Shown: one piece after another, positions 1-64,000 of the stretch | Layout of the letters: each line of letters starts with the position of its first letter | How positions within the stretch are numbered: position 1 is the first letter of the stretch | Source of the DNA: an uncultured Methylomirabilota bacterium | GTDB lineage: Bacteria > Methylomirabilota > Methylomirabilia > Methylomirabilales > 2-02-FULL-66-22 | Assembly (NCBI GenBank): GCA_963705305.1 | Contig: OY970067.1 | Coordinates: 1,856,001 to 1,920,000 of the forward strand | DNA: 64,000 bases | Direction of reading: 5' to 3' | Program-made: the position numbers and the translations under genes | Notes under the pieces: generated by a model | Told to the model about the DNA's origin: nothing | Database searches by the model: none | Seen by the model: the letters and a program-made list of their open reading frames with translations, nothing else

Positions 1-762
1 GAGGGCCAGGTCGGGGTCCCGGAGTCCAACAACGGCTGCGTGGTCAAGACCATCCGCTACATCGGCCGACCCGCGCACGCGGGGGGCGCGCCCCACTTGG
101 GCGTCAACGCGCTGTATGCGGCCCAGATCGCGCTCGCGGCCATCAATGCCCTCCGAGAGACCTTCCGGGACGAGGACAGCATCCGCATCCACCCGATCAT
201 CACGGCGGGCGGTTCCCAGGTGAACGTGATCCCGGCCGACGTCCGCCTGGAGACGTACGTCCGGGGTAAGACGGTGCAGGCCATCCTGGAGGCGGACCGC
301 AAGGTGGACCGGGCCCTCCGGGCGGGGGCGCTGGCCCTGGGGGCCACGGTCGAGATCGAGACCTGGCCCGGCTACCTGCCGGTCGCCAATGATCCGCTCC
401 TCCGGGAACACTTCCGCCGGCTCGCGGTGTCCCTCGTCGGGGCGGAGCACGTCCGCACTCTCGGGCACCGGGCGGGCTCGACCGACCTGGGCGACCTGTC
501 CCACGTCATGCCCACGCTCCATCCCTACATCGGCGGGGCCGCGGGCGCCGGGCACGGGGCCGACTACCGGATCGTCGACCCGGCACTAGCGTACGTCACG
601 AACGCCAAGTTGCTCGCCGGCATGGCCGTTGACCTGCTCGGGGATGGGGCCCGACGGGCCCGCGAGGTCGTGGCCCAGGCCAAACCGCAGATGACCCGGG
701 CAGAGTACCTCGTGTTTCAACGCGGGATCACGCGGCGGGAGACGTACGAAGGGGGATCGTAG
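1..762 (+). CDS. M20-family amidohydrolase/peptidase, 5'-partial
   Basis: Motifs GRPAHAGGAPHLGVNAL, NVIPAD, GSTDLGD and GHGADY are typical of the M20 C-terminal half. Confidence 0.85.
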   Translation, partial: EGQVGVPESNNGCVVKTIRYIGRPAHAGGAPHLGVNALYAAQIALAAINALRETFRDEDSIRIHPIITAGGSQVNVIPADVRLETYVRGKTVQAILEADRKVDRALRAGALALGATVEIETWPGYLPVANDPLLREHFRRLAVSLVGAEHVRTLGHRAGSTDLGDLSHVMPTLHPYIGGAAGAGHGADYRIVDPALAYVTNAKLLAGMAVDLLGDGARRAREVVAQAKPQMTRAEYLVFQRGITRRETYEGGS

Positions 763-1338
763 ATGACCATACCCACAACGCGGGTGCCAGTTGCTCAAGG
801 AGAACCCTTGTAGGTACTCGTCGGACCGTATATGTAAAGCGCATCCCCCTGGGGACACCACCGTGCCTGCAACATGCTGCCCTCGGCCCCTTCTGTCCGC
901 AAACACGGGCGACGGCCATAATAGTGGTCGCACCGCGTGGCACAGCATCTCACCACATCGCCGGTCTTGGAGAGCGCGGGAGTCCCCGATGACAGAGCGC
1001 GCTAGTGTCCCGAGTTGGAAGTTCGGTAACGAATTCGCCGGCCCACCAGGCCACCCCGGTAGGCCTTGGATTTGCTGGAGGATTTATAACCCGAGACACC
1101 AGGTTCCGCACACCAGGGTATGATTTCCATCCAGCTTCAGTAAGGAACAAAGGGCATTGTGGGAGCCGGGCTGAATGGCCGACTCAGACCGGAAGGCGCT
1201 GCAGGGCAAATTGGCGCAGCCCGGGTGCGACTCAGGGATCTCGAGCGCAAGGCGGCGGAGACGTGAGCCTGAATCAAAACGCTGCGTGGCTGAGTCAGAC
1301 GAGTTGCATTGTAGTTACACTGTCGGTATACTTGTTTC

Positions 1339-1635
1339 ATGCCAGGGCTGCGAATCGAGTGGGACGAGTCCAAGAATCGTGCGAACGTGCGCAAGCACAA
1401 GATCTCTTTCCAGGAGGCGGCGACGATCTTCTATGATGAACGGGCGCTGCTCCTGGCAGACCCTGACCATTCCGAGGAGGAAGACCGGTTCATTCTGCTC
1501 GGACTCAGCGCCACGCTCCGGCTGCTGGTCGTCTGCCACTGCTACCGGCGCCGCGACGCGTCCATTCGAATCATCTCAGCGCGGAAGGCCACGAAGCCGG
1601 AGGCGGCGGTCTACGCGGACAGGTGGGGCCCATGA
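1339..1635 (+). CDS. brnT: BrnT-family toxin
   Basis: EWDESKNRANVRKHKISF...IRIISARKAT. Confidence 0.92.
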   Translation: MPGLRIEWDESKNRANVRKHKISFQEAATIFYDERALLLADPDHSEEEDRFILLGLSATLRLLVVCHCYRRRDASIRIISARKATKPEAAVYADRWGP

Positions 1636-1850
1636 GAAAGCAGTATGATTTCAGCAAGGCGACCCGGAACCCCTATACGGCGCAGCTCAAGCGGCAGGTC
1701 ACGATCCGACTGGACGAGCCGACCATCCGCTACTTCAAACAGTTGGCCGAGGAGACTGGCGTCCGGTACCAGACCCTGATCAACCTTTACCTTCGGGACT
1801 GTGCGGCCTCGGGCCGCAAGTTGGCCCTGACCTGGAAGCCGGCGGCGTAA
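1632..1850 (+). CDS. brnA: BrnA-family antitoxin
   Basis: MRKQYDFSKA...VTIRLD...YQTLINLYLRD; ATGA overlap with brnT. Confidence 0.9.
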   Translation: MRKQYDFSKATRNPYTAQLKRQVTIRLDEPTIRYFKQLAEETGVRYQTLINLYLRDCAASGRKLALTWKPAA

Positions 1851-2129
1851 TCTGGCGCCCGCGGGTCCCCCCGGGGACACCATAACCACCCCTGCTCGAC
1901 TCCTCGCGCTCTTCCGGTGTGTTTGATCCCCCTTGGAGCGTGATCCTGATAGTGGTGTTTCGCACCGAACGCCCCGCCTTGCACAATTCACTCGGCCGCC
2001 ACCTCCCCGGCACCACGGTCGGCCGATCAAGCTCGTGGCCGAGTTATCAGGCTTTTCGGGCAACCGCCCCCCTTGCTCTTACGACGCCGAGTTCTCCGCC
2101 GGTGACCAAGGATGATCTCCCGTTTGCCT

Positions 2130-2150
2130 TGATAGCATTCTGTGCTATCA
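2130..2150. promoter_or_regulatory. Probable HicB operator palindrome
   Basis: TGATAGCA-N5-TGCTATCA immediately upstream of hicA. Confidence 0.7.
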
Positions 2151-2157
2151 TACTCTC

Positions 2158-2412
2158 ATGACGACCAGGCAGCGACGGACGCTGCGAGCGGTGTCTGCTG
2201 TTCCGACTCGCACCAATCTGCGCTTCTCGGATGTCGCCGGCTTGATCGTCGCCCTGGGCGGCGAGGTCCGGGAGGGCGCCGCCTCGCGCGTGGTGTTCGA
2301 GTTGAAGGGAAGGCGTCTCTACCTGCATCGGCCACACCCCGTGCACGAGGCGAAGCGGTATCAGGTGGAAGAGGTGCGCGAGTTCCTGCCCGCGCTGGAG
2401 ATCCAGCCATGA
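2158..2412 (+). CDS. hicA: HicA-family toxin
   Basis: 84 aa, LHRPHP...KRYQVEEVREFL. Confidence 0.88.
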   Translation: MTTRQRRTLRAVSAVPTRTNLRFSDVAGLIVALGGEVREGAASRVVFELKGRRLYLHRPHPVHEAKRYQVEEVREFLPALEIQP

Positions 2413-2738
2413 CGAACACCATGACGTATAAAGGCTACACTGCCCGGGTCGAGTACGATCCGCGGGACGAGATTTTCGTTGGCCGTGTTCTTGGGATCGA
2501 GGATCGCATCACATTTCAGGGCGCGACGGTCGCCAAGCTGCGTCGTGACTTTCACGCGGCAATTGATCACTACTTGGCCGACTGTGCCGCGCGCGGCCGG
2601 ACCCCGCAGAAGTCCTATTCGGGAAAGATCCTTCTCCGTGTGGCCCCCGAGATTCACGCCCGCGCCGCCATGATCGCCGAAGAGCAGGGCAAGAGCCTGA
2701 ACCAGTGGGCCGCGGAGGTCTTGGCCCGCGCCAACTGA
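2409..2738 (+). CDS. hicB: HicB-family antitoxin
   Basis: MTYKGYTARVEYD...YSGKILLRV...KSLNQW. Confidence 0.92.
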   Translation: MTNTMTYKGYTARVEYDPRDEIFVGRVLGIEDRITFQGATVAKLRRDFHAAIDHYLADCAARGRTPQKSYSGKILLRVAPEIHARAAMIAEEQGKSLNQWAAEVLARAN

Positions 2739-3811
2739 AGCGGGCCGACCACCCGCGACTGCAGTTGGCTGAGAGGCAGGTACCCGCTAGCAGCCCCCGA
2801 TCAACCCTCCCTCCGCAACTGCACGACGTCCGGCCGCAAGTTGATCTTTGTCGGGAAGGCCGTAGTGTAGTCCGCAGGAAGCTGCCGTCCTATGAATGGA
2901 CGCGCAGACAACCGATCCCCGCCATTCCAATGACATCGATCAATCACCGCTTTTCCTGTCGTCATTGCGACATCACCAGACCCTCGATGGCAAATGTCCA
3001 CGCAGGGTTGGGTCCCTTTGGGGACACCACCCCGCCCGCTACTCCAGCCGGAGCTCTCGCACGCTTGTAGCCCAACTGGTTCCCGTCAGGGCGTCATCCG
3101 GGCAGATTGATTCGGGCCGCCCGGCCCGCCTTGGTAATCTGGTCAGCCACCCCCCTCAGGCACCGGGGCCGCCCGGTCAAGCCCCTGGCCGAACTCTCAG
3201 ACTCTTCGACGCGCGTCCCCTATCCATCCGCAATTCCGGAGAGAATGCGCAAGCCGTTGCCCGGCCGGATCAGTCAATTTAGTTTCAGAACTGCGCTGCG
3301 TCCCGGGCCATAAGTCTATTAAGTCTACTACGTCCCCTTGTATGGGCGGCCCCTGTGCTACTGGGTCGGAGGGCGTTTGCGGTTGACAGCCCGAGAGCCC
3401 GGCGATACTGTTCCACCGGCGGTTCGCCCGACTTCTCTCTTGCTATCCGGGGCGCGTTATGCGGAAACCATCTAAGCGTAGTTCAGCGGCACGATGCCAG
3501 CAACAAAAACGATCAGCGCCACTGATGGCTGTTTGCGACCCACAGCCGTCATAGACACTTTCAGTAGGCGGCCAATCACCTTATCGGTTCGCAAGGGGAT
3601 CAGCGTACTCATGATGCGCGAGATGGTTTTGACCGGTAGGTCTTGCAACTCACCGGTGCTAGATCCACGCTCCTTCCGGAAGGAGAGGGTCAGGGTGAGG
3701 AGGGACGATGCGCCGGCATCGGGAACGCACAGCGCCCGGTTCTTTTCTGGAGGCGGCAGACACGACCTGTTTTCGTACCATGAAACCGCTTAGCACGGAG
3801 GGGCTTCCCCG

Positions 3812-4654
3812 ATGGCGATCATCGATTCCCAGGTCCACGTCTATGAGGCGAACACGCCGAAACGGCCCTGGCACAGTGTGCCGAACTGGCCCGCTCACGT
3901 CACGGGTGACGAGATGGTGGCGGCGATGGACAAGGTCGGCGTCGACGGCGCGATCTTCATCTCCGCCTTTTCCATGTACCGGTACGACGCCAGCTACGCG
4001 GTGGAAGTGCAACGGGCCCACCCCGGCCGGTTCGCGCTCGTCAAGCCGGTCGATCCGGATAACCCGGCGGTGGCCGATGTCATCGCCGACTGGAAGAAGA
4101 CACCGGGCACGGTCGGCATCCGCATCATTATGACGAAGGAGGCGGGGCACGACCCGAACGACCCGGGCATCGACCGAATCCTGCGCGGAGCCGTTCGGCA
4201 CGACTTTCCGGTCAACATACTGTGCTGGGGTAACCTGAACGCGGGTGCTGCGCTGATCGACCGCTACCCCGACACGCGATTCATCATCGACCATCTGGGC
4301 ATCATGCAGCCCCGCACGCCGCCCGCCCCGCCCCAGCCTTGGGGCGACCTGCCGAAGGTGCTGGAGCTCGCCAAGCGCCCGAACGCGGTGATCAAGGTGA
4401 GCGGCGCCTGCACGCTGTCTCGGGAGCCGTATCCCTTCCCGGACATCTGGGACCCGCTCGCCCGCGTGTTCGACGCCTGGGGTTTCGACCGCTGCCTGTG
4501 GGGCACCGACTGGACCCGCGCCTTCGCGGTCGTCAACTACGAACAGGCCGTCGAGCCCTTCCGCCAGACCGACCGCCTGAGCGACAGCGAACGGGCGATG
4601 CTGATGGGCGGCGCCTGCGCCAAGGTCTACGGCTGGTCGCCGAAGAAAGGCTAG
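3812..4654 (+). CDS. Amidohydrolase (amidohydro_2 family)
   Basis: IIDSQVH, IIDHLG and LWGTDW motifs; RBS GGAGGG. Confidence 0.88.
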   Translation: MAIIDSQVHVYEANTPKRPWHSVPNWPAHVTGDEMVAAMDKVGVDGAIFISAFSMYRYDASYAVEVQRAHPGRFALVKPVDPDNPAVADVIADWKKTPGTVGIRIIMTKEAGHDPNDPGIDRILRGAVRHDFPVNILCWGNLNAGAALIDRYPDTRFIIDHLGIMQPRTPPAPPQPWGDLPKVLELAKRPNAVIKVSGACTLSREPYPFPDIWDPLARVFDAWGFDRCLWGTDWTRAFAVVNYEQAVEPFRQTDRLSDSERAMLMGGACAKVYGWSPKKG

Positions 4655-4791
4655 GTACTTCACCGCCCCATCAACCCACGCAAGAAACCCCGCCGCGTTC
4701 ACGACCAAGGGCAGCTTTGGTGAAACATTGCCAGCGGCGGATCATGGCCGAAATTAGCCACTCATAACAGTGTCTTCTGGGCGCGAGTGCC

Positions 4792-4855
4792 ACCGAACAA
4801 CGGCTTGCAGGACGACGCGCCGCAAGGGGGGGGCGCCTGAAGCCGGACGTTATCC
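4792..4855 (+). other. Integron attC site
   Basis: ACCGAAC...GGCTTGCAG...CTGAAGCC...GTTATCC: R''/L''/L'/R' layout with an extrahelical base. Confidence 0.75.
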
Positions 4856-4858
4856 GCA

Positions 4859-5569
4859 TTGGCGGGGACAGGTGTGTACGAACTCGATGAGGTAGTCCCC
4901 TGGGGACGGTCGTTCGGGGAGTACTGCCAGATGTTCGCCCTGGGCGATGTGGATCCGCAGGCGCGCATCCTCGGGTGTGCGGACGGGCCGGCGAGTTTCA
5001 ATGCGGAAGCGACGCGCCGTGGGCGCACCGTCGTCTCGTGCGATCCGCTGTACCGGTATGACGCGGCGTCCATCCGCGGCCGGATCGCCGCGACGTATGA
5101 CGTCGTCCTCGCCCAGACGCGCGCGAACCGGGCCGGGTTCGTGTGGGATACGTTCGCGTCGGTCGAGGAGCTGGGGGCCGCCCGGATGGCGGCCATGCGG
5201 ACCTTTCTCCAGGACTTCGACGCGGGCAAGGCGCAGGGGCGCTATGTGGAGGCCGCGCTGCCGACGCTGCCGTTTGCGGATCGATCCTTCGACCTCGCCG
5301 TGTGCTCCCACTTCTTGTTCCTGTACACCGAACAGCTGAGCGCGGCGTTCCACTGCGCGGCCATGCGCGAGCTCTGCCGCATCGCCGGGGAAGTGAGGGT
5401 GTTCCCGCTCCTGGCACTGGACGGCACCGAGTCGCGCCACGTCGAGGCGGTGGCGCGGTGCGTCGAGGCCGCGGGATTCGGGATGTCGATCGAGCCGGTT
5501 CCCTACGAGTTTCAGCGGGGTGGCAATCGGATGATGCGAGTCCATCGGCCGGCCTCGGCGCGGGGATGA
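4859..5569 (+). CDS. Class I SAM-dependent methyltransferase (gene cassette; start may be GTG 4874)
   Basis: ILGCADGPASFNAE and LPFADRSFDLAVCSHFLFLY; flanked by attC-like sites. Confidence 0.85.
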   Translation: MAGTGVYELDEVVPWGRSFGEYCQMFALGDVDPQARILGCADGPASFNAEATRRGRTVVSCDPLYRYDAASIRGRIAATYDVVLAQTRANRAGFVWDTFASVEELGAARMAAMRTFLQDFDAGKAQGRYVEAALPTLPFADRSFDLAVCSHFLFLYTEQLSAAFHCAAMRELCRIAGEVRVFPLLALDGTESRHVEAVARCVEAAGFGMSIEPVPYEFQRGGNRMMRVHRPASARG

Positions 5570-5623
5570 CAATTGCATCGAGCAGCCTCGCTTCGCGCGC
5601 AGTTCATGCGCCAGGCGTTAAAG
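5564..5623 (+). other. Degenerate attC site
   Basis: GGATGAC...TGCATCGAGC...GTTCATGCG...GTTAAAG; its R'' (GGATGAC) is complementary to the upstream GTTATCC with 1 mismatch. Confidence 0.65.
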
Positions 5624-5668
5624 CCCTCACGCCAGCACGCTCCTCTCCTCCCAGTGGGCAGATTCGCC

Positions 5669-5869
5669 CTACCCGCTACACAAAGGTGTTGAAGATTCGC
5701 TTGTCAATAGGCGCGATTCCTCTGTGGTTACAGCGCATTCCGTCCTTTTCGGATTGAGCTGACATCGAGGAAGATTTCTTCCCCGACAAGGCGTTCCGAT
5801 TCGGTCAACCAATTCATGCCGTTACTAGCGAAACGCCGACCGTTATCAACACCTTTGTGTAACGGCTAG
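5669..5869. mobile_element. 201-bp MITE (IS4-like ends)
   Basis: 24-bp TIRs CTA(C/G)CCG(C/T)TACACAAAGGTGTTGA; 9-bp direct repeat AGATTCGCC at 5660-5668 and 5870-5878. Confidence 0.85.
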
Positions 5870-6249
5870 AGATTCGCCCTTGATGGGGAGCCACATCAGA
5901 CTCGAACCCGTTACGTACACCGCCCCCCTCCCGTCCCCCCAGGGGGGAGAGCGGGGGGGACCGATCCGGCCGCCGGCAGGAGAAAGAAACAGGAGGGCCG
6001 CAAGTACTCGCGTTCATTTTGCACCTTGACTTTGCCCTCCGATAAAGGGTACGGTCATTCTGCTTGAAAGGCGCTCCCCGGCGACTCCTTCTGACGGCGG
6101 CGATGCCGGATGCAGAAATCATGGTGTGCGAACCCGTGGGCCCTGTGGGGACGGTGATCCCCAGAGGGCCGATGTGTTTCGGGACCGCGCAATCGGTGAG
6201 CGAGACGTAGCGTACGTATCCAACGTCCCCTTTCACGGAGGAGGCTGCT

Positions 6250-6603
6250 ATGGCTCGAAGCCCAAGCAGGAGACCGGCCAAACGAGAAGCACCGAAACGC
6301 CAGAGCAAGAGGGCGCGTGCCGCCAAACCAAGTGCTCTCCGCAAGCCTTCGGTATCGGAGCGCCTGGATGCGCTCGAAGCTCGAGTAGGCAAGCTGGTTA
6401 AGCATTTGGCCGATATACAGCGCCAGCCTGGGCCGGAGGGTCGAAGAGGACCAGCGGGCGCCGCAGGACCCCAGGGGCTGCCAGGGCCCAGAGGCGACCG
6501 AGGCGAGGTCGGTCCGATCGGTGCATCTGGACCGAAGGGTGACCCGGGCCCGCAAGGCCCACCCCGACCCCCTGCTCAGGTGTCAGCGGCCACCCTATAC
6601 TGA
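6250..6603 (+). CDS. Collagen-like protein, C-terminus cut by IS21
   Basis: RBS GGAGGAGG; basic N-terminus, short coiled coil, 15 Gly-X-Y triplets; last codons come from the IS end (6581 onward). Confidence 0.7.
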
Positions 6604-6681
6604 GCCACCGGGGTCGGGGATACTGAGCCACCCAGGGTCGGGCATACTGAGCCACCTCGGGTCGCCTGATACTGAGCCACC
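6597..6681 (+). repeat. IS21 left-end transposase-binding repeats
   Basis: ATACTGAGCCACC at 6597, 6620, 6644 and 6669. Confidence 0.85.
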
Positions 6682-6760
6682 CCAGCAGGCCGCCGGGTCC
6701 CTTGCGCTTCGCAGCCACATGGGGGCTTGCTCTCCGGGAACCCCAACCCGGAGGTGCCCC

Positions 6761-8333
6761 ATGGCTGGACGGAGGTGCGAGGTGACCGATGTACGCGAAG
6801 TGCTCCGCCGGCTCCGCCTCGGAGAGCCGGCCCGCCGGATCGCCCGCGAACTCGGGCTCAGTCGGAACACCGTGGCCGGCTACCACCGCTGGGCGCGGCA
6901 GCACGGCCTGCTCACCGGCGAACTGCCCGACGCGGCCGCGCTGGCCACGCTGCTCCACCCGCCGGAGCGCGCCCAGCCCCGGCTCGAGCAGTCCGGCGTG
7001 GCCCCGTTCCGCGCGCAGGTGGTGGCGTGGCGCCAGCAGGGTGTGGAGGGCCAGGCGATCTTCCAGCTCCTCGTCGAACAGCATGGCTTCACCGGGAGCT
7101 ACTCCGCCGTGAAGCGCTTCCTCCGCCGCCTGGAGCCGCCGACCCCGCGGGCCACGGTCCGGGTGGAGACGCCCCCGGGGGAGGAAGCGCAGGTCGACTT
7201 CGGCGCGGCGGGCCAGTTCTTCGATCCCGACCAGGGCCGCCTCCGCCGCGCCTGGGCGTTCGTGATGACGTTGGCCTTCAGCCGCCACCAGGTCCGTGGA
7301 GTTCGTCTTCGACCAGACCGTGACCACCTGGTGCCGCTGCCACCGCGCCGCCTTCGAGTGGTTCCAGGGGGTGACGCGCCGGGTGGTGCTCGATAACCTG
7401 AAGGCCGCCATCGTCCACGCGGCCCTCTACGACCCGGAGGTCCAGCGCGTCTACCGAGAGTGCGCCGAGCACTACGGCTTCCTCATCGCGCCCTGTCGGG
7501 TGCGGACCCCCGAGCACAAGGGCAAGGTCGAGCAGGGGGGCGTCCACTACGTGAAGCGCAATTGCCTCGCCGGCCAGGCCTTCCGCGACCTCCACCACGC
7601 GAACCAGCACGGCCTCCGCTGGTGCCTGGAGACCGCCGGGAGGCGCCGCCACGGCACGATCAAGCAGCAGCCCCTGGTGGCCTTCGAGACGGTCGAGCGG
7701 GCCGCGCTCCTCCCGCTCCCGGCGACCCCGTGGGCGCCGGTGACCTGGAAGCAGGCGAAGCTGCACCCCGACTGCCACGTCGTCTTCGCTGGCGCCTACT
7801 ACTCGGCGCCCTTCCGCCTGATCGGGCAGCGGCTCTGGGTGCGGGCCACGGCCACCCAGGTGCAGCTCTTCCACGAGCACGCCCTGGTCGCCACGCACCT
7901 CGCGGCCCGCCCCGGGCAGCGGCGCACACTCCACGACCACCTCCCCCCGGACAAGGTCCACTTCCTGCTGCAGACGCCGCTCTGGTGCCAGCAGCGGGCC
8001 GCCGACATCGGCCCGACCTGCGCCGCGTTCATCGCCGCCCTGCTGGGGGAGCGGCCCCTCGATCGGCTGCGGACCGCCCAGGGCGTTCTCCGGTTGGCGC
8101 CGCGCTACGGCGCGGCGCGCCTCGAGGCCGCCTGTGCCCGGGCGCTCGCGGTCGGCGAGATCCGGTATGCCACGGTGAAGACCATCCTGGCCGCGGGCCT
8201 CGATCGGCAGCCGCTGCTCGAGTTGGGGCTGGCGCCTCCGCCGCCCCCTGCCGCACCGCCCCCGCGGCATGCGCGCCCCTGGACCGACTTCTTCCCCGAC
8301 CCCGGTGGCGAAGGAGGTCCCCCATGGAACTGA
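6761..8333 (+). CDS. istA: IS21 transposase IstA (+1 frameshift near 7291-7295)
   Basis: HTH, PGEEAQVDFG, LDNLKAA, HKGKVE and YYSAP split over two frames. Confidence 0.88.
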
Positions 8334-9117
8334 CGCACCAGCTCACCCCGATGCTCCGCACGCTCCGGCTCTCCGGGATCCTGGAGACCCTGGAGGTGCG
8401 CAACCACCAGGCGATCGAGAGCCGCGCCTCGTTCGTCGAGTTCCTGACCCTGCTCCTGCACGACGAGGTGGAGCGGCGGGCCCAGTCCGCCCTCCGGCTC
8501 CGCCTCCGCCGCGCGGCCTTCGATCCTGGCAAGACGCTCGAGGGCTTCGACTTCGGCTTCAACCCAAAGTTGAACAAGGCCCAGGTCTTCGACCTCGCCA
8601 CCTGCCAGTTCGTCGCACGGCACGAGAACGTGTTGATCTACGGCCCGACCGGCGTGGGCAAGAGCCACCTGTCGCAAGCCCTGGCGCACGAGGCGTGCCG
8701 CCGCGGGTACGAGGTCCTCTTCGTGTCCACCGGGAAGCTGCTGGCCCCCTGGCCGGCGGCCGGGCCGACGGCACGCTCGCCCACCGGCTGGCCAAGTACC
8801 TGCGGCCCGATGTGCTCGTCCTGGATGACTTCGGGCTGAAGGCCCTCCGGGCCCCCGGCCCCGAGGACCTCTACGACATCATCCACGAGCGGTACGAGCG
8901 CGCGTCCATCGTGCTCACGAGCAACCGGGCCGTGAGCGAGTGGCCGGAGATCTTCGGCGAGCCGCTCCTGGCCTCCGCGGCCTTGGATCGGCTGACCCAC
9001 CGGGCCCACTTCGTGGAGATCACGGGGGCCAGCTACCGGGCCGAGCAGACCAAGCAGCAGCTCGCGGCCCAGCGGCGCAGTAAGCCGTCACCGAAGCAGG
9101 AGGCACGCCCAGCGTAA
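8324..9117 (+). CDS. istB: IS21 ATPase IstB (-1 frameshift near 8748)
   Basis: Walker A GPTGVGKS, then LVLDDFG, LTSNR and ALDRLTH in the next frame. Confidence 0.88.
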
Positions 9118-9213
9118 AGGTCCGGACAACCCACTTGCGAGGGACCCGGCTACGTCCTTCGCTGGCTCACCATGGGGTGACCCTGAGTGGCTCTCAATGG
9201 CCGGCCGTTGACA

Positions 9214-9714
9214 CAAAATGCGACATCAAGATTCTGGGGCGGACGACGGAAGCGGCCGAACGTTTTCACCGAGCACGGGGCCATCATGGCGGCAAACGTC
9301 CTGAACAGCAGCCGGGCCATTGATGTGAGCGTCTTTGTGGTCCGAGCGTTCGTGCGGCTGCGAGAGATGGCGGTCGTGAATCAGGAAGTTGCCAGGAGGC
9401 TGGACGAGCTGGACCGGAAGGCTGCGGGCCACGACAAAGCCATCCGCTCGCTGGTCCAGACCATTCGCCAGCTTATGGCGCCCGCCGATAAGGGGCGCCG
9501 GTCCATCGGCTTCCGGGTGGAGGAGGGGCGGCCGCCGTACGGGAAGCCTCGGCGGGTCGGAGTGGGACGGAAGACTAAATTATCAAGGCCTGACCCCAGG
9601 CGATTTGGTGTAAGGATAATAAGGAAGCAACGTCCCCTAAGTTTGGGGTGGGGGGCGGAGGAGAGCAACGGGGCCACGGAGAAACGGCGCGTTTCGGAGA
9701 GGGCGAATGCCTGA
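9214..9714 (+). pseudogene. 5'-truncated ORF6N-domain protein
   Basis: QNATS...FTEHGAIMAANVLNS...VVRAFVRLRE begins exactly at the IS21 right end. Confidence 0.75.
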
Positions 9715-10315
9715 GGGCAGAAGTAGTATCCAGGCTGCTGCTCGTCGAGTGGAGGAGATGATCGTCGTCGTCCGTGGCGAACGCGTGATACTGGACCACG
9801 ATCTGGCACAGCTCTATGACGTCACCACCAAGGCCTTGAACCAGGCGGTGAAGCGGAACCCCGGGCGCTTCCCTGTTGACTTTCTGTTTCGGCTCACGTT
9901 TCAAGAGGTTGCCGACCTACAATCACAGTCTGGAACCTCAGGTGCAAGGGGGAACCGGTCACAAATTGTGACCGGTTCCGAGAAGCACCGAAATCCACGG
10001 TTCCTTCCGTATGCCTTCACAGAACATGGCGCGCTCATGGCGGCGAATGTTCTGCGGAGTCCGCGGGCCGTGGAGATGAGCGTGTTCGTGGTCCGTGCCT
10101 TCGTCCGTCTGCGCCAGTCGCTCGCCGGTCATGCCGACCTGGCCCGCCGGCTTGGCGAAATGGAGAAGCGCTACGATGCGCAGTTCAAAATCGTCTTCGA
10201 TGCCATCCGGCAGCTCATGGCATCACCCGAGAAGCTGCGGCGCTCCATCGGCTTCCGAGTGGAGGAGAGACGGCCGCCATACGGGAAGCCTCGGCGGGTC
10301 GGAGTGGGGCGGTAA
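9707..10315 (+). CDS. ORF6N-domain DNA-binding protein
   Basis: RGERVILDHDLAQLYDV...NQAVKRN..RFP.DF.F...FTEHGALMAANVL. Confidence 0.88.
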   Translation: MPEGRSSIQAAARRVEEMIVVVRGERVILDHDLAQLYDVTTKALNQAVKRNPGRFPVDFLFRLTFQEVADLQSQSGTSGARGNRSQIVTGSEKHRNPRFLPYAFTEHGALMAANVLRSPRAVEMSVFVVRAFVRLRQSLAGHADLARRLGEMEKRYDAQFKIVFDAIRQLMASPEKLRRSIGFRVEERRPPYGKPRRVGVGR

Positions 10316-10860
10316 AGCAAATTATCAAGGCCTGGCGCCAGGCGATTTGGAACAAGGATAATAAGGAAGCAACGTCCCCTAAGTTGGGGGTGGGAGGGCG
10401 GAGGAGGGCAACGGGGCAGCGGAGGAGAGGAGATACGGAGACTGAGCATTGATGGGGGTACTCCGACACCCCGGTTCTCCGGTTCACCGTTTCCCGTCGT
10501 GACAATCTTGGCGTGAGGCTCAGAGGTTTTTCCGGTAGCTGATCGCTGACCTCTGATCTCTGACCTTTGGCCTGCTGGCTTGGAACGGCGGATCTGGAGA
10601 GGGGGAGGCAGGTTCACGCAAAGCCGCCAAGGGCGCGAAGGAGACCAGTCCCTGGCTGGAGGCTGACCCCTGACTTCTGACTACTGACCTCTGTCTTTCC
10701 CGGAGGAGAGAACGGTGGAGGAGCCGGAAGAACGTCGGCGTCACCACTCCGAACGTCACTCCGCATTCGAGCCGATGCCGGGACATTCCTAGCCGACCCA
10801 ATCGCCGATTCTCGTCCGAGGATCGGCGATTGTCTTCTCATTGATAGGAGTCGCCTCTCC

Positions 10861-13552
10861 GTGGCGCGAGCAGGCCCCCAAGACTCCGAGTGGCGCACCC
10901 GCAAGCGCCTGATCGACCCCAGACTGCGCGCTGCCGGCTGGCGGGTGGTGAAGTTTGACCCCACCCACCCGTTCGGCAAGTCCGATGCCCTCGCTGTCGA
11001 GGAGTTCCCCACCGACAACGGCCCCGCTGACTACGCCCTCTGCGTGGACGGCCGGCTCCTCGGCGTCGTCGAGGCCAAGAAGCTCACCCTCGGCCCGCAG
11101 AATGCCCTGACCCAAGCCGAGCGCTATTCCCGCGGGGCCACGGCGAGCCCCCTCGACTTCAGCGGTTTTCACGTTCCTTTCCTCTATGCCACAAACGGCG
11201 AGGTTCTCTGGCACCACGACGTGCGGCATCCCCAGAGCCGCTCGCGCCGGATCGCCCATTTCCACACCCCGGACGCCCTGCGCGAACTGCTTGCCCGCGA
11301 CACCGAGGCGGCCTGTGACCAGCTGCTCCTGACCCCGAACAACCATCCCCGCCTCCGCCCCTACCAGGGCGAGGCGAACGCCGCCATCGAGCAGGCTCTC
11401 GCCGATCGGAAACGGCACATGCTGGTCGCCATGGCCACGGGGACCGGCAAGACGTTCACGATGGTGAACGAGGTCTACCGCCTGATGAAGGCCGGCGTGG
11501 CCCGGCGGGTCCTCTTCCTGGTGGACCGGCGGGCCCTGGCGGCCCAGGCGGCGCGCGAGTTCGCCTCCTTCGAGGCCGAGCCGGGGAAGAAATTCACCGC
11601 CATCTACGAGGTGTACAGCCAGCGGTTCCGGCGGGAAGACGTTCGAGGGCGAGCCGTTCGACCCCAACGTCCTGCCGGTCTCGTATCTCACGGCGCCTCA
11701 GGCGAGCCACGCCTTCGTCTACATCAGCACCATCCAGCGGATGACCATCAACCTCTTCGGCCGGGCCGCGGCTTTCCCGGCCGGGGACGAGGAAGACGAG
11801 CCGGACGCCGACCGCCTGGACGTCCCCATCCATGCCTTCGACCTCGTCATCGCCGACGAGTGCCACCGGGGCTACACCGCCGCCGAGGTGGCCGTCTGGC
11901 GGAATACCCTGGAGCACTTCGACGCGGTGAAGATCGGCCTCACGGCGACCCCCGCTGCCCACACCACCAGCTACTTCACCAACCTCGTGTTCCGCTACGA
12001 GTACGAGCGGGCCGTGGGGGAAGGGTACCTGGTGGACTACGACGCCGTAGCCGTCCGGTCGGATGTCCGGATGCACGGGCTCTTCCTACCGGAGGGGCAG
12101 CAGGTCGGGATGGTGGACCCCGCCACGGGGGCGGAGCAGCTCGACCTCCTGGAGGCGGAGCGGCAGTACGACACGACCGACATCGAGCGCGGGGTGACCG
12201 CCCCGGACTCCAACCGGAAGATCCTGGAAGAGGTGCGGAGCTACGCCCGCGCCCACGAGGCAGAGTACGGCCGGTTCCCCAAGACGCTGATTTTCGCCGT
12301 TCACGACCTGCCCCACACCTCGCACGCCGACCAGCTTGTGGACCTCGCCCGGGACGTCTTCGGCCAGGGCGACAGCTTCGTCCAGAAGATCACCGGCCGG
12401 GTGGACCGCCCCCTCCAGCGCATCCGGGAGTTCCGCAACCGGAAACTGCCGGCCGTGGTCGTGACCGTGGACATGCTCTCGACGGGCGTGGACATCCCCG
12501 ACCTGGAGTTCATCGTCCTCCTCCGGCCGGTGAAATCGCGCATCCTCTTCGAGCAGATGCTGGGGCGGGGGACGCGCAAGGGCGAGCACTTCCCCGACAA
12601 GACCCACTTCACCGTCTTCGACTGCCTGGGTGGGTCGCTTCTGGAGTACTTCCGCAAAGTGACGGGCATCACCGCCGAGCTGCCCCTCAAAGAGACCCGG
12701 GCGATCGCGGAGCTCATCGAGGACATCTGGCAGAACCGGGACCGGGACTACAACACCCGCTGCCTGGTGAAGCGCTTCCACCGGATTGCCAAAGCCATGT
12801 CGGGGGACGCCCGGGACCTCTTCGCCCGGTTCGTCCCGCAGGGCGATCTCGGCGCCTTCGCCGCCGAGCTGCCCGCGCGCCTCACCCGGGAGTTCTCCGA
12901 CACCATGGCGATCCTGCGCGATCCCGACTTCCAGAAGCTGTTGGAGGATTACCCCCGGCAGGCACGGCCGTTCGTCGTGGCCTACGAGGCCCAGGACACC
13001 GTGGACAGCACCCGGCTGGTCCGCGGCCCCGATGGGACAGAGTACAAGCCCGACGATTACCTGGCGGCCTTCGCCCGCTTTGTGGCGGAGAACGCCGACG
13101 AGATCGCCGCCCTTCGGATCCTCCTGACCGCTCCCCGCGACTGGAACCCGCAGGCCCTCACGGAGCTGCGCAAGCGCCTGCTGGAGTCGTCGCGCCACTT
13201 TACCGAGGCCAGCCTCCAGCGGGCGCACGAGCTGCACTACCGGAAGGCGCTGGTGGACATCATCTCGATGGTCAAGCACGCGGCCCGGGAGGACGAGCCG
13301 CTCTTCACTGCGGGGGAGCGGGTCCAGCGGGCCTTTCTGCGGGTGACCGCCGGCCGGACGTTCACGGCGGAGCAGCAGGAGTGGCTGGACCGGATCCGGG
13401 TGCACCTGGTAGAGAACCTGTCCATCGAGCAGCAGGACTTCGACGATCTTCCCGTCTTCAGCCGGCACGGCGGCTGGGGCCGGGCCAACGGGGCGTTCAC
13501 TGACAGCCTGCCGGCGCTGCTGCGCGGGCTGAACGAGGCCATCGCGGCATGA
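10861..13552 (+). CDS. hsdR: Type I restriction subunit R (one extra base at ~11641)
   Basis: ADY...VEAKK, MATGTGKT, DECHRG, GLTATP and QMLGRGTR; removing G11641 joins the two ORFs. Confidence 0.9.
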
Positions 13553-14970
13553 GCAACGTCGTCCAAAAACTCTGGGGCTTCTGCCATACCCTCCGGCACG
13601 ATGGGATCGACCACGGAGACTACATCGAGCAGATCACGTATCTTCTCTTCATCAAGATGGCCGACGAGCGGGGCGTGGCCCTGCCGAAGGACACCGACTG
13701 GAGCAGCCTGACCAAACGGGCCGGGACGGACCTATCCGAGCATTATCAAGATGCGTTGCGGAGGCTCGGTAAGCAGGGGGGCATCCTGGGCGACATCTTC
13801 GCCGACGCCCAGTCCCGCTTCAACAACCCGGTCAACCTCAAGAAGCTTGTCACCCTGGTGGACGAGACCGAGTGGACGGCCCTGGAGGTGGACGTGAAGG
13901 CGGCAGCCTTCGAGGGGCTACTGGAGAAGGCGGCCAGTGAGGGCAAGAAGGGCGCGGGCCAGTATTTCACCCCCCGGATCCTGATCCAGACCATCGTCCG
14001 GTGTATGCGGCCCGATCCCCGGCCCCGGCGCGACTTCACCATCTGCGACCCCGCCTGCGGCACCGGCGGCTTCCTGGTGGCAGCGTACGAGTGGCTGATG
14101 GCGCAGACAAAAGGCGCGCTGGAGCGGGATGTCTGGAAGCGCGTGCGGAAGAGCACCTACTACGGCCAGGACCTCGTGGCCCGGCCTCGCCGCCTGGCCC
14201 TCATGAACCTTTTCCTCCACGGGCTGGAGCCGACGATCCACCTGGGAGACGCCATCTACGAGGCGCCGCGCTCGGAATGGTTCGATGTGGTGATGACCAA
14301 TCCCCCCTTCGGGACCAAGGGGGCGAATCAGGCGCCCGTCCGCGAGGACTTCACTGTCGCCACCTCGAACAAGCAGCTCAACTTCGTCCAGCATGTCCTG
14401 ACCCTCCTCAAGCCCGGCGGCCGGGCCGCCATCGTCCTGCCCGACAATTGCCTCTTCGCCGACCAGGCGGGCGAGGTCTTCAAGATCGTGGCCGAGGACT
14501 GCAACCTCCACACGATCCTCCGCCTCCCACGGGGCACCTTCACCCCCTATAGCCCCGGCGTGAAGGCCAACGTCGCCTTCTTCACCAAGGGCTATCCCAC
14601 CGAGACCGTCTGGATCTACGACGCCCGGACCAACGTCCCGGGGATCACCAAAAAGGATCGTCCCCTCGCCGAGTTCCACTTCGCCGAGTTCGAGAAGTGC
14701 TACGGGGCCGACCCCAACGGAGGACCGAAGCGGAAGCCTAGCGCTTCCAAGGAAGACCGTTGGCGCTCGTTCGGTATCGCCGAGGTCAAGGGGCGCGGCT
14801 TCAAGCTGGACAGTTTCAAGTGGCTGAAAGAGGAATCCCTAGAAGACCCCGACGACCTTCCCGAGCCCGAAGAACTCGCCACCGACGCCATCAGCGAGCT
14901 GGAGGCCGCGGTGGAAGAGCTGAATAAGGTGCTGGTCCTGCTGGAGAACGGGAACGGGGGCCAGGCATGA
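13549..14970 (+). CDS. hsdM: Type I methyltransferase subunit M
   Basis: GQYFTPR, DPACGTGGFL, TNPPFG. Confidence 0.95.
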   Translation: MSNVVQKLWGFCHTLRHDGIDHGDYIEQITYLLFIKMADERGVALPKDTDWSSLTKRAGTDLSEHYQDALRRLGKQGGILGDIFADAQSRFNNPVNLKKLVTLVDETEWTALEVDVKAAAFEGLLEKAASEGKKGAGQYFTPRILIQTIVRCMRPDPRPRRDFTICDPACGTGGFLVAAYEWLMAQTKGALERDVWKRVRKSTYYGQDLVARPRRLALMNLFLHGLEPTIHLGDAIYEAPRSEWFDVVMTNPPFGTKGANQAPVREDFTVATSNKQLNFVQHVLTLLKPGGRAAIVLPDNCLFADQAGEVFKIVAEDCNLHTILRLPRGTFTPYSPGVKANVAFFTKGYPTETVWIYDARTNVPGITKKDRPLAEFHFAEFEKCYGADPNGGPKRKPSASKEDRWRSFGIAEVKGRGFKLDSFKWLKEESLEDPDDLPEPEELATDAISELEAAVEELNKVLVLLENGNGGQA

Positions 14971-16553
14971 TGGCCATCACCGCAACAAAGCCCGATTTGC
15001 CCATTGAAGATTCATTGGATGTTGAGGAACTGCCTGAGGGGTGGTGCCTTGTCAGGCTGCCCGATGTTTGCGCCATCAATATGGGTCAGTCACCTCCAGG
15101 GAGAACCTATAACGAGAGGAGGGATGGCTTGCCCTTCTTTCAGGGCAAGGCGGATTTTGGGCCCCTTCATCCAACGGCTCGTAAGTGGTGTTCAGCACCA
15201 TCAAAGACTGCTCGCCCAGGCGACATCCTTATTTCAATTCGGGCACCTGTAGGTCCGACCAACATCGCCGATCAGACCTGCGCAATCGGCCGGGGTCTTT
15301 CTGCGTTGAGCCCGCTAGGCGGAATTCCCAGTCTCTTCATACTTTACGCTCTTCGGTTACAGGAAAAAGCCCTTGCCGAGCAAGGAACCGGCTCCACGTT
15401 TACAGCGATCACACGAGATCACCTAGAAGCCATTAGACTCAGGCTACCTCCTCTGGCCGAGCAGAAGCGGATTGTGGCAAAGGTAGAGGAGTTGCTCGCA
15501 CGCGTGAACGCCGGACGCGAGCGGCTGGCACGTGTCCCTGCCATCCTCAAACGCTTCCGCCAATCCGTCCTCGCCGCCGCCTGCTCGGGTCGCCTTACAT
15601 CAGACTGGCGCGACCAAGGGATCGGACAAGAGACAGAATTGAATAGGCGCCAAGCGGTGCTCAGAGAGCAACTCAATTACCGTGGAGGCGATACAAGGGG
15701 TGGAAATCGTAGCGCAAACAGAAAGGCTGGATCAGAATCTACCGAAGAGTCAATCGGCATCGATGTTAGCAATCTGCCTGAATTGCCCCGTGGGTGGATC
15801 TGGGTGTCACTTGATGCCCTTATCGCATATGGGCCGCAGAACGGCCTATATAAGCCAGCCTCAGACTATGGTGACGGTGTGCCTATTGTCAGGATCGAGA
15901 ATTACCAGGACGACTTTATCCAACCACGCAGCTCCCTCTTAAGGCTCCGCGCCAGCAGTGATGAGAGGTCCTTATACGGTCTCGAGTCTGGAGATTTGTT
16001 GGTAAATAGGGTGAATAGCCCAACACATCTCGGCAAGTCCATAGTCGTTCCTCAGAGTATTTGTCCGGCGGTTTTCGAGTCAAATATGATGAGGATTCGC
16101 GTGTCCGGGGCGGTAATGGCCGAGTGGTTGCATATGTATCTACGCAGTGATGACGGGCGTGCCAGATTGATAGCCGACGCGAAATGGGCCGTCAATCAGG
16201 CGAGTATTAACCAGACAGATGTCCGAAGTACCCCGGTACCGATTCCTTCAGTGGATGAACAACGTGAGGCAGTAAGGAGAACCAAGTCGCTCTTAAATTC
16301 AACTGAGAGAATTGCAAATCGAGTGACGGTAGCAACGTCATACGTGGAAAAAATGAGGCAAGGGATCCTGGCCGGGGCATTCCAGGGCGATTTGGTCCCG
16401 ACCGAGGCCGACTTGGCCCGTGCCGAAGGCCGCCCCTATGAATCCGCGTCTTGTCTCCTTGCGCGGATTCGCTCTGCCCGAACTGCGGAATCCTCGCAGA
16501 TGTCAAGGGCCAGTGATCTGGGGAATTCACGCAACCGCAGGGACGGAATGTGA
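14967..16553 (+). CDS. hsdS: Type I specificity subunit S
   Basis: Two TRDs separated by LPPLAEQKRIV...RFRQSVLAAACSGRLT; AFQGDLVP tail. Confidence 0.92.
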   Translation: MMAITATKPDLPIEDSLDVEELPEGWCLVRLPDVCAINMGQSPPGRTYNERRDGLPFFQGKADFGPLHPTARKWCSAPSKTARPGDILISIRAPVGPTNIADQTCAIGRGLSALSPLGGIPSLFILYALRLQEKALAEQGTGSTFTAITRDHLEAIRLRLPPLAEQKRIVAKVEELLARVNAGRERLARVPAILKRFRQSVLAAACSGRLTSDWRDQGIGQETELNRRQAVLREQLNYRGGDTRGGNRSANRKAGSESTEESIGIDVSNLPELPRGWIWVSLDALIAYGPQNGLYKPASDYGDGVPIVRIENYQDDFIQPRSSLLRLRASSDERSLYGLESGDLLVNRVNSPTHLGKSIVVPQSICPAVFESNMMRIRVSGAVMAEWLHMYLRSDDGRARLIADAKWAVNQASINQTDVRSTPVPIPSVDEQREAVRRTKSLLNSTERIANRVTVATSYVEKMRQGILAGAFQGDLVPTEADLARAEGRPYESASCLLARIRSARTAESSQMSRASDLGNSRNRRDGM

Positions 16554-17146
16554 TGACGGCAATTCGCTCGCCAATGAGCGCCGGAGGTGGTTGGCGGTTG
16601 ATTTCCCTGTATTCAAACTACCTGAATCTCGTGCGCCAGAATTTCGAGGAAAACAGGGCATTCGAAGCTATAACCATCTCCTGCATCTGCCTGGACGTCC
16701 TTCTTCATCAGATGGTCGATGGACTGGAGACAAATCACAAAGCGCAACTGGAGCCCGACCAGATTGAATGTATCCGTGGGATCAAGGCGAGGGCTCTGAC
16801 TGCAGGCCAGATTATCAAAGTTCTTGATGAGAGCAAGGTGCTCGATCGACGTCTTCTGAAAGCACTGAACAAATTGAATGAAATCCGGAATCTTCTGGTC
16901 CATCCAACCAAGGGCGATGGTCTTAAGGACGATGCAATTATTCCTCTTGCCGGACACTACAAGACGGAGCACATAGAATATGCTCGCAAAGTGTACCGGC
17001 TACTGTGCCACATTGTTGATGTGGCAGGCGGTAGCTCCCCTCGAAAAGATGACCGATACAAGGGGAGCTTCAGTCGGTCACTCGCACGGATGCAGCGGCA
17101 GAGGCGGGAAGCCTGTACTGAATTGCGGAAACGAAACAAAACCTAA
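16550..17146 (+). CDS. Hypothetical helical protein (possibly HEPN-like)
   Basis: Coupled to hsdS; LNEIRNLLVH resembles an RxxxxH motif. Confidence 0.55.
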   Translation: MMTAIRSPMSAGGGWRLISLYSNYLNLVRQNFEENRAFEAITISCICLDVLLHQMVDGLETNHKAQLEPDQIECIRGIKARALTAGQIIKVLDESKVLDRRLLKALNKLNEIRNLLVHPTKGDGLKDDAIIPLAGHYKTEHIEYARKVYRLLCHIVDVAGGSSPRKDDRYKGSFSRSLARMQRQRREACTELRKRNKT

Positions 17147-17179
17147 GCACACTGAAAGAGGGACAGAGATAGAACAAAA

Positions 17180-17320
17180 AAGAGTCGTCCGAGGGACCCG
17201 TGCAGGAAGAGATGGGGACACGGACGCTCTTTTTCTGAAGGCCAACTGTGTGGTTGTCGGCTGAGCCAAGATGGCCAATCTCGCGGCCATTGCGCCCATC
17301 AGGGACGCGCTCAAAGTAAT
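17180..17320 (+). pseudogene. Relic of an Mrr-type restriction endonuclease N-terminus
   Basis: RAGRDGDTDALFLKANCVVVG*AKMANLAAIAPIRDALK with an internal stop; ends at a GGGGAC element. Confidence 0.5.
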
Positions 17321-17503
17321 TGGGGACACTGCATTCTTATTAACTGGCAGGGCTCCTCGACCATGCTTCGAAACGCGGGGCTGGCGCACCCCGGGCGGCC
17401 CCTCGCCGTGATCCGCGAAGCGGCCCGCCGGGGGGCCGCGCATGCCCGGAAGTGGGGCCGCCTCCTCGGAGGCTAAGCGAGGCGAAGTAAATTGGAGCGT
17501 CCC
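17321..17503. repeat. GGGAC...GTCCC-bounded miniature element
   Basis: Inverted ends GGGACACTGCA / TGGAGCGTCCC; interior similar to 37640-37766. Confidence 0.7.
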
Positions 17504-17665
17504 GTATTCCATTGACGTGGGACGATTTCACGATCGATTACATCAAACCGCATAGCAAGGGCGGTCGAAGTCAACTAGAGAACGCGTTTTTAGTGTGCCG
17601 AGAGCGCAACTCCAAGAAAGGAAATTGGCGAAAGAAAAGGACTTCGAATTGATGGAGGGTGTCAC

Positions 17666-20212
17666 GTGTCTCCGGGAGATAAGCATTACGAGAACGAAGT
17701 GCGGGAGGCCATCGAGCGACTACTTTCGACCGGCATCAAAGAATTCACCGAGATTCTCAAAGCCCTCGGCGGAGCCGATCCGAAGCTCGTTCGTCAACTG
17801 CTGGACGAGATTGGGAATCGTCCGATCCTTGAACCTGTTTCATCCATCGATTCGTTTCGAGCCCGACGCCTCACCGCCGCGTTACCGTTGAAACTGCCAG
17901 CCCCCAATCCGATGGTCAGCCAGTGGTGGTTCACACTGGATACGGTATCCTTTCTGTCGAAAGATGTTTGGGAATTCGCCGGACATCAGCCTGCAGCATT
18001 TCTCGGCGCACCATCAGTTGCCTTCCATTACGCGCACTGCTACAACACACCTACAACCGTCCTCGACATCGACCCGGATGTTCTTCGCGCATTGGAACTT
18101 CCCGCTTCCGGAACGAAGCAAATATACGACGCGTCCTGCCCGATCCCGGAGGGTTTAGGGGGGAAACATTCGGTCGTCCTTGTGGATCCTCCCTGGTACA
18201 ACAGGGAGGTCCAACTCTTTATTGCGCGGGCACGGGAACTCCTTTTTCCCCAAGGATTTATCCTTTGCGTGTTGCCTTCTCGCCTAACCAGGGCGGGAGT
18301 TGTGGCTGATCGTAGTGAACTGCTCGCTCGACTTCTTGCCGCTCATTTCGAAATCGCGGCGTTGGACTCAGATTGCGTTGACTCTACTGTGCCAGAATTT
18401 GAATCCTGCGCATACTCCTCCATTCCGGGCTTTACTGGCAAGTCCTGGCGCCGGGGTGATCTGCTAGTACTCCGAGTGTCCGCAGAGTCTACCCTCACGG
18501 CAGGCCCAGTGTCTCCGTTCAGGATCGAGATCTTCTCCAGGGTTCCAGGGCGTCGTCGCTATTTCCTTGCGCCTGATCGGGTGACCGCCAAGATGCCGTC
18601 GTTTGTGGAGCAGGTGGCATCTTTTGAAACCACAGTCAGCATGCGAACGCCATCAATTGAGGCTGTCGCCGTCTGGGGCTCCAACAAGAAGGGTGTTCAG
18701 GTCCGTGACGCTGGGCTTGCGCGGCGCATTCTAGAACTCTGGCAATCAGGTAAGTCGATCAAAGAAGCCCTCAGCACCCTGGAGTCATCAGGGCCCCTCG
18801 ACCGAGAGGTCGAGGTCTTTGCGGGCGCGCTCGGCCTGTGGAGTGACGACGAGCAATCAACGAGGCGGCGTGGACCAGACGAGTTGGAGGCCCAAAGACA
18901 CAATACTCTTTCAGACGTAGCCGCGCATCCTACCGCACGGCAACACGAGTATGAGTCCGACGGGTTTCGCATATCCTTTCAGAGAGACAGGGACCGGATA
19001 TTGTGGTCGCATTCCCTGAGGCGATTGGCAAACAAGACCCAGCTGTTTCCAGTCAGGAGCGACGACCATCTTCGACGCCGGCTTGCGCACACAATCGAGG
19101 TTATGCAACTTGCGACAACCATCGCTGCCGCGTTCGGGCTCGACCATCAATTGACTGAAGCTGGCGCACTGGCTCACGATCTCGGGCACGCACCGTTTGG
19201 GCATGCTGGGGAGCACGCCATTGATGCCGTGCTGAATGAGATAAACCCGCATCTGAACGGATTCAACCACTACGAGCATGGGGTGGACGTGGTCCGGTGG
19301 CTTGAGGACGTTTATCAATCTCCTGGAGCTGGCGGCTTCCCAGGTCTCAATCTGACTTTCGAAGTGATTGAGTGTATTTTCAAACATACCTACTTTCGAG
19401 GGGACGAGAAGTTGGGCCAGCGCTGGCTTTCCACGAGAACAAAGCATGAAGACCTTGCGAATGACTTATCCTGTCATATGGAGGGCCAGGCGGTACGAAT
19501 TGCCGACAAAGTGTCGTATTTCATTTCTGACCTTGAGGACGGCATACGTAACGGCATCATTGATCTTCCGGCTTTGATGGAATGCAAGTTCTTTCATCGG
19601 CCGCCAATTGACCTGATACCGAGCCATCACGAGTCGCTGTACGAACGCTTCATTTCACAGAGAAGGGCTGTTTTAAAGGTCATAATGGAGGATATCCTGA
19701 CAGCCACAGACAGGAGGATCGCGAGGTTCAAGAGCCTCAGTGATCTGCGGTCCGACAATTCGTATGTCGTGGTGTACTCAGACGGCCTGGCAGAAGACAT
19801 ATCGGAGGTATGGCGGAATTTACAGGTTGGCATCTTGCATAGGGATGCGGGCGTGGTCGCGGCGAATAATCGCGCGGCGAAGGTTGTGAGTGATCTCCTC
19901 CTTGTGTATGCCGTTGCGCCGCATCTTGTTGAGGAGCGGTTCAGAAGGATGCATGCACGTTTGCAGGATTCCGACTACATGAAATGGTACGTTGCACAGA
20001 TCGGTCCACACGTAGCACTATCTAAGCGCCGCGTGAGCACGATTGCGTATGAATATGCGATCGGCGGGCAACTGCAGTCTCAGAGCGAGAATTGGCTAAT
20101 CCCGACGAAGGACCTTATCCAGGCGAAGGATTACGTGGCGAGTCTGACAGACACGCGAGCGCTATCTGAACATCGCACTCATTGCGGAACCCTCTGGGAG
20201 TCCGGGGACTAG
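17666..20212 (+). CDS. Fusion of a methyltransferase-like domain and an HD-family dGTP triphosphohydrolase
   Basis: N-terminal FLGAPS, VLDID and LVDPPWY; C-terminal FQRDRDRI, NKTQLF, RLAHTIEV, AHDLGHAPFGHAGE, DLEDG and DYVASLTD. Confidence 0.85.
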   Translation: MSPGDKHYENEVREAIERLLSTGIKEFTEILKALGGADPKLVRQLLDEIGNRPILEPVSSIDSFRARRLTAALPLKLPAPNPMVSQWWFTLDTVSFLSKDVWEFAGHQPAAFLGAPSVAFHYAHCYNTPTTVLDIDPDVLRALELPASGTKQIYDASCPIPEGLGGKHSVVLVDPPWYNREVQLFIARARELLFPQGFILCVLPSRLTRAGVVADRSELLARLLAAHFEIAALDSDCVDSTVPEFESCAYSSIPGFTGKSWRRGDLLVLRVSAESTLTAGPVSPFRIEIFSRVPGRRRYFLAPDRVTAKMPSFVEQVASFETTVSMRTPSIEAVAVWGSNKKGVQVRDAGLARRILELWQSGKSIKEALSTLESSGPLDREVEVFAGALGLWSDDEQSTRRRGPDELEAQRHNTLSDVAAHPTARQHEYESDGFRISFQRDRDRILWSHSLRRLANKTQLFPVRSDDHLRRRLAHTIEVMQLATTIAAAFGLDHQLTEAGALAHDLGHAPFGHAGEHAIDAVLNEINPHLNGFNHYEHGVDVVRWLEDVYQSPGAGGFPGLNLTFEVIECIFKHTYFRGDEKLGQRWLSTRTKHEDLANDLSCHMEGQAVRIADKVSYFISDLEDGIRNGIIDLPALMECKFFHRPPIDLIPSHHESLYERFISQRRAVLKVIMEDILTATDRRIARFKSLSDLRSDNSYVVVYSDGLAEDISEVWRNLQVGILHRDAGVVAANNRAAKVVSDLLLVYAVAPHLVEERFRRMHARLQDSDYMKWYVAQIGPHVALSKRRVSTIAYEYAIGGQLQSQSENWLIPTKDLIQAKDYVASLTDTRALSEHRTHCGTLWESGD

Positions 20213-20270
20213 GAATCAGGTACCGGATAGTATGCCGGGAATACCATGGGACTAAAAAAGGTACCGGACG

Positions 20271-22269
20271 GTATGCCGTGGATACTCTGGAACTCGCCGG
20301 TGGAAGTCCGGCCCCGGGAGCGGGCAGCGCGCCCGGGTAGCTCGAGGGAGGTGCGAGGGGTAACCCAAGGCATCGAGTTCCCTGACGAGCGCGTCCGACG
20401 GACGTGCGCAACCTCGCAGGCCGTAGCGTGCAGCGAACCCAGGGGTAGCCTCGTTAACTTCAGTGAGGGCGTCGACTCCGTTGTCCGGGGAGGAAGACCG
20501 GTGCTTGGGTGACCACCGCGGCTGTCGGGTCATCTGAGGCCCTCCGGGGTAGCAGGGATGGCATGCGGGGACAGCTTCAGAGGGCACCACGGGAGAGCCT
20601 GGCCAGTGGCCCACAGGAGGCCAACCGGGGCGTATAAGGCACCGCCGAAGTCGCCGCCGGGCTGCCCAGGCAGTCGGAGCGGCCCACAGTACCGCCAGCA
20701 CCCGACGGACAACACAACCGTTGGGGAGGGAAGGGGCCGTGCTCTCACCACGCTTCCCACGGCGGGACGCGAGGAGGATTGCTGTGAGGCTTGAACCTCC
20801 AGAAGCAGTGCGCACCCTCCAGCGGAAGCTTTACTGCAAGGCCAAGTCGGAGCCCACCTTCCGGTTCTACCTCCTCTACGACAAGGTCTATCGGGCGGAC
20901 CTCCTGGGTCACGCCTGGGCCTTGGTGCGCGCGAACGGGGGCGCCGCCGGTGTGGATGGCGTCACCATCGCCGCCGTCGAGGCGGACGGGGTCGGTCCGT
21001 TCCTCGCGCGTCTGGCCGAGGAACTCCGGACGCACACCTACCGAACCGATCCCATCCGGCGTGTAATGATCCCCAAGCGGAAGGGCGGGGAGCGGCCCCT
21101 CGGCATCCCCACCGTGCGGGACCGAGTAGTCCAAGCGGCCACCGTCTTGGTCCTGGAGCCGATCTTCGAGGCGGACTTCCAGCCGTGCTCCTACGGCTTC
21201 CGGCCGAAGAAGGACGCGCACCAGGCCCTGGCGGAGATCTCCCGCACGCTCGCGCAGGGCTACACGCAGGTGCTCGACGCCGACCTCACGGCCTACTTCG
21301 ACTCGATTCCGCACGGCCAACTCCTGGCGGCGGTGGCGCGCCGCGTGACGGACCGGGCCATCCTCCGGCTCTGCACGCAGTGGCTTCGCGCCCCGGTGGT
21401 GGTCGAGCGGGACGACGGGAAGCGGGAGACGCGAGGCGGCAAGCGGACTCGCCGCGGGACGCCACAGGGTGGGGTGATCTCCCCGCTGCTCGCGAACGTG
21501 TACCTCCACGCCTTCGATAGGGCGTGGCGAGCGGGCGGGCTGGAGCGTCGCTGGCAGGCCCGGCTCATCCGGTACGCCGATGACTTCGTGGTGTGCTGTC
21601 GGGCGAAGGCGGCCCAGGTGCAGGCGGTCGTGGCGGAGCAGCTCCAGGCGCTCGGGCTGACGCTGAATCCGGCGAAGACCCGATGCCTGGATGCGCACCA
21701 GCAGGCCTTCACCTTCCTCGGGTTCACGGTGCGGCTCGTGCGGAGCCCACGGACAGGGCGCCTGTTTCCTCTGATCCGTCCCTCCGCCGCTGCCCGCCAG
21801 CAGCTCCGGGACCGGGTAAAGGCCCTCACCGGCCGCGACCACCTGGCGCTGCCGACCCCGACGCTCATCACGGCGGTCAATCAGGTCGTCCGCGGATGGG
21901 CGGGGTACTTCCATTTCCAACACTGCACGCGCGACTTCAGCGCTCTACGGTGGTTCATCGAGGAACGGGTCCGGACGTACCTGCGGCGCAAGCACCGCCA
22001 TCGGACGCGAGCGTACCAGGCGCTCCCGTGCACTGTGCTCTACGGGCGTCTGGGGCTCTACCGGTTGCCCGTGCGGGCGCCCTGGACCCCTCCGACGCAT
22101 GCCGGGCGGTGAAGGTGACCGGAGAGCCGGATGCGGGCAAACCGCACGTCCGGTTCGATGAGGGGGCGCTGGGGCTCGAGCAGGGTCGGGCTCGTGAGGC
22201 ACCGCCAGACGAAAGGGGCGGGAACAGCTAGGCGCGACCTACCCTCGAATAGCCAGTGCTCTACTCTAC
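20271..22269 (+). mobile_element. Full-length group II intron (class F-like, tentative)
   Basis: 5' GTATGCCG; RT ORF; DV GAGCCGGATGCG..CGCACGTCCGGTTC; long DVI ending CTCTAC; joined flanks rebuild the uninterrupted repeat seen at 22794-22830. Confidence 0.9.
20784..22112 (+). CDS. ltrA: Group II intron reverse transcriptase/maturase, no endonuclease domain
   Basis: GVDG, RPLGIPTVRDR, SYGFRP, GTPQGGVISPLLANVYL, RYADD, GWAGYF; RBS GAGGAGG. Confidence 0.95.
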   Translation: MRLEPPEAVRTLQRKLYCKAKSEPTFRFYLLYDKVYRADLLGHAWALVRANGGAAGVDGVTIAAVEADGVGPFLARLAEELRTHTYRTDPIRRVMIPKRKGGERPLGIPTVRDRVVQAATVLVLEPIFEADFQPCSYGFRPKKDAHQALAEISRTLAQGYTQVLDADLTAYFDSIPHGQLLAAVARRVTDRAILRLCTQWLRAPVVVERDDGKRETRGGKRTRRGTPQGGVISPLLANVYLHAFDRAWRAGGLERRWQARLIRYADDFVVCCRAKAAQVQAVVAEQLQALGLTLNPAKTRCLDAHQQAFTFLGFTVRLVRSPRTGRLFPLIRPSAAARQQLRDRVKALTGRDHLALPTPTLITAVNQVVRGWAGYFHFQHCTRDFSALRWFIEERVRTYLRRKHRHRTRAYQALPCTVLYGRLGLYRLPVRAPWTPPTHAGR

Positions 22270-23162
22270 CCCTTTGGTCGCTAACTGCTTGAATTCCTTG
22301 AGAGGCGGTTTCGATTCTTGGCAGATTGTGGGTCTGGCGAGGACGGTGAAGAGGGATCGGACAGCATGCCGTGGATACGCTGGAACTCGCCGGTGGAAGT
22401 CCGGCCTCGGGAGTGGGCGTGCTCCCCGCGCCGCCCAGTTCCTGGGGGACGTTGTTGACTCAGTGGACTTGCCGACTGAGCGGAGGCGCCGAAAACTGCT
22501 GTCGGCCGTGCTTCGCATAATCAGGTGAGGGCTATCCCAAGCTCCTGAAGGCTCCCGATGACGCGCAGGCAGTTCTCGACGAGCTGGAACGCCTCACGGT
22601 GGTGGCACTGGCCGGGGAGGGGCGCTGTCTCCTGGGGCACCCGGGCAATAATTCCAGGGGACGTTGTTGACTCAGTGGACTTGCCCATCGAGGAAAAAGA
22701 TACCGACGCGATGCCAGTTCCTTGGACCTGGCGTCTCAGGGACGCTGGTCATGAGGCGCGGAGAGAGCCAGGCAGGTACGAATGTGGGTCTGTAAAAAGG
22801 GTACTGGACACTTTTGGGTCGCTAATTGCTTGAATTCCTTGAGGAGCGGCTTCAATTCTTGACCAAGGATGTGTTTGGCGAGGACGTTGAAAAGGGTGCC
22901 GGACAGCGTGCCGCAATTACGGGACGATGCTGCTTTACTTGTATTACGGTCTAATTTCCCAGGCCGGCGCCTCGGGCCGCGCCGCCCGGGCGGGGATCGC
23001 CTATATCTGAGTGGAGCGCCTCGGTCATCCCTGGCGGCCCCTCGCCGCGGTCTTGGGGATCTGCCGCGCCATGGCCTACCTGGGGGTGCGGGGCGGTGCA
23101 GAGGTTGGAGCGGAATCGCCCCCCGTGTCGCCAGGGCAAGGCGACGTAGATTGCAATGTCCC
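22270..23162 (+). repeat. Cluster of composite repeats: target-repeat units, intron 5' stubs and GGGGAC modules
   Basis: 22270-22363 resembles 22811-22905; intron stubs at 22364 and 22906; identical GGGGACGTTGTTGACTCAGTGGACTTGCC at 22445 and 22657; GGGAC..GTCCC element at 22921-23162. Confidence 0.85.
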
Positions 23163-23261
23163 GCACTTCATCCGGAGAATGCCGGAGATACAGAACCCGC
23201 GGTCCAGAGGAGAAGGCTCGCCTGAGCTCGCAAGATAAGGCTGCAGGTGTGAGGGAGTGAA

Positions 23262-24221
23262 ATGGCCAAAATCTTTGGTGGCAGGTGGAAGGTCAGGGAG
23301 GACTTAGAGACCGGCGGACAAGCGCATGTATATATCGTCCAGGATTCACGTGGAGAGGGGAGCGATCTGTACGTCCTAAAAAGATTGAAGAACCATAATC
23401 GGCTCAGCCGATTTGAGAAAGAAGTAAAAGCCGGAATGAAGCTCAAGCATCCCGGAATTGCGCCGATCGTGGCTTACTCGCTTTCCGAGCCATCGTACTA
23501 CGTCACGAATTACTATCGAGGCGGAACACTGACGAAAAGAGTTGAGGCTGGCGTGATGGCATCGCTTGATGCGCTTGTCCTTTTCGTTGAATTGTGCCAG
23601 ATCGTCCACTATGCACACTCGCAGGGGATCTTTCATCGAGACTTGAAGCCGGACAACATCGTTTTCGACGAAGATGATAACCCTATTATTATAGACTTTG
23701 GTCTGTGCTATTTCACGGATGAGGATAACCGACTGACGGAAACAATGGAGCAGGTAGGGTCCCGATTCTACATGGCTCCGGAAATGGAGAGGGGACGGTT
23801 GACAGAGGTGACTTCGGCGGTCGACTCATACTCACTCGGGAAGGTGCTTTATTTCATGCTAACCGGAAGGCACATTGCCAGAGAGGCATTCGCAGATCTT
23901 TCCGCCATCACTAGTGCTGCTCAATTGGAGTATGTGTCGGAGAGGATCCTAGCGCAGACCATAGTCGAAGATCCCGCCCGAAGACTTACGCCCGAGAAAT
24001 TAATCCCCATTGTTGAGACTGTATACAGGCTGATCGCAGAGCACTTCTATCCCGGCATTCAAGGTTCTTTATGCAGGTATTGCGGTGAAGGGACATATGG
24101 GCAAGGGATTGAGACGGTAATGCGCTTGCACGAGCCCGGGGTTGAACACTCGGTGACGTTCGATGCTTACATCTGTGGAAGATGCGGAAATGTCCAGTGG
24201 TTCCGACGGCAGAGGGGGTAG
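23262..24221 (+). CDS. Hanks-type Ser/Thr kinase with C-terminal zinc ribbon
   Basis: VLKRL, HRDLKPDN, DFG, YMAPE; CRYC...CGRC. Confidence 0.9.
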   Translation: MAKIFGGRWKVREDLETGGQAHVYIVQDSRGEGSDLYVLKRLKNHNRLSRFEKEVKAGMKLKHPGIAPIVAYSLSEPSYYVTNYYRGGTLTKRVEAGVMASLDALVLFVELCQIVHYAHSQGIFHRDLKPDNIVFDEDDNPIIIDFGLCYFTDEDNRLTETMEQVGSRFYMAPEMERGRLTEVTSAVDSYSLGKVLYFMLTGRHIAREAFADLSAITSAAQLEYVSERILAQTIVEDPARRLTPEKLIPIVETVYRLIAEHFYPGIQGSLCRYCGEGTYGQGIETVMRLHEPGVEHSVTFDAYICGRCGNVQWFRRQRG

Positions 24222-24250
24222 GGAGGAACGGAGTAATGCTGTGAATGGAA

Positions 24251-24404
24251 CTGGACAGTATGCCGTGGATACTCTGGAACTCGCCGGTGGAAGTCCGGCC
24301 CCGGGAGCGGACTTCGTCGTGAGCCCAGCCGAATAGCAACGCGCGGTGGGCCATCCGGCCTTCATGGCATCCTATGCCGCCCGACGGCGGGTTCGGCGAA
24401 GAAT
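24251..24404 (+). repeat. Target repeat + 55-nt intron 5' stub + shared tail
   Basis: CTGGACA|GTATGCCGTGGATACTCTGGAAC...; tail shared with 26032-26192. Confidence 0.85.
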
Positions 24405-24477
24405 GGGAGCCATACCCTCTTTAAATCACGAGGCTACGCCATATATGGTGCGCGTACCTTTTTTGCGGGAGCTAATC

Positions 24478-25977
24478 ATGCTTAATGAACAACAACGCCA
24501 GCGGGCATTGACGGCACTGCATCAATACCAAGAAGCGCGGAACCTTGTGCAAGAGGATGAGACGCTGGACCAACAACGCATGGCGCTGATCGAGAGCGAT
24601 TTAAGGCCGTTAGTTCAGTCCTACCTTGGAGGTGCCACCGAACTGTCTGAATTCAAATCGAGAATTGACAGCCTAAACAAGCTTAATCCTTTTTGGGGCT
24701 TCAAGGGTATCAAGGGCCAAATGTTCTTTAACATGGTGGTGAACGTAGCCGATAACCCGAAAGAATGCGATCAGGAAATCAAGTCTGCGGTTGCCCTGCC
24801 CACTAACGAGCAGATTGCCTCCAGTCGCATAAAAACCTTTGCCAGCTACGTGCAGCGACTTGGCGAGCAATGGGTGAGTGCTGGCAATACCCGATATGGT
24901 TGCCCGAAGCTCGGCAGTATCCCCTTTTTCCTCTCCTACTTCTGGCAGATCCAGAATCGCGACACCTGGCCCGTGTACTACACTAATACAAACGCATTTT
25001 TTATTGATGATACACGCTCCGGCTTAGCGTTCGTATCTGCGGCCTTCCACGCGGAGCGGGAAAGGCCCCTGACAGGCAATGGGCCGGGGCCACGTAACAG
25101 GAATTCATGCGTTTGTATTAGCAGTATCAATGCCATGGTAGACCTGAACCTTTGGCAACCCTCTGGTGAAATGGCCGAGGACTACTTGGCGTACAAGCGA
25201 CTGCATGAAGATTTGGGCCGGCTATTTGCCTCGGAGACCGGCCGTGGCTTTCAGCTCTACGATGTCGAGCACGTTTTCTGGTTCAAAGCCGGTAATCCGT
25301 ACGGGGCTGCACGGGCCGAAGAAGGGCGCGCTGCCAGCCACGACCTTGGAGCGCAGGCAAGCACAGGCGCGACCGATGACTCGAGTCGACTTCCTGAAAG
25401 CTATGTTCCGTCAATCGTGGCCATTCTTCCGCGCATCGCGCGGCATGAAGCTGGTCTTGAAGACCTCGCCAGGCAATCGGGCACAACCCTGGAGCGTGCG
25501 TTCGAGAAGTATATCGATGCGGCGTTGACCATGCTTGGCTATGAGACGAAGTTGCTGGGGCAGGGTCAAGGGCGCGTTCCGGACGGAGTAGCCGTGGCCT
25601 TGGACGACAGCTATGCGATTCTGTGGGACGGCAAGATTCGCCGCGGCGGGTACAGCATGGGGACGGATGATCGCACGATCCGCGAGTACATCTCGACTCA
25701 AAGCCGGGAACTGAAGCGGCGACGCTCGCTCAGGAATATCTACTATGTTGTCATCTCGAGCACATTTGTCGATGATTTCGACGAGTCTATTAGGTCTATT
25801 AAGATGGAAACCGACGTAAACGAGGTTGTATTGGTCGAAGCGGATGCCTTGGTTGCCATGGTCGATGCGAAACTGCGATCGCCTCTTCAAATATCTCTTG
25901 GCCCTGACGGCCTGTAGCGGCTATTCAGTTCAAGTGGAATTGTCAGCGCAAGTACCGTTATTGAGCAGTTGGTCTAG
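24478..25977 (+). pseudogene. Restriction endonuclease-like gene (FokI-type PD-DxK C-terminal domain) with an in-frame MITE and a premature TAG at 25915
   Basis: VPDGVA...ILWDGK...GYSMGTDDRTIREYI; the frame continues 19 codons past the TAG. Confidence 0.65.
24986..25118. mobile_element. 133-bp IS630/Tc1-type MITE
   Basis: TIR ATACAAACGCAT / ATGCGTTTGTAT flanked by a TA duplication. Confidence 0.85.
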
Positions 25978-26031
25978 GCCGATCTAGGTCGTAAATCGCG
26001 CGGGGGGGGCGAAAGCAGGAGAGGTGCGCAA

Positions 26032-26192
26032 TAAAAGTACCGGACAGCGTGCCGTGGATACCCTGGAACTCGCCGATGGAAGTCCGGCCTTGGGAGCGGG
26101 CTTCGTCGTGAGCTCAGCCGAACGGCAGCGCGCCTGGGCAATCCACCCCTTCTGGCATCCTATGTTCCCCGGCGGCGGGGTCGGTCAAGAAT
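26032..26192 (+). repeat. Target repeat + intron 5' stub + shared tail
   Basis: AAAAGTACCGGACA|GCGTGCCGTGGATACCCTGGAAC... Confidence 0.85.
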
Positions 26193-26226
26193 TGAAACCT
26201 TGCCCTCGTCAAGTCACGAGGTGACG

Positions 26227-27746
26227 CCCTAATCTCCGGCTAAGAAGTTGAGGGGGATCGCGAATCACGCAGCGGCCCGCAGTGCGCGCGGCCCGCGGGG
26301 TTGGCATCGGCCTTGCTTGGTTTCACCCAGTGGGTGCAAACACCACAAGGAGGAGAGCGATGCCCGACACCTCGCCCCGGTTGCCGTTCGAGATCGATGA
26401 CGCGATCGACCCCACGCTGGTCACGGGCCGGGCCGGGGTCCCGCTCGTGATCGAGCTGTTCCGCCAGCTCGGGGTGGCCCAGGCCGTCGACACCCACGTT
26501 GCGGTCAAGCAGCGGCAGCGCGGATTACCCCCCTCGCAGCTCGTGGAGAGTCTCGTCGCGTTGTGGACGAGCGGCGGGGACCGCTGCCAGGACCTCACGA
26601 CGCTCCGGGAGGATCAGGCCCTGGCCACGCTGCTCGGCTACCCCCTGCCGGCCGCGACCACGGTCCGGGACTTCCTCGAGGCCTTCCACGTGGAGGACGG
26701 GCCGCTCTGGGTGGCCGGGCCCGCGGCCACGGTCCCCCTGGAGTCCGCCCCCTTGGCGGGCCTCGGACAGGCGAACCGGACGCTGGTCGCGGGCGTCCAG
26801 CGCGGGGCCCGGGCGGCGACGGCCACCCTGGATGTGGACGCGACGCTCGTCGAGAGCCACAAGGACGCGGCGACCGTGGCCTACGACGGGACCCGGGGCT
26901 ACCAGCCCGTCGTGGTCCTCTGGGCCGAGCACGATGTCATCGTGCACGACCAGTTCCGCGATGGCCAGGTGCCCGCCGGGTGCGGCAACGTGCGCGTCCT
27001 CGAACAGGCGGTGGCCAACTTGCCCCAGGGCGTGGACCGCATCTCCCTGCGGGCCGACAGCGCCCTCTACGAGACGGAGGTCCTCCGCTGGTGCGAGGAG
27101 AAGAAAATCGCCTACGCGATTAGCGCCGATATGTCCGCGCAGCTCCAGGCCGAGATCCGGCGCCTCCCCGCGGCCGCCTGGCAGCTCGAGCGGGAGGAGC
27201 CCGAGGCGATCCGGGCCTGGGCCGAAGTCCCCTACGTCCCCGAGGATGGCGATCACCGGAAGGCGCGGCCGTGCGTTCGCCGCTACCTCGCGGTGCGTAT
27301 CCAGCGACGCCAGGGGAGCCTCTTCGCCGACGGGAGTAGCGTGCAGTACTTCGCCGTGGTCACCAATCGGCCGGAGGATGGGCTCACGATCCTCCGGTGG
27401 CACCGGGAGAAAGCAGGGACCATCGAGCACACCCATCACGTCCTCAAGACCGAGCTGGCGGCCGCCGCGCTGCCCAGTGGGAAGTTCGGGGCGAACGCCG
27501 CCTGGTTCCGGCTGAACGTGCTCACCTACAACCTGCTCACCGCGCTCAAGCGGTTGACCTTACCCGGAGATCTCCGGACCGCCCGGCCGAAGCGTCTCCG
27601 GTTCCTGCTGTTCAACACCGTCGGGAAGGTCGTCGCGCATGCCCGACGGACGCTCTTGCGGCTCTCGGGCGCCCTGCAGCACGCCTTGCTCGTCCGGGCG
27701 CGGCGCAAGATCGCCCGGCTGGCCACCGCTTAGCCGGAGATTAGGG
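26227..27746 (+). mobile_element. IS1380-family element
   Basis: Perfect 18-bp TIRs CCCTAATCTCCGGCTAAG / CTTAGCCGGAGATTAGGG; no TSD. Confidence 0.9.
26360..27733 (+). CDS. IS1380 transposase
   Basis: TLDVDAT, LRADSALY, KAGTIEHTH, FGANAAWF; RBS AAGGAGG. Confidence 0.92.
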   Translation: MPDTSPRLPFEIDDAIDPTLVTGRAGVPLVIELFRQLGVAQAVDTHVAVKQRQRGLPPSQLVESLVALWTSGGDRCQDLTTLREDQALATLLGYPLPAATTVRDFLEAFHVEDGPLWVAGPAATVPLESAPLAGLGQANRTLVAGVQRGARAATATLDVDATLVESHKDAATVAYDGTRGYQPVVVLWAEHDVIVHDQFRDGQVPAGCGNVRVLEQAVANLPQGVDRISLRADSALYETEVLRWCEEKKIAYAISADMSAQLQAEIRRLPAAAWQLEREEPEAIRAWAEVPYVPEDGDHRKARPCVRRYLAVRIQRRQGSLFADGSSVQYFAVVTNRPEDGLTILRWHREKAGTIEHTHHVLKTELAAAALPSGKFGANAAWFRLNVLTYNLLTALKRLTLPGDLRTARPKRLRFLLFNTVGKVVAHARRTLLRLSGALQHALLVRARRKIARLATA

Positions 27747-27830
27747 TTAGGCACCAAATGGTGTCCGGTACCTTTTTCGTACCTTTTTTAGGGCTTGCGA
27801 GCCCGCGAATGGGCAGAAGGAGGATGGGAC

Positions 27831-29033
27831 ATGGGAAAGACCTGTCGTATAGCGGCTCTTATGATTCTAGTTTTGGGGATTTCGCTGCCCTCGTTCGGGG
27901 CGCAGGGGAGCGGTGTCGGCAACCCGATCAAAGTGGGAAATCTCATCACCCTGACTGGGCCGAACTCAAGCCCTGGGATCGGCATCCAGCGGGGGATGAC
28001 GCTCGCAGTCGAGGAAATCAATAAGGCGGGTGGAATTCAAGGGCGCAAGATTGAGCTCATCAGCCGGGACACCCAAGGGGATCCGACGAAAGCTGTGAAT
28101 GCGGCCCTGGAGCTGATCAACAATGAGAAGGTGGAATTCATTGTCGGTCCCACGAACTCGGGCGAGGGGATGGCAACTACCTCGCTGATCTCGCGCCACA
28201 AACAGGTTCTGAGTATAGTGATCGGGGCGGCGGATGAATTGATTGATGCCGAGAAGTATCCCTACGCCTTCCGGATTTTCCCATCCAATTCCCAGTGGAT
28301 CGGTGCGGCGAACGATTACCTCGTGAATATCTTGAAGGCCAAGAAGATCGGTCTCCTGGGGGACACAACGGGCTATGGGACGGCATCGGTGAACTTAGCC
28401 GAGCGAATGCTCAAAGAGCGTGGGATAGACGTCGTTTACCGGGGCCTCGTGGAACCAACCCAAGCCGACGTGCTCGCCGATGTACGCAAAGCCCGAAGTT
28501 CGGGGGCCGAGGCGATGGACGTTTGGACGAATGCGACCGGCCTGATTGCCCGATTCCTGAACGGACGGGCCGAGTTGGGTTGGAGCGCCCCGTTTGCTGG
28601 TCATCCGTCCTTGGCTCATGCCCAGACGAAAGCCCTGCTTGCAAAGCCGGACAACTGGAAAGACGTGTACCAGGTTGGCTACCGATCCATGAGCTACGAC
28701 GAGGCCGGCACGTTGCCGGAGAGCACACAGAAGCTGCTGACACTTCTGAGGGAAGCGGGTGCGCCCATCGGCGACACCCCTCTGTTCTTTATTGCTTCCG
28801 GATACGATACGGTCCATCTCATTCGCTATGGAATGGAGGGAGCCGGCTCGAGCAAAGCAGACGACGTGCGGCGGTTCCTGAACTCCGGCAAGACATTTCC
28901 AGGGACCTGGTGTAGGTGCACGTATTCCCCAACCAACCATAACGGCTTCGCCACAGCCAACGTCGTGATGAACCGCGCCGATTCATTCCGGAGTGACGGA
29001 ACCTATGCCCTTGCCCCCGGCTACGGGAAGTAG
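27831..29033 (+). CDS. LivJ-type ABC substrate-binding protein (orphan)
   Basis: Signal peptide; AVEEINKAGGIQGRKIELISRD, YPYAFR. Confidence 0.88.
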   Translation: MGKTCRIAALMILVLGISLPSFGAQGSGVGNPIKVGNLITLTGPNSSPGIGIQRGMTLAVEEINKAGGIQGRKIELISRDTQGDPTKAVNAALELINNEKVEFIVGPTNSGEGMATTSLISRHKQVLSIVIGAADELIDAEKYPYAFRIFPSNSQWIGAANDYLVNILKAKKIGLLGDTTGYGTASVNLAERMLKERGIDVVYRGLVEPTQADVLADVRKARSSGAEAMDVWTNATGLIARFLNGRAELGWSAPFAGHPSLAHAQTKALLAKPDNWKDVYQVGYRSMSYDEAGTLPESTQKLLTLLREAGAPIGDTPLFFIASGYDTVHLIRYGMEGAGSSKADDVRRFLNSGKTFPGTWCRCTYSPTNHNGFATANVVMNRADSFRSDGTYALAPGYGK

Positions 29034-29043
29034 TCGCCGAGGA

Positions 29044-29280
29044 GAGGTCCCGGACAGCATGCCGTGGATACGCTGGAACTCGCCGGTGGAAGTCCGGCCT
29101 TGGGAGCGGGCTTCGGGCGTGTGTCGCATAATCAGATGAGGGCTATCCGATGCTCCTGAAGCCCCCCGATGACAAGCAGGCGGTTCTCGAAGAGCTGGAA
29201 CGTCTCGCGGTGGCGGCGCCTCCCCGGAAGCGGGACTGTCTCCTGGCGGACCTGGGCAAGGCGACGTAAATTGCAGCGCG
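29044..29280 (+). repeat. Target repeat + intron 5' stub + module shared with 22514-22650
   Basis: CCCGGACA|GCATGCCGTGG...; CGCATAATCAG.TGAGGGCTATCC module. Confidence 0.85.
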
Positions 29281-29312
29281 CTTTCTTCCAAGCGAGGCAA
29301 ACGAGGGATTTC

Positions 29313-29783
29313 ATGCGCCGAGCAACAGGAGCAAGGAATCAACAGACGGCCCGGGCCGGGGAGTATTTTGTCGCGGCGGAGTTGTCCCGGAGGGGGGCCT
29401 ATGCAGTTACATTTGCGGGTAACATGCCGCGAATCGACGTTCTCGCCAGCAATCTGGACATCTCTCGTACAGTGAGACTCCAAGTGAAGACACGGAAGGC
29501 AGGTTCTTGGCAAACCTCGATCGATGAGGGGAGGAGATGCCGAAGAACACAGAACAATACTGAATTCTGGGTCTTTGTCGATTTGGTTGATCCTCCGTCT
29601 TCCCCAGACTATTACGTTGTGCCCGCTTGGTGGATCCGACGCAACATTTTTCAGGCCCACCAGGCATATCTTGCGCGACATGGCGGTGTCCGCGCGGTCA
29701 GCCCTTCGTCGAAGCACCACAGCATCACGCTAGGCCGCATTCGCCAGTGGGAAGATCGGTGGGATTTACTGGGAATATTCTGA
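29313..29783 (+). CDS. Small PD-(D/E)XK nuclease-like protein
   Basis: GEYFVAAELSRRG...IDVLA...LQVKT. Confidence 0.7.
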   Translation: MRRATGARNQQTARAGEYFVAAELSRRGAYAVTFAGNMPRIDVLASNLDISRTVRLQVKTRKAGSWQTSIDEGRRCRRTQNNTEFWVFVDLVDPPSSPDYYVVPAWWIRRNIFQAHQAYLARHGGVRAVSPSSKHHSITLGRIRQWEDRWDLLGIF

Positions 29784-30459
29784 AGTCTGGCAGGTTCTGG
29801 GGGACGTTGTTGACTCAGTGGACTTGCCAATCAAGGGAGGTTATCGGAAGGCAGGGTGTGGAGATGCGGGGTCTCGCCGCTAGTCCGTCCCCGGGAAAGA
29901 CACCGAGGGGACGTTGTAACATTAATTACCTTGTTCGATGCCGGGGCGCTATGTCCACGAGTTGAGGATCTCCGGCGCCAAAGGCGGCGGGTAGGGATAG
30001 CGCACACGAAGGGAGAAAGACCATCCGGCAGAAGGCAGCGGACAGGCGATGAAAGGCCGGAGGCAGGGGCCGAGCACCGCGAGCCGGGCGGCGGGGCTGC
30101 CGAAGAATTGAAGCGGCCACGCCCCCTGCGTGTTTACTTCCCCCTGGTTCTGGCACCGCTCGCACCGGGCCGCATGGGTCACGACCGCCATATCAGCGCT
30201 CCCCCATCCAGAGCCACATGGGGTCACCCAGCAGAGCCGGTCGGGGGTTGTCCAGACTGAGCCACCCCAATGGTCGAACGGACAGCACTGGCGGCTTCTG
30301 GCGGTTTGTGTTATCTTCTTTAGGGTTGAGCGTGTGCCACGTCCAATCCTGAGCTTCGTGGGCCCCACGTCTCTCTTGGGCGATCCGCGGCGGCTCAGTG
30401 TGGGTGATCCAGGCAACCCTCCCTACGCGACCATTGACACGCATGGATCGCGCAGCACT

Positions 30460-30640
30460 GCTGGCCTGGTCCAATGCCTGCCCGCGTGCTCGCGACACCT
30501 CGATCTGGTTGTGCCCGTTTGGAGCTACACCAAGTACGGAGACCTTGCGAGCGTGGTCCCGGACCAGGTCCTCGCGCGGGCGGGACCGTACTATTCCCCG
30601 GGCATTCCTCAACAGCCGATTTCGTTGTCCCGCGGGCCAG
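30460..30640 (+). pseudogene. IS630-type transposase C-terminal relic
   Basis: CLPACSRHLDLVVPVWSYTKYGDLA resembles the LPxYxPxLNPxExxW motif. Confidence 0.45.
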
Positions 30641-30725
30641 GAAACACAAGCTGAGAAGGCGAAAGGAGCGATTGACGAAAGGTGTCATCGGTCACGGGTT
30701 CGTTTTGTCCAACAAGGAGGATTCG

Positions 30726-32366
30726 ATGAAACACGTCAGGTGTGTATTCGCAATCGCCTTCGCAGTCCTGATGTTTCTCTGTGTCATGCCTCCGTCCAGC
30801 TCTGCAGCGGATAACGTACTGCGAATCGGATACGATGCCTCGGATTTGATCGATCTTCACCCACATTTTGCCCAGGCGACGCAAGACAGAGCTGCGGTCC
30901 AATTGTTCTTCAACGGTCTCGTCCGCTACAAACCCGGGGACATCTCCCAATTCCAGCCAGACTTGGCCCAAAGCTGGTCGGTCTCGAAAGACGGGCGCAC
31001 CTGGACGTTTCACCTTCGCCGGGGGGTCATGGTTCACCCCTGGAATAATCATCCGGGGTATGAGCTGACCTCCGAGGATGTGGTCTATTCCTATCAATCG
31101 GCTGCCAATCCGGCTAAGTCCTCCAGGGCCGCTGAGTATGCAGGCATGACCTTCAAGGCCGACGGACCGTACACGGTCCGGGTGATCCTGGACAAGCCGG
31201 TGTCGGAACAACTCTTTCTCCCCAAGGTCGCTGCCTATTCCGCCGGGTTCGTCATTCCGAAGAAGCCCGCAGAAGAGATGGGGGAGGATTTTCGAAAGCA
31301 CCCCGTCGGAACGGGGCCCTTTATTTTCAAGGAGTATGTTCCCAAGCAGAAACTGGTAGCCGTAAGAAATGACAAGTACTTCCGAGGAGCTCCGAAGCTT
31401 GCAGGAGTAGAGCTGTACTATATGCCGGACCAGAGCAGTCGGAACTTCGCCCTGATGAACAAGGAGCTTGATGCGATTGAGGGCCCGCCCTCCCAGCCTT
31501 GGGTGGACGAGATGCACAAGGTCGCGGGGGTAACGGTGGACATCTTTGGACCAGGGGAGCAGGGAGATCTCCATTTCAACATGACGAAGCCCCCCCTGAA
31601 TGACATCAGAGTGCGGCGTGCTATCTCGTATGCCATCTCCCGCGATGAAGTTGTGGCGACGATCGGCGCATCCATCGGGACACCAGCCTATACCCAGACG
31701 CAGCGGCCTCAAGGGGGGTGGATGACAGCCGAGGAGCTGAAACAGCAAGGTCAAAAGGATAAGAAAGACTACCTGTATGCACGGGATCAGAAGAAGGCAA
31801 AAGCGCTTCTGGCGGCAGCCGGCTTCCCCAACGGCCTGACGCTGGAATTCTTCCAGACGGAGCGCGGGGAGTACATGATCCCCATGCAGAATATCCAGGC
31901 CCAGCTCAGGGAGGTGGGGATCACCCTGAAGTTTGATATGGTCGATCATACCACCTGGCACCAGAAGATTCGTGCGAACGAGTGCGCACTGGTGCTCTAC
32001 AACTCTATCCGCCCGACCAGTGACATTCGCCTGACACATTATTACGATTCCAGCTCCATCGTCGTTACGGGCAAGGCGCCCATTACCAACTTTTCCCACG
32101 TCGGAGCTGTCGACGCAGACGGGTCCGGCAAGATCTCGACGATCGATGACCTGCTTGAAGCGGCGCGCACTGAATTGGATTCCAAGCGACAGAATGAGAT
32201 CTGGAAACAGGCCGTGCTCAAGCTTCTCGACTGGGACGTCTCATACCCGATCTTCGTCAAGAAGTGGACCTTCGCACGATCGAACAATCTCCACTGGGGG
32301 TATAATCTGGACACGGTTATCCTGAACTCTCCGGTCATCGACGAGCAAACCTACATAGCCAAGTAG
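30726..32366 (+). CDS. Dpp/Opp-family ABC substrate-binding protein
   Basis: PDLAQSWSVSKDGRTWTFHLRRGV, PVGTGPF. Confidence 0.92.
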   Translation: MKHVRCVFAIAFAVLMFLCVMPPSSSAADNVLRIGYDASDLIDLHPHFAQATQDRAAVQLFFNGLVRYKPGDISQFQPDLAQSWSVSKDGRTWTFHLRRGVMVHPWNNHPGYELTSEDVVYSYQSAANPAKSSRAAEYAGMTFKADGPYTVRVILDKPVSEQLFLPKVAAYSAGFVIPKKPAEEMGEDFRKHPVGTGPFIFKEYVPKQKLVAVRNDKYFRGAPKLAGVELYYMPDQSSRNFALMNKELDAIEGPPSQPWVDEMHKVAGVTVDIFGPGEQGDLHFNMTKPPLNDIRVRRAISYAISRDEVVATIGASIGTPAYTQTQRPQGGWMTAEELKQQGQKDKKDYLYARDQKKAKALLAAAGFPNGLTLEFFQTERGEYMIPMQNIQAQLREVGITLKFDMVDHTTWHQKIRANECALVLYNSIRPTSDIRLTHYYDSSSIVVTGKAPITNFSHVGAVDADGSGKISTIDDLLEAARTELDSKRQNEIWKQAVLKLLDWDVSYPIFVKKWTFARSNNLHWGYNLDTVILNSPVIDEQTYIAK

Positions 32367-32382
32367 GACGGAACACCCCGAC

Positions 32383-32416
32383 GAGGAGGCGCAGAATCGC
32401 TCTGCGCCTCCTCTTT
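32383..32416 (+). terminator. Intergenic hairpin (terminator or mRNA stabiliser)
   Basis: 13-bp stem GAGGAGGCGCAGA/TCTGCGCCTCCTC followed by TTT. Confidence 0.7.
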
Positions 32417-32438
32417 GCCGGTGGACCTCAGGGGCTGG

Positions 32439-33383
32439 ATGATGATTGCTCTTGTCATTCGAAGGGTCTTGGTCGGGATCGCGACCCTTCTCATCGTGGT
32501 GACGCTGACATTTGTCCTGATACGGATTGCACCCGGGGACCCAGCGCAGGTGAGGCTCGGTGACTACGCCTCCAAAGCGTCTGTGCAGGCCCTGCGGCGG
32601 GAAATGGGTTTGGACAAGCCCATGCTGGCGCAGTATTTTGAGTCCATGACCGGATTGCTCCGCGGGGATTTTGGTCGATCCATGCTGAGCGCACGACCGA
32701 TCGCCGCAGACCTGCTCCGCGACCTGCCGTACACCTTGGAGCTCACCCTCGTCGGCATTCTCCTTGGCGCGTTCTGCGGGATTCCGATGGGGATCTATAG
32801 CGCCCTGAAGCGCAACACGCCTGTGGACTCCGTTGTGCGGACCCTTTCTCTCGCCGGGCTCTCGATCCCAAGCTTCTATCTTGGAATACTCCTGATGCTC
32901 GTGTTTTCAATCCAGATGCACCTCTTCCCGGTTGTAGGCGGGGGGGACATCCACAACCTGAAGAGTAACCTCTCCCACTTAATTCTTCCGGGACTCACTT
33001 TAGGGCTCATCATGATGGCATATGTCACCCGTATGACGCGGTCGTCGGTGCTCAACTCGCTCAATGAAGACTATGTGAGGACAGCGAGGGCAAAGGGACT
33101 GACCGAGCGAATGGTGATCTATAAGCACCTCTTGAGAAACGCACTCCTATCGATCACGTCCCTTATTGGCATCTATGCGATTGTGCTGACCGGCGGCTCG
33201 GTCATGGTCGAGATCGTGTTCTCCCGACCCGGTTTGGGGAGAATAATGATCGGGGCGCTGAAACAGCGTGATTACACGACACTGCAGGCGGTGATGACAA
33301 TGTTTGCCACGTTCGTCATCGCCATCAATATTATTACCGATGTGGTCTACGGGCTCATTGACCCCAGGGTGAGAAACAAATAG
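32439..33383 (+). CDS. Peptide ABC permease (DppB-like)
   Basis: PGDPA, EDYVRTARAKGL, IDPRV. Confidence 0.92.
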   Translation: MMIALVIRRVLVGIATLLIVVTLTFVLIRIAPGDPAQVRLGDYASKASVQALRREMGLDKPMLAQYFESMTGLLRGDFGRSMLSARPIAADLLRDLPYTLELTLVGILLGAFCGIPMGIYSALKRNTPVDSVVRTLSLAGLSIPSFYLGILLMLVFSIQMHLFPVVGGGDIHNLKSNLSHLILPGLTLGLIMMAYVTRMTRSSVLNSLNEDYVRTARAKGLTERMVIYKHLLRNALLSITSLIGIYAIVLTGGSVMVEIVFSRPGLGRIMIGALKQRDYTTLQAVMTMFATFVIAINIITDVVYGLIDPRVRNK

Positions 33384-33410
33384 GTTGTCTATCGATCTGG
33401 TTGAGATCCG

Positions 33411-34256
33411 ATGGAACAGAGCGGCCAAAGGCTAGTCAAAATCTTCCTTCGGAACAGGACGGCGGTTGTAGGTGGCTGGATCTGCGTGATCCTGGTCCTG
33501 ATTGCCATCTTAGCTCGCTGGATCTCCCCCTATGACCCCCTCACTCAAAACGTGTATCATCGTCTTACAGCACCGGAAGCAACCCATCTCTTCGGTACAG
33601 ACGTTTTTGGACGGGATGTCCTGTCAAGGGTCTTAGTCGGAGCGCAGGTCTCTCTTTTTGTCGGAGTCATTTCCATCTTTCTCGGAATGGTTGTAGGGAC
33701 TGCCTTGGGCATGATCGCGGCGTATTCCGGGGGGGGGACAGAAATGGGGATTATGCGTCTCCTCGATATCATGATGTGCTTTCCCGATGAAGTGTTCGGG
33801 GTCATGGTGATGATCGTCTTGGGGCCCGGAATGCGAAATGTCATCATAGCGATCACGGCTTTAATGCTCCCCCGGTTTGCTCGGATGAGCCATGCTCCTA
33901 CCCTGGCGATCAAAGAGTTGGAATATATCGCAGCGGCGAAATCAATCGGTGTCTCACACCTCCGCATCCTTGGACGCCACGTTTTGCCGAATATTTTTGG
34001 CGATACCCTCGTCATGAGCACGCTCTGGCTCGCCACCGCGATTCGGCTCGAGGCGAGCTTGAGCTTCCTGGGTGTAGGAGTGCAGCCGCCAACACCCACC
34101 TTAGGCAACATGGTGCGGGAGGGTGTGGACTTTCTCGTGATGGCTCCCTGGGTTTCCGTATTCTCCGGCCTGGGGATCCTGATTTCAGTCCTCGCCTTCA
34201 ATTTGCTGGGGGACGGCTTGAGAGACATCGCAGATCCCAAGCTCTATGGAGGCTGA
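33411..34256 (+). CDS. Peptide ABC permease (DppC-like)
   Basis: HLFGTDVFGRDVLSR, LSFLGVG, FNLLGDGLRD. Confidence 0.92.
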   Translation: MEQSGQRLVKIFLRNRTAVVGGWICVILVLIAILARWISPYDPLTQNVYHRLTAPEATHLFGTDVFGRDVLSRVLVGAQVSLFVGVISIFLGMVVGTALGMIAAYSGGGTEMGIMRLLDIMMCFPDEVFGVMVMIVLGPGMRNVIIAITALMLPRFARMSHAPTLAIKELEYIAAAKSIGVSHLRILGRHVLPNIFGDTLVMSTLWLATAIRLEASLSFLGVGVQPPTPTLGNMVREGVDFLVMAPWVSVFSGLGILISVLAFNLLGDGLRDIADPKLYGG

Positions 34257-34677
34257 GTCGATGATAACTGGTCCGGCGGGCGTGAGAGGGGACCCGGCCG
34301 TTTTCGCGGCGTCAAGGTGGATCCCTCCTGTCGATGCGGATTGGTGACCGCGGAAATGGATTAGGTGACGTTGCTGCAGTATTCGCATTACGGTCCAACC
34401 TCCAGCCCGGCGCCTCGGGCCGCGCGGACCGGCCGATTGGGACCGACTGGTTTGCGTAATGGATTGCCGTGCCAGCCCTGCCAATGTCCCCGATCTCCCT
34501 GTGCCGCCCGCGGTCCCTGTCGGGGAATTGACGCCTCTTGCCCCGTTCTCTAGGCTCCTGTGATCGGGACGTTCCGTACAATCATAAAATTCCCTGAAAA
34601 GAAGGGCTGCCGAACGAGGGGGGATTCCTATCGAAGCGCTGCGGCCTCGATAGGCGCCCTCTTTACGCGGTCGAAAA

Positions 34678-34697
34678 ATTAGTGTATATACACTAAT
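34678..34697. promoter_or_regulatory. Probable BrnA operator
   Basis: Perfect 20-bp palindrome ATTAGTGTATATACACTAAT abutting the brnT ATG. Confidence 0.7.
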
Positions 34698-34979
34698 ATG
34701 TTTTCCTGGGATGTCAGGAAGGCGCAGGCGAACTCTGACAAACACGGCGTGGCATTCGACGAGGCGGCGGCCGTCTTTGCTGATCCGGCGGGCCTCGACT
34801 GGGACGATCCGGCGCACTCGCACGGGGAGAGCCGGCACAGGCGCCTCGGCAGGTCGGGAGCCGGCCGAATCCTGCTGGTCGTGTATACGGTGAGGAGGAA
34901 GCCCCATGATCAAGAAACGATCCGCGTCACCAGCGCGCGCCAAGCCTCGCGCAAAGAGCGCACGGCATATGCCGGATAG
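34698..34979 (+). CDS. brnT: BrnT-family toxin
   Basis: FSWDVRKAQANSDKHGVAFDEA...IRVTSARQA. Confidence 0.9.
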   Translation: MFSWDVRKAQANSDKHGVAFDEAAAVFADPAGLDWDDPAHSHGESRHRRLGRSGAGRILLVVYTVRRKPHDQETIRVTSARQASRKERTAYAG

Positions 34980-35199
34980 CCGCATCGACTTCAGCGACAT
35001 TCCGGAGTTGACGGACGCGGAGCTGCGGCGTGCGCGCCGGGTGGGACGGCCGGCGACCGGCCGGGCGAAGCAGCTCATTGCCATCCGCCTCGATCCCCGC
35101 CTCCTGGCCAAACTCCGCCGGTTGGCAGCGCGGCAGGGGAAGCCCTACCAGACGCTCGTGCACGAGCTGCTGGAAGCCGCAGCCGCACGGGCCGCATAG
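34906..35199 (+). CDS. brnA: BrnA-family antitoxin (start may be 34969)
   Basis: IDFSDIPEL...GRP...IAIRLD...PYQTL. Confidence 0.88.
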   Translation: MIKKRSASPARAKPRAKSARHMPDSRIDFSDIPELTDAELRRARRVGRPATGRAKQLIAIRLDPRLLAKLRRLAARQGKPYQTLVHELLEAAAARAA

Positions 35200-35238
35200 C
35201 ACTGGGAAAAATTCTCGGGGTGAAAAAGGGTCCGGACG

Positions 35239-35436
35239 GTATGCCGTGGATACTCTAGCACTCGCCGGTGGAAGTCCGGCCCCGGGAGCGGGCAGCGCGC
35301 CCGGGTAGCTTGAGGGAGGTGTGAGGGGTAACCTGAAACACCGAGTTCCCTGACGAGCGCTCACCGAGGTGAGCGCGCAACCCCGTCCGCCGACGGCGGA
35401 TAGCGTGCAGCGAACCAGGCGGAGCCCCAGTAGCCT
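35239..35436 (+). mobile_element. ~200-nt 5' fragment of a related group II intron, inserted in the target repeat
   Basis: AAAAAGGGTCCGGACG|GTATGCCG..., colinear with 20271-20451. Confidence 0.85.
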
Positions 35437-35528
35437 GGATCCGGCGTGGTCAAGATGCCTCAAAGCGGCGGCGAGTAGCATGCATTCCTTGCGCGAGAAC
35501 CCCCAACAGGGCATTCCGGGAGGGTGGC

Positions 35529-37007
35529 ATGAGGACGGAGATGGATGACAGACAACACCGCGTGATCCTGCAGAGAATTGCCCATCGGGCGATGCGGGAA
35601 CGAGGACTTGTTCCCGATTTCCCGCCCCAGGCGCTCGCCGAGCTCGACGGAATCCACGGGCCGGCGACGCGAGCTGACAGATCGACGCGCGATCTCCGGA
35701 ACCTGCCCTGGTGCTCCATCGACAACGATGATTCGCGGGATCTGGACCAGCTGACCGTTGCCGAAGCCCTGCCCGACGGGGCCGCCAAGGTCCTGGTCGC
35801 CATTGCCGATGTGGACGCGCTCGTCCCGAAGCGGTCGGCGCTTGACGAGCATGCGCGGCAGAACACCACCTCGGTCTACACGGTTGCCGAGACGTTTCCG
35901 ATGCTGCCCGAGAAGCTCTCCACGGATCTTACCTCGCTCAACCCCGAATCCGACCGCCTGGCCATCGTCGTTGAAATGGTTCTCGCCGGGGACGGATCGC
36001 TGCAGCGGTCGGACCTGTATCGAGCGACGGTGCGGAATCGGGCCAAGCTGGCCTACAACAGCGTGGCCGACTGGCTGGAGGGGAACGGGCCGATGCCCCG
36101 AGGGATCGGCACGGTCAGCGGTCTGGAGGAAACCCTGCGACTCCAGGACCGCGTGGCGCAGAAGCTGAAGGCGCTCCGGCACCTGCACGGGGCGCTCACT
36201 CTCGAAACCGTCGAAGTCCGTCCGGTCTTTGAGGGCGATGAGCTCAAGGACTTGGAAGCCGACGAAAAGAACCGGGCCAAGGCCATTATTGAGGACTTCA
36301 TGATCGCCGCCAACGGCGTTACCGCACGATACCTCGCGGCAAAGCAGTGTCCGTCGCTGCGGCGCGTGGTCCGCGTCCCCAAACGCTGGGACCGGATCGT
36401 CGAGCTTGCCGCCGAGCGGGGCACAACACTGCCCACGGAACCCGACGCACAGGCCCTGGAGCAGTTCCTGGTCACGGCGAGAGCCGCTGACCCTCTCCGC
36501 TTTCCCGATCTCTCTCTCAGCGTCGTGAAACTGCTGGGTCCGGGTGAATACGTCGTCCAACTTCCGGGAGGCAATGTCGCCGGGCACTTCGGTCTTGCGG
36601 TCAAGGACTATGCGCACTCCACCGCCCCGAACCGCCGATTCCCCGACCTGATTACACAACGCCTGCTGAAAGCATCGGAGGCGGGACACTCCGGGCCCTA
36701 CGAGAACGACGAGTTGGCCACGCTCGCCAAGCACTGCACCGAAGCGGAAGACGCAGCGAAAAAAGTTGAACGGCAGGTCACAAAATCCGCCGCCGCGATG
36801 CTGCTGCAAGCAAGGATCGGGGAGCAATTCGATGCCGTCGTCACCGGCGCATCGGACAAAGGGACGTGGGTCCGCCTGCTGCGTCCGCCCATTGAAGGAA
36901 GGCTGGAGAGCGGGTTTGAAGGCGTGGACGTCGGCCACACGCTGCGTGTACAACTGGTCCGCACGGATGTAGAGCGCGGATATATCGACTTCAAGAGACT
37001 GGCGTAA
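35529..37007 (+). CDS. RNB-domain (RNase II/R family) ribonuclease
   Basis: SIDNDDSRDLDQ, IEDFMIAAN, HFGL...YAHSTAPNRRFPDL, S1-like tail. Confidence 0.9.
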   Translation: MRTEMDDRQHRVILQRIAHRAMRERGLVPDFPPQALAELDGIHGPATRADRSTRDLRNLPWCSIDNDDSRDLDQLTVAEALPDGAAKVLVAIADVDALVPKRSALDEHARQNTTSVYTVAETFPMLPEKLSTDLTSLNPESDRLAIVVEMVLAGDGSLQRSDLYRATVRNRAKLAYNSVADWLEGNGPMPRGIGTVSGLEETLRLQDRVAQKLKALRHLHGALTLETVEVRPVFEGDELKDLEADEKNRAKAIIEDFMIAANGVTARYLAAKQCPSLRRVVRVPKRWDRIVELAAERGTTLPTEPDAQALEQFLVTARAADPLRFPDLSLSVVKLLGPGEYVVQLPGGNVAGHFGLAVKDYAHSTAPNRRFPDLITQRLLKASEAGHSGPYENDELATLAKHCTEAEDAAKKVERQVTKSAAAMLLQARIGEQFDAVVTGASDKGTWVRLLRPPIEGRLESGFEGVDVGHTLRVQLVRTDVERGYIDFKRLA

Positions 37008-37069
37008 GGAGAGACAGATTACCGGATGGCAAGGCGGCGCCTCCCCGCCCTCGCGTAGGGGGGACATAA

Positions 37070-37140
37070 GAAAGGTACCGGCCAGCATGCCGTGGATACG
37101 CTGGAACCCGCCGGTGGAAGTCCGGCATCCGGAGCGGGCA
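37070..37140 (+). repeat. Target repeat + intron 5' stub
   Basis: AAAGGTACCGGCCA|GCATGCCGTGGATACGCTGGAAC... Confidence 0.85.
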
Positions 37141-37197
37141 GGAGCAGGGCCCTCGCGCAAACGGAGGGGTTGGCCTGCGGAGGAGTGAAAGAATCCC

Positions 37198-37494
37198 ATG
37201 TTCCTGGCGATGACCATTCTGTGCGGGATCTTCCTGGGGTGGGCGGCGGGCCGGGAGGGCGTGCTCGCCATGGCGGTCCCGGCCGTGGCGGTGGCAGCGG
37301 TGCTGACCCTCGCCGGGTATCTGTGGTTCCTGCTCAAGACCTGGCGCCTGACGCTGCGCCGCGCCTCGGCCCACGGCCGCCGGGCGTTCCAGCGGGAGGT
37401 GGGAACGACGCTGGCCTGGTCGTTGATCTTCCGCCTCGTGGTCATGGCGGCGGCGGGCTCCCTAGCCTACTGGATTTCCGTTCTCATCCATTGA
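37198..37494 (+). CDS. Small membrane protein
   Basis: RBS GGAGGAG; three hydrophobic segments. Confidence 0.55.
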   Translation: MFLAMTILCGIFLGWAAGREGVLAMAVPAVAVAAVLTLAGYLWFLLKTWRLTLRRASAHGRRAFQREVGTTLAWSLIFRLVVMAAAGSLAYWISVLIH

Positions 37495-37506
37495 GAGAGA
37501 AAAGTA

Positions 37507-37766
37507 GGGGACGTTGCTGCTTTATTTGCATTACGTTCTGATCTCCCAAGCCGGCGCCACGGGCCGCGCCGACCGTAATTGAAGACGCCGCAAATCTCGC
37601 CAACTGGTGGGAGGATTCCTCGACGATCCCTTGCCACGCAGGGCTGGCGTCCCCCGGGCGGCCCCGCGCCCTGGCCCACCAAGCGGCCCGCCGGGGGGCG
37701 GCGCAGGCCCGGGGGTGGGTCCGCCTCCTGGGAGGCGAAGCAAGGCAACGCAAATTGCAGCGTCCC
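37507..37766. repeat. GGGAC...GTCCC-bounded miniature element
   Basis: Ends GGGGACGTTGC / GCAGCGTCCC; left part resembles 22921 and 34363, right part resembles 17370-17503. Confidence 0.75.
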
Positions 37767-37772
37767 GCATTT

Positions 37773-37895
37773 CGTGGTAAAGAGGACATCATCCACCTTC
37801 CGCCCGAGCAGCTTGTGGACGGCATCCTCCAGAAAGAGCAGCGCATCGGGGAGATCATGGGAGAGATCAAGCAGCTCCTGGAGAAGGAATTGTGA
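37773..37895 (+). pseudogene. C-terminal relic of a second hsdM
   Basis: RGKEDIIHLPPEQLVDGILQKEQRIGEIMGEIKQLL*; GTGA-coupled to the next gene. Confidence 0.55.
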
Positions 37896-38911
37896 AGCGC
37901 AGAGTCAAGCCCCGGGGTGTGGCGGAGCCCATTGCCGCGTACGGATCGGACCGCGGCGAGGTCGCGCTCTACCGGGCGCCCGATGGGACCGTGACCCTGG
38001 ATGTCCGGTTGGAGCGCGAGACCATCTGGCTGAACTTGAACCAGATGGCCGACCTGTTCGGGCGGGATAAATCCGTTATCTCCCGCCATTTGCGAAAGGT
38101 CTTTGGTGACGGGGAGTTAGAGCGGGATTCAGTTGTTGTTTTTTTTGCAACAACTGCCTCCGACGGAAAGACCTACCAAGTTGAATATTTCAACCTGGAT
38201 GCCGTCATCTCTGTAGGCTACCGGGTGAATTCAAAGCGAGGGACCCAGTTCCGGGTCTGGGCGACTGGCGTCCTGCGCGACCACCTCCTCAAAGGATATA
38301 CGGTCAATGCTCGACGGCTGAAGGAGTTGAACCAGGCCATCCGGCTGATCGCCGACGTGGCCGAGCGGCGGGAGCTGAAAGGGGACGAGGCGACCGCCCT
38401 TCTGCGTGTGGTGGCCGACTACAGCTACGCGCTCGACCTGCTGGACGACTACGACAATCAGCGGGTTGCGGTGGCCGGGACCACCCGGGCCGACGCTGTC
38501 GCAGTGACGTATGACGAAGCGCGGGATGCCATCGAGCGACTCCGAGGGAAGTTCAAGGCCTCCGACCTCTTCGGCCGGGAGAAAGACAACAGCCTGCGCG
38601 GCTCCCTCCAGTCGGTGATGCAGACGGCAGACGGGAAGGACGTTTACCCGAGCATCGAGGAGAAGGCGGCCCACCTGCTGTACTTCCTGGTCAAGAACCA
38701 TCCCTTCGTGGATGGCAACAAGCGCATCGCCGCCGCCCTGTTCCTCTGGTTCCTACAAAAGAATTGCGCACTCTACCGCCCTGACGGCACCAAGCGTATC
38801 GCCGACAACGCCCTCGTGGCCATGACCCTGCTCATCGCCGAGAGCAGCCCCGCGGAGAAGTCCGTGCTCGTCAGCGTCATCGTCAACCTCATCAACAAGC
38901 GGAACCCATGA
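37892..38911 (+). CDS. RhuM/Fic/DOC family protein
   Basis: FNLDAVISVGYRVNSKRGTQFR and HPFVDGNKR. Confidence 0.92.
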   Translation: MKRRVKPRGVAEPIAAYGSDRGEVALYRAPDGTVTLDVRLERETIWLNLNQMADLFGRDKSVISRHLRKVFGDGELERDSVVVFFATTASDGKTYQVEYFNLDAVISVGYRVNSKRGTQFRVWATGVLRDHLLKGYTVNARRLKELNQAIRLIADVAERRELKGDEATALLRVVADYSYALDLLDDYDNQRVAVAGTTRADAVAVTYDEARDAIERLRGKFKASDLFGREKDNSLRGSLQSVMQTADGKDVYPSIEEKAAHLLYFLVKNHPFVDGNKRIAAALFLWFLQKNCALYRPDGTKRIADNALVAMTLLIAESSPAEKSVLVSVIVNLINKRNP

Positions 38912-39069
38912 ACAGCCCGCGGCGAGAGAATAGGGGACCCGTAAGGGGGGACGTCCATAAAATCATAAGATTCTCTCACCCGTTTCTGTCGAGGAGCGAA
39001 GGGGGATCGCAGTCTTGCGAATGAGATTCCAGGGGAACTATGGCTTCTTCCACCGCAGCAGCGCGGCCG

Positions 39070-39216
39070 GTAATCCATGTAGAGTTGGACTTGATTCACC
39101 CTTTCCGCGAAGGGAATGGGCGGATGGCACGAATGTTGGCCGTCCTCATGGGCTTGCAGGCCGGCTTGCCGGCGCTCGTTTTTGACAAGCTGGCATCGCG
39201 GAATCGGCAGCGATAA
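39070..39216 (+). pseudogene. Fic-domain fragment
   Basis: VIHVELDLIHPFREGNGRMARML, no start codon. Confidence 0.7.
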
Positions 39217-39588
39217 TTTGCGGCGGCGCGGGCCGGGCGCACGCGAGGGTCCGCAGGGGGCGAACAACCGGGGCGTTGCTGTTGACAAGCGTCCTCGAGC
39301 TTTGGTAAAGAGCGCGTGGCGGTACCTTGGGGTCCTCCCCCAGCGCCGGCCTTGAAAGGTGCGTCGAGATGCCCGATCAGGGTCCGGACAGCGTTCTACA
39401 TCCCCCGGGCCTCCGCGATGACCGTCGGGGGCGTGTGTTTTTGGGGGCTGACACAATGCCCACCGCAGAGAGGGGATAAGGGTTCGGACGGAGGACAGGC
39501 GCCAGGGGAGTGGAGCGTCTTCTCCCCTTCCCGGCCGCCCGCGTGCATCCCGCCGGCGGGGCCTGCGTCCTCGGAAGGAGGGAACGCC

Positions 39589-40731
39589 ATGCGACGAAGG
39601 CTGGGGGGCCTCGGGTTCCTGGCGGTGGTGGTGCTGCTGCTCGGGTCGGCGGCGTGGGCGGGGGAGACCACGCCGGGCGAGATTCGGATCGGCATGAGCG
39701 CCCCGCTCACGGGCGGCTGGGCCGCGGAAGCGGATCTGTACGTCAAGGCCATCCACCTCGCGGAGCAGCAGATCAACGCGGCGGGCGGCGTCAACGGGAA
39801 GAAGCTCCGGGTCATCATCACGGACAACCAGTCCACCAACCCCGGCGCCCTCGCGGCGTTGAATCGGAACGTAGAGCAGGATCACGTGCTCGCCATGATC
39901 GGGCCGGTGAAGAGCACCCAGATCCTGGCCATGTCCGACGCGGTAAAGGCCTACGGCATCCCCATGATGGTCGGCGGCACCAACGCCTCCATCACCAAGG
40001 TAGGCAACCCCTGGTTCTTCCGCTGCCGCGTCAGCGACGCGATCATGGCTGCGGCGGCGGTCAAGTTCCTCAAGGAGGACCTGCGGCTCACGAAGATCGG
40101 CCTCCTCTACTCGAACGAGGCCTTCGGGATGGGGGGCGCCGATCTGGTGGAGGCGGATGCCAAAGCCCAGGGGCTCACGATCGTAGGGCGCGCGTCGTTC
40201 ACCCTGGGCGATCGGGACTTCACCGGCCAGCTCCTCGCCCTGAAAGGGGCGGGCGCCGAGGCGGTCGTCCCCTACAGCGCCGGGACCGTCGAGCTGGCCA
40301 AGATCCACACGCAGTACCGGCAGCTGGGCTCCCCGTACACGTACGTGGGCATCGCCGGCTTCGCCATGAAACACGTGCTGGGGCTGGCCCGCGACGCGTC
40401 CGAAGGGCTGGAGGGCATCGTGGAGGTGCTGCCGAACCAGAGCGAGCAGAACCGGAAGTACATCGAGGACTTCAGGCGGGCATTCAACACCGAGCCGGAT
40501 ATGCTCGCCACCTGGAACTACGACGCCCTGCAGCTGCTCGCCAAGGCCATCCGGGAGGTGGGGGAAGATCGGGCGAAGATCCGGGAGGCCATCCTGGCCA
40601 CCAAGGGGTACCCGGGGGTGATCGGGACCTTCAATTTCTCGCCGGACGGCGAGGGGCTCCGCGCCGCCTTTGCCGCCGTCATCCAGAACGGGGAGGCCAA
40701 GCTGATCAAGCCGATCCCCGTGGCCCCATAG
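39589..40731 (+). CDS. LivJ-type ABC substrate-binding protein (orphan)
   Basis: Signal peptide; IRIGMSAPLTG, INAAGGVNGKKL. Confidence 0.9.
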   Translation: MRRRLGGLGFLAVVVLLLGSAAWAGETTPGEIRIGMSAPLTGGWAAEADLYVKAIHLAEQQINAAGGVNGKKLRVIITDNQSTNPGALAALNRNVEQDHVLAMIGPVKSTQILAMSDAVKAYGIPMMVGGTNASITKVGNPWFFRCRVSDAIMAAAAVKFLKEDLRLTKIGLLYSNEAFGMGGADLVEADAKAQGLTIVGRASFTLGDRDFTGQLLALKGAGAEAVVPYSAGTVELAKIHTQYRQLGSPYTYVGIAGFAMKHVLGLARDASEGLEGIVEVLPNQSEQNRKYIEDFRRAFNTEPDMLATWNYDALQLLAKAIREVGEDRAKIREAILATKGYPGVIGTFNFSPDGEGLRAAFAAVIQNGEAKLIKPIPVAP

Positions 40732-40978
40732 AGCGCCGAGGAACCCCGCGAGCCCGGATCGGGAAGGGCCGTCGACCCCAAAGGCCCAGCGGTTCCCGTC
40801 AGGAGAAGGTGCTCGGCAAGGGGGCCCAGGCGTTTCTGCGGTGTCAAGGCGGACCATTCCTGTCGAGGCGGATTGGTGACCGTGGGAATAGTGTCCGGTA
40901 TCTTTCTTTCATGCAACCCCACCAGAGGCGAGGAGGCTCAACTCCCAACCCTAATTTGGACAAGAGCGGAAGGAAAAC

Positions 40979-41335
40979 ATGAAAGTAATCCAGGTAGATA
41001 ACCTGAAGGTGATGCCTGATTCGCTGGGCCTTTTCTTTGGAACCGTAGAGAGACAACCTCTGGTCGAAAAGGGGACGGCGGGGCTTGTGGTCAGCATGGT
41101 CAAGTTCGGCCCTGGCGCCGGAAACAAGATGCACTCCCACACCGGCGAGCAGGTTCTGATCGTAACCGAGGGGAGGGGCATTGTGGCGACAGAGAAGGAA
41201 GAGCACACCGTCAGGCCGGGAATGGTCGTGTATATTCCCAAGAACGAGACGCACTGGCATGGGGCCACCAAGGACTCGTCGTTCGCGCACTTTTCCATCC
41301 AGACGCCCGGGGAAACCACGGTGAAAGGAGAGTAG
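40979..41335 (+). CDS. Cupin-domain protein
   Basis: HSHTGEQVL...IPKNETHWHGA. Confidence 0.9.
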   Translation: MKVIQVDNLKVMPDSLGLFFGTVERQPLVEKGTAGLVVSMVKFGPGAGNKMHSHTGEQVLIVTEGRGIVATEKEEHTVRPGMVVYIPKNETHWHGATKDSSFAHFSIQTPGETTVKGE

Positions 41336-41655
41336 GACCCCTCGCCGACGCTCACCCCGCTGCGGCTCCAGGGGCTGGCGTTAGGAGCCGGTTTGAATTA
41401 AGATTAGTGAATGATTGCCTCGGACTGGATTCTTCAGGGCAGCAGGAAGAGTACGGGTTACGCGGGGAGGAGAAGGGTTCTCTTGCCAAGCAGGCAAGGG
41501 GGAAAAGGGCATCCGCGAGGACAACCCGCCAAACTCCGGGAATTCCGGTAGGCCTCTATGATTACCTTGGACTTGAGTCCGTGGAGTAGGGGGAAGTCCT
41601 TTTTCCCGTGGGTCTGAAACGCCGCCAATCGATCCTGGGCTGAAAGGAGTCTCCG

Positions 41656-42694
41656 ATGAAAATGAAGGCCTTGATCAAGGAAACACCGCAGACGGGCGCC
41701 GTCCTCAGGGAAGTCGAGGTCCCCGGCATCCGGGACACCGAGGTCCTGGTGAAGGTGAAGCGAGCGGCCATTTGCGGGACGGATATCCACATTTATTTCT
41801 GGACCGCCTACGCTCAGCAGCGCCTGAAGCTCCCCATGATCTTTGGGCATGAGTTCTGTGGCGAGGTCGTCGAGGTGGGGAAGAACACCAAGCGCCTGAA
41901 GAAGGGCGACCTCGTGGCTGTGGAAACCCACATCCCCTGCGAGGTCTGCTTTCAGTGCAACACCGGACTGATGCACGTCTGCCGGGACATGAAGATCATC
42001 GGCGTGCACACGACCGGCACCTTCAGCGAGTATGCCGCCATCCCGGAGATATGCGCCTGGAAGCTCTCGCCCGCCACGTCCCCCGATATTGGCGCGGTCT
42101 ATGAACCCTTTGGAATCGGCGTCCACTCCTTGACCCGGCACAAGGTCGCGGGAAAGCGGGTCCTGATCACCGGGGCCGGCCCCATTGGCCTGTTCGCCCT
42201 CGCGGTGGCCAGGATGAGCGGCGCCATGAAGATCTTCTCGTCGGAACGTCAGCGAGGAACGGCTGGCGCTGGCCCGCCGGATGGGCGCGGACGTCGTCCT
42301 GAACCCCCAAAAGGTTGACGTGGTCAAGGAAATCATGAAGGCCACTGGAGAGTTCGGGGTGGACATCTTCGTGGAGCTTTCGGGCAACGGCGAAGCCTGC
42401 CAGACGGGCCTCAAAGCCCTGCGCCGAGGCGGCTCCGTGTCCCTGGTCGGGCTCTTCAACAATACCGTGGAACTCGATCTCGTGAATGACGTGATTTACA
42501 AGGAGGCGACGGTATACGGGATCACCGGCCGGACCATGTTCTCGACCTGGACCGAGGCGGCGGACATCCTCGACTCGGGCAACATCGACATCTCGCCCGT
42601 GCTCACCCATCATTTCCCCATGGAGGAGTTCGAAAAGGCCTTTGAAACGGCCCGCTCGGGCAAGTGCGGCAAGATCCTCTTTGACATCGGCTGA
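41656..42694 (+). CDS. tdh: L-threonine 3-dehydrogenase-like Zn dehydrogenase (+1 frameshift at ~42245)
   Basis: ICGTDIH, GHEFCG, ETHIPC, GAGPIG, GITGR, GKCGKIL. Confidence 0.78.
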
Positions 42695-43146
42695 GATACA
42701 AGCCGACCTGGCGGCCACCGCCAAACAGGATCTCGAGGCTGGCGAGGCCACCGACGGAGAGCCCAGGCCCGTCAAAGGGACGTAGTAGATTTAAGAGACC
42801 TATTTTCTTGGGCGCTGCTCGAAGACGTGGGTTGTGCCTCGTTGGCGTCGAGTACATGCCGATGCGAGGCCGCACGACTTCCTCGTGCGGTGGGGGCGAA
42901 AATCCATGAGGACGTGGCAGCATTAATTACATTGTTTGATGCTGGGCCGCGCCGCGCCTCCACCGCATGGCCGGCGGAAATCTCCCTCTCCGCCCGGGGG
43001 CGGGGACCGGTGGAGTCTCGGCGTTCGGAGAACAAGCTCCCGCTCGATGCCGGATGCGGCGAAGCCGGGAGTCCCCCCGGCCCGGCGGCGACTTGCGCCC
43101 GATCGAGGGGTCCGATCGATCACCCGATGTCGCTCCGTGGCGTGGG

Positions 43147-43677
43147 TCACGCCTGCCCCTGGAGCAGGAGCCGTGCGACGTCCGGGGTGATGGCGCGCGC
43201 CCGCTGGACCAGCTCGGCTTCGGTGAGGTTCGCTGTCGGATGCGGCATGGTGAGGAACCGGTAGTAGGGAAGCCCCCACTGTTCGGCCATGGCCCGCCCC
43301 GTCACCTCAAACGGGTCCGTCACGATCGCGGCCGAGGGCACGCCCGCCTTTTCCAACAAGATGCCGTCGAGCACACTGCCCGATGAGCACGACCCTCAGT
43401 CACCGATGCCCGCGACCATGAGGTCGCAGCTCCGGCGAAGCTCCGCGATGATCGCCTCATCCGCGGGCACGCTGGCGTTCTGCTTCCGCCACATGCGGGT
43501 CTCGGCCACCCCGTACTCCGCCTTCAGAATCTCCCCGATCTTTTGCAGCAGGCGGTCGGAGTTGAATTTCGTGTTGTCGATCAAGCCGACGCGCTTGCCC
43601 GCGAGGGATGCGGGTCGCGGCGCGTAGGCCACGGTCTGCGGGGCCGCTTCGAGAGTGGGATCGAGCAGTTCCATCAT
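43147..43677 (-). CDS. UGSC-family selenoprotein (TGA at 43396-43398 read as Sec)
   Basis: Two in-frame ORFs joined as GIGD-TGA-GSCSS; hairpin TCGGGCA-GTG-TGCTCGA just downstream of the TGA. Confidence 0.82.
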
Positions 43678-44711
43678 TGTTTGACCTCCTTGGTCACCGC
43701 CTGGGAGGAGCGCCGGCTCCCCCAGCCAGGGACGTAGGCCGAAAAGGCGCCGGCCCGGCCGCCGGCCGCGATGACGAGAATATCGCCCGGGGATTCCACG
43801 AGCGGCCGCAGGCGCGTCTCGTCACCCGGCTTCACCGCCCCCGAGAGGCGGTGGGTCTGCTTGAGGTGGGCGAGCGAGTTCTGGGTGTGGTCGAAGATGA
43901 ACTGGCGGATCCGGGCCTTGGGCCACCCGTCCTGCGCAATCGTGCGCATATGCTCGCCGGCCAGGATGACCAGGTACTGGGGCTGGCCCACGACGTTCCC
44001 GGACACGCGCATATCGTCACACAGCGTCGCGAGGATCCCTTCCGCCGTGTTGGAGAGTTGGTTGTAGAATTGGTGCGGGGCCTCCGCCGCCATGACGCTG
44101 ACGGCGCTCTGATCGGGGCGGAAGCCGCGCTCAACGTGCAGCGGCGTCCACGGGCTGTCCGCCTCGTTTTCGGCGATGACGTACGAGAGCTTGCCCGGGT
44201 GCCCGAGCGTGCCCCGATCGAGCGCGCCCGGGCGGGACCCGCAGACGTTGCGCATGATCAGCCGCACCGCGCGCCCGATGGTGGCGTTGGCCCGCCAGCC
44301 CGGGCCGAACAGGTTATCGCCCGCGTTGATGTCGAGTTCCCGGGCGATCGGGCCGTTGACGACGATGAGGACGCCGGCACCCGCGGTGGACGTGCCGGGG
44401 CCGTGGTAGTTCCAGGCGGGCTCCCCGATCGCCTCGACGGCGGCCAGCACGACCGGCAGATATTCGGGTTTGCAGCCAGCCAGGACGGCGTTGATGGCGA
44501 CCTTCTCGGCCGTAATGGGGACAGCCCGATGGGCGATGTAGGCGACCTGGTGATCGGGGGCCAGCCGGACCGCCTCCAGCATGGCGTGGATTCGGTCCGG
44601 GGTGGGCGGGATGACGGGGAGTCCGTCCGTCCAGCCCTGGGCATGGCAGTATTCGATCGGGTCCGTCTCGTCGTCAATCACGTGACGCTTGGATGCCAGC
44701 GTTTCCGCCAT
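43674..44711 (-). CDS. Conserved hypothetical protein, usual neighbour of UGSC proteins
   Basis: GWTDGLPVIPPT, AINAVLAGC, RANATIGRA, ENEADSPW. Confidence 0.8.
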   Translation of the reverse strand: MAETLASKRHVIDDETDPIEYCHAQGWTDGLPVIPPTPDRIHAMLEAVRLAPDHQVAYIAHRAVPITAEKVAINAVLAGCKPEYLPVVLAAVEAIGEPAWNYHGPGTSTAGAGVLIVVNGPIARELDINAGDNLFGPGWRANATIGRAVRLIMRNVCGSRPGALDRGTLGHPGKLSYVIAENEADSPWTPLHVERGFRPDQSAVSVMAAEAPHQFYNQLSNTAEGILATLCDDMRVSGNVVGQPQYLVILAGEHMRTIAQDGWPKARIRQFIFDHTQNSLAHLKQTHRLSGAVKPGDETRLRPLVESPGDILVIAAGGRAGAFSAYVPGWGSRRSSQAVTKEVKQ

Positions 44712-45476
44712 CCGCCATCCTCCTGGCGCTGGGCCGGAGCCGGTTGGAAAGCGCCGGCGACGCTTGTCCCCTGGGCCTCGCGGCCGACGCCTCCAATCAC
44801 CGAGACAGCCAATGCCGTTACTATGCGGAATCTACCTTTGGTTGTCAATTGCATCTGTTCATCGAAGGAGAGGAAAGATCACTCATTGCATCATGAGATT
44901 AGTGGCGTTGTTGCCTATGTTAACCTACGCTTACCAAGCCGGCGAGGTCTCTTGAGCCTGGGCGCAGTGGAGCAAGGGAGAATCGGGGAATCGGCGAATC
45001 GGAGAGATGCAGCCGTGGGGGAGACCGGAGCTCGGCACGTGTGGCAGAACGCCGTGAGAAGGGTGGGGATCCGGCGGCGGCCAGCGGCCTATTGCACACC
45101 CTGCGCACGGGCCACCGCGAGGCGCCGCTGGTGGTTCCTGCGGAGGCATGCCTGGCTCCCCTGCGGTCTGCGGAATGCGGGACGTTGGAGCAGAGACAGC
45201 GTGTCGGATCCATGCCTGAACGGGACTCTCGAAGAGTCCGGGAGTTGACGGAAAAAGGGAACGCTGCTTCTAAGGGCGCTTGTTTCGCAGCGGCCTTGCG
45301 AGAATCATATCCGCCGACCGGGACGACGGACCGACGGGCCCGGTCGGTTCGCCCATATCACGGAAGACCCCTCCGCGCGGCGCGGCGCGCCGCGGAATCT
45401 GCCCGAGTTGGTGTCCGGGCGACCAGGTGCGGTGCGAGGTGACAGCGCGGTCCGATTATCGGCGGAGGGTCTTGAC

Positions 45477-45800
45477 CTACGCGAGAAGCCGGAGGCGCAT
45501 CAGCCGTTGCGCGAGCCGATAGATGTCCTCTCGGGATCCCTCGCGACGAGGTCCGACGGCGACCACGAGAACCTCTACCTGGGTCCGGCGCACCCGGTAG
45601 ATGATGCGGAATCGTTGGCCAGCGGCCCGCACGCTGCGGAAGCCTTTGAGTTCTCCGAGAAGCGACTTGCCTTGGAGCTCGGGATCGAGGGCGAGCCCGT
45701 CGATCCGCTCCCGAATTGTTTCCAGGGTGCGGCGATCTGTGATTGTCGCCAGCATGTTGCGGGCCGTCAAGGCTAGGCGGACGCGATATGGGCCCGGCAT
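45477..45800 (-). CDS. relE: RelE/ParE-family toxin
   Basis: GKSLLGELKGFRSVR...RFRIIYRV...VVAVGPR. Confidence 0.85.
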   Translation of the reverse strand: MPGPYRVRLALTARNMLATITDRRTLETIRERIDGLALDPELQGKSLLGELKGFRSVRAAGQRFRIIYRVRRTQVEVLVVAVGPRREGSREDIYRLAQRLMRLRLLA

Positions 45801-46075
45801 CACAGGTCCAGTTCCCGCTTCACCTTCTCCCACGGGATGGTCTTTCCGCTCCGCGCCTCCCTGACGCTTCGCCGCAGCGCTCGCATAGTCTCCTCATCTC
45901 CGAGGATCTCCAGGGTCTCTACCAGACTCTCGTAGAACTCCCACGGGAGCACCGCGAGCACGGGCTTTCCCCGCTTGGTCACGGTCACCGCGCTTCCCGC
46001 CGGGGGCTGGTTCAGCGCCTCGGCCAGCTCCAGCAATTGCGATCGAACCTGGGTGATGGACATCGTCTTGGTCAT
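45800..46075 (-). CDS. Phd/YefM-family antitoxin
   Basis: MSITQVRSQL...VTKRGKPVLAV...ETLEIL; TGTGCACA and TGTACA palindromes upstream. Confidence 0.88.
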   Translation of the reverse strand: MTKTMSITQVRSQLLELAEALNQPPAGSAVTVTKRGKPVLAVLPWEFYESLVETLEILGDEETMRALRRSVREARSGKTIPWEKVKRELDL

Positions 46076-47119
46076 GGGCACTCCTCCACACTGTGCACAT
46101 GAGTGTACATGCACCCGTCCTGGGTGTCAATCTCCGGCTCAGGCTCGGTCGTGTATCGAAGAGGACGTAGTTACCTTGATTACCTTAATTGCGACCAGCA
46201 TGCGGCCGCCTCAGCCTGTGGGTTGGGAGCCGTTGTTGACTCATCGGACGTGTCCATCGCGGGAAGGGGCCGGGAGGCATGCCGTGGAGACGCCGGGTAC
46301 AGGGGACACTGCAATTTCTGTCGTCTTCCGCAGAAAAGGCTATGGGACGGCTACGTGCCTCGTAGTGAGGGAGTGCACGGTCAGGGAGGACTCCGCCGCC
46401 TGCGCAGGAGGAATGAACGCGGCCAGGGGTGATGTGGACACAGGAGACTCAAGGCTTGAATCCCTGCGTGCCATTTGAGAGGAAAAATCAGAAACCTTCT
46501 GAGAACTGATCACGTGTATTTCCTCATGCGCGATTTTGATGCTTGGCGGTCAAAACTATCGGTAGGGGGCCGGGGAGAGCCGAATCTGCCAGTTGGGAGC
46601 CCGGCCCCAGCTCCGTGGGTGGCCGAGTAGCGCATTGCATGCTCGAGAGCGGCGAGGCCCGCGGAAACAATGAGGTGGCGCCGTCGCAAAAACGGGAGGC
46701 GCGCCCCGAATGGATTTGCGGGGCCTCTTTATAAGATGCCGCATCGTGGGTCGAGTCGTGTCCGCCCCTCATGCCCAAAACCCGGCATTGGCCAATATTT
46801 GACTCCATCCCCCTCGTGTGTCTTCCGTCACGCATTTCATTCCATTTAGTCAAAATGACATGTCACGAGTTTGGCGAGACTGCCACTATGGCATAAATGA
46901 TTCACACGAGACGACAAGCCACCCATCCACGAGCACCGGAAGCCCCTAAGTCCTTGGTAAGCTTCTGAATGGAGAGTGCTCGAAAATTTGGCAAGCCGCC
47001 TTCTTGGAACACCCGTTGCACTCGGACAGTCAACGTACCCCCGGATGCCAGGACCCAGAAGATCGGTGGTCGCCTGCATCGAAGGCGACCACAACGGCCC
47101 TTCATCAGGAGGCAACGGA

Positions 47120-47221
47120 ATGTTTGAGATCCTGTTCGTCGTGACGCTGTTTGGGGTCTTGTACCTGGACATCATTGAGTTTCTCGACAAGTGCGATTCT
47201 CCCCCAACATCGACCTTCTGA
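47120..47221 (+). CDS. Possible 33-aa membrane peptide
   Basis: RBS AGGAGG; MFEILFVVTLFGVLYLDIIEF. Confidence 0.35.
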   Translation: MFEILFVVTLFGVLYLDIIEFLDKCDSPPTSTF

Positions 47222-47680
47222 GGATCCGCCTGGAGTCCTCAGGCGCCTTTATGCGCCTGCCCTGCTGCCCTGGCCAAGGACTGTGATTGCAGCTTGCCTC
47301 GTCCCTCCCACGCCGCACCTGCTCCTGCTGAGGCACGCCCGTCTGCCGATCCAACGGGACGTAAGCTCAATTTCTGTGTATGATGGCGGCCTCCGCGCGC
47401 CTTGTTCCCGTCAGTGAGAGCGGAAGCCGGCGCGCTGTCGGATCGCATCCAGTCTCGCCCACTCCGTTGCAATGCCGGTCGTCCGGTTCGGGCATCCATG
47501 AACATCTCGCCTCGGAGATCTGCCGGCCCCGGCAGAAGGCCCTGGTCGTCGTTCGCCAGCCGGGGGCTGTCAGCCAGGGCTAGCCCACGGCAGCGAGAAA
47601 CCGATCGACCAGCTGATTGAGGACCCCGGCCCACTCGAAGTAGACCGAGTGGCCGACGTCCCAGACCTGCTCGACCTGAG

Positions 47681-47775
47681 AAAAAGGTACCGGAAAGCTT
47701 TGGGGAGCGAAGTGCTTGAATTCCCGGAGCAGCGCTTTCAATTCTTGGCCAAGGATGGGCCCGGCGAGGATGCTG
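47681..47775 (+). repeat. Empty (intron-less) copy of the target-repeat unit
   Basis: AAAAAGGTACCGGAAAGCTTTGG...CTTGAATTCC...TTCAATTCTTG...GGCGAGGATG. Confidence 0.75.
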
Positions 47776-48267
47776 TGATGCCGCGCGCCCGGTACGCGGC
47801 CCTTGGAGCGGACTCCGGCAGTGGCCGGAGCAGACGAAAGACGGGACGCCAGGGCCGATCTCCGCGAGCCGCGCAGTGGCGCACCCGAAAGGCGTGATCA
47901 TCATGACCATGGTCGGATTCCCCTTTGTGCGCTTCGCCCCTTTGGAGGATAATACGTCGACTCACGAGGCCCGCCACTAGGGAGCGCTTGCCCGCTCGGG
48001 TGCGGCCTGAGCCGGACGGCTTGGGCAGTCCGCATTCCCCCCGTCCTCTCACTCCAGCTCCCGATGGCCGCCGGCGGTCTTCCCGTCCGCGGACAGGCTC
48101 GCGTGGGGCACTGACGTGCCTGTCCGGAGAGGCGCGGAATGGATTCGCCGACCAGTGCGGTGCGCGCCGGCGGAGCCGCCTCGGGCGGTCCGCTGCGCGC
48201 GAGGCAGCCTTTTCGCACACGTCATGAAGTCGCCGCAATCTCGGGGCGGCGACGGGAGGAAACCGCC

Positions 48268-49293
48268 ATGGAGCACGCACCCTTTGATTTCGCAACGCTC
48301 CCGTTCGCCTATCAGCGGACGGATGGGAACATCCGGTATTGGTTCCGGAATGGCGAGTGGTCGGCCGGAGAGCTGACGGCCGATGAGCACGTCCCTCTCC
48401 ATATTGCCGCCACGTGCCTGCACTACGGCCAGGAGATCTTCGAGGGCCTAAAGGTGTACCAGCGGCACGACGGCCGCCTCCAGACGTTCCGGCTGGTCGA
48501 GAACGCGCGCCGCTTCCAACGCTCTGCCCAGAAGCTCTTGATGCCGGCTGTCCCCGAAGGGCTGTTCCGCGACGCCGTGCACCGGGTCGTGCGCGCCAAC
48601 CGGCGGTTCGTCCCGCCGTATGGGAGCGGCGCCAGCCTGTATGTGCGCCCGCTCCTGCTCGGGACGGGTCCCGAGATCGGGGTGAAGCCGAGCACGGAGT
48701 ATCTGTTCCTAGTCCTCGTCACCCCCGTCGGGCCCTACTACAAGGGGGGTCTCACCCCGGTTCGCCTGCGGGTGGAGGAGGCGATCGACCGCGCCGCCCC
48801 GGGGGGCGTCGGGGACGTCAAGTGCGGGGGCAACTACGCCGCGGGGCTCCGGGCAACGGCGCCGCTCAAGGCGCAGGGCTACGCCGAGGTCCTGTACCTC
48901 GACTGCCGGGAGAAGAAGTACCTCGACGAGTCCGGCTCCTCGAACTTCTACGCCATCATCGGCTCCCGGTACGCCACACCGGCCAGCCCGTCCATCTTGC
49001 CCAGCATCACCAACGCGAGCGTCCGGCAGCTTGCCGCCGACCTGGGCCTCGTTGTCGAGCAGCGGCCGGTCGCGGTCGACGAGCTCCCGACTTTCACCGA
49101 GGCGGGGTGTCTGGGCACGGCCGCCGTCATCACCCCGGTGGAGGCCATCACCTATCGCGGCAAGGACTACACCTATCTGACGGACGGCCAGGCGGGGCCG
49201 ATCACCCGGCAGCTCTACACCCGCCTGACCGCCATCCAGTGGGGCGAGGCGCCCGACCCGTACGGCTGGGCGGAGATCATCCCCGAGGACTGA
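48268..49293 (+). CDS. ilvE: Branched-chain amino acid aminotransferase
   Basis: LHYGQEIFEGLK, LYVRP, KCGGNYA, ILPSIT, GTAAVITP. Confidence 0.93.
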   Translation: MEHAPFDFATLPFAYQRTDGNIRYWFRNGEWSAGELTADEHVPLHIAATCLHYGQEIFEGLKVYQRHDGRLQTFRLVENARRFQRSAQKLLMPAVPEGLFRDAVHRVVRANRRFVPPYGSGASLYVRPLLLGTGPEIGVKPSTEYLFLVLVTPVGPYYKGGLTPVRLRVEEAIDRAAPGGVGDVKCGGNYAAGLRATAPLKAQGYAEVLYLDCREKKYLDESGSSNFYAIIGSRYATPASPSILPSITNASVRQLAADLGLVVEQRPVAVDELPTFTEAGCLGTAAVITPVEAITYRGKDYTYLTDGQAGPITRQLYTRLTAIQWGEAPDPYGWAEIIPED

Positions 49294-49817
49294 CACAGCG
49301 CCGGAGGCGTCGCGTGTAGTTGGGGACGCAACAAGTCTCGTGCGCTTGTGGAAGTGCTCCCCGACTACACGTTGCCCACGCCACCACTTCCCAGGGCATC
49401 CCGGCACACCTTGTCGCCTTCGGTCGCGTGCGCAGGAACTGCTCAGCAGGATGGCTAGACGATCTCCCAAATCCCGGCGGGGGCGATTTCTCATTTGACA
49501 TCACCCCCCCACGACCTGATATAGACCAGCTCTCGGCATCGGGACCAGCATCGGAGGAGAATGGAGGGTACTAGGCCAAGAACACGCCCGCCAATGTGGG
49601 GGGATACCGCCGAGGTGCCGGCGCCACCCCCGCCCCCTGGGGACATGAAGGGAGGGGCAATCGTGTAGCAATGATCCCAGCGTCAGGACATGTTCTCCCG
49701 CCAGTGGGACTTGACCCACAAAGACCATCAACCGTACGTTCGAGATCCGAAGATATTGCACAGCAAGCGGCGGCCCCTGAAACTCTGGTTCATCACGTAG
49801 AAAGGGGATGAGAAACC

Positions 49818-50858
49818 ATGCGAACCGTCAAGCTAACTCGCCTGACTCTGGCTGCGATTGCCGCTGTGCTTGTTGCTGCGGTGGCCGCTTCGGCAGGCCA
49901 GCCGCTCCTTTTGCGAGCGGGCTGCGGAGATCCGGGCGGGCAGTCCTCTCTGGCCACCACGGTGGGGAAATTCGCCGAGCTGGCAACCCAAAAGAGCAAG
50001 GGCGAGTTGAATGTCCAAGCTTTCTACCAATCCCTCGGAGCTGGCCCGGCTCTGACCCAGGCAGTCATCAGCGGGAGCGTGGACATCGGCACGGATGCGG
50101 CGGGCAGCCTGTCCCGCTTCACGGATGCGTTCCTCACTCTGGACCTGCCCTTCCTCTTCAAAAGCGATGCGGCCGTGCTGGACTTTTTCGACAAGGATCC
50201 CCACGGCAAGAAGATCATCGAGCAGTTCGAAAGGGAAGCGGGGGTGAAGGTCCTGATGCTTATCACCCACACGTCGACCTCGCCGATCAACGGAGCCAAC
50301 ATCTCGACCCGCAATAAGCTCCTGCGGGTACCGGCCGACATCAAGGGGCTCAAGCTGCGGACGATGACCACGCCGGTTGACCTCGCCCTGTTCAGGGCCT
50401 GGGGCGCCAATCCCACTCCCGTAGATTGGGGCCAGCTCTACTCCGCGGTGCAGCAGGGAGTGGTCGACGGCTCGACCGGCTCGACGCTCCCCGCCTACGC
50501 CTCGATCAAGCTGTACGAGGTCACGAAGTACTACCTCGCCTTGCCCTTCCGGAACTTCGTGCTGCCCTTGTACATGAATGCCAGCAAGTACAACTCGCTG
50601 ACCCCGGGTCAACAGCAGGTCCTGCATGACGCCGCAGAGGAGGCCAAGGCCTTCAACCGCAAGGATGCGGTGGAGTTCGTCGATCGGGCTCTGGAGGTTA
50701 CAAAGAAGGCAGGCGTGACGATTGTGTTCCCCACCCCGGCTGAATACGCGCAGTGGGCGTCGGTCCGCGAAAAGGTCTGGCAGGAGGTTGCCGAACAGTT
50801 CAAGGGGAAGATCGACCTGGACCTGGCCCGCGAGATCCAGAAGAACTACGGGCGTTAG
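49818..50858 (+). CDS. dctP: TRAP transporter substrate-binding protein
   Basis: LDLPFLF, KGLKLR, WGANPTP...LYSAVQQGVVDG. Confidence 0.9.
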   Translation: MRTVKLTRLTLAAIAAVLVAAVAASAGQPLLLRAGCGDPGGQSSLATTVGKFAELATQKSKGELNVQAFYQSLGAGPALTQAVISGSVDIGTDAAGSLSRFTDAFLTLDLPFLFKSDAAVLDFFDKDPHGKKIIEQFEREAGVKVLMLITHTSTSPINGANISTRNKLLRVPADIKGLKLRTMTTPVDLALFRAWGANPTPVDWGQLYSAVQQGVVDGSTGSTLPAYASIKLYEVTKYYLALPFRNFVLPLYMNASKYNSLTPGQQQVLHDAAEEAKAFNRKDAVEFVDRALEVTKKAGVTIVFPTPAEYAQWASVREKVWQEVAEQFKGKIDLDLAREIQKNYGR

Positions 50859-51070
50859 GCGAGGCTTGCCGCCCAGGCAATTTGGGGCTGCCGGTCCTCG
50901 TAGTGTCTCTTGCGTCACGCGTCGGGCAGCAGCTTCCCGGTGTGTCTTTCGATGGGACCCGAGCACATCGGAGGCGGGCCGCAGGCCCATCGGCTCGCTG
51001 GTCGGGCCTCCTCGTTGGTTAGAGCAATTTCGCGAGCATTTTCCGTTCGTTCGAAAGAGAAGGAGAGCGG

Positions 51071-52945
51071 ATGGAGAGGAAGGAGGGGCGGGGGAGCGGG
51101 CCCGTTGTTTTCCTCAGCGATGCCCTGGACCGGCTAACCGAGGTTTTCTACCTGGCGACGACGGCCGGATTTGCGGCACTGATGGCGGTGGGAGTCTTCT
51201 GTCGGTACGTCTTGAATAGCTCCCTGGCGTGGTCCGACGAATTGGCGATGATGCTGTTCGTTTGGTCCACGTTCCTGTCCATCGCCACAGGGTATCGGCA
51301 CGATAAGCACACGGGGGTCCGCTTTGTGGTGCAGGCCCTCCCGCCCGCCGGGCAAACAGTGGCAAACTTCCTTGCCGACGGGCTGGCGGGGGGGTTTCTC
51401 TTGAGCCTGCTCATGTCGGGCATCGAGGCCATTCCCTCCACGGTGCGGGTCCATACCGACGTTCTCCTCCTCCCCAGCACCGTGTCGTATGCAGCCATTC
51501 CGGTGGCGAGTGGGTTGATGCTGGTACACTGGCTGCGCCGCATCGTGGCCGAGGACCGCTGGAGAGCGATTATCGGGAAGCTCGTGTTTGCCGCGGCCGT
51601 GTTCGGTCTGCTGTATCTTCCCCTCGGTCTGTATCTGCCCCTCGTTGGCTCGGCGCGCTACTGGTTCCTCACGGTTGTCTTCCTCCTATCGCTTTTCCTG
51701 GGTGTGCCAGTGGCCTTCGCCCTCGGCTTGCTGGCCATCGCCTACCTGTCGGTCGTGGGCACGATGCCCTTCCTGACGGGTGCCATGCAGATATTCTTCG
51801 GAACCGAAACACTTACCTATCTGGCGATTCCGCTGCTCATCCTTTCCGGTACCCTCATGCACGTAGCGGGCATTGCCGAACGGATGGTTGATTTTGCGCA
51901 GGTGCTGGTCGGGCGGGTGCGGGGCGGCCTCGGCATGGCCGACATTGTCACGAGCCTGATCTTTGCCGACATCTCCGGATCGGCTGTCTCGGATACGGCG
52001 GCGATCGGGGCACTGGTCATCCCGGAGATGCAGCGACGAGGGTACCGCGCCGATTTCGCCGTGGCCTTGCAGGCGTCGGCAGGAACGCTGGGTCTGATGT
52101 GCCCGCCCGCCATCGCCCTGATGATTTATGCGGCGGTCATCAACGTGTCGGTGAGCCGCCTCTTCGCTGCCGCCATCGTGCCGGCGTTCCTGGTGGCAGC
52201 GAGTTTTGCGCTGGTGACGTACGTGCACGCCCGTAGGAACGGGTACCCGGCTGAGCATGTGCCCCGCGAGGAGATCCTGCCACGCATCTGGCGAGCCGTC
52301 CCCGGCCTGTTCGCCGGGGTCGTCGTGGTGGGGGGCATTCTCGCCGGGATTTTCACTCCAGCGGAAGCCGGGGCGGTGCTGCTCGTCTACGTGCTCCTGC
52401 TTGGTGTGACGCTCTACCGCAAGCGCATCAACCTTGAGGAGATCGTCCATTCCACCCTAGAGGCGGGCTATACGAGCGGCATGACCCTCTTCCTGACGGC
52501 GACCTCGGTCGCCGTGGGGTTCATGCTGGCGAGTGATCTGATCCCGACACACATCGCCGAGGTCGTCTCTCACCTCACCCAGGACAAGTACATGGTGCTT
52601 CTGCTGCTGAACCTCTTCTTCATTGGCACGGGGGTCCTTCTTGAGCCTCCGGCGGTCATCGTTGCCTTCCTGCCTTCGGTGATGCCGCTCCTGCACAATG
52701 TGGGGGTCGATCCCGTGGTCTGGGGGGTGATATTCGTCATTAATGCCGGAGTCGGCATGATCCACCCGCCGGTCGGTCTCACCTTGTATGTCTCAGCCGC
52801 AATCGGCAAGGTGCGAATTGAGCGGGCGGCGCTCGCGGCGTTACCGTTTCTTGCGATCATGCTGCTGGATCTGATTCTCGTCTCGCTGGAGCCCAATTTC
52901 TCCCTGCTCTTGCCGCACCTTCTTTTTGGTTATCCCTTGAGGTGA
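51071..52945 (+). CDS. TRAP transporter fused small+large permease (DctQ-DctM)
   Basis: RYVLNSSLAWSDE, then LAIPL, ISGSAVSDTAAIG, HPPVG. Confidence 0.9.
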   Translation: MERKEGRGSGPVVFLSDALDRLTEVFYLATTAGFAALMAVGVFCRYVLNSSLAWSDELAMMLFVWSTFLSIATGYRHDKHTGVRFVVQALPPAGQTVANFLADGLAGGFLLSLLMSGIEAIPSTVRVHTDVLLLPSTVSYAAIPVASGLMLVHWLRRIVAEDRWRAIIGKLVFAAAVFGLLYLPLGLYLPLVGSARYWFLTVVFLLSLFLGVPVAFALGLLAIAYLSVVGTMPFLTGAMQIFFGTETLTYLAIPLLILSGTLMHVAGIAERMVDFAQVLVGRVRGGLGMADIVTSLIFADISGSAVSDTAAIGALVIPEMQRRGYRADFAVALQASAGTLGLMCPPAIALMIYAAVINVSVSRLFAAAIVPAFLVAASFALVTYVHARRNGYPAEHVPREEILPRIWRAVPGLFAGVVVVGGILAGIFTPAEAGAVLLVYVLLLGVTLYRKRINLEEIVHSTLEAGYTSGMTLFLTATSVAVGFMLASDLIPTHIAEVVSHLTQDKYMVLLLLNLFFIGTGVLLEPPAVIVAFLPSVMPLLHNVGVDPVVWGVIFVINAGVGMIHPPVGLTLYVSAAIGKVRIERAALAALPFLAIMLLDLILVSLEPNFSLLLPHLLFGYPLR

Positions 52946-53113
52946 AGCCCGGGGTCGTCAAAGGCGTCTCCGGTAGCGTCGAATGGGCCTCGTGAGTTCG
53001 GGGACGCAGTTCAAGGGAAGAACTTCCAACCATCTGGAGAAGAGGGGGATAGCCCCCTGCGCATCAGAAGCGGTAGTGTGCCGGCGCTTACCCGCAAGCA
53101 GAGGAGGTCCATT

Positions 53114-53860
53114 GTGGCAATAACCCTCCGGTATCTTGGCTGGTCGGCCTTTGAAATGAGTTTGGCCGATGGGCGGCGGATTGTCCTCGATCCACTACTC
53201 ACGGGAGCGCCCGACCAGGATGTGCCGCCGAGTCCGGCGAAGGTGGAGGAATTTGATAAGGCCAGCATGGTCCTGGTGACCCACGCAGCAGGGGATCACC
53301 TCGGGCAGGCGTTCGACATCCTCCGCCGGAGCAAAGCGACGCTGGTCTGCGATGTCGCTACCAGGTTCCTGGCCCTGGCGGCCGGCATTAGGAGAGAGCG
53401 CATTTACCACATGGTTCCCGGCGTCCAGTTCGAGTTTGAGGGCCTTCGCGTCAAGGCGCTCGCGGCCCAACATCTGTCATTTCGAGAGGTTGGCCCGAAC
53501 GCATACATCAGTGCGCCGCCTCTGAGCTATCTCGTGACCACCCCGGAGGGAGACCGCATCTTCCTGGGAGGCGACAGTGCGATCAGCAAGGATCATCAGC
53601 TGTTCGGGGAGTTATACGAACCGCAGATCGCCGTTCTCGGAGTTGGTGGAGTCAATGTAATGGGCCAGTCCTTTACGGAGCTTTACCCCGCGGAGGCGGC
53701 CCTCGTCGCCAAGTGGCTGAAGGTCCAAGTGGCGATCCCCATCCATTATCGCTTCGATGAAGGAGTGCGATTCGCACAGGAGCTGAAATCCCGCGCTCCG
53801 GGGGTCCGGGCCAAGCTGCTTCGTCCTGGCGAATTCTATCGGTACCCGGACCCGGCGTGA
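53114..53860 (+). CDS. Metallo-beta-lactamase-fold hydrolase
   Basis: LRYLGWSAF, LDPLL, VTHAAGDH, IPIHY. Confidence 0.82.
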   Translation: MAITLRYLGWSAFEMSLADGRRIVLDPLLTGAPDQDVPPSPAKVEEFDKASMVLVTHAAGDHLGQAFDILRRSKATLVCDVATRFLALAAGIRRERIYHMVPGVQFEFEGLRVKALAAQHLSFREVGPNAYISAPPLSYLVTTPEGDRIFLGGDSAISKDHQLFGELYEPQIAVLGVGGVNVMGQSFTELYPAEAALVAKWLKVQVAIPIHYRFDEGVRFAQELKSRAPGVRAKLLRPGEFYRYPDPA

Positions 53861-54316
53861 TTTGCCGGGGTCCGAAAGCAGGGTACCGGACACTTTTGCG
53901 AGGTGAGCGGCTGAGGTCCTTGAATGGCGCCCGCAATTCCTGCCGATCAAGGCGGTCGAGCCCCGGAGGCGCGAGCGCCGAGGGGGAGCTGGGACAATTC
54001 GAACTTCGGAATGCGAGTCTCGAAATGGAAGGAAACGGGATACAGGCAGCCCAACGCACCGCCTCCTGAGGGCGAAGAGGCGCAGAGGCAAACGAGATGG
54101 GGAGGCGACAGGGAGAGAGGGTGCGGGGGTGAAGACGCGTTGAGGGTTTTGTTAACTCAACGGACATGCCTATTGCGGGCAGGCGCCGTGGAGGCGCCGG
54201 GTCCCGCCAGCGGAGGTCCGGCCCGGCGTCCCTCCCCCAAATAGGCGTTGCCCCCGCGGGCCGAGCCGTGGTATGCGAGGGCGGTTCTCAACCCGCGGGC
54301 ACAGGAGGACACCTGC

Positions 54317-54970
54317 ATGGATTCGCGCGAGATCTGCGAGCGGTACGAGCGGTTGTACACGGGGGCGGTCGCCGACATCCTGGACGAGAAGGGGTACCGG
54401 TCCCAGTGCCTCGGCGCGGCGCTCCGGCCCCTGCTGCCCACCCGGCGGGCGGCCGGCTTTGCCTACCCGGCCCTGGGGGAGGCCTGCGCGGACGTGGGCT
54501 ACGACTGCCGGCCCGCCATCCTGACGTTTTTGGGCGGGATCCCCACGAATTCGATGGTGGTCTTCGACCCAGGCAAGGAGAAGGTCTGCGCCGCCTGGGG
54601 TGAGTTCATGGCGCTGGTGGCGCGAAACAACGGCTGCCGTGGCGTGGTCGTGGACGGGCCGATCCGCGACGCCGAGATGATCGTCCAGGCCGAGTTCCAG
54701 ATCTTCCACACCGGCTTCTGGCCGGTCTCCTCCGTCGGGCGCTGGCGGCCGGTCCACGCCGGCCACCCGGTCCGCTTCCAGGGGGTCGAGGTGCGGCCCG
54801 GGGACCTGGTCCTCGGCGACGTCGACGGGGTGGTGGTGGTGCCGCGGCCCCTGGTGGAGGAGGTGCTCCTGGCCGCCGAGGGCTGCTACCAGGCCGAGCG
54901 GAGCATGAAGGAGGAATTGCGGGCCGGCAAGACCATGGCAGAGGTCTTCGAGAAGTACGGCCGCTGGTGA
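54317..54970 (+). CDS. RraA/HMG-aldolase family protein
   Basis: AAWGEFM, VVDGPIRD, VRPGDLVLGDVDGVVVVP. Confidence 0.88.
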   Translation: MDSREICERYERLYTGAVADILDEKGYRSQCLGAALRPLLPTRRAAGFAYPALGEACADVGYDCRPAILTFLGGIPTNSMVVFDPGKEKVCAAWGEFMALVARNNGCRGVVVDGPIRDAEMIVQAEFQIFHTGFWPVSSVGRWRPVHAGHPVRFQGVEVRPGDLVLGDVDGVVVVPRPLVEEVLLAAEGCYQAERSMKEELRAGKTMAEVFEKYGRW

Positions 54971-55028
54971 GGGCCGGGACCCACGATGCCCCCAGGCTTC
55001 GCGAGCATCGCGCTCCCGGTCCCGCCGC

Positions 55029-56033
55029 CTATTCCTTCCGGCCTGCCTGCCCGGCCTCGATCATGGCCCGGATGTTGTCCACGGGCGTGTCCGGCGCGAC
55101 GGCGCATCCGGCATTGAGGATGTCCACGCCCTCGGCGAGGCACTGCCTGGCCGCAGCAGCCACTTCGCCGGACGAGCCGTCGCGAAGGAGCGAGGTCGGC
55201 AGGTACCCGATCAGGGCCGCCCGGCCCTTGAGATGCGCGCGGGCGGCCGCGATGTCGGTCTTCGCGTCGAAGCTGACGCCGCGAAATCCGGCGGCCGCCA
55301 GGTGCGGCAGCTGCCGGGTCAGGTCGCCACAGATGTGGATGATAAGCGGGCGGCCGATGCCCCCTGTCAGCCGGCGGTGGGAGGGGAAGACGTGCTCCAA
55401 GTACTGGGTCGGGGAGATGAGGTCCCCGGAAGCGGTGGGATCCCCGACCTGGATGAGGTGGGCCCCGGCGGCGTACTGGGCCTCGAGGTAGCGCGCCTCC
55501 AGGCGCGCAGCGGTCGCGACAACCGCCCGCACCTTTTCCGGCTCGTCGAGCATCCACACCAAGAGGGTCTCCACGCCGAATAGGCAGCCGGCCAGCGTGA
55601 AGGGGCCGAGCACCGAGGCGATGACCGGCACGCGCCCGCCGTACTGTCTCCGGGCGATCCGGATGGCCTCCAGGACTACCGGAAAGCGGCCGCGGGCCAG
55701 GAGGTCGTCGGCGAGGGTAAACTCCTCCGGCGTGCGGAAGGGCGGCGTTCGGAGCCTGGGCAGCGCGGTCTGGGTCCCGAAATCGACCTCACCCCCCAGG
55801 GCCTCCGACTCCACCGTCATGTCGATGGGCACCTTCACCGACTCCAGGCCGCAGACGAGGTGCGCCGCCGCGCCGGCACGCGCCATCTGCTCGGGATCGC
55901 GGTGGGCATCCGGCCAGCGCGTCCCCACCTGCCGCATGAGGTCGACGGTCACGACGCTGGTCACGCCCATCACGGGGGCACGATCCACCGGCTGCAGGTT
56001 CAGGACACGCTGAAGTCGTTCGACCGGATTCAC
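55029..56033 (-). CDS. MtaA/CmuA (UroD-fold) methylcobamide methyltransferase
   Basis: WPDAH, VESEALG, GPFTLA, IHICGD, AGCAV. Confidence 0.82.
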   Translation of the reverse strand: MNPVERLQRVLNLQPVDRAPVMGVTSVVTVDLMRQVGTRWPDAHRDPEQMARAGAAAHLVCGLESVKVPIDMTVESEALGGEVDFGTQTALPRLRTPPFRTPEEFTLADDLLARGRFPVVLEAIRIARRQYGGRVPVIASVLGPFTLAGCLFGVETLLVWMLDEPEKVRAVVATAARLEARYLEAQYAAGAHLIQVGDPTASGDLISPTQYLEHVFPSHRRLTGGIGRPLIIHICGDLTRQLPHLAAAGFRGVSFDAKTDIAAARAHLKGRAALIGYLPTSLLRDGSSGEVAAAARQCLAEGVDILNAGCAVAPDTPVDNIRAMIEAGQAGRKE

Positions 56034-56162
56034 TCACGCCTCGCTTTCGTGAAAGGGCTCGACACCGGGACATACTTCTATCGCCTCCACCGTCCCGGCG
56101 GCAACCCCTTTCTTCCGCTCCCCAGTGCGAATCCCTGATCCCTTCGACGAGGCCCTCCGGCG

Positions 56163-57017
56163 CTAGCGAACTCGCTCAAGGAGCCGGCGGAGGCCGGCCA
56201 GGGACTCCCGCACGCCGTCCTCCGGACGCCCGCCCGGCGGGACGTAATGGTTCTCCAGCGTGATCACCCCCCGGTAGCCATCCTCGGCCAGCGCGCGGAG
56301 CTGTCCCAGCAGATCAACCTCTCCGGTTCCCAGCGCCACCCATCGCGCCATGCCGGTGGCGGGGTCCCGCACGGCATCCTTGACATGGACGTGCCCGACG
56401 AGGTGCTTCACCCGCCGGTAGCCGTCCGGGAAGGGCACCTCCCCGCCGAAGTAGGCGTTTCCCGGATCCCAGAGGAGCCGCAGGGTGGGCGAGTCCAGCT
56501 CGTCGAGGAGGCGCGCCGCCTCCGCGCCTGTCCCCACGTTGCACTCGTAGTCGTTCTCCATCACCAGGGTCATCCCCTCCTGCCGGGCCAGGGCGATCGC
56601 CTCCTGCAATCGCCGGTGAAGCGCCGGCCAGAATGCGCCGGGGTCGCCCTCGATGCGCCAGAAGGAGAAGCACCGGATCAGGCGGGTCTCCAGGAGCCTG
56701 GCGATGCCGAAGGCCCGGCGCAGGACATCCATCTCGCCCGCCTCATCCCGGGGCCGGGCGTGGTGGGTCTCGGCAGGGGCTGTCCCCCGACCTCCGAGGT
56801 AGCACTTAAACAGCGGCGCGGCGACGCAGGGGACACGCAGGCCCCGCTCCCGGATGGTCTTGCAGACCTCCAGCACCGTCTCCTGCGGCTGGTCTGCCAG
56901 GTTCTTGCCCCAGGCGCTGCGAATCTCGATCCAGCGGAGCCCCAGCTCCTGGACGACGTCGAGCGCCCGGGGAAGGTCCTGGTCGATGTCATCGGCGAAG
57001 ACGGCCAGCTCGAACAT
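56163..57017 (-). CDS. Sugar phosphate isomerase/epimerase (TIM barrel)
   Basis: VMEND, LWDPGN, HVHVKD, ITLENH. Confidence 0.85.
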   Translation of the reverse strand: MFELAVFADDIDQDLPRALDVVQELGLRWIEIRSAWGKNLADQPQETVLEVCKTIRERGLRVPCVAAPLFKCYLGGRGTAPAETHHARPRDEAGEMDVLRRAFGIARLLETRLIRCFSFWRIEGDPGAFWPALHRRLQEAIALARQEGMTLVMENDYECNVGTGAEAARLLDELDSPTLRLLWDPGNAYFGGEVPFPDGYRRVKHLVGHVHVKDAVRDPATGMARWVALGTGEVDLLGQLRALAEDGYRGVITLENHYVPPGGRPEDGVRESLAGLRRLLERVR

Positions 57018-57126
57018 GGGATCCTCCGTGCGGCTTCCGCCGATCACGTCAGGCGGGGACTAGGTGAGGCCGCCAGCATTTCCGGCTCGTAGTGGGCCAG
57101 CGTCGATCCGGGTCCGCGCATGGCGC

Positions 57127-58143
57127 TCACCCGCCTGAGCGCCAGTGGACGATGAGGCCGAGGTGCGACTCCGAATTGTCGCGAAGCATGGCGTGGGCGC
57201 CCAGGGCCCGGTCCATGTCGAGCTCATCGGTGATCAGCCCCTCGGTCGTAAGGTCGCCCGCCGCCATAAGATCGAGGGCCAGGCGCAGGTTCCGCAGGCG
57301 GGGCCATACGTGGCCGGCGTCGAAGGGCAGCGCGGTCTCGTGTCCCCCGACCAGGCGGAGGGCCTTCCGGTGCACCAGGCTGTAGACATCGAGGGCGACG
57401 GTCCCGCGGGTGGAGCCGAGCAGGACGACCCTGCCGCCCCGGGCCGCCGCCTCCAGGGCGATGGCGACCAGGGCCGGATTGCCCGTGGCCTCCACGACGA
57501 TGTCCGCCCCGCCGGCCCCCAGGGCCCGCTCCAGGGCGATCGGGATCTCCTCGCGCGAGGTGTCGACAGGGAGGATGCCCATGCCTTCGGCCAGGCGCAG
57601 CCGCGAGGCCAGCCGGTCCACGCCCGCCACGGGCCGGGCGCCGGCCAGACGGTACAGCTGGCCGGCCAGCAGGCCGACGAGTCCCAGCCCCAGGATGACG
57701 ACGTGCTCGCCCAGCTCGGGCGGGGCCAGGCGCAGGGCCGTGAAGGCGATGCCGGCCAGGCGGGCGAGCGTCGCCCGGGCGCCAGGGACGCCGTCCGGCA
57801 CCGGCACCACGGCGTGGGTCCGCGTGTCGGCCACGGCGAAGGTGCCGTGTCCGGCCTCCATGAGGACCCGCTGTCCCACCTGCAGCCCGCGCACCTCGCT
57901 CCCCAGAGCGTGGACCTCGCCCACCATGGCGTAGCCCGGCCGGTGCGGCATCAGGGGGAACGGCGGCCGGGGCAGGCTGAACCCGATGTGGCTGCCGGTG
58001 AAGATGGCCAGCTCTGTCCCGGGGCTGACCAGGCTGCAGAGCGAGCGCGCGACGACGGCATGGGCCTCGGGGGGCTCGGGAATCTCGAAATGCTCCCAGG
58101 CGGCCTGGTTGACCTCGGGGAACAGCAATCGCAGGGCCTGCAC
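57127..58143 (-). CDS. MDR-family (Zn-binding) dehydrogenase
   Basis: SLVSPGTE, PGYAMVG, GLGLVG, VVEATG. Confidence 0.85.
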   Translation of the reverse strand: MQALRLLFPEVNQAAWEHFEIPEPPEAHAVVARSLCSLVSPGTELAIFTGSHIGFSLPRPPFPLMPHRPGYAMVGEVHALGSEVRGLQVGQRVLMEAGHGTFAVADTRTHAVVPVPDGVPGARATLARLAGIAFTALRLAPPELGEHVVILGLGLVGLLAGQLYRLAGARPVAGVDRLASRLRLAEGMGILPVDTSREEIPIALERALGAGGADIVVEATGNPALVAIALEAAARGGRVVLLGSTRGTVALDVYSLVHRKALRLVGGHETALPFDAGHVWPRLRNLRLALDLMAAGDLTTEGLITDELDMDRALGAHAMLRDNSESHLGLIVHWRSGG

Positions 58144-58171
58144 AGACGCCTCCTTGTCGGGGCCGGCGGGA

Positions 58172-59029
58172 TTATCCCTTCAGGCCGGTGGTGGCAATCC
58201 CGCTCACCAGGTACCGCTGAAGGACGGCGAAGACCACCGTGACGGGGATGATGGAGAGCACGGTCATGGCCAGGACGTAATTCCAGTCGGTCACCAGCTC
58301 GCCCCGGAAGCGGGCGAGGCCCAGCTGCAGGGTGAAGAGGCGATCCTGGTTGATCACAATGAGGGGCCAGAGGAAGTCGTTCCACCGCCACATGACGGAG
58401 AACACGGTGAGCACCGCCAGCGCCGGTCGTGTGAGCGGCAGGACGACCTGCCAGAAGACCCGGAACTCGCCGGCCCCGTCGATGCGCGCCGCCTCGAGCA
58501 GCTCGTCCGGGATGGTCAGCATGTACTGCCGCAGGAGGAACACCCCGGTGGGCGTCGCCGACGGGGGGATGATGATGCCCCAGAGGGAGTTTGCCATGCC
58601 GAGCTTGGCGATCACCAGGTACACCGGCAGCATGATGACCTGCAGCGGGATCATGAGGGTGCCGAGGATCACCAGGAAGACGGCATCCCGGCCGGGGAAA
58701 CGGTACTTGCTGAGGGCGAAGGCCGCCATGGAGTTGATGCTGAGGGTGAGCGCGGTCGCCGTCACCGTCACCGTCACGCTGTTCGCCAGGTAGCGCAGGA
58801 ACGGGAAGCGCACGAGGGCGCCCGAGTAGTTGGTCACGATCCAGTGCCGCGGCAGGAAGGTGGGTGGAATATGGTAGATCTCGCTCAGGCCCTTGAAGGA
58901 CGACAGGGCAATCCAGAGCACCGGCAGGAACATCACCGCGGTGCCGAGCACCAGACAGCCGTACGCCCCGATCGTGGCCGCGTCCACCCGTCCGCTGCGC
59001 GGCTGCGCCATCGTGACAGAGGTCGTCAT
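58172..59029 (-). CDS. Carbohydrate ABC permease (MalG-like)
   Basis: IPDELLEAARIDGA, WNDFLWP. Confidence 0.92.
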   Translation of the reverse strand: MTTSVTMAQPRSGRVDAATIGAYGCLVLGTAVMFLPVLWIALSSFKGLSEIYHIPPTFLPRHWIVTNYSGALVRFPFLRYLANSVTVTVTATALTLSINSMAAFALSKYRFPGRDAVFLVILGTLMIPLQVIMLPVYLVIAKLGMANSLWGIIIPPSATPTGVFLLRQYMLTIPDELLEAARIDGAGEFRVFWQVVLPLTRPALAVLTVFSVMWRWNDFLWPLIVINQDRLFTLQLGLARFRGELVTDWNYVLAMTVLSIIPVTVVFAVLQRYLVSGIATTGLKG

Positions 59030-59039
59030 GCTGGCTCCC

Positions 59040-59921
59040 TCACATCGACTCCCGCGACCGGCCGAGGAGGTATTGCGTGACCGTCAGGGTGAAGATCACC
59101 ACGAACAGCACCAGCGAGGCGGCGGCCGCCAGCCCGAACTGGTCGAGCTGGAACGCGGAACGGTAGATGTACTGGACGATCAGGAGCGTGGCCGTCCCCG
59201 GCCCGCCGCCGGTCAGCACGTAGATGTGGTCGAAGACCTCGAAGCTCCGGATCATGCTGAGGATCAGGACCACCATCATGGTCGGCATCAGCATGGGCAA
59301 CGTCACGTGACGGAAGCCCGCCCACCGGCCGGCGCCGTCGATTCGGGCCGCCTCGTACAGGCTGGCGGGGATGGATTGCAGGCCGGCGAGCACGATCATC
59401 GCGAAGAATCCCAGCGTTGCCCAGACGTGGACGAAGATGGCCCAGAACATGGCCCAGTCCGCGCGGAGCAACCAGGGCTGCCGCGCGAGGCCCAGGTCCT
59501 GCAGCACGGCGTTCAGCACGCCGAACCGGTTGTTCAGGATCCACTGCCACACGAGGGCCACCACGACGGGCGACAGGAGGACCGGGAAGAAGAAAGCGCT
59601 CCGGAAGAACCCGCGAAGGCGGACGTTCTGGTTCAGCAGCACGCCGATCAGGACCGACAGCAGGGTGATCAGGCCGACGTCGCCCACCACGAAGACCACG
59701 AGGTTCTGCATGGCCCGCCAGAACAGGTCGTCCTGCTGGGCCAGGTAGCGAAAGTTCGCGAGGCCGGCGAACTCGGGGGGGTGGTAGGGCGAGGTCCGGA
59801 ACAGGCTGAGGTAGAAGTTGTACAGGGCCGGGGCGATGATGAAGATGGCAAAGACGGCCAAGTTGGGCGAGAGGAACAGGTACGGCGTGATCCTGATCCG
59901 ACCACGGCGGGATGCTTGCAT
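59040..59921 (-). CDS. Carbohydrate ABC permease (MalF-like; start may be 59945)
   Basis: PYLFLSP, LAGLQSIP..LYEAARIDGA, TGGGPG. Confidence 0.9.
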   Translation of the reverse strand: MQASRRGRIRITPYLFLSPNLAVFAIFIIAPALYNFYLSLFRTSPYHPPEFAGLANFRYLAQQDDLFWRAMQNLVVFVVGDVGLITLLSVLIGVLLNQNVRLRGFFRSAFFFPVLLSPVVVALVWQWILNNRFGVLNAVLQDLGLARQPWLLRADWAMFWAIFVHVWATLGFFAMIVLAGLQSIPASLYEAARIDGAGRWAGFRHVTLPMLMPTMMVVLILSMIRSFEVFDHIYVLTGGGPGTATLLIVQYIYRSAFQLDQFGLAAAASLVLFVVIFTLTVTQYLLGRSRESM

Positions 59922-59975
59922 GGCGGCCGGCCTCCAGCCCGACATTGCGCCGGGTGAGCGATGGCCGCCGCCGAC

Positions 59976-60013
59976 CCCTCGGGGCAGGGGCCGGCGGCGG
60001 ACTGCCCCGAGGG
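59976..60013 (-). other. Hairpin after the substrate-binding protein gene
   Basis: 12-bp stem CCCTCGGGGCAG/CTGCCCCGAGGG. Confidence 0.55.
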
Positions 60014-61270
60014 CTACTGCCTGATCAGCTCCTTGGCCTTGGCCTGGGCCAGCCCCAGCGCCTTGTCGACCGTGAGCTCGCCGGTGATGGCCTGGGTCAC
60101 GCGGTCGCGGACCTCGTTGGCGACGGGGCCGAAGTGGAGGTTGTAGTTGTCCACGTACGCCGACTGCGGGAGCTGCCCCAGGCCCTTGACGAAGGTGTTC
60201 ATGTCCTCGTTCCGCACCGGGTACTTCACCCCCCGCCGGACGAGGTCCTTCCGCGTCGGCAGGAACATCGCCTGGCTGACGTACTCGGTCATGGCCTTGG
60301 CGCTGCCCAGGAATTCCATGAGGCGGGCGACCTTGTCGGGCGCCTTGGTGTTCTTGAAGGCGATGATGAACTTGCCGCCCGGCATGCCACCGTGCTGGCC
60401 GTCGTAGCCGTTCATGACCGCCTTCCACTCGAACTTGGTGCCGATGGCCTCGTCGAACTGGGAGACCTGCCAGTTGCCGGAGATGTAGAACACGAGCTGG
60501 CCGTTGACGAACTGCTGGTTGGCGCCCACGTAGCCCGTCCCGCCGGCCCAGATGTCCAGGGGCATCGTCCCGTTCTTGTGGAAGCCCACGAAGGCCTCGA
60601 CCCCCTTCCGGGTCTCCGGGCTGGTGATGCGGACGTCCTTCCCGTCGGCGGTGAAGTAGCCGCCGCCGTAGGACTGGAGGAAGCCGTCCAGGCGATGCCC
60701 GCTGCGGTCCGCCGTCGCCGCGAAGGCCACCCCGGTGGCCTTCTGGACCTTGGCCGGCGCCGCCATCCACTCCTCCCAGGTCACCCGATCGCCGGCGGGC
60801 AGGGGAACGCCGGCCTGCTTGAACAGGCTCACGTTGACGAAGGGCCCGTTCATGGTGAGATCGTGGGGGATGCCGAACACTTCCCCCTTCGGGCCGGTGA
60901 CGGACTTCACCGGCTCGTCCAGGAACTCCTTGATGAAGGTGCGGTTCTTGAGGTACGGCCGCAGATCCAGCGCGTACTGGAAGTAGCGGTACGGCTCGTT
61001 GACGCGGGCCAGGTCGGGCGCCTGGCCGCCGGAGGCCTGCGTGACGAGGAGCTGATTCAGCTCGGCGAAGGGGACGATCGAGAACTCGATCTTGATATCG
61101 GGGTTGGCCTCATTGAACTTCTTCACCAGCCCTTCGATGGCCGGCTTGTCCGGCCCATCCGTGAACCAGAGGAAGCGCAGGGTCGTCACCTGGGCCTCGG
61201 CGGGCGGTCCTGCGACCAGGGCCATCCCGAGGAGGAGCAGGACTGCTGCGAGCAGAGCAGCTCTCTTCAT
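60014..61270 (-). CDS. Sugar ABC substrate-binding protein
   Basis: Signal peptide; KFNEANPDIKIE, APDLA. Confidence 0.9.
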   Translation of the reverse strand: MKRAALLAAVLLLLGMALVAGPPAEAQVTTLRFLWFTDGPDKPAIEGLVKKFNEANPDIKIEFSIVPFAELNQLLVTQASGGQAPDLARVNEPYRYFQYALDLRPYLKNRTFIKEFLDEPVKSVTGPKGEVFGIPHDLTMNGPFVNVSLFKQAGVPLPAGDRVTWEEWMAAPAKVQKATGVAFAATADRSGHRLDGFLQSYGGGYFTADGKDVRITSPETRKGVEAFVGFHKNGTMPLDIWAGGTGYVGANQQFVNGQLVFYISGNWQVSQFDEAIGTKFEWKAVMNGYDGQHGGMPGGKFIIAFKNTKAPDKVARLMEFLGSAKAMTEYVSQAMFLPTRKDLVRRGVKYPVRNEDMNTFVKGLGQLPQSAYVDNYNLHFGPVANEVRDRVTQAITGELTVDKALGLAQAKAKELIRQ

Positions 61271-61449
61271 GGGGTCCCCCTTGCCCTTGCGGGCTTCGCC
61301 GGTCAATCAGACGCGGGCCATTTCACAGGATGATGAGCGGCTGTCCGCCTCCAAAAACGCCGCGCAGGCCGGGCGCCCCCCCGCCGGCGTGCCAGCGGCC
61401 GGGACGCCCGCGCGGCAGTCCTCGAAGACGCTGTCACAGGTGTTCACCA

Positions 61450-61607
61450 GGTTGTCCTTGGAAAATCGTCGGGCGCAGAGCTGCGCGAGCCAGTCCTTGA
61501 GGAAGGCGTGCCCGTCCCGGCCGTCGGTCCGCCACTCGGTGATCGAGGGGAGGTGTCAGAGACGCGCCCCGTACCATGCTGCCGCCGCCGACGAACGTGA
61601 TCTTCAT
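61450..61607 (-). pseudogene. GH4 glycosidase relic
   Basis: MKITFVGGGS start fused to an internal-like ITEWRTDGRDGHAFLKDWL segment. Confidence 0.5.
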
Positions 61608-62039
61608 CGTGACCTGCGTCCCGTCCGTATGATGGCGAAGCGGCCAACGATTAACCCACGTGCACGGCCAAGTCAAGGGAATTGCTGGCTGACTGACGTG
61701 GTTCCCGAAGCCGCTCGCAGGCCGTTTTGGGTCCCCCAGCACCCGCGCATCCGCAGCGATCAGCCTCCTCCGCTGCCCGCTGGCCTCTCGCCGAGACGAA
61801 AGTGCGCGGCAACCCGCTGGAAGGCTGCGAGCTGCCTCGACTCCGAACCGGAGCCGTATTCCAGTTTATGCGCCATGAGCGAGACGCCCTTCGGCGCTTG
61901 ACTCTGCGACCCTGGCCGTGGTAGCGTCCCTGCCGTTCGACTTCCTGGGCTTTTTCCCGTCACGATTCGGCCGCCCCCGGCCGGTCCCGCCCGATCGGCC
62001 CGCGTCCGAGCGAGGCTGACTTTCCCAACTTCCTCTCCC

Positions 62040-62261
62040 GTTCGCGTGCAGATGCAGACGGAGATGACCGCGCTGCACCAGCGCCTCAAGACAACGATGA
62101 TCTCCGTCACGCACGACCAGATCGAAGCGATGGCGATGCCCGTCAAGATCGTCGTGCTGCGCGGGGGACGCGTCGAGCTCCTCGAACCGCGGGGCGCGAC
62201 GGCCTTCCTGTATTGCACGCTGCCGAGCGGAGAGAAGCTGGCGGCGCGCCCCGAGGCCTGA
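62040..62261 (+). pseudogene. MalK-type ABC ATPase relic
   Basis: [30 protein letters not shown]; no Walker A. Confidence 0.7.
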
Positions 62262-62265
62262 GGCG

Positions 62266-64000
62266 ATGCAGCCTATCGTCGCCGCGTCGTTCGTCGAGCG
62301 CAGCGCGGATGGCGCGCGGTTCGCGCTGCAAGACGGGTGGCAGTGCCGCATCTTTGTTCTCGCGAACGATCTCGTGCGTGTGCTGTTCCTTCCGCCGGAA
62401 GGACTGCGCGAGCCGCGCACGTGGATGGTCGCGCCCAACGGCGGCGACGTGCCTTGGGAGGGGCGCGATCGGCTCGACGTTGCGGCGTTCGAGCGTCCGG
62501 CGTTCGATGTCGAAACCGGCGAGCGCGAGGTCGTCCTGCAAACGCCCGCGTTGCGGGTCGCGGCGCGGCTCGATCCGTTCGGGCTCGAATGGTCGGCGCG
62601 AGGCGCCGGGCGCTTCGCAGCCGATCGCCCTACCTCGGCCTATCAGTGGAGTCCTCAGAGCGGGACGCTGCGCCACTTCATGGTCCGCCAATCCGACGAC
62701 CGCTACTTCGGGCTGGGCGACAAGACCGGCCCGCTCGACAAGCACGGGCGGCGACTTCGCACGCTCGCGCTCGATGCGCTTGGCTACGACGCCGAGACGA
62801 GCGATCCGCTGTACAAGCACTGGCCGTATCTCATCGTGTGCGACGCGACCAGCAACGTGGCGTACGGGCTCTTCTACGACACGCTGTCAAGCGCGACGTT
62901 CGACCTCGGCTGCGAACACGACAACTACCACGGCTTCTACCGCTATTGCGAGATCGAGGACGGCGACCTCGACTACTACGTCTCCGTCGGCCCTGCCGTC
63001 CGCGACGTCGTGCGCAAGTTCGCCGAGCTGACCGGCCGGATGGCGTTCGGCCCCCGCTGGAGCCTGGGCTACGCGAACACGGCCATGAGCCTTACCGACG
63101 CGCCGGATGCGCAGGCGCGACTGTCGGATTTCATCGGCACAGCCTCGCAAAAGGACATCCCGATCAGCGCGTTCCACTTCGGCTCGGGGTACAGCAGCGT
63201 CGGTCCTCGCCGGTACGTCTTCACATGGAACCGCAGCAAGTTTCCGGATCCCCACGCGCTCGTCGGCCAGTTCGAGCGCGCCGGGATCCGGCTCGTCGCG
63301 AACGTCAAGCCCTGCCTGCTCGACGATCATCCCGCATTCGCAGAGGTCGCGGCGCGCAACGCGTTCGTCAACAAGGCGGGAGGCGGCGAGCCTTCGATCA
63401 GCCAGTTCTGGGATGGCCAGGGCGCGCATATCGACTTCACGCATCCCGAGGGGGTCCGGTGGTGGCAGGAGTCGCTCGCGCGCCAGCTGCTCGACTACGG
63501 CATCCTGGGCTGGAACGACAACAACGAGTACGAGATCTGGGACGAGGCGGCCGCGTCGCACGGATTCGGCCGGCCAATACCGATCGCGCGATCGCGCCCG
63601 CTGCAGCCGCTGCTGATGACACGTGCGAGCTACGAGGCGCAGGCGGCGCGCTTCCCGGGCGAGCGCGTCTTCACGGTGACGCGGTCGGGGCCGCCGGGCA
63701 TCCAGCGCTACGCGCAGACATGGTCGGGGGACAATGCGACCTCGTGGCGCACGCTGCGCTGGAACATCCGCATGGGCCTGACGATGGGTCTGTCGGGCAT
63801 GTTCAACGTCGGCCACGACGTCGGCGGCTTCGCCGGCCCCGTTCCCGATCCCGAGCTGCTCGTGCGATGGGTGCAGAGCGCGACGTTCAGCCCCCGCTTC
63901 ATCATGAACTCGTGGAAGGCCGGCGGCGAGGTGAACACGCCGTGGTTGCATGAGAGCGTGACGTCGATCATCCGCGACTGGATTCGGCTGCGCTACCGGC
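62266..64000 (+). CDS. GH31 alpha-glucosidase, 3'-partial (missing from the ORF track)
   Basis: Open frame from ATG 62266: YFGLGDK, DPLYK, WNDNNEY, WSGDN, GHDVGGF. Confidence 0.9.
   Translation, partial: MQPIVAASFVERSADGARFALQDGWQCRIFVLANDLVRVLFLPPEGLREPRTWMVAPNGGDVPWEGRDRLDVAAFERPAFDVETGEREVVLQTPALRVAARLDPFGLEWSARGAGRFAADRPTSAYQWSPQSGTLRHFMVRQSDDRYFGLGDKTGPLDKHGRRLRTLALDALGYDAETSDPLYKHWPYLIVCDATSNVAYGLFYDTLSSATFDLGCEHDNYHGFYRYCEIEDGDLDYYVSVGPAVRDVVRKFAELTGRMAFGPRWSLGYANTAMSLTDAPDAQARLSDFIGTASQKDIPISAFHFGSGYSSVGPRRYVFTWNRSKFPDPHALVGQFERAGIRLVANVKPCLLDDHPAFAEVAARNAFVNKAGGGEPSISQFWDGQGAHIDFTHPEGVRWWQESLARQLLDYGILGWNDNNEYEIWDEAAASHGFGRPIPIARSRPLQPLLMTRASYEAQAARFPGERVFTVTRSGPPGIQRYAQTWSGDNATSWRTLRWNIRMGLTMGLSGMFNVGHDVGGFAGPVPDPELLVRWVQSATFSPRFIMNSWKAGGEVNTPWLHESVTSIIRDWIRLRYR

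Follow-up and report, generated by a model that had tools for sequence, protein, structure and literature searches.

Endonuclease-less group II introns with RmInt1-type behaviour share several features with the locus that we describe here, namely ribozyme domains, an RT/maturase ORF, target choice by EBS1-IBS1 pairing, an intergenic insertion site within another mobile element, and lagging-strand-template orientation; that such introns favour the lagging-strand template is reported in the portion of PMC6698660 that concerns them. RmInt1 and FRE652 decay by losing their 3' terminus, so that 5' fragments stay behind next to genes, as is also seen here, and 5' fragments of 487-652 nt have been described (PMC4181065). 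The TIRtrons of PMC3733652 (Di Nocera et al. 2013) are a second close system: the sections of that paper that define TIRtrons and REPtrons give them an HUH/Y1 gene between inverted repeats of ~25-30 nt, a feature in common with units of the present genome, and a terminal motif GGGGWSAS. Integrons, which consist of IntI, attI and attC cassettes, are alike in their co-oriented, mostly single and unrelated genes between recurring short elements, and in the association of a group II intron with the array. Leon and Roy reportedly proposed, in 2009, a role for group IIC-attC introns in cassette formation. Defence islands and MITE-rich accessory-gene hot spots share low GC, IS copies, pseudogenes and missing synteny with the locus, and the gene content is alike as well (R-M, dGTPase, PD-T4-6-like kinase, RhuM-Fic, BrnTA); from these we found no essential difference, the unusual detail being the density of intron stubs.

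The window analysed is a stretch of 64,000 nt (positions 1,856,001-1,920,000 of a 5.65-Mb genome); coordinates below refer to it unless the genome is named. GC is 54-60% over 14-34 kb versus 66% genome-wide, and synteny was absent in 5/5 relatives searched. As a preliminary description had held for the genes of the array, all ORFs between 17.6 and 42.7 kb that match a Pfam, PADLOC or NCBIfam entry lie on the + strand; scanning the long minus-strand ORFs at 35460-37445 and 38773-40857 gave no family. Cumulative GC skew is lowest at 1.28 Mb and highest at 4.14 Mb, which makes + the leading strand for both of the intron loci discussed below. The region is best explained as a low-GC defence/toxin-antitoxin/orphan-transporter island, horizontally acquired and on the leading strand.

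The cargo begins with an 848-aa protein in which an N6-adenine methylase-like domain is fused to an HD/dGTPase (17666..20212, +; Pfam HD and N6-adenineMlase; PADLOC dGTPase, E 5e-53; NCBIfam dGTP_triPase, 166 bits, cut-off 152), which is defence-type cargo. It is followed by a Ser/Thr kinase, PD-T4-6-like defence cargo (23262..24221, +; Pfam Pkinase; PADLOC PD-T4-6, E 2.6e-42), and by a 523-aa ORF (24346..25917, +) with a weak FokI-like cleavage domain that is sub-threshold in Pfam (FokI_cleav_dom, E 3.1e-5, 23.9 bits, cut-off 25) and with no match in PDB, PADLOC, NCBIfam or PHROG. Further along are a BrnT/BrnA toxin-antitoxin pair (34698..35199, +; Pfam BrnT_toxin E 9e-23, BrnA_antitoxin E 2.4e-9), an RNB-family exoribonuclease (35529..37007, +; Pfam RNB E 1.4e-80), a RhuM/Fic protein that is a PDC-S23 candidate defence gene (37892..38911, +; Pfam; PADLOC PDC-S23 E 1.8e-132), and a tdh-like Zn-dehydrogenase (41656..42694, +) split in two ORFs that carry ADH_N and ADH_zinc_N (Pfam) separately, which is a 97% copy of genome 1690497-1691774. 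The 204-aa ORF at 29169-29783 (+), which follows stub s4 and leader B, had been labelled a nuclease; it has no Pfam, PADLOC, NCBIfam or PDB match, and its sole match is one PHROG of unknown function. Eight of the nine gene stops given in the preliminary description (20212, 24221, 29033, 29783, 35199, 37007, 37494 and 42694) coincide with ORF ends; the other, a nuclease stop at 25977, belongs to the 523-aa ORF, which actually ends at 25917. For each of the nine positions assigned to a repeat, one starts there or only a few bases away.

These repeats are real and non-attC, and they lie in a defence/TA/orphan-transporter island, as had been described; we distinguish at least five families among them, however, where two types had been named. 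The type-1 repeat is a 5' exon target followed by the first ~53-180 nt of an endonuclease-less group II intron. An intact copy of the intron occupies 20271..22269 (+), with Rfam matches to RF02003 (20294-20431, 76.8 bits) and RF00029 (22122-22269, 45.5 bits). Its IEP ORF (20721-22112, +; Pfam RVT_1 and GIIM) has RT and maturase domains without an endonuclease domain, scores 373 bits against TIGR04416 (cut-off 300), and has GsI-IIC RT as best solved relative (E 9e-55); the window thus does contain an enzyme for one class of its repeats, contrary to the earlier reading. The 5' exon (20254..20270, +) is the half of the homing site that carries IBS1 (CCGGACG), as seen from a 100%-identical stretch and from EBS1/IBS1 covariation, and EBS1 lies at 20480-20488. 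The 3' exon (22270..22348, +), compared by blastn and side by side, is the rest of a MITE-like homing-site element, which we call type-3. A second intron copy (genome 4098819-4100836) is 100% identical over 2018 nt, 5' exon included, and matches in relatives begin at query position 18-20, which marks the intron boundary. EBS1 and IBS1 covary in 2/2 diverged relatives aligned (G019 and G010), and by EBS1-IBS1 pairing the intron RNA is shown to recognise a target ending CCGGACR. Group II introns usually start with GUGYG; the intact intron starts GUAUG.

Type-1 sequence occurs in 8 copies in the whole genome, and 7 of these are within 20263-37141 of the window, all on + (blastn-short); a 39-nt pattern search returned the same 8. 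Besides the intact intron, the window holds 6 3'-truncated stubs and several micro-stubs. Micro-stub s0 (20218..20246, +; read from sequence, with a pattern match at 20217-20230) comprises the target motif and ~16 nt of the intron 5' end. Stub s1 (22349..22418, +) has the target and intron ~1-55; next come an 83-nt TIR-MITE insertion with flanking GTGCT direct repeats and then leader B' (22502-22648). Stub s2 (24244..24338 with its palindrome, +) has intron 1-53, a REP-like palindrome at +55 (pattern match 24310-24338) and leader A to 24440; s3, the same kind of palindrome (26099-26127) and leader A' make up 26030..26226 (+), cut by an IS. Stub s4 with leader B (29042..29259, +) runs to ~+55, then shows 10 nt resembling the REP-like palindrome. 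Stub s5 (35219..35426, +) extends from intron 1 to ~180-188 and belongs to a diverged intron lineage (RF02003 at 35262-35415, 60.2 bits; 83% identity with the intact intron across 205 nt), and s6 (37061..37141, +) extends to +57. Ten of the 14 truncated stubs aligned finish at +53 to +59. The 27-nt REP-like palindrome is at intron +55 in 4 stubs (s2, s3, L010a and L019), and such an insertion explains only part of the clustering. The island differs from RmInt1-type introns in packing 7 copies in 17 kb with ends recurring near +55, and its stubs, at 53-180 nt, are far shorter than the fragments of PMC4181065.

For one copy, loss of the intron 3' part can be followed. An IS1380-family insertion sequence (26227..27746, +; NF033539, 268 bits, cut-off 180), with 25 other full-length matches in the genome, abuts leader A' of s3 without a target-site duplication (flanks gacg / ttag); at least 13/16 other copies have a duplication of ~5 nt. 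Loss of the intron 3' part is shown for s3, which has an IS-associated deletion next to it.

The type-3 repeat is shown to be a small MITE-like element with the intron homing site at its left end: 22273-22371, on the 3' exon side, and 22814-22913, part of an uninterrupted type-3 copy, share 80% identity. Uninterrupted homing sites are found at 22798, 27774(-), 47684, 53880 and 40904(-), with 5 more elsewhere in the genome, and the 14-mer target pattern has 24 matches in the window versus 4.33 +/- 2.08 in shuffles. A reversed homing-site end is at 27761..27774 (-, exact pattern match), and a D13-type repeat (40819..40904) ends in another (40891-40904, minus strand, 1 mismatch). The small repeat D13 also precedes a TIR variant at 34282..34435 (+), where 34282-34337 matches genome 4098724-4098780, just upstream of the second intron copy. 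Several families come together in a debris nest at 22655..22992 (+), which has a TIR (22655), a type-3 site uninterrupted by intron (22790-22890), a micro-stub (22893-22912) and a TIR variant (22915-22992).

IS200-like Y1/HUH transposon units of a TIRtron/REPtron-like kind, gutted derivatives included, have the type-2 repeat as their terminal inverted repeat. Of the 123 genomic occurrences of its core 10-mer, 8 lie in the window (1.39 expected there by length), with all 8 inside the island on +; the other 115 lie elsewhere, type-2 repeats being spread genome-wide. Inverted pairs lie ~1.05 kb apart genome-wide. Looking through the genome for Y1/RAYT genes with the same motifs, as had been suggested, we obtained units of ~1.07 kb with inverted motif ends that encode Y1_Tnp (2/4 units tested). 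By tblastn the Y1 protein has 19 matches genome-wide and 0 in the window, where no Y1 unit gene is intact. Remnants are present: 22983..23170 (+, blastn) resembles a Y1 transposase unit at its 3' end and matches genome 5218060-5218250 as well as 6951-7143, the latter overlapping the tblastn Y1 match at 7056-7955; 29798..29949 (+) has a TIR with a degenerate micro-stub (29798-29872) and a second TIR variant (29906-29949); 37502..37771 (+) has a TIR variant (37502-37575) and a fragment like a Y1-unit 3' end (37608-37771) that is 81% identical to 17345-17508; and the TIR-like repeat after tdh (42773..42818, +) forms an inverted repeat with 3295-3340. Relative to TIRtrons and REPtrons as characterized in the cited sections, the type-2 termini likewise start with GGGG, in near agreement with the published motif, and solo and gutted copies are likewise dispersed in intergenic DNA; in contrast, there are here many paralogous units, each with its own TIR variant, and the Y1 protein reaches only 63 bits against REP_Tyr_transpos (NCBIfam cut-off 80) and has a DnaA-C-like HTH tail.

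We consider it very probable that the array is an acquired defence island whose gaps are filled with selfish-element debris, with no dedicated cassette recombinase or capture mechanism. The type-1 repeats would be remnants of retrohoming by the endonuclease-less intron, which, to go by RmInt1-type biology, would insert into the lagging-strand template (the + strand here), so that all copies would be oriented like the genes. Its target lies at the left end of the MITE-like element, itself enriched in the island. Most copies would then have lost their 3' part, leaving ~12-17 nt of target and the first 53-180 nt of intron, a step documented for s3 and presumed for the rest. The type-2 repeats would be ends of Y1/HUH (IS200/RAYT-like) units and their gutted derivatives, and modules of stub, leader and gene start would have been duplicated later, the simplest route being homologous or unequal recombination from one stub to another. 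Co-orientation fits the known lagging-strand-template bias of such introns, and survival of 5' stubs the published decay mode. It should be noted that some observations go against the debris account: the presence of 7/8 type-1 copies in 17 kb is extreme, relatives having at most 2 stubs together; stub ends near +55 are non-random; and the module order, the low divergence of stubs and the s6-edge breakpoints described below also stand against it.

A rather unlikely alternative is a pseudo-integron, in which co-oriented stubs (55-70 nt, 85-95% alike) serve as portable homology and RecA-type recombination shuffles stub-gene modules, such that defence genes are excised, duplicated and re-inserted cassette-fashion without a site-specific recombinase. 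Two paralogous module pairs (s1/s4 and s2/s3; in the A pair, 24250-24440 is 80.6% identical to 26039-26228) begin exactly at the stub, reach the next gene's leader and stand in the order B-A-A-B, which a single block duplication cannot produce. Within them 15/136 stub positions differ versus 56/276 leader positions (Fisher p 0.019), a hint of gene conversion or constraint, and the identity of s2 to the intact intron (53/53, versus 48/52 for s3) suggests gene conversion. Further, block 35470-37053, with RNB, is 91% identical to C51 of relative G006, and the RNB and 98-aa blocks common to both genomes are exactly one stub (s6) apart here and 1648 nt apart in G006, with breakpoints within 8 nt of both s6 edges. 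Synteny breakpoints at repeats had been anticipated, and in this one relative they do coincide with a stub. Stub-mediated homologous shuffling is possible but unproven, possible on account of the duplicated modules, the s6-edge breakpoints and the stub ends near +55. Metagenome contigs of low depth, and so of little power, gave no variant junctions, the sole two joints tracing to the second intron locus; the duplicates are old (~80% identity), so turnover is slow, if any; relatives have single or paired stubs only; and any dispersed direct repeat would be equivalent, selection for function not being indicated.

The model put forward in the preliminary description, in which a Y1/HUH (RAYT/TIRYT) enzyme acts in trans to move single genes via the repeats, is very unlikely indeed. 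One repeat type does belong to Y1 transposases, units with the same terminal motif exist, and all island type-2 matches share one strand; the palindrome lies precisely at +55 in a predicted hairpin loop, from which some single-strand-specific insertion process would target stubs. However, the genes lack matched left and right ends around them, solo TIRs accompanied by leftover transposase-gene 3' fragments are gutted transposons, and type-1 repeats are unrelated to Y1 elements. Nor did blastn find intron continuation past the break downstream of any gene unit, so the genes did not arrive by simple insertion into an intron. To suppose instead that the intron RT switches template between mRNAs and broken 5' reverse-spliced intron RNA, writing transcript-sized gene copies behind stubs, is extremely improbable. 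Blocks shared with relatives have about the length of a transcript (RNB from -59 to +46 around the ORF, BrnTA from -41 to +2), units are all co-oriented with their stub, and relative G013 (L021) shows a direct junction of intron 1-134 with the 3' exon, where 4 nt of the 5' exon are repeated. Gene-limited homology is nevertheless expected at 70-90% identity, the opp block has three genes, and the literature explains 5' fragments without template switching. There is hardly any likelihood, finally, that stubs are kept in cis as leader, insulator or RNA-stability element for the downstream gene. Between a stub and the next ORF downstream there are always 36-103 nt, stubs are less diverged than leaders, and a 5' fragment persisting beside a gene is known (PMC4181065), but no sigma-70-like promoter or intrinsic-terminator match was found on any stub, and stub RNAs fold no more stably than shuffles (z -0.44 to +2.2, 6/6 stubs). 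The first 55 nt are the most conserved part of live introns, so similarity among stubs needs no new function.

The island also differs from an integron. It is without IntI: PF00589 has 26 matches in the genome and 0 in the window, the nearest being at genome 1,601,250 and 2,078,716, and tyrosine recombinase or IntI is absent within 150 kb. The repeats are not imperfect palindromes and show no stable folding, and the intron is in sense orientation. The cassette-like capture platform once proposed gives way to two known kinds of selfish element: with its repeats recognized as parts of other mobile elements, the front ends of an intron and the ends of small transposons, the region very probably is a dumping ground for mobile DNA and not an integron-like capture machine.

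We identified both repeat types that follow the genes of this island as parts of known mobile elements, and regard these identities as secure: the type-1 repeat is an exon target joined to the 5' part of a group II intron, and the type-2 repeat is the terminal inverted repeat (TIR) of Y1/HUH transposon units. The island lies in a single 5.65-Mb contig of 66% GC, and the GC content falls to 54-60% over 14-34 kb of the window. As the preliminary description had stated, every family-supported ORF between ~17.6 and 42.7 kb is on the + strand, and the cargo is of the defence, toxin-antitoxin and orphan-transporter kind. Its genes include a methylase-HD/dGTPase fusion (PADLOC dGTPase, E 5e-53), a Ser/Thr kinase (PADLOC PD-T4-6, E 2.6e-42), a 523-aa ORF with a sub-threshold FokI-like domain, an IS1380 transposase, two orphan Liv-type binding proteins, an Opp-like binding protein with two permeases, BrnT/BrnA, an RNB exoribonuclease, a RhuM-Fic protein (PADLOC PDC-S23, E 1.8e-132), a cupin and a split tdh-like dehydrogenase (41656-42694), all on +, together with a 204-aa ORF of no family and a 98-aa ORF. 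Searches of PDB sequences with the 204-aa and 523-aa ORFs gave zero matches. Of nine stop codons paired earlier with a following repeat, eight were placed correctly; the 523-aa ORF ends at 25917, not at 25977.

A type I restriction-modification (R-M) system and IS21 fragments lie directly upstream of the island. The R subunit (11741-13552) has only 603 aa, with a ResIII match limited to the profile end, and is probably truncated N-terminally. Two ORF6N-domain genes form a tandem pair (9461-9655 and 10203-10397) adjoining the IS21 fragments (7296-9117), and each is followed by a reverse-oriented TIR, at 9628 and 10370 on the minus strand. At the other end of the island, the tdh-like Zn-dehydrogenase consists of two overlapping ORFs, probably through a frameshift, and is a 97% copy of genome positions 1690497-1691774.

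A repeat search of the window gathered seven co-oriented type-1 copies into one family, and Rfam group II intron domains were located at 20294-20431, 35262-35415 and 22122-22269. The ribozyme domains of the intact intron, 20271-22269, were recognized by RF02003 (D1-D4, 76.8 bits against a gathering score of 49) and RF00029 (D5-D6, 45.5 bits against 40). Its domain IV contains an ORF (20721-22112) for a group II RT/maturase (Pfam RVT_1, E 5e-36; GIIM, E 3.3e-15; NCBIfam TIGR04416, 373 bits against a cut-off of 300), in which no HNH or other endonuclease domain was detected and whose nearest solved relative is the GsI-IIC RT. Matches to diverged introns in relatives of the genus begin at query position 18-20, which is window position 20271. 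Also, the EBS1 loop GUUGUCCGG (20480-20488) can pair with the 7-8 nt immediately 5' of 20271, CCGGACR, and the pairing covaries in two relatives, with GUGAGCGGA and UCCGCUC in G019 and GUUGACCGG and CCGGUA in G010. From these match starts and the EBS-IBS covariation, we place the intron at 20271-22269 and take the 12-17 conserved nucleotides upstream of each type-1 copy as exon target. The segment 20254-22271 (2018 nt) is 100% identical to genome positions 4098819-4100836, the second intron copy; two such copies at different loci argue that the intron moved recently and provide an indirect pointer that the intact intron may be able to splice and retrohome.

Downstream of the intact intron, 22273-22371 shows 80% identity with 22814-22913; 22795-22884 in turn has a match at 47681-47770. 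At both of these places the site is uninterrupted, the target motif being continuous with the same 3' sequence; ten such sites were found in the genome, five of them in the window. On its left, a small element that we call MITE-like ends in the target motif; other places in the genome have it as units of ~146-190 nt whose ends are in inverted orientation, as at genome 4487524-4487669. The 14-mer target occurs 24 times in the window with up to three mismatches, compared with 4.3 +/- 2.1 times in shuffled sequence. The minus strand of this homing-site element reads in a protein-like manner, but the copy at 47580-47897 has no Pfam match. When two translations were compared by eye, the copies were less alike as protein than as DNA, and we have therefore treated the element as non-coding. 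A further repeat of ~160 nt, beside the type I R-M genes of G010 (L029:11034-11223, contig C47), has ~80 matching places in the present genome at 70-97% identity, and is another abundant MITE-like family.

The whole genome contains only eight type-1 copies (blastn-short; a pattern search agreed), seven of them in the window, where six are 3'-truncated stubs, s1 to s6. By local alignment to the intact intron, s1 and s4 end at about intron position +55, s2 at +53, s3 at +55, s5 at about +180 and s6 at +57. Micro-stubs of 8-30 nt, recognized by eye and given less weight, are found at 20218, 22690, 22893, 29838 and 46260. An apparent class of fragments covering intron positions 1-135 in G004 and G014 was rejected, the fragments being sited at contig ends and representing assembly breaks, not truncations. 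At another locus (L021, contig C34 of G013, near locus position 4690), intron nt 1-134 run straight into the homing-site 3' exon, and 4 nt of the 5' exon recur at the joint, which looks like a product of microhomology or of template switching at an internal CGGAC that would mimic IBS1. In relatives, a short element with heptamer repeats of the TTGCGGA type often comes after the stubs (L010, L011 and L018, from G006 and G013), and similar heptamer runs follow some TIRs in the present genome.

The 10-mer core of the type-2 repeat occurs 123 times genome-wide and eight times in the window, against 1.39 expected, and is followed by ~25 AT-rich bases in many variants. Many matches form inverted pairs ~1.05 kb apart. 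One such unit (genome 4482923-4483989) has inverted termini and codes for a protein of 327 aa in which HUH and Tyr motifs were recognized, so that Y1 genes flanked by the same motif do exist elsewhere in the genome, as had been anticipated. Y1_Tnp was detected in two of four units scanned (Pfam E 4.2e-8 and 2.2e-6), plus a DnaA-C-like HTH; the ORFs chosen in the other two had no Pfam match, yet tblastn revealed Y1 homology there. The protein is a relative, not an equivalog, of the REP-associated tyrosine transposase, scoring 63 bits with NF047646 (REP_Tyr_transpos) where the curated cut-off is 80. Solo and miniature copies of the terminal repeat are dispersed, as in TIRtrons and REPtrons, and three window segments (17345-17508, 22983-23170 and 37608-37771) match the 3' end of a Y1 unit. 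Di Nocera et al. (PMC3733652) give the name TIRtrons, or TIRYTs, to units of this kind, which resemble the type-2 units in having a Y1 gene between inverted repeats with a GGGG-type terminal motif.

Integrons combine an IntI recombinase with attC sites, which are imperfect palindromes with R''-L''/L'-R' cores that bound each cassette. A whole-genome search for PF00589 gave 26 matches, none in the window (genome positions 1,856,001-1,920,000); the nearest, at 1,601,250 and 2,078,716, leave no tyrosine recombinase closer than ~150 kb, and Phage_integrase was absent among the window ORFs scanned. Unlike attC sites, the type-1 copies fold no better than their shuffles, and each is collinear with the start of a group II intron. 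All 19 tblastn matches of the Y1 transposase in the genome lie outside the window. The earlier proposal of an integron-like capture platform, possibly driven by an HUH enzyme, is thus not supported, the repeats being intron stubs and Y1 transposon ends.

The ordered appearance of the array can be accounted for otherwise. Cumulative GC skew placed the origin at about 1.28 Mb and the terminus at about 4.14 Mb. At both intron loci, + is therefore the leading strand, and the parental + strand serves as template for the lagging strand. According to PMC6698660, introns without an endonuclease, such as RmInt1, reverse-splice into the lagging-strand template, with the nascent lagging strand as primer. 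Insertion of this kind, with the skew, leads one to expect the uniform + orientation that the stubs have in common with the co-directional genes. A 5' stub is what normally remains of such an intron, as PMC4496777 and PMC4181065 indicate, the latter with a 5' fragment lodged beside a gene. With short intergenic gaps, inserted elements are expected within tens of bases of stop codons. No promoter- or terminator-like sites were found on the stubs by a promoter/terminator scan.

Several features fit less easily. Seven of the eight type-1 copies in the genome lie within 17 kb, and of 21 genomes from the genus, only 7 have the stub pattern. The most found together elsewhere are two, 3.6 kb apart in G006; these also follow co-oriented defence-type genes (NERD, stub, PIN). 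Two modules of stub plus leader (the sequence up to the next gene start), A and B, are duplicated in the window: s1 and s4 (B) have in common a stub and a 147-nt leader, 82% identical and running into the start of the 204-aa ORF, and s2 and s3 (A) a stub, a REP-like palindrome and a ~100-nt leader, 81% identical over 191 nt. Sequences upstream of the paired modules are unrelated, and the order B-A-A-B means that one block duplication is insufficient. Within the pairs, the stubs are less diverged (15/136 mismatches) than the leaders (56/276; p 0.019), and s2 is identical to the live intron at 53 of 53 positions, which suggests gene conversion.

Of 14 truncated stubs aligned, ten end at +53 to +59, in a predicted hairpin loop (5/6 in the window and 5/8 in relatives). 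Exactly at +55, a 27-nt REP-like palindrome is found in s2 and s3 (24310-24338 and 26099-26127, with TGAGCTCA at the centre) and in one stub each of the relatives G006 (L010a) and G007 (L019); in s4, the first 10 nt past +55 resemble its start. What might pass for a 22-nt insertion in a variant intron is an independent element, present in 13 of the 21 genomes with up to 15 copies (G007; 12 in G016; loci L031-L040) and, in the present genome, inside two intron stubs only. Shared ancestry of the palindrome lineage accounts for four to six of the +55-type ends, not for all. The IS1380-family element at 26227-27746 (NF033539, 268 bits against 180; TIRs of the CCCTAATCTCCGGCT type; 25 other full-length copies) is clearly recently expanded, with ~26 near-identical copies, of which 24 have at least 98% identity. 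A ~5-nt target-site duplication flanks at least 13 of 16 other copies whose borders were compared and is missing from the window copy, which points to deletion or recombination at its edge, removing what came after s3.

Island pieces were scattered in the five relatives compared by synteny, and in G010 the type I R-M genes run on into DNA that is ~157 kb away in the present genome. A clean empty-site comparison was possible around RNB only. There, contig C51 of G006 is 91% identical over window positions 35470-37053 and matches again from 37149, with the 98-aa gene; between the blocks, G006 has 1648 unrelated bases where the window has s6 (37061-37141) with 7 bases on each side. The expectation that breakpoints would fall at repeats was thus borne out at s6; the BrnTA block (34657-35201) and the Opp block, whose end is at 34257, likewise run out no more than 25 nt from a repeat, which says little at 77-83% identity. 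DNA reads from four of eight runs (two studies) gave only short, low-depth contigs on 17500-37499. Two joints in run X1, 29825>34287 and 34337>20254, are not rearrangements, since the genome itself has this sequence ahead of the second intron copy (4.0987 Mb).

In the aggregate, the array is best explained by known selfish elements that accumulated and decayed in a defence island, followed by some stub-to-stub recombination. Three ordinary processes would together give the look of a cassette array: strand-biased homing of a retroelement into a MITE, the usual loss of the intron 3' end, and the piling up of Y1-transposon ends in a defence island. Homologous shuffling mediated by the stubs has a low probability. 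A broader joint reading, a retroelement-seeded and recombinase-free 'poor man's integron' in which co-oriented stubs, gene-converted from the live intron, supply portable homology and are cut recurrently at +55, appears to us improbable. By that reading, single defence genes would be copied, excised as loops and put back in, one module at a time, and the +55 break would reflect cutting of the hairpin by single-strand-specific (HUH) enzymes, or replication slippage.

The accumulation of known elements cautions against naming such islands new capture systems. The recurrent break at +55, with a REP-like palindrome at that position, bears on the small question of how group II introns become inactivated. 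If recombination from stub to stub is true, it would offer a simple route by which dead retroelement fragments reshuffle defence genes.

Follow-up and report, generated by a model that had tools for sequence, protein, structure and literature searches.

A gene from an uncultured Methylomirabilota bacterium encodes an 848-aa protein in which a SAM-dependent transferase-like module precedes a Dgt-type dNTP triphosphohydrolase, and this fusion is probably an undescribed variant of anti-phage nucleotide-starvation defence. The gene lies in a 64,000-nt stretch of contig OY970067.1 (GCA_963705305.1, positions 1,856,001-1,920,000), which was analysed as a whole and is called the window here. We consider it fairly probable that the gene encodes a self-contained dNTP-depletion defence enzyme, with the transferase module as a dedicated partner that controls the dNTPase, or cooperates with it, via a nucleotide-like substrate. 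The original prediction, made from the DNA letters, knew of no account of such a fusion, and searches of the literature on dGTPases and dNTPases, on methyltransferase fusions and on PF10237 likewise gave no published description of a methyltransferase-dGTPase fusion.

A conserved bacterial gene fuses two enzyme-like modules

The gene begins with a GTG codon and its features are collected in Table 1. Its GC content is 0.553, compared with 0.636 for the entire window and 0.65-0.72 for the flanks, in line with an early remark that it is more AT-rich than its surroundings. An AF2 model of the full-length protein had a pLDDT of 80 and a pTM of 0.77. Twenty full-length homologues of about 850 aa were identified at 36-57% identity. 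They keep the N-terminal part, the linker and the C-terminal part alike, so the 848-aa frame is far beyond a chance ORF. A search of species-representative genomes gave 15 loci, 11 of them with a single uninterrupted ORF of 834-1053 aa. By an HD-motif test, 26 of the best 150 representative matches are fusions, which form a single clade with an SH-like support of 99 in a FastTree phylogeny for which the tool flagged long-branch warnings. The sister clade of this group has the same architecture split over two genes: the module gene is followed by a separate HD+HD_assoc gene encoding 441-473 aa, adjacent in all eight loci, and the product of this second gene shares 32% identity with the fused domain (E 3e-54). 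It had been an early worry that the fusion would be absent from other genomes and hence an artefact. The recurrence of full-length homologues in many phyla, together with the split two-gene form, rules out both an assembly artefact and a chance ORF, and the fusion is a real, conserved bacterial gene. A sequencing-run search listed metagenome DNA runs only (shares of at most 0.22) and no RNA runs carrying the sequence.

Table 1. Features of the fusion gene and of its surroundings, in window positions
Feature	Coordinates	Strand	Evidence
hsdR, split across two frames (apparent frameshift)	10861..13552	+	Pfam, PDB 3h1t matches
hsdM	13549-14970	+	Pfam, PADLOC
hsdS	14967-16553	+	Pfam, PADLOC
Shine-Dalgarno-like GGAGGG, 6 nt 5' of the GTG start	17654..17659	+	Sequence reading
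Fusion gene, 848 aa: transferase-like module + dNTP triphosphohydrolase	17666..20212	+	ORF call, Pfam, NCBIfam, PADLOC profiles, AF2 model
N-terminal three-helix domain, aa 1-50	17666..17815	+	DSSP helices 3-21, 27-34, 39-49 (module model pLDDT 91.4)
Class I SAM-dependent transferase core, aa 60-274	17843..18487	+	VIA/Foldseek fold matches, conserved motifs
Conserved C-subdomain (beta strands, then three helices at 349-389) + linker	18488..18940	+	Conservation, DSSP of model
Dgt / Tt-dNTPase-type HD triphosphohydrolase domain, aa 426-848	18941..20209	+	phmmer, Foldseek, invariant residues
Group II intron, with RT/maturase ORF at 20721-22112	20294..22269	+	Rfam RF02003, RF00029; Pfam RVT_1, GIIM

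The C-terminal half is predicted to be a complete dNTPase

Pfam places an HD domain at aa 472-615 of the fusion protein, accompanied by HD_assoc. The NCBIfam model TIGR01353 (dGTP_triPase) was matched over profile positions 2-387 of 389 with a score of 166.3 bits (cut-off 152.35), and the gene is the only one of this type in the 5.65-Mb genome. The PADLOC dGTPase profile, from a library that carries no curated cut-off, matched over positions 28-370 of 395 (E 5.3e-53). In contrast, the curated anti-phage dGTPase model NF041026 gave 107.5 bits, far under its 400-bit cut-off, with only aa 426-577 matched. Thermus thermophilus TT1383 (PDB 2dqb) is the best match of this half in both phmmer (E 9e-35) and Foldseek (E 2e-14, TMt 0.75-0.77), and the Foldseek matches also include E. 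coli Dgt and CloA. An HD domain that looked complete had been noted at the outset, and the closer analysis agrees: the metal ligands of the H..HD..D motif and the catalytic His and Glu (H475, H504-D505, H508, H513, E516 and D614) are all present, invariant in 21 sequences and aligned with the same motifs in 2dqb. By motif and fold, the C-terminal half therefore appears to be a catalytically complete Dgt-type HD triphosphohydrolase, and activity is predicted for it.

The N-terminal module resembles a working SAM-dependent transferase

In an AF2 model with a pLDDT of 91.4, the N-terminal 425 residues form a helical N-domain followed by a class I core and a C-subdomain, and the three helices of the N-domain are tentatively labelled HTH-like. 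The methyltransferase fold suggested for this region by the original prediction is recovered by structure comparison: over aa 60-274/327 of the module model, VIA gave Z scores of 25.0 for BpsA (5xnc_A; rmsd 2.8, 225 residues aligned), 19.8 for METTL5 (6h2u_A) and 18.1 for PH1948 (1wy7_A), while Foldseek matched BpsA over about 320-334 columns including its N-domain (E 3e-11), although both lists are dominated by the Rossmann core and so speak to this core rather than to aa 275-425. No DNA methyltransferase appeared in the top structural rows of VIA and Foldseek, an absence that excludes nothing.

The core carries SQWWF (aa 85-89), FLGAPS (112-117), VLDID (132-136), YD (154-155) and DPPWY (174-178), of which FLGAPS, VLDID and DPPWY had already been picked out when the single 848-aa ORF was first read. 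Among 75 diverse family members, W87, D174, P176 and W177 are invariant, as are the substrate-side residues R209, F245, E246, W261 and S325, and conservation reaches 90% or more for both G114 of motif I and D155 of motif II/III. An alignment of the fusion sequences shows no variation at D134 and D136. The Arg-rich C-subdomain contributes the motifs VS-x-R (324-327) and W337, which are kept family-wide. Since the invariant positions extend beyond the SAM pocket to D-P-P-W and the substrate side, they point to a SAM-dependent transferase that works, and away from a module that only senses SAM passively. Judged by its motifs, the module would be catalytically intact, and SAM binding and amino-group transfer are predicted.

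Profile searches were less specific about this module. Pfam PF10237 (N6-adenineMlase) matched aa 84-194 with 34.2 bits (cut-off 23.2), over profile positions 5-115 of 166 only, and is carried by only 19-32% of the members of the nearest ESM Atlas clusters, which are annotated generically as 'methyltransferase / hypothetical'. The characterised members of PF10237 are presumably protein-lysine methyltransferases. NCBIfam and PADLOC hold no specific model for the module or its stand-alone relatives, and the weak matches obtained there, to RsmD or mad2, cover the catalytic region only. The substrate of the module could be a nucleotide, DNA, RNA or a protein.

Co-folding of the two halves of the protein as separate chains hints weakly that the module and the dNTPase may dock with each other: the score was 0.49 (best control 0.00; one of three runs 0.00). 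Of 157 solved complexes, 116 reach the docking mark on this measure, as do 2 of 215 mismatched pairs, and those that reach it with 0.60 or less comprise only 18 of the solved complexes plus both passing mismatches. The runs share at least 5% of contacts, with a partner pLDDT of at least 76.

Fusion homologues are patchily distributed and often adjoin defence systems

Fusions were found in Acidobacteriota, Bacillota, Gammaproteobacteria, Bacteroidota, Nitrospirota, Myxococcota and Asgard archaea, with a patchy distribution across these groups. PADLOC matches lie beside eight of the 15 loci (CBASS, Wadjet, Drt8, SoFic, PDC-S11, PDC-S19, PDC-S48 and PDC-M58A), so the neighbourhood check proposed with the original prediction shows defence systems adjoining the fusion in about half of the loci; the other seven have no recognised defence neighbour, and several of these are on contigs of less than 6 kb. 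One homologue is cargo of a P2-like prophage, between the tail-fibre-assembly and tail-sheath genes, at a position that we take to be the P2 Z/fun locus. Z/fun is named as a defence locus in PMC13586616. The neighbours of the fusion differ at each of the 15 loci, among which no conserved partner gene was found.

In the window itself, the defence-island setting first suggested for the gene is borne out by Pfam and PADLOC matches to defence and mobile elements. The expected type I R-M locus lies directly upstream, with hsdM, hsdS and a split hsdR, whose first piece (from 10861) corresponds to residues 115-250 of PDB 3h1t and whose second (11741-13552) corresponds to residues 297-561. A group II intron with a GC content of 0.695 starts 82 nt past the fusion gene's stop codon.

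The module belongs to a large family with nucleotide-converting neighbours

The module represents a large family that has no name and comprises about 2100 representative clusters. Most of its members are stand-alone proteins, and the module also occurs in operons without any dNTPase. The stand-alone members mostly lie in a strongly conserved operon that encodes a radical SAM protein, the module, an ASCH protein and a nucleotide kinase, to which DUF4186, HTH-M78 or a dCTP-deaminase-like gene may be added. In 77 stand-alone loci, a radical SAM gene is adjacent in 61, ASCH and/or P-loop nucleotide kinase genes in 63 and a dCTP-deaminase-like gene in 12. ASCH is described in PMC7641849 as PUA-like and as a reader of modified bases. 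The operon kinase resembles the viperin-associated kinase VakA, while the radical SAM protein has a weak match to pVip that is restricted to the cluster-binding region (E 9e-6) and, in the PDB, a weak sequence match to 5wgg (E 0.003). Asgard variants have a kinase fused in front of the module-dNTPase and an ASCH gene upstream. The radical SAM/ASCH/kinase operon matched no system in the profile libraries searched, and no published description of it was found in the literature searched.

Proposed mechanism and alternative readings

To our knowledge, the off-switching and infection-triggered activation of dNTP-depleting defence enzymes are understood in a few systems only. Such control is exerted, for example, by allosteric dNTPs on SAMHD1 and by p3diT in Clover. 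For the fusion, we infer a defence role, the class of substrate and a direction of regulation along the following lines. The HD domain would be the effector, removing dGTP or several dNTPs, and this removal would block phage DNA replication. The module would act as a SAM-dependent amino-group transferase on a nucleotide or nucleotide-like ligand, a ligand class proposed because the family as a whole keeps company with nucleotide-converting enzymes. Its reaction may then switch, restrain or complement the dNTPase, as the nucleotide product of CloB restrains CloA in Clover, and SAM-dependent gating of the dNTPase is one possible form of control. That a dNTPase has repeatedly been joined, within one protein or within one operon, to a specific and apparently active SAM-dependent transferase offers a directly testable new control principle.

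A broader extension of this scheme, which we regard as rather doubtful, treats the module as a widespread undescribed family of SAM-dependent nucleotide-modifying enzymes shared by the six-gene operon, the two-gene module plus dGTPase and the fused module-dGTPase, where a methyl- or alkyl-marked nucleotide would serve in immunity, as either signal or decoy, and would gate effectors that destroy or poison nucleotides. If true, this would be a methylation-based counterpart to the nucleotide signalling of Clover, CBASS and Thoeris. The shared module in any case ties a dNTPase to a large, unnamed, conserved operon, which could open a family of nucleotide-centred conflict systems.

Another reading is a two-step nucleotide modification or antiviral-nucleotide pathway, in which the module would methylate, or otherwise alkylate from SAM, a dNTP or nucleoside base and the HD domain would remove the competing canonical dNTP or dephosphorylate the product, so that the fusion would be a cut-down radical SAM-module-ASCH-kinase operon. 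The gene company of the stand-alone relatives, the kinase-module-dNTPase fusions, the VakA-like kinase and the pVip match are all compatible with this. We nevertheless judge it unlikely: at the 15 loci the fusion is mostly without kinase, radical SAM or ASCH genes nearby, and the similarity to pVip is weak and confined to one region. Nucleotide-replacement pathways are typical of phages, yet a pattern-limited scan of viral contigs found no relative of the operon-type stand-alone module in 30 pattern-matching stretches.

The original prediction had tied the gene to type I R-M and phage SAM lyases. On this account, the module would merely bind SAM and hold the dNTPase off, and phage SAM lyases, by which type I R-M is disarmed, would lower SAM and release dNTP depletion. 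The SAM-pocket motifs are conserved, the gene does adjoin type I R-M in this window, and small-molecule control of a dGTPase has a precedent in Clover (10.1101/2025.07.09.663793). However, none of the 71 neighbour ORFs at the 15 homologous loci belongs to the HsdM, HsdS or HsdR families, so the adjacency is peculiar to this window; coupling to type I R-M is rejected, the predicted functional tie finds no support, and hsdM and hsdS are neighbours of the fusion rather than partners. A pure sensor would also have no need for the invariant D-P-P-W and substrate-side residues described above, and the same module is found where there is no dNTPase to restrain. Such a guard is therefore very unlikely.

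We consider it highly improbable that the protein has a housekeeping role in dNTP pools, carries an accessory domain that methylates RNA or protein, and came to lie in a mobile island only by chance. It is the only Dgt-family gene of the genome, and its HD domain is nearest to the short Dgt / Tt-dNTPase class, which is widespread, but among 20 same-genus genomes a full-length homologue was found in one (49% identity), a weak HD-only match in another and nothing in the remaining 18, and the function is thus dispensable in the genus. The foreign GC content, patchy phyletic spread, defence-gene neighbours and prophage cargo position also argue against a housekeeping role. R-M-like discrimination, in which the module would methylate host DNA or sense unmethylated phage DNA via its helical domains and unmodified DNA would activate the dNTPase, is extremely improbable: the helical N- and C-subdomains, the many invariant arginines, the weak similarity to the MADS methyltransferase mad2 and the crystallisation of E. 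coli Dgt with DNA effector molecules (title of 4x9e) speak for it, but the module has one variable stretch of only about 25 residues and no hypervariable target-recognition region, its C-subdomain motifs are kept family-wide, and the folds it most resembles belong to enzymes acting on small molecules and RNA instead of to DNA methyltransferases.

Comparison with known systems

A defence enzyme with its own transferase partner, the reading we prefer, shares features with several known proteins. Among solved structures, the module is closest to the branched-chain polyamine synthase BpsA (DUF43; 5xnc, 6j27), of the PF01861 aminopropyltransferases. BpsA has the same helical N-domain, Rossmann core and D-P-P motif IV, but a profile alignment showed that its motif I is LGDDD where the module has LG(A/T)P, and that its motif IV is DPPE in place of the invariant DPPW. 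PF01861 is not among the Pfam matches of the fusion protein at E ≤0.01, and there are no polyamine genes in the neighbourhoods of the 15 loci. The (D/N)PP(Y/F/W) amino-methyltransferases, such as METTL5 (6h2u), PrmC, Trm11/TrmN and the EEF1AKMT1-like proteins of PF10237, have the same fold (Z 14-20), the same I-II-III-IV order of motifs and DPPW, whereas the module adds an N-domain and a conserved C-subdomain of 150 aa and its gene context is entirely different.

One catalogue lists dGTPases fused to TIR, NLR, CARD, death, SIR2 and SAM domains (PMC13519002). Like SAMHD1 and these proteins, the fusion combines a dNTPase effector with an N-terminal regulatory or sensor module, but a methyltransferase fusion is not mentioned in the main text of that source, where, supplements aside, 'methyl' occurs 0 times.

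Stand-alone anti-phage dGTPases, reportedly introduced by Tal et al. in 2022 as a dNTP-depletion defence, resemble the fusion in the Dgt-family HD domain with all catalytic residues, the PADLOC match and the setting in defence islands or prophages. The fusion differs from them in the conserved 425-aa transferase module, either fused or encoded just upstream, and in its low NF041026 score, with an HD domain nearer to the short Tt-dNTPase class. Even TT1383, the best sequence and structural match for aa 426-848, is a stand-alone protein of 376 aa without an N-terminal module.

Clover has a defensive dGTPase, CloA, that is regulated by the small-molecule product of CloB (Yamaguchi et al. 2025, 10.1101/2025.07.09.663793; PDB 9p8t/9p8u). 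No nucleotidyltransferase was found among the neighbours in the window and at the 15 loci. Both systems pair a dGTPase with a dedicated partner enzyme, and CloA is itself among the structural matches of the fusion, but the partner in the fusion is a SAM-dependent transferase by fold and is mostly fused to the dNTPase, whereas CloB has a nucleotidyltransferase fold.

The fusion gene and its genomic island

The predicted methyltransferase-dGTPase fusion was borne out by the gene itself, an 848-aa ORF of low GC content (0.553, against 0.636 for the whole window and 0.65-0.72 for the flanks) that adjoins type I R-M genes and encodes the motifs FLGAPS (aa 112-117), VLDID (132-136) and DPPWY (174-178). 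Its start codon is preceded by GGAGGG at a distance of 6 nt. Pfam family PF10237 ('N6-adenineMlase') matches aa 84-194 (34.2 bits, cut-off 23.2) and HD matches aa 472-615, accompanied by HD_assoc; the protein also matches TIGR01353 (dGTP triphosphohydrolase; NCBIfam, 166.3 bits, cut-off 152.35) and the PADLOC dGTPase profile (E 5e-53). The Dgt HD domain had been described as complete-looking, and the metal-binding and catalytic residues are indeed all present in the C-terminal half (aa 426-848). Thermus thermophilus dNTPase (2dqb) is the best match of this half in both sequence (E 9e-35) and structure (Foldseek E 2e-14, TMt 0.75-0.77), followed structurally by E. coli Dgt, L. blandensis dGTPase and CloA, the dGTPase of the Clover defence system. 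Because it scores 107.5 bits against NF041026 ('anti-phage dGTPase'), far under the curated cut-off of 400, we place this domain, on profile scores, in the Dgt family and outside the NF041026 subfamily.

The hsdM, hsdS and two-frame hsdR genes all lie upstream of the fusion gene; the split in hsdR may mean an inactive restriction subunit or else a sequencing error. The 198-aa ORF has a weak HepT-like Pfam match below the cut-off (E 0.0015) and may be a HEPN gene carried in the R-M operon. The open frame before the fusion gene appears to be a remnant, with a sequence (..DYIKPHSKGG..N..C..NSKKGN) that reads like an HNH nuclease in its C-terminal half. A group II intron begins 82 nt past the fusion stop codon and has a host-like GC content (0.695), unlike the low-GC island on either side of it. 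The second low-GC block, which may be a further defence module, encodes a 319-aa Ser/Thr kinase similar to MADS6 and PD-T4-6 (PADLOC E 3e-42 for the latter), as well as a 523-aa protein whose C-terminus weakly matches the FokI cleavage domain.

Features of the window and predicted segments of the N-terminal module
Feature	Position	Strand	Description
hsdR, split in two frames	window 10861-13552		N-part in frame of 10861; helicase C-part in frame of 11741-13552
198-aa ORF	window 16550-17146		overlaps hsdS stop codon; R-x4-H (RNLLVH) HEPN-like motif
53-codon open frame	window 17491-17652		no start codon; immediately upstream of fusion gene
Fusion ORF	window 17666-20212	+	848 aa, no interruption, GTG start
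Group II intron	window 20294-22269		RF02003 and RF00029 (Rfam); RT/maturase ORF 20721-22112
Second low-GC block	window 22558-25917		GC 0.553; two small ORFs, kinase, FokI-like protein
DDE transposase	window 26282-27733		after second low-GC block
Three-helix N-domain	module aa 1-50		AlphaFold2 model
Rossmann core	module aa about 60-274		AlphaFold2 model
Beta-rich segment, then three helices	module aa about 288-390		AlphaFold2 model

Conservation of the fusion

A word-indexed homologue search with fusion residues 1-430 identified 20 other proteins (847-1035 aa) that have both halves, with N-terminal identities to the window fusion of 40-49% and one exception at 30%, so the fusion does occur in other genomes. 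Conservation in the resulting alignment (n=21) extends over both halves and the linker, and invariant positions include Q86-W-W-F89, G114, P116, D134, D136, D174-P-P-W-Y178, T208-R209, W261-R262 and G264-D-L-L267 in the N-terminal half and H475, H504-D505, H508, H513, E516 and D614 in the HD domain. Scanning prokaryotes with a single genome for each species yielded 15 fusion loci in Acidobacteriota, Thermotogae, Binatia, Bacillota, Asgard archaea, Gammaproteobacteria, Bacteroidota, Nitrospirota and Myxococcota. The gene is one uninterrupted ORF (834-1053 aa) at 11 of these, the rest being cut by contig ends or seemingly interrupted. Two apparently interrupted homologues, L014:9905-12425 (631 + 88 aa) and L009:28-2284 (284 + 444 aa), may be pseudogenes or assembly errors.

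The N-terminal module has a methyltransferase fold

An AlphaFold2 model of the module (aa 1-425), built from a 75-sequence alignment, was confident (pLDDT 91.4, pTM 0.89). In an all-against-representatives structural search, its top match was BpsA (5xnc_A, Z 25.0, rmsd 2.8 over 225 residues), followed by METTL5 (Z 19.8), PH1948 (Z 18.1) and, at Z 14-16, many methyltransferases of class I such as TrmN, Trm11, PrmC and TYW2; the N-terminus thus has the methyltransferase fold that had been proposed for it. Foldseek gave the same top fold (BpsA entries, E about 3e-11), and BpsA was likewise retrieved from PDB sequences by a profile search (E 7e-6), with motif I, motif II and D-P-P aligned. The module is nonetheless not orthologous to BpsA: it features LG(A/T)P and an invariant DPPW where BpsA has LGDDD and DPPE. 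From established knowledge of (D/N)PP(Y/F/W) enzymes, the DPPW motif, motif I glycine and motif II/III aspartates would fit an active transferase acting on a planar amino group.

The module constitutes a large family in its own right. A profile of 13 module sequences, searched exhaustively with HMMER, matched 2103 representative proteins with E values of 1e-3 or better (537 at 1e-30 or better), of which the best 150, sorted by a simple HD-motif test, comprise 26 fusions, 99 stand-alone proteins with the whole module (370-520 aa), 20 fragments and five other long forms. Stand-alone proteins share the motifs (D/Q)W(R/W)F, LGxP, DPPWY, TRP, PxFE, WRxGDL, VSRR and WTS, and no specific NCBIfam or PADLOC model matched them. 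Other architectures are module-ASCH (P0160 and its sister P0128), HTH_XRE-module (P0140) and, in Asgard archaea, kinase-module-dNTPase (P0019, P0023 and locus L005). In P0065, the N-terminal part of the module is followed by an Rhs-associated core and a C-terminus without assignment.

When 128 module sequences were placed in a FastTree phylogeny (SH-like support; the tool flags long-branch caveats), three groups emerged: a stand-alone clade of the operon type (57 rows), a second clade of stand-alone proteins (34 rows) and a fusion clade (34 rows, support 99). Every one of the tree's 25 HD fusions, that of the window among them, falls in the last group, together with two other long proteins and seven short ones that are probably fragments.

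Two-gene units and operons

At all eight loci found for the second stand-alone clade, the module gene is directly followed by a separate HD + HD_assoc gene (441-473 aa; 32% identical in sequence to the dNTPase domain of the fusion, E 3e-54); in many cases the stop codon of the first gene overlaps the start codon of the second. That the two parts occur both fused and in an operon argues more strongly than any other evidence here for a joint function of module and dNTPase. At two Planctomycetota loci, a homing-endonuclease-like HNH_3 + AP2 protein is encoded immediately upstream of the two-gene unit (L101:4819-5472, L102:4988-5659).

Stand-alone modules of the other clade are encoded in strongly conserved operons, of which 79 loci were found (L016-L094, for example L024:2878-8298, L046:2800-8340 and L078:2861-8311) and 77 parsed. 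The usual order is an HTH_XRE-M78 peptidase regulator (about 485 aa; 39/77), DUF4186 (about 200 aa; 47/77), a radical SAM protein with an invariant CxxxCxxC (about 335 aa; 61/77), the module (about 420 aa), ASCH and an AAA_17/18 P-loop nucleotide kinase (about 180 aa each; one or both in 63/77). A dCTP-deaminase-like gene (12/77) replaces the regulator in a variant. These operons occur in Bacteroidota, Acidobacteriota, Cyanobacteria (including plasmids), Planctomycetota, Chloroflexota, CPR and Actinomycetota. They matched no PADLOC system, and similarities to PADLOC models are only generic: the kinase resembles VakA as well as the kinase portion of dCTPase, and the radical SAM cluster-binding region weakly resembles pVip. 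ASCH and AAA_17 form a recurrent dyad beside predicted base-modifying enzymes, according to the available text of PMC7641849. The stand-alone module of Streptomyces viridochromogenes (L049:4373-9007) has an atypical setting: no radical SAM or ASCH gene is beside it, its upstream neighbour is a thymidylate-kinase-like gene and its downstream one encodes an Orn/DAP-type PLP decarboxylase. Since the module keeps company with nucleotide-converting enzymes in every setting, a nucleotide or a group resembling one is its inferred substrate; the numerous invariant arginines fit an anionic ligand.

Circumstantial evidence for defence

No conserved neighbour was found across the 15 fusion loci. PADLOC was run on 58 of 71 neighbour ORFs, the others being more distant and mostly with housekeeping Pfam matches, and its models matched neighbours at eight loci: a complete CBASS (L006), Wadjet JetABCD directly upstream of the fusion (L010), Drt8 with a TIR protein (L011), PDC-S11 (L012), PDC-S19 (L013), SoFic (L014), PDC-M58A (L015) and PDC-S48/DEDDh (L004). 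The other seven, several on very short contigs, had no recognised defence neighbour, which speaks against a defence role; L008 is a small integrase/RepA/NikA island. In the window, the low-GC stretch combines the fusion with type I R-M, the weak HEPN-like ORF, the PD-T4-6-like kinase, the FokI-like protein, IS elements and the group II intron. Among viral contigs, a full-length homologue (L109:6705-9233, 38% identity) is cargo of a P2-like prophage or myovirus, on the opposite strand between tail-fibre-assembly and tail-sheath genes, a site that we take to be the Z/fun locus of the P2 map. Z/fun is named as a defence locus in the available text of PMC13586616. Collectively, this evidence is circumstantial and consistent with a defence role.

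Proposed mechanism and comparison with known systems

The established folds, intact motifs, conserved partnership and mobile or defence context lead us to favour, as the probable function, defence by dNTP depletion with the transferase module as dedicated controller or co-worker. The HD domain would be the effector that depletes dNTPs, while the module would bind SAM and modify a nucleotide-like substrate, and this reaction would restrain or trigger the dNTPase. Folded as separate chains, the two halves scored 0.49 (best control 0.00), which weakly supports a defined interface. The mark was reached by 116/157 solved complexes and 2/215 mismatched pairs; both of these mismatches, but just 18 of the 157 solved complexes, reached it with a score no higher than 0.60. 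At least 5% of contacts agree between runs, and the partner pLDDT is at least 76.

Alternatively, the fusion could serve a nucleotide-modification or antiviral-nucleotide pathway, which we consider unlikely. The original prediction that SAM sensing links the fusion to the neighbouring type I R-M and to SAM lyases of phages found no comparative support and appears quite improbable: the 71 neighbour ORFs of the other fusion loci include no Hsd gene, and catalysis is favoured over bare SAM binding because the catalytic motif is invariant. As the sole Dgt-family gene in this 5.65-Mb genome, the fusion might be a housekeeping dNTPase, which counts against a defence role, but only one of 20 other same-genus genomes has a full-length copy, at only 49% identity, and we give this reading little credence. 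R-M-like DNA discrimination is scarcely credible.

As originally held, the fusion seems to be undescribed; full-text literature searches found no description of it, the two-gene form or the stand-alone operon. A 2026 survey of dGTPase domain fusions (PMC13519002) covers TIR, NLR, CARD, death, SIR2 and SAM domains, and 'methyl' is absent from its main text as available. Greater novelty than in the fusion itself may lie in the module family at large and its operon of six genes. A precedent for control of such an enzyme is Clover, in which, according to the available text, the CloB product p3diT restrains the dGTPase CloA (bioRxiv 10.1101/2025.07.09.663793). We rate as new the conserved and previously undescribed enzymatic partner, placed on a known dGTPase-type nucleotide-depletion defence.

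Follow-up and report, generated by a model that had tools for sequence, protein, structure and literature searches.

A group II intron with a guide loop matching the tips of a dispersed palindromic repeat in a Methylomirabilota genome

The stretch of DNA analysed here (the window, 64,000 nt) contains a complete group II intron whose EBS1 loop is complementary to the tip of a palindromic repeat into which the intron is inserted. It is highly probable, in our judgement, that this is a functional-looking, recently mobile intron that retrohomes by EBS1 pairing into the tips of this repeat. In the mechanism that we propose, a IIB-like ribozyme with IIE/IIF hallmarks would act together with an endonuclease-less RT/maturase, the EBS1 loop 5'-UGUCCGG (20482-20488) would base-pair with 5'-CCGGAC(A/G), and insertion would take place between CCGGAC(A/G) and the next C. 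The cognate site, (A-rich)GGTACCGGACA with the insertion point in front of CC, would be the outer tip of the imperfect inverted-repeat arms of a MITE-like element of 150-330 nt that appears to be scattered, at low copy number, across genomes of the genus. Since the target is the tip of a dispersed repeat, the intron would live inside another repeat family, where insertion would cost the host little, as for RmInt1 in ISRm2011-2. Sister introns in the genus would have had their EBS1 (and EBS2) re-programmed for other short targets.

The intron lies between AAAAAGGTACCGGACG (20255-20270) on its 5' side and CCCTTTGGTCGCTAACTGCTTGAATTCC (22270-22297) on its 3' side. These flanks had been proposed from the letters of the window, and every element of that proposal was found, with coordinates exact or off by at most 4 nt. 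The parts of the intron are:

20271-22269 (+): complete group II intron, 1999 nt, 5' end GUAUG, 3' end ...CUCUAC
20294-20431 (+): domain I core, Rfam RF02003 (group-II-D1D4-4), 76.8 bits (gathering 49)
20452-20465 (+): EBS2-type internal loop, alignment columns 186-198, which pairs with IBS2 in subfamily b
20480-20488 (+): EBS1 terminal loop GUUGUCCGG on an Id3-type stem (20476-79 / 20489-92); EBS1 is 20482-20488
20784-22112 (+): intron-encoded protein (IEP), 442 aa from GTG 20784, with RVT_1, GIIM and YADD
22124-22156 (+): domain V, 33 nt, with the 5-nt apical loop GCAAA
22160-22266 (+): domain VI, long (~107 nt), with a bulged A at 22263, 7 nt from the 3' end

Domains V and VI (D5 and D6) were matched by Rfam RF00029 (Intron_gpII) at 22122-22269 with 45.5 bits (gathering 40); the intron thus has the domain V and the domain VI with bulged branch-point A of the six-domain ribozyme of mobile bacterial group II introns. 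The bulged A is kept in all seven aligned 3' ends of relatives, and a 5-nt D5 apical loop, reading GCAAA, GAGAA or GAAAA, is present in 7/7 relatives. A consensus fold of D1-D3 (RNAalifold, five related introns) contains 142 pairs, with compensatory changes in 33. Without its ORF the ribozyme is small, at ~670 nt. The canonical 5' end of a group II intron is GUGYG. As the original prediction had pointed out, this intron departs from it: both of its full copies begin with GUAUG and most of the truncated copies (stubs) with GCAUG. GUAUG is a one-base departure common to the whole local clade; relatives within the genus begin with GUAUG, GCAUG, GAAUG or GUGUG, and GUGCG is the 5' end in more distant D1D4-4 relatives.

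The IEP combines an RT carrying YADD with a maturase X domain (RVT_1, 5e-36; GIIM, 3.3e-15), scores 373 bits against TIGR04416 (cut-off 300) and has no DNA-binding/endonuclease domain. Protein family libraries (NCBIfam, Pfam) assign it only to the generic group II RT/maturase. Relatives were found with the pattern YADDFVVC, and those so found are introns of MAGs.

The domain I stem-loop CTCC-GTTGTCCGG-GGAG was located at 20476-20492, as predicted. Whether its loop occupies the EBS1 position had been named beforehand as a check, and it does: it caps a stem of 4+3 bp, two pairs of which covary, in subdomain Id (RNAalifold, five introns). The predicted complementarity to the repeat core was also found, TGTCCGG (20482-20488) pairing with CCGGAC(A/G) over 7 bp, with one G-U at occupied sites. 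At the site described here the 7 bp are formed between 20482-20488 and 20264-20270, the loop being complementary to the end of the 5' exon, as expected of an EBS1. In congeneric genomes the EBS1 loop and the 5' exon change together, which gives three target classes in three subfamilies (EBS1/5' exon sets UGUCCGG/CCGGACR, GAGCGGA/UCCGCUC, GGACGGA/UCCGUUC and GGACGUU/AACGUCC). Scored without the Spirochaetia and Bryobacterales rows, own pairs reach 7/7 in six of the seven introns, while cross pairs reach 2-5 of 7. At the homologous loop of a distant relative, a reading by eye gave GUAAACA against UGUUUGC/GUUUAC. A clear EBS2/IBS2 pair is present in subfamily b. For subfamily a, an exhaustive complementarity search of the 23-nt 5' exon against the first 520 intron nt gave nothing convincing in the EBS2-type loop, the best match in the homologous loop being 5/6.

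Judged by its structural features, the intron appears to be IIB-like with IIE/IIF features, and not IIC. The features listed for IIE and IIF in excerpts of PMC3753933, where a long D6 is described for IIF, have counterparts here in the 5-nt D5 apical loop, the small IIB-like ribozyme (~670 nt without ORF), the EBS1 and EBS2-type loops in Id, the long D6 (IIF) and an otherwise IIB-like structure, a likeness at the level of features. IIC introns, as characterized in parts of PMC4424553, have an EBS1 of 3-4 nt, lack EBS2 and insert behind a hairpin. Neither a reduced domain I without EBS2, nor a 3-4 nt EBS1, nor insertion directly behind a hairpin was found in this intron. The analogy with IIC introns that target terminators and attC sites, drawn in the original prediction, therefore fails on the 7-nt EBS1, the EBS2-type loop and the IIE/IIF-like D5 and D6. 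What the intron does have in common with IIC and IIC-attC introns is a short DNA hairpin in the target, an intergenic position behind genes, an endonuclease-less IEP and cassette-like gene units around it. It differs from them in that its 7-nt EBS1 covaries, insertion lies inside the 3' arm of the hairpin and domain I belongs to another Rfam family.

The occupied target and the other copies of the motif in the window are:

20219-20244 (+): decayed motif GGTACCGGATA and 15 nt like the intron 5' end, shortly before the occupied site
20254-20270 (+): 5' exon target, consisting of A-run, GGTA and IBS1 CCGGACG (20264-20270)
22270-22363 (+): 3' exon, a palindromic-repeat arm that ends in a second motif copy (22348-22363)
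22794-22905 (+): unoccupied repeat arm with tip motif 22795-22810 and second motif 22890-22905, then 8 nt of intron-like sequence
27747-27777 (-): rest of a reversed arm with unoccupied tip (27762-27777)
40892-40907 (-): unoccupied motif copy, 3 mismatches in the A-run, IBS1 intact
47681-47775 (+): unoccupied repeat arm, IBS1 reading CCGGAAA, one mismatch to EBS1
53877-53953 (+): unoccupied and diverged repeat arm; gene 53078-53860 stops 17 nt before it

An uninterrupted copy of the repeat starting at 22794 had been recognized by joining the intron flanks. We confirmed it: blastn aligns the 3' flank (22273-22368) to it over 97 nt with 79% identity, and the 16-nt 5' motif matches it with 2 mismatches. 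All five empty sites on the original list were recovered, at 22795-22810 (+), 27762-27777 (-), 40892-40907 (-), 47681-47696 (+) and 53877-53892 (+). At up to 3 mismatches the 16-mer occurs 10 times in the 64-kb window (0.29 expected), and a 22-mer of the 3' part occurs twice (0.00 expected).

Insertion of homologous introns at a common motif, likewise singled out beforehand as a check, was borne out in six genomes. There, 21 of the 22 subfamily-a 5' junctions follow A-rich-GGTACCGGAC(A/G), kept from -17 to -1, and the sequences of the 22 junctions are unrelated beyond -17. The remaining junction (in genome G010) lies in the same repeat tip, inverted, where pairing with the intron's own EBS1 is only 5/7. 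C is the first 3'-exon nucleotide in 18/19 3'-junction rows and, where preserved, the 3' exon carries on the repeat arm, the full copy in the congeneric genome G004 included. These junctions, together with the covariation of EBS1 and exon, support the earlier idea of a parasite of another repeat system. Elsewhere in the genome, about nine exact GGTACCGGAC(A/G) 11-mers that lack the A-run and the repeat context are unoccupied, and several good repeat tips are empty as well. Because of these empty sites, either the 7-11 nt core is insufficient for insertion or mobility is rare.

REP/BIME sequences are imperfect palindromes of 20-40 nt, present in hundreds of copies and linked to a RAYT (Y1) transposase. 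The repeat that carries the target, originally called REP-like, is of another kind: there are 12 arms of about 75-110 nt in this genome (nhmmer), five of them in the window, and the target is the tip of such long imperfect inverted-repeat arms, which belong to a low-copy, MITE-like palindromic element of 150-330 nt. Arms are present in 9 of the 21 genomes of the genus. Inverted arm pairs of 152 nt (this genome, 4487521-4487672) and 256 nt (L091) fold as long imperfect hairpins and have the inverted repeats of a MITE, with near-perfect tips of 18-24 nt. We can only infer that the 'MITE-like' element is mobile, because visual inspection of the few complete copies revealed no target-site duplication and no parent element with a transposase was found. 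Two longer stretches of the window, one of 3.8 kb (37069-40907) and one of 5 kb (22795-27777), have inverted tips at both ends and are candidates for such a parent. Of the arm loci, only two have one of the genome's sixteen Y1_Tnp matches within 5 kb, so that a link to a Y1/RAYT transposase, which was considered, is not clear. A reading of the repeat as the 3' end of an opposite-strand gene family was dropped too, the frames being short, inconsistent between copies and often broken, and a non-coding palindromic element is therefore favoured. A frame of ~50 aa is kept in some congeners with one in-frame indel; it has no consistent start, stop or Pfam family.

The target might instead be read mainly as a DNA hairpin, in the way that IIC introns read terminators or attC sites, with the EBS1 match being secondary. 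A single-stranded tip may fold as AAAGGT-loop(ACCGGAC)-ACCTTT, with IBS1 presented in the loop, and in computed folds the tips do pair. Upstream of IBS1, the A-run and GGT, which would supply the 5' arm of the hairpin, are kept at the same 21/22 junctions with no EBS2 partner to account for them; exact 11-mers outside the repeat context stay empty; and most 3' exons begin with CC and continue T-rich. However, insertion falls inside the 3' arm of the hairpin and not behind it, and no such hairpin occurs in the targets of subfamilies b and c. Moreover, the 7-nt EBS1 covaries with the exon in three subfamilies, of which b has the clear EBS2/IBS2 pair, and neither D5 and D6 nor the size of domain I resembles IIC. 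We therefore regard recognition chiefly through a hairpin as improbable and prefer recognition by EBS1 pairing. The repeat tip could then present IBS1 in a hairpin loop, which would be a variant, open to testing, of the way in which targets are offered at the replication fork.

New here are six 3'-truncated copies of the intron 5' end in 22364-37141, five of which have a common end point. They sit behind motif copies, between co-directional defence genes:

22364-22418 (+): stub 1, intron nt 3-55, 94% identical
24258-24310 (+): stub 2, intron nt 1-53, 100% identical, then palindromic-element centre and reversed arm to about 24470
26047-26101 (+): stub 3, 92% identical, the same composite as stub 2
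26227-27746 (+): IS element that interrupts the reversed arm of the stub 3 composite, with DDE_Tnp_1_4 transposase (26282-27733) and perfect terminal inverted repeats of 18 nt
29057-29111 (+): stub 4, 94% identical; gene 27795-29033 stops 24 nt before it
35239-35426 (+): stub 5, ~190 nt, 83% identical, ending before the EBS2/EBS1 region
37085-37141 (+): stub 6, intron nt 3-57, 91% identical

Stub 5 accounts for the second Rfam D1D4-4 match in the window (35262-35415). For the other five the end point, at about nt 55-57, falls within the loop (nt 53-57) that caps hairpin Ib. We conclude that all six stubs are dead remnants of copies that lost their 3' part, which is how bacterial group II introns usually decay according to passages of PMC4496777 and PMC4181065, and that repeat duplication spread at least some of them. 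Since stub and adjacent repeat are equally conserved, there is no sign of selection on the stubs. The common end point does not fit simple random decay: the shared end at ~55-57 nt, found here and in further stubs in two congeneric genomes (G006, G007), is followed by at least four different downstream sequences.

Motif and stub could be more than debris: together they could be under selection as a module (acting as promoter, boundary element or structure in RNA or DNA), or they could be the scar of a recurrent, intron-driven joining of genes behind target sites. In favour of such a role, blast end points fall at nt 55-57 in five stubs here, at about nt 50-56 in four from G006 and at about 55 in one from G007, in at least four unrelated downstream contexts, and two small hairpins show single apparently compensatory changes. 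Each of the six stubs in the window also has the stop of a co-directional gene 7-116 nt in front of it, but such proximity is expected of anything intergenic in a compact genome. We consider the module doubtful, given that the copies at 24258 and 26047 are 87% identical in the stub and 87% over a 95-nt block, no better than a neutral repeat, that end points at 8, 15, 71, about 190 and about 211 nt occur as well, and that 3' loss is a known decay route in the same two sources, as far as they were drawn on. It is an equally speculative thought that the stubs arise recurrently at occupied target sites through an event guided by structure, either a break or a template switch in the apical loop of hairpin Ib (nt 53-57), which would join downstream DNA, even whole genes, to the target tip, so that the intron lineage would help to assemble or punctuate the co-directional defence-gene array near the replication origin. 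If this were true, the stubs would act as gene-unit boundaries, a non-integron counterpart of the role proposed for IIC-attC introns in cassette formation. Taken as decay products, which is the reading that we retain, clustered stubs with one end point in a defence island pose a small problem on the decay and remnants of bacterial introns.

A second full copy of the intron lies 2.2 Mb away (genome 4098836-4100834) and is 100% identical over 1999 nt; the flanks common to both copies comprise only 17 nt on the 5' side and 2 nt on the 3' side. Neither this copy nor the six stubs had been noticed in the original prediction. Segmental duplication of the intron with its surroundings, which would make the repeat a by-product and dispense with site-specific homing, might account for the downstream sequence, gene start included, common to 22364 and 29057 and for ~200 nt common to 24258 and 26047, but is very improbable as the source of the shared flanks in view of how little the identical full copies share, of the 22 junctions unrelated past -17, of the empty arms in nine genomes of the genus and of an EBS1 complementary to the flank. 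By GC skew (minimum 1.82 Mb, maximum 4.14 Mb), the sense strand is the leading strand for both full copies, for the stubs in the window and for two minus-strand relatives (0.36 and 1.13 Mb). With all intron pieces in this orientation, retrohoming into the repeat tips would plausibly be primed at the replication fork.

The closest analogue appears to be RmInt1 of Sinorhizobium meliloti (IIB3 / bacterial class D), which homes into ISRm2011-2 with an endonuclease-less IEP, as described in excerpts of PMC1802570. Compared by description, on parts of PMC1802570, PMC8914252, PMC4181065, PMC4615759 and PMC4496777, the two introns are alike in having an IEP without a DNA-binding/endonuclease domain, a homing site inside another multi-copy mobile element, target specificity that diverged among related introns of the same host group, and decay by 3' loss that leaves 5' remnants. 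RmInt1 insertion is biased to the lagging-strand template; here the sense strand is always on the leading-strand side of the GC skew. The target differs, being the tip of a non-coding palindromic element of 150-330 nt here and an IS gene region for RmInt1, as do the Rfam D1D4-4 domain I, the 5-nt D5 loop and long D6 (IIE/IIF-like), the GUAUG end and the absence of an evident EBS2 pairing. Homing into another mobile repeat is thus already known from RmInt1, which makes the idea less novel; the intron follows a familiar life style with an uncommon target. For a group II intron of P. putida KT2440, 2/9 copies are REP-associated in the portion of PMC1525189 consulted. There too a short palindromic genomic repeat serves a mobile element as landing site, whereas the association described here involves 12 arms of about 75-110 nt and is near-complete (21/22) and RNA-guided. 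Apart from that case, a literature search that covered a minority of subscription journals yielded no description of group II introns that home into the tips of MITEs or REPs.

The intron would illustrate cleanly, in nature, how an endonuclease-less group II intron can rely on nothing but a 7-nt guide loop to choose a landing site that is safe and present in many copies. Its sister introns within one genus would avoid target saturation by re-programming that loop, the three target classes being backed by covariation. As it is compact and apparently active, the intron could be used as a scaffold for gene targeting that can be re-targeted and that comes from a soil lineage on which little work has been done.

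Splicing and mobility are probably active today. Among public reads, examined as metagenome contigs, the exon-exon joint occurs in none; no contig covers the whole stretch, and this has no bearing either way on splicing. One DNA run contains intron pieces that are 100% identical, and two metatranscriptome runs contain intron pieces that are 90-97% identical.

Reading of positions 20100-23000 together with an Rfam scan of the window delimited a complete group II intron, and its last domains were placed by folding the 3' ends of seven related introns.

20271-22269, + strand, complete group II intron
20294-20431, Rfam group-II-D1D4-4, 76.8 bits (gathering 49)
20784-22112, long ORF between both Rfam matches, starting with GTG
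22122-22269, Rfam Intron_gpII (D5/D6 model), 45.5 bits (gathering 40)
22124-22156, D5 of 33 nt with a 5-nt apical loop
22160-22266, D6, long
22263, bulged A in D6, seven nt before the 3' end

The ORF carries an RVT_1 and a group II maturase domain, with no domain C-terminal of these, and scores 373 bits against the NCBIfam equivalog for group II RT/maturases (cut-off 300). A consensus fold built on nt 1-460 of five related introns gave a standard domain I-III layout with 142 pairs, 33 of which show compensatory changes. Without the ORF, the ribozyme measures about 670 nt. In this size, the 5-nt D5 loop and the long D6, the intron has features listed in PMC3753933 for the IIE/IIF lineages, a candidate class for it. 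The GUAUG 5' end, common to the whole local clade, is one new point.

The original prediction held that EBS1, the guide loop of this intron, is programmed for a dispersed REP-like repeat. The flanks, stem-loop and empty sites that it described all lie where it had placed them or at most 4 nt away, and the uninterrupted repeat copy was recovered, as the 3' flank (22273-22368) matches 22790-22910 at 79% over 97 nt. The 16-nt 5' motif, allowing three mismatches, occurs 10 times in the window against 0.29 expected. Assignment of the TGTCCGG loop (20482-20488) as EBS1 is supported by its position in Id and by covariation with the exon. In the consensus structure, GUUGUCCGG caps a 4-bp stem as its terminal loop; the stem stands on a 3-bp base within subdomain Id, and two of these pairs co-vary. 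Related introns were matched in 22 of the 41 relatives searched, including 18 of 20 congeners, and their 5' junctions in the genus form three classes.

Class a (window intron), loop UGUCCGG, 5' exon CCGGAC(A/G)
Class b, loop GAGCGGA or GGACGGA, 5' exon UCCGCUC or UCCGUUC
Class c, loop GGACGUU, 5' exon AACGUCC

Over the seven positions scored, six of seven introns pair 7/7 with their own exon, and pairing between classes reaches 2-5 of 7. By eye, the homologous loop of a distant relative (IEP, the intron-encoded protein, about 43% identical) is GUAAACA, with exons ending UGUUUGC or GUUUAC. Class b also has an EBS2/IBS2 pair, in which a CAUAAU loop just upstream of EBS1 pairs with exon AUUAUG; a search of exon-intron complementarity found no such partner for the window intron. 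The class b introns at congeners' loci L004, L025 and L014 target ATTATGGGTCCGYTC, with EBS1 and EBS2 both matched, and the class c introns (L013, L030, L033, L034, L037) target GCAACGTCC.

A 5'-junction census of the source genome and the fetched loci gave 29 distinct junctions, 22 of the window intron's subfamily (one assigned by hand), from six genomes. That homologues use the same motif was borne out at 21 of these 22, among kin genomes that are not independent; the motif is conserved there from -17 to -1 (A-rich, GGTA, CCGGAC(A/G)), with unrelated sequence beyond. The 22nd, in the related genome G010, lies in the same repeat tip on the opposite strand, between GGTGTCCGGTA and CCTTTTTT; the EBS1 of this copy carries a one-base difference and pairs at 5/7 positions only. 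On the 3' side, C comes first in 18 of 19 junction rows. Exact GGTACCGGAC(A/G) 11-mers outside the repeat context are unoccupied, so either the core alone is insufficient or insertion is rare.

The REP-like label did not hold for the target, which is the tip of the inverted arms of a MITE-like palindromic element. Preserved 3' exons of both source-genome copies and of the full copy in the related genome G004 continue the conserved arm CCTTTTG.GAGCTAAGTGCTTGAATTCC...TTTCAATTCTTG, as probably do those in G005 and at another G004 end. Other species of the genus have a longer arm, accompanied by a related second arm that is inverted. Complete elements have near-perfect tips (18-24 nt) and fold as a long imperfect hairpin.

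4487521-4487672 of the source genome, complete element of 152 nt
L091, a locus from a relative, complete element of 256 nt

A profile search placed 12 arms in the source genome, five of them in the window, and blast found arms in 9 of 21 genomes genus-wide; copy numbers in the relatives are lower bounds, as their draft genomes are interrupted at repeats. No target-site duplication was seen at the few complete elements inspected by eye and no parent transposase was found, so the term 'MITE-like palindromic element' describes the repeat and does not stand for a proven mechanism. An early reading of the repeat as a gene 3' end on the opposite strand was dropped, as the reading frames are inconsistent. 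The intron's insertion point lies 16-17 nt into the tip, and the intron is oriented inward. The tip might itself fold as AAAGGT / ACCGGAC / ACCTTT, which would present IBS1 in a hairpin loop.

An IS at 26227-27746 encodes a DDE_Tnp_1_4 transposase, is bounded by perfect terminal inverted repeats of 18 nt (CCCTAATCTCCGGCTAAG), and has inserted into a palindromic-element arm beside the conserved CTAA/TTAG. Two gene-bearing stretches have inverted tip-motif copies at both ends: 37069-40907 (3.8 kb; a small membrane protein, RhuM/Fic and an unassigned 694-aa protein) and 22795-27777 (5 kb; a kinase, a FokI-domain protein and the IS). These might be cargo-carrying palindromic elements, or chance. 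A further repeat, GGGGACGTTGTTGACTCAGTGGACTTGCC, lies at 22443-22473, 22655-22685, 29798-29828, 46224-46254 and about 54140-54170, and at about 4560 of locus L038 in the related genome G006; in several copies, also in another species, a motif-like sequence comes within a few nt downstream of it, and after that a decayed trace of the intron 5' end. Y1 (IS200/RAYT-type) transposases are unusually many in the source genome, with sixteen matches, mostly open frames of 217-567 aa; these 16 places showed no clear link to the target repeat.

Blastn across the single-contig genome of 5.65 Mb found a second intron copy at 4098836-4100834, 100% identical across all 1999 nt. The two full copies agree in their flanks for only 17 nt on the 5' side (AAAAAAGGTACCGGACG) and 2 nt on the 3' side (CC). 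Identical copies in surroundings that are otherwise unrelated are the mark of an insertion that was recent and site-specific. Contigs of public metagenomes, none spanning the whole stretch, gave no read-level sign of splicing. Cumulative GC skew is lowest at 1.82 Mb and highest at 4.14 Mb. The sense strand is on the leading-strand side in both full copies, all 3'-truncated intron 5' ends (stubs) of the window and the two minus-strand relatives at 0.36 and 1.13 Mb, four independent loci only. PMC8914252 describes the same bias for RmInt1, an intron that uses the lagging-strand template for reverse splicing. Three more D1D4-4 domain-I matches, at 365304-365441 (-), 373289-373419 (+) and 1127462-1127603 (-), show other group II introns of this RNA family in the source genome; the RT of one of them, at about 1125750-1127600, is 68% identical to that of the window intron at the DNA level.

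Between 10.8 and 38.9 kb nearly all genes are on the + strand, and many are defence-related.

10861-16553, type I R-M (HsdR, HsdM, HsdS; Pfam)
17666-20212, dGTPase-type protein (PADLOC 5e-53)
23262-24221, PD-T4-6-type kinase (PADLOC 2.6e-42)
24346-25917, FokI-cleavage-domain protein (Pfam)
34927-35199, BrnA antitoxin (Pfam)
35529-37007, RNB nuclease (Pfam)
37892-38911, RhuM/Fic protein, PDC-S23 (PADLOC)

The dGTPase-type protein is fused to an N6-methylase-like N-terminus. The island (10861-38911) is near the GC-skew minimum (1.82 Mb, against 1.856 Mb for the start of the window) and holds 5 of the 12 genomic repeat arms and 7 of the 12 genomic blastn matches to the intron.

The window has six more copies of the intron 5' end, all on the + strand and each behind a motif copy; blastn found such stubs nowhere else in the source genome.

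Starts 22364, 24258, 26047, 29057 and 37085, +, five stubs ending at nt 55-57
Start 35239, +, longer stub of about 190 nt
22906 and 20230, decayed traces of 8 nt and 15 nt, respectively

In the consensus fold, hairpin Ib (pairs 43-48/63-68 and 50-52/58-61) has nt 53-57 as its apical loop. Some stubs are copies of each other inside larger repeats. Those at 24258, 26047 and one G006 locus have a common downstream sequence and a reversed arm, a unit that is a palindromic element with one arm replaced by intron nt 1-55; those at 22364 and 29057 have a common downstream block, gene start included. Positions 22502-22648 and 29113-29259 are an 82% identical duplicate, the region behind the fourth stub, including the start of ORF 29169, recurring behind the first, which shows segmental duplication within the island. 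The same end point precedes at least four different downstream sequences (in the source genome, G006 and the related genome G007), and stubs are as conserved as the adjoining repeat (87% each). The decay route published for bacterial group II introns (PMC4496777, PMC4181065) is loss of the 3' terminus, which alone does not explain a common end point. Our guess is that a fragile GC-rich hairpin apex and spread with the carrier repeat could account for it. Several class b and c copies likewise lack their 3' part but end elsewhere (about 211 and about 234). Each stub lies 7-116 nt from the stop of the preceding gene, spacing that is expected for intergenic elements, yet the region looks like a cassette array, which feeds a reading of stubs as boundaries in an assembled gene array. 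We regard it as very unlikely that motif plus stub is a recurrent structure-directed product by which the intron lineage helps to assemble or punctuate a defence-gene array.

With RmInt1 and its relatives the window intron has in common an En-less IEP, a homing site within another multi-copy mobile element, diverged target specificity of sister introns, and 5' remnants. According to PMC4424553 and PMC12584367, bacterial group II introns sit mostly in intergenic DNA or other mobile elements and have three known target modes: homing sites, terminators and attC. The window intron uses the homing-site mode. Beyond its 5' end, what is new is the stub cluster, the type of repeat that hosts the intron and the way in which IBS1 may be presented in a hairpin loop.

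Distant relatives occur in Bryobacterales MAGs (L127, L129, L130, L132, L133, L134, L136, L145, L146) and a Spirochaetota MAG (L137-L139), at about 965-990 in each locus, with an IEP 44-46% identical, the same Rfam D1D4-4 RNA and 2-7 identical copies per genome. Their EBS1 loop is CAUUUCA, and all 5' exons end in TA[CGT][ACT][AC]T, 6 to 10 nt, then ATG at the junction with GTGCG, which looks like a putative -10 box and leaderless start codon. Each 3' exon is unique, and one reads (M)KALFIGGTGLIS, an epimerase-like N-terminus. This lineage may home directly behind start codons. Its RNA family looks different from the IIB1 family known at start/stop codons (PMC12584367). In L181, from a Spirochaetia MAG, a related intron copy lies within the RT gene of another retroelement, and its 3' exon, from 2987, translates to NIVGGVISPLLSNVYLNEVDRML.

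Follow-up and report, generated by a model that had tools for sequence, protein, structure and literature searches.

The window is the whole 64,000-nt stretch of DNA that was analysed, from an uncultured Methylomirabilota bacterium; the host is described as a soil bacterium. A full-length group II intron of 1999 nt lies on its + strand at 20271..22269 (blastn, Rfam, Pfam). Rfam places a domain I-IV ribozyme (RF02003 group-II-D1D4-4) at 20294-20431, with 76.8 bits against a cut-off of 49, and DV-DVI (RF00029 Intron_gpII) at the intron 3′ end, 22122-22269, with 45.5 bits against a cut-off of 40. The intron-encoded ORF (20721-22112, + strand) has RVT_1 (5e-36) and GIIM (3.3e-15) domains in Pfam, and no Pfam endonuclease domain. 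A blastn search of the whole 5.65-Mb genome with the 1999-nt sequence found a second, 100% identical copy at 4098836-4100834. The two copies have a 17-nt 5′ exon in common, which is the homing site of the full intron (aaaaaaggtaccggacg, 20254..20270, + strand; the same 17 nt precede the copy at 4098836), and their 3′ flanks differ. An empty homing site is present on the + strand at 22795..22813, where homologues of the full intron's 5′ and 3′ exons are contiguous (aaaaagggtactggaca/cttttgggtcgc, the slash here and below marking the junction, in this case 22813/22814). The two identical copies with different flanks and this empty paralogous site confirm the intron boundaries. They also suggest that the intron is mobile, with identical copies behind the same 5′ exon. 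One mobile intron that appears to be live is accompanied in the window by a series of short, dead remnants of its 5′ end.

The homing site is a quasi-palindromic, REP-like repeat, AAGGTACCGGACA/CCTTT, linked to leftover pieces of RAYT-like transposase genes. CCGGACA of the 5′ exon has its full complement in the intron loop UGUCCGG (nt 212-218). Exact empty copies of AAGGTACCGGACACCTT occur at four places in the genome, with near-exact copies at others, and the palindrome flanks Y1 transposase-like genes on their 3′ side; it also occurs in inverted pairs (genome 4487524/4487653, about 130 nt apart) and as scattered solo copies. The repeat occupies spacers, behind stop codons, in an island of about 30 kb with low G+C and with restriction, kinase, nuclease, toxin-antitoxin and transporter cassettes. 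A 94-nt module, M (22270..22363, + strand), forms the full intron's 3′ exon and has a second homing-site-like sequence at its end. Module M is 80% identical to 22814-22913 and also related to 47681-47770, and M-like modules are found after empty sites elsewhere in the genome. A REP-like hairpin read from the sequence, GGTACCGG-ATAGTATG-CCGGGAATACC, lies at 20220..20246 (+ strand), and its last 16 nt resemble intron nt 1-16.

Pieces of the intron were sought across the genome by blastn with the intron itself and by nhmmer with a site-plus-stub profile. Five stubs match only intron nt 1-53..57 in the whole-genome blastn search, at 91-100% identity, and start at 22364/6, 24258, 26047/50, 29057/9 and 37085/7. 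All are on the + strand. Stub 1 (22364..22418; blastn 94% over nt 3-55, nhmmer E 9.8e-21) comprises nt 1-55 and is followed by GTGCTCC. Stub 2 (24258..24310; blastn) comprises nt 1-53 and is 100% identical to the intron. It is followed by TTCG and then, up to about 24443, by what remains of a RAYT-like gene's 3′ part; the same TTCG and RAYT-like remnant follow stub 3 (26047..26101, nt 1-55). Behind stub 4 (29057..29111, nt 1-55) there are TTCGGGC and two small ORFs, and stub 5 (37085..37141, nt 1-57) sits inside a piece of about 93 nt, 37054-37146, between two cassettes. A longer 5′ fragment of about 190 nt (35239..35426, + strand; intron nt 1 to about 180/190, 83% identity over 189 columns, Rfam D1D4-4 at 35262-35415) is followed by an RNB-domain gene. 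It was ruled out as a full intron, as Pfam identifies the ORF at 35529-37007 as an RNB/RNase II-type gene, not a reverse transcriptase.

The five stubs and the longer fragment all begin at intron nt 1, directly after a homing-site-like 5′ exon. All six lie within 17 kb in the window, with none elsewhere in the genome by blastn or nhmmer, and the window stubs are 85-94% identical among themselves. Stub nt 24-55 correspond to positions inside the D1D4-4 model of the full copy. Rfam and RVT_1 searches gave no DV-DVI or reverse transcriptase match beside any stub. The stubs are intron-derived, non-functional 5′ fragments.

The first-pass annotation had listed about nine 5′ stubs in the same register. 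All the sites are on the + strand, each preceded by a GGTACCGGAC-like homing site. Five of the nine are true stubs of about 55 nt, and its count of five sites ending near GGGAGCGGGC was right; the other four are the fragment at 35239 and three shorter matches. At 20230, 13 of the first 16 intron nt match, with a weak nhmmer match at 20218-20253 (E 0.021). A decayed short stub of about 21 nt lies behind a type C repeat at 46277..46297 (+ strand), with about 18 of the first 21 intron nt matching, and 80 nt there (46218-46297) align at 79% identity with a module of sister genome G006 made of type C repeat, site and full 55-nt stub. The 8-nt look-alike GCGTGCCG (22906..22913, + strand) behind a homing-site-like sequence is uncertain; its match ends after 8 nt, and it may be the end of M2, a copy of the duplicated 94-nt module M, and not a stub. 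Eight copies of GGMCRGYRTGCCG lie in the window, all of them + strand, where 100 shuffles predict 0.16, which puts the motif well above chance; the 8-mer GYRTGCCG by itself is not enriched (25 observed, 17.3 expected).

A genome-wide count and breakpoint map, as the first-pass annotation had proposed, gave six 5′ pieces with clustered breaks and no 3′ pieces. The five Rfam DV-DVI matches in the whole genome (E<=0.01) each adjoin one of five RVT_1 ORFs, leaving 0/5 orphans, and a blastn search of the genome (E<1e-3) likewise turned up no piece of this intron's 3′ end. The earlier remark that orphan 3′ stubs are missing was correct. The premise that abortive reverse transcription should leave 3′ fragments was mistaken, since a second, unrelated intron family in this genome is likewise present as 5′ fragments only (about 40 and 112 nt), and the literature reports that bacterial group II introns decay through 3′-end loss (PMC4496777, PMC4181065). 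The remnants are a tidy example of group II intron decay, not a new kind of element.

The common stub end is real. Stubs with ends at +47..+60 turn up again in three sister species as well as in metagenomes, and six or more different sequences follow the break. Among 21 genomes of the genus, about 11 stubs end at +53..+60 (five in G000, four in G006, one each in G007 and G004). The ends map to nt 43-67, the first hairpin of domain I with a high G+C content (CCCGGG-N13-CCCGGG, about 92% G+C as read from the sequence), whose two arms are the only CCCGGG sites in the intron. From metagenomes, 40 loci were picked by a pattern within nt 4-42, and 37 of them had at least 90 nt after the intron start. 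Most (33/37) run past nt 71, and four break at +47..+55 (L149, L150, L153, L165). Other metagenome truncations end at about +125-141 or +152, or begin as an internal deletion at about +165, so the hotspot is strong but not exclusive. Full-length introns in the metagenomes are preceded by the same site variants as the stubs, such as GGTCCCGGACA, which is found at stub 29057.

The tree that the first-pass annotation had suggested for separating a single capture from repeated insertion was built on 67 columns and leaves most branches unresolved. It places four of the five window stubs in a weak group (92/81, not starred). The stubs as a whole do not form a single clade, and their signatures, which recur in different full-length subfamilies, point to two or more intron subfamilies. 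The four grouped stubs have GCATG and/or ATACGCTGG- or CCTTGGG-type states in common. The shared states and the weak cluster would fit equally well a single stub copied locally or four insertions by a subfamily that is no longer present in the genome. An empty orthologous site was found for none of the five stubs, so the case for independent insertion is indirect.

Two stub groups share downstream DNA and were therefore copied as larger units. Members of the TTCG family (window 24258 and 26047, G006, one metagenome contig) share about 38-135 nt after the stub, and the TTCG start alone is common to G007 and window 29057. The CAGAGG family has two members, both in G006, and L149 probably belongs to it. 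The TTCG family combines signatures of three subfamilies, which requires gene conversion or recurrent formation. In the window, 24250-24443 is 80% identical to 26039-26231. Downstream of stub 2 lies DNA that matches a Y1 transposase-like gene of G007/G006 at its 3′ end, and a RAYT-like protein query matches 26134-26229 (tblastn, E 6e-7). An IS at 26227-27746 interrupts the RAYT-like remnant behind stub 3, with an inverted homing-site motif closing the remnant at 27763-27775; such a motif closes the 26047 element only, with a decayed counterpart at 24258.

We lean towards the view that the stubs are what is left of homing events after decay at a break hotspot, and that some were copied further together with neighbouring DNA. 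The source would be a group II intron family whose encoded protein has RVT and maturase domains and no endonuclease. It would home in the sense orientation, on the + strand, into the REP-like repeat AAAGGTACCGGACA/CCTTT, and several such sites would have been invaded over time, in independent homing events, by at least two intron subfamilies. Integrated copies would then lose their 3′ parts, as is usual for bacterial group II introns, with the left breakpoints piling up in the nt 43-67 hairpin to give stubs of about 47-60 nt. Some truncated copies would later have been duplicated or moved with adjacent DNA, as in the stub fused to a RAYT-like gene remnant. The local clustering of stubs follows from a homing site that is itself a REP-like repeat tied to RAYT-like gene remnants. 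Consistent with homing, the conserved left flank of the stubs is only the 11-17 nt or so expected to pair with the intron, and the left flank differs among stubs more than the stub sequence does. As a best guess, the hotspot would arise after integration, either by illegitimate joining of the microhomology type or because replication stalls at the hairpin.

The first-pass annotation had also proposed that a captured site with its 55 nt was amplified. A single truncation would have produced a module of about 70 nt (or a version of about 110-270 nt with RAYT-like remnant and inverted REP), spread as a non-autonomous repeat, perhaps REPIN-style in trans by RAYT-like Y1 transposases or by recombination between REP-like repeats. 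The copying of the TTCG and CAGAGG groups as units and the weak clade of four window stubs agree with this, and the right boundary at +55 is kept across contexts in four species and metagenomes. The stub-specific CCTTGGG is common to 26047, 29057 and G006a, inverted site-motif copies flank the 26047 element, and G006 matches window 26037-26141 at 92% identity over 105 nt. RAYT-like gene remnants, with type B and type C repeats (the 5′ flanks of RAYT-like genes), are scattered through the island, and adjoin intact Y1 transposase-like genes elsewhere. We nevertheless consider such a spread unlikely. A MITE- or REPIN-like element should have many near-identical dispersed copies and target-site duplications or terminal inverted repeats. 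The genome has only five copies, confined to 17 kb and no closer to each other than noted above, and no target-site duplication was seen at any stub. The right ends cluster at +47..+60 with at least six different junctions, the left end is conserved no further than the intron's own recognition sequence, and just one TTCG member keeps a clear inverted REP. The lack of monophyly, with signatures of different full-length subfamilies, also argues against a single origin.

Cutting at a fixed point, likewise raised earlier, is less probable still. A cut in the nt 43-67 hairpin of resident copies or fresh integration intermediates would yield an end that is then joined to other DNA. Candidate cutters are the intron RNP, acting at an IBS1 look-alike (nt 51-56, CGGGCA, for the true CGGACA), and a host nuclease, acting for example at CCCGGG or on hairpin loops. 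Breaks do cluster in this one hairpin: most stub junctions fall at +55 to +57, the intron's two CCCGGG sites flank the hotspot, and metagenome stubs L153 and L149 end exactly at GGCCCCGG. Pairing between the EBS1 loop and nt 51-56 is possible if one G-U pair is allowed, and a preprint reports a role of group II intron-like RTs in double-strand break repair by microhomology-mediated end joining (bioRxiv 10.1101/2022.03.14.484287). Self-targeting at the look-alike is the weak part of the idea. In the intron, 24 hexamers pair with EBS1 equally well or better (16 expected in shuffles), among them exact CGGACA at 436 and 1480, and no stub ends there. The loop motif shows partial, structurally imposed conservation across the Rfam family, cleavage at CCCGGG does not account for ends at +55..57, and there were no intron-in-intron copies at +56 in the loci examined.

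A functional RNA role for the stubs finds no support. Their folds are no more stable than those of shuffles (z +0.44 to +1.01; 127-173 of 200 shuffles fold as well), and their covariation is not above controls (77/500 shuffles reach the score). No Rfam model matches the stubs at E<=5, and 0 of 17 terminator-like and 0 of 9 promoter-like sites in 19500-38500 fall on any stub. The suggestion that site and stub were retained as a 3′-UTR structure, an intron-particle decoy or a plug against re-invasion is therefore highly improbable, even though the stubs lie 24-130 nt past the stop codon of a + strand gene and are co-oriented with it, the nt 26-42 hairpin is intact in most of them (93.8% of cells paired, one compensatory change), and a stub in place of the 3′ exon would leave a site that is no longer a normal target, since nt 43-55 also decay freely and homologous cassettes in other genomes have no stub.

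Several known systems resemble decayed homing remnants of this kind. Class C introns insert behind terminators and in attC sites. In Pseudomonas putida KT2440, two of nine intron copies are REP-associated (PMC1525189). As in both cases, the intron described here targets a short, repeated motif outside genes that is partly palindromic, and its insertions are therefore concentrated in spacers and spare the genes. It differs in that insertion occurs inside the quasi-palindrome, guided by a 7-nt EBS1-IBS1 match, and in that its ribozyme is of the Rfam D1D4-4 type with a normal-sized domain I. REP/REPIN-RAYT systems, reportedly described by Nunvar in 2010 and by Bertels and Rainey in 2011, similarly have a short extragenic palindrome at the 3′ flank of a Y1 transposase-like gene, in inverted pairs and solo copies. 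Unlike these systems, this genome has about a dozen good copies, not hundreds, and the stub-bearing units are chimeras with intron DNA for which mobilisation by a transposase is only putative. Solo LTRs form by recombination between two identical ends, and LINE remnants retain the 3′ end. By analogy only, the stubs are like solo LTRs and 5′-truncated LINEs as short terminal remnants that mark past retroelement insertions; here the 5′ end is retained instead and there is no terminal repeat.

The closest parallel is FRE652 of Sinorhizobium, an RmInt1-related remnant described as a fragmented group II intron without the 3′ terminus (PMC4181065). Remnants of both kinds are 5′ ribozyme pieces that mark former homing sites and lack a 3′ counterpart; they are kept in related species and adjoin transcribed genes and mobile DNA. 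The FRE652-type remnants, as presented there, are hundreds of nt long (652 and 487 nt) and mostly single, whereas here at least five stubs of about 55 nt stand in a row, share one breakpoint region and recur in sister species.

An integron cassette array with attC sites was also considered for the island and rejected: Pfam detected no integrase family in the 54 ORFs scanned, which are part of the window's ORFs, and site plus stub is not a long imperfect palindrome. The cassettes next to the stubs are independent of them. Homology of BrnTA homologues (five genomes) and of the RNB gene (G006) stops before site and stub, the RNB cassette (35470-37053) is present in G006 without any intron piece, and the two cassettes flanking 37054-37146 have other neighbours in G006.

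The source of the stubs is a full-length group II intron of the GGTACCGGACA lineage, 1999 nt long and lying on the + strand at 20271-22269, as delimited by Rfam, blastn and flank comparison. Rfam places domains I-IV at 20294-20431 and domains V-VI at 22122-22269. Pfam assigns RVT_1 and GIIM domains to ORF 20721-22112, and detects no endonuclease domain in it. The genome, a single contig of 5.65 Mb and 66% G+C, carries a second copy at genome positions 4098836-4100834, 100% identical to the window copy by whole-genome blastn. Both copies follow the same 17-nt 5′ exon (aaaaaaggtaccggacg) and have unlike 3′ flanks. An empty site is present in the window, where the homologues of the 5′ exon (22795-22813) and the 3′ exon (from 22814) are contiguous. 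With two identical copies, the intron looks still active.

We lean modestly toward reading the stubs as debris of this intron, left at a REP-like landing pad, with a sharp breakpoint hotspot and some secondary copying. The stubs themselves are real and non-random. A blastn search of the whole genome with the intron and an nhmmer search with a site-plus-stub profile agree. Five + strand pieces behind variants of the homing site (AAAGGTACCGGACACCTTT) match only intron nt 1 to 53-57 (22364, 24258, 26047, 29057 and 37085), the one at 24258 with 100% identity over 53 nt by blastn. The first-pass annotation had listed nine such sites, of which these five stand as stubs of about 55 nt. The site at 35239 (+) is instead a longer 5′ fragment reaching intron nt ~180-190 by blastn, with a further Rfam domain I-IV match at 35262-35415; it is not a full intron, as the ORF behind it is of RNB/RNase II type (Pfam). 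The other three are shorter. On sequence reading, 20230 (+) is a 16-nt look-alike within a small REP-like hairpin, and 46277 (+) is a decayed stub of ~21 nt whose surroundings match, with 79% identity over 80 nt, a module of the sister genome G006 that has a full 55-nt stub. The 8-nt match at 22906 (+) is uncertain and may be merely the end of a duplicated 94-nt module. Both searches found no similar piece outside a 17-kb stretch of the window, except the second full copy. Within the window, the 13-mer GGMCRGYRTGCCG occurs eight times against 0.16 expected, always on the + strand, and the stop codon of a + strand gene lies 24-130 nt upstream of each stub.

The common stub end near +55 (the intron nt at the break), noticed at first pass in the window, recurs in G006, G007, G004 and metagenome loci. 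Across the genus (21 genomes), stubs with ends at +53 to +60 number five in the window, four in G006, one in G007 and one in G004; other lengths are +71 in G013 and ~+36 in G005. A stub-core scan of a wider genome collection returned only 12 loci, all in the same genus and all already known from the genus search. The metagenome scan used a pattern within intron nt 4-42, which makes it blind to downstream sequence, and yielded 40 loci. Where at least 90 nt follow the intron start, 33 of 37 loci run past nt 71 and four break at +47 to +55 (L153, L149, L165 and L150, the last being an internal deletion). Further altered loci are L144, ending at ~+125-141, L152, at ~+152, and, less clearly, L162. 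L154 retains both ends but is an ORF-less relative: its internal deletion begins at ~+165 and reaches the 3′ part of the reverse transcriptase ORF.

With related junctions grouped together, the sequence after the break takes at least six forms. TTCG follows at 24258, 26047 and 29057, in G006, in G007 and in L165. CAGAGG...GTAGGCAGTCGGCAG follows at two sites in G006 and probably in L149. Single junctions are GTGCTCC (22364), GAGCAGG (37085), AAGGCCT (contig C31 of G006) and GGCGGGT (G004). All of these junctions fall within the hairpin CCCGGG-N13-CCCGGG at intron nt 43-67, whose arms are the only two CCCGGG sites in the intron. The hotspot is unusually sharp, and decay in this intron family is non-random. 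What is new is the confinement of breakpoints to a single 25-nt, G+C-rich hairpin where domain I begins, seen in four species from one Methylomirabilota genus and also in environmental contigs. The hotspot gives a testable way into the question of how such introns are disabled by bacteria, or of how integration fails.

There are plausible ways in which such a hotspot could arise. Top-strand replacement synthesis after integration would start at the 5′ exon, and could stall or switch template at the first G+C-rich hairpin. Alternatively, the G+C-rich tract might simply favour microhomology joining. A cryptic 5′ splice site with cDNA-mediated imprecise intron loss was attractive because the metagenome fragments in L153 and L144 run directly into an intact empty site. 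This candidate was rejected, as the breakpoints of these two fragments do not follow words resembling IBS1, the exon word that pairs with EBS1 of the intron, and the usual CCTTT 3′ exon is missing behind every window stub. Intron nt 1-5 are required for catalysis, which also counts against a cryptic 5′ splice site. Because CAGCGCGCCYGGG comes after the extra DNA in the TTCG stubs, they were also considered as introns whose hairpin loop had gained 24 nt. We reject this as the main reading since the same words belong to a RAYT-like (Y1 transposase-like) gene, and some ambiguity attaches to it.

Evidence on a single or repeated origin of the stubs is mixed. The first-pass annotation suggested that site and stub had been captured and amplified as a module, and part of this holds. 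TTCG stubs have 38-135 nt of downstream DNA in common, which in the window is the 3′ remnant of a RAYT-like gene, and three of them also share CCTTGGG; CAGAGG stubs have a common flank too, and four window stubs form a weak clade (92/81). However, stubs are dispersed over an otherwise unresolved tree, in which the automatic 'stub' label includes four full-length copies of a divergent lineage, so that its counts are rough. Stubs also bear signatures of more than one full-length subfamily: the live intron of this genome has the form GTATG/ATACTCTGG, and GCATG/ATACGCTGG has full-length members in metagenomes only. The 5′ exon is more variable than the stub, and the right-hand partners are unlike. 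Pure amplification of a site-plus-stub module is unlikely. Any tree of stubs would also be blurred by gene conversion from the live copy. Such conversion is suggested at 24258, where the stub equals the live intron over 53 nt but identity between its flank and the 26047 flank is only ~80%.

Cutting of occupied sites at a fixed point in the nt 43-67 hairpin, also proposed at first pass, fares worse, and we regard it as improbable. Self-targeting by the intron particle could have drawn on intron nt 51-56 (CGGGCA), which mimic the IBS1 word CGGACA, but 24 intron sites pair with EBS1 as well as these do (16 expected from shuffles), and no stub ends at either of the two exact CGGACA words inside the intron. 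Restriction at CCCGGG would account for two stubs, those ending at GGCCCCGG, and leaves the +55 to +57 majority unexplained. Genome-wide, CCCGGG is mildly under-represented (5482 vs 7346 expected from base composition), and GGTACC is also under-represented (1044 vs 1935).

The first-pass annotation noted no orphan 3′ stubs, and this extends to the whole genome, in which all five domain V-VI matches (E ≤ 0.01) are paired with the five RVT_1 ORFs. It had also expected abortive retrohoming to leave 3′ fragments. Two published accounts describe the contrary, 3′-end loss, in bacterial group II introns (PMC4496777, PMC4181065), and one describes conserved 5′ fragments of 652 nt and 487 nt (PMC4181065). 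Since such loss is already known, stubs as such are ordinary; they are a variant of known intron decay and no new element. A second, unrelated group II intron family in this genome has a full copy (genome 1125701-1127660, − strand) and 5′ fragments of ~112 and ~40 nt (genome 373264-373374 and 494353-494391), and no 3′ fragment of it was found in the genome. The genome holds more than 50 copies of its 16-20-nt 5′ exon (...gcaggctgctgaaa), so this family too homes into a repeat.

The landing site of the window intron is a REP-like repeat of a RAYT-type system. Its CCGGACA is fully complementary to nt 212-218 of the intron, the loop UGUCCGG. The motif is almost identical to its reverse complement, intact Y1 transposase genes of RAYT-like type in G007 and G006 carry an inverted copy at their 3′ flank, and two spacer repeats in the window, type B (22921, 34365, 37508) and type C (22448, 22660, 29803), correspond to the sequence flanking the 5′ side of Y1 transposase-like genes, likewise intact, at genome 4273690 and 4482926. 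These observations together point to the RAYT link. In Pseudomonas putida, two of nine group II intron copies are likewise tabulated as REP-associated (PMC1525189). A further repeat, type D, lies at 34288 and 40819, and the second intron copy likewise has type C and D repeats upstream of it. Inverted homing motifs at 27763 and 40893 sit just upstream of genes. Exact empty copies of AAGGTACCGGACACCTT are found at genome 1317148, 4487524, 4487653 (−) and 4970547 (−), unoccupied despite two identical and apparently live introns; the inverted pair at 4487524-4487669, ~130 nt apart, has the appearance of a REPIN-type doublet. Several near-exact copies elsewhere in the genome are followed by the ~90-nt module M, as in the 3′ exon of the window intron. 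A 223-aa ORF without a Pfam match (47239-47910, −) holds a homing-site-like motif and a module M copy in antisense, so the dispersed module may derive from the gene family of this ORF.

Such a REP-like, RAYT-linked landing pad explains how IS copies, remains of introns and cassettes for defence or toxin-antitoxin functions come to gather in the same spacers. In this island, at ~15-47 kb, G+C falls to 52-60% in many 1-kb bins, and nearly all genes lie on the + strand. They include a type I restriction system, an HD/adenine-methylase fusion, a protein kinase, a FokI-like cleavage-domain protein, an IS, binding-protein transporters, BrnT/BrnA, the RNB protein and a RhuM-Fic protein. The 1520-bp IS (26227-27746; DDE_Tnp_1_4 transposase, ORF 26282-27733) has ~30 copies genome-wide, mostly 99-100% identical, and splits the RAYT-like remnant behind stub 26047.

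A function for the stubs is very improbable. The idea that they were co-opted as a 3′-UTR structure finds no support: folding of site plus stub gains no stability over shuffles (z +0.44 to +1.01), the two small stub hairpins have a single compensatory change among 117 cells and a covariation score reached by 77 of 500 shuffles, none of 17 terminator-like and 9 promoter-like sites in 19500-38500 falls on a stub, and Rfam has no match at the stubs at E ≤ 5. RNA sources were contigs of distant soil and sediment metatranscriptome or metagenome runs, holding at most 0.21 of the sampled words. Over 20100-22500, contigs from four runs derive from related introns, mostly 90-95% alike, with stub 22364 outside their coverage; they contain no joint of nt 56 to the 3′ exon, and bear on those relatives rather than on expression or splicing in this organism. 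In annotation, these ~70-nt pieces should be labelled intron remnants, not small RNAs.

BrnT/BrnA (34657-35201) and the RNB gene (35470-37053) behave as portable cassettes: their counterparts elsewhere in the genus have 78-91% identity, and homology ends sharply. In five other genomes (BrnTA) and in G006 (RNB), homology stops before site and stub, and the neighbours are unrelated. Site and stub are thus a separate piece of ~90 nt between cassettes, for example at 37054-37146. Searched against the genus, the flanks of 35239/37085, 29057 and 24258/26047 matched cassettes set in other contexts, and no orthologous site, empty or filled, was found.

These cassettes also allow a far-fetched model, in which site and stub are scars of an RNA-level accident that built the island as well. 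Integrated intron RNA would break in the nt 43-67 hairpin loop after reverse splicing, and reverse transcriptase would repair the damage by switching template to other nucleic acids, or by joining onto them through microhomology; these could include transcripts of cellular or foreign origin. In this way gene cassettes lacking promoters would be inserted in sense orientation, following a 55-nt stub, and the group II intron would act as a device for capturing cassettes, resembling an integron in some respects. The gene array, strictly co-oriented, is compatible with this, cassette homology begins 16-60 nt upstream of start codons right after stubs 29057, 35239 and 37085, and the RNB cassette shared with G006 extends from a start resembling a 5′ UTR to a hairpin lying 46 nt beyond the stop codon, but the BrnTA cassette ends are unlike transcript ends, and we give the model the least credence of all.

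An 848-aa ORF at 17666-20212, with N6-adenine methylase-like and HD phosphohydrolase domains, lies directly downstream of a type I restriction-modification operon (11741-16553) and a HepT-like ORF. Two + strand ORFs that overlap (41656-42318 and 42281-42694) hold ADH_N and ADH_zinc_N domains, and together are probably a zinc alcohol dehydrogenase broken by a frameshift.
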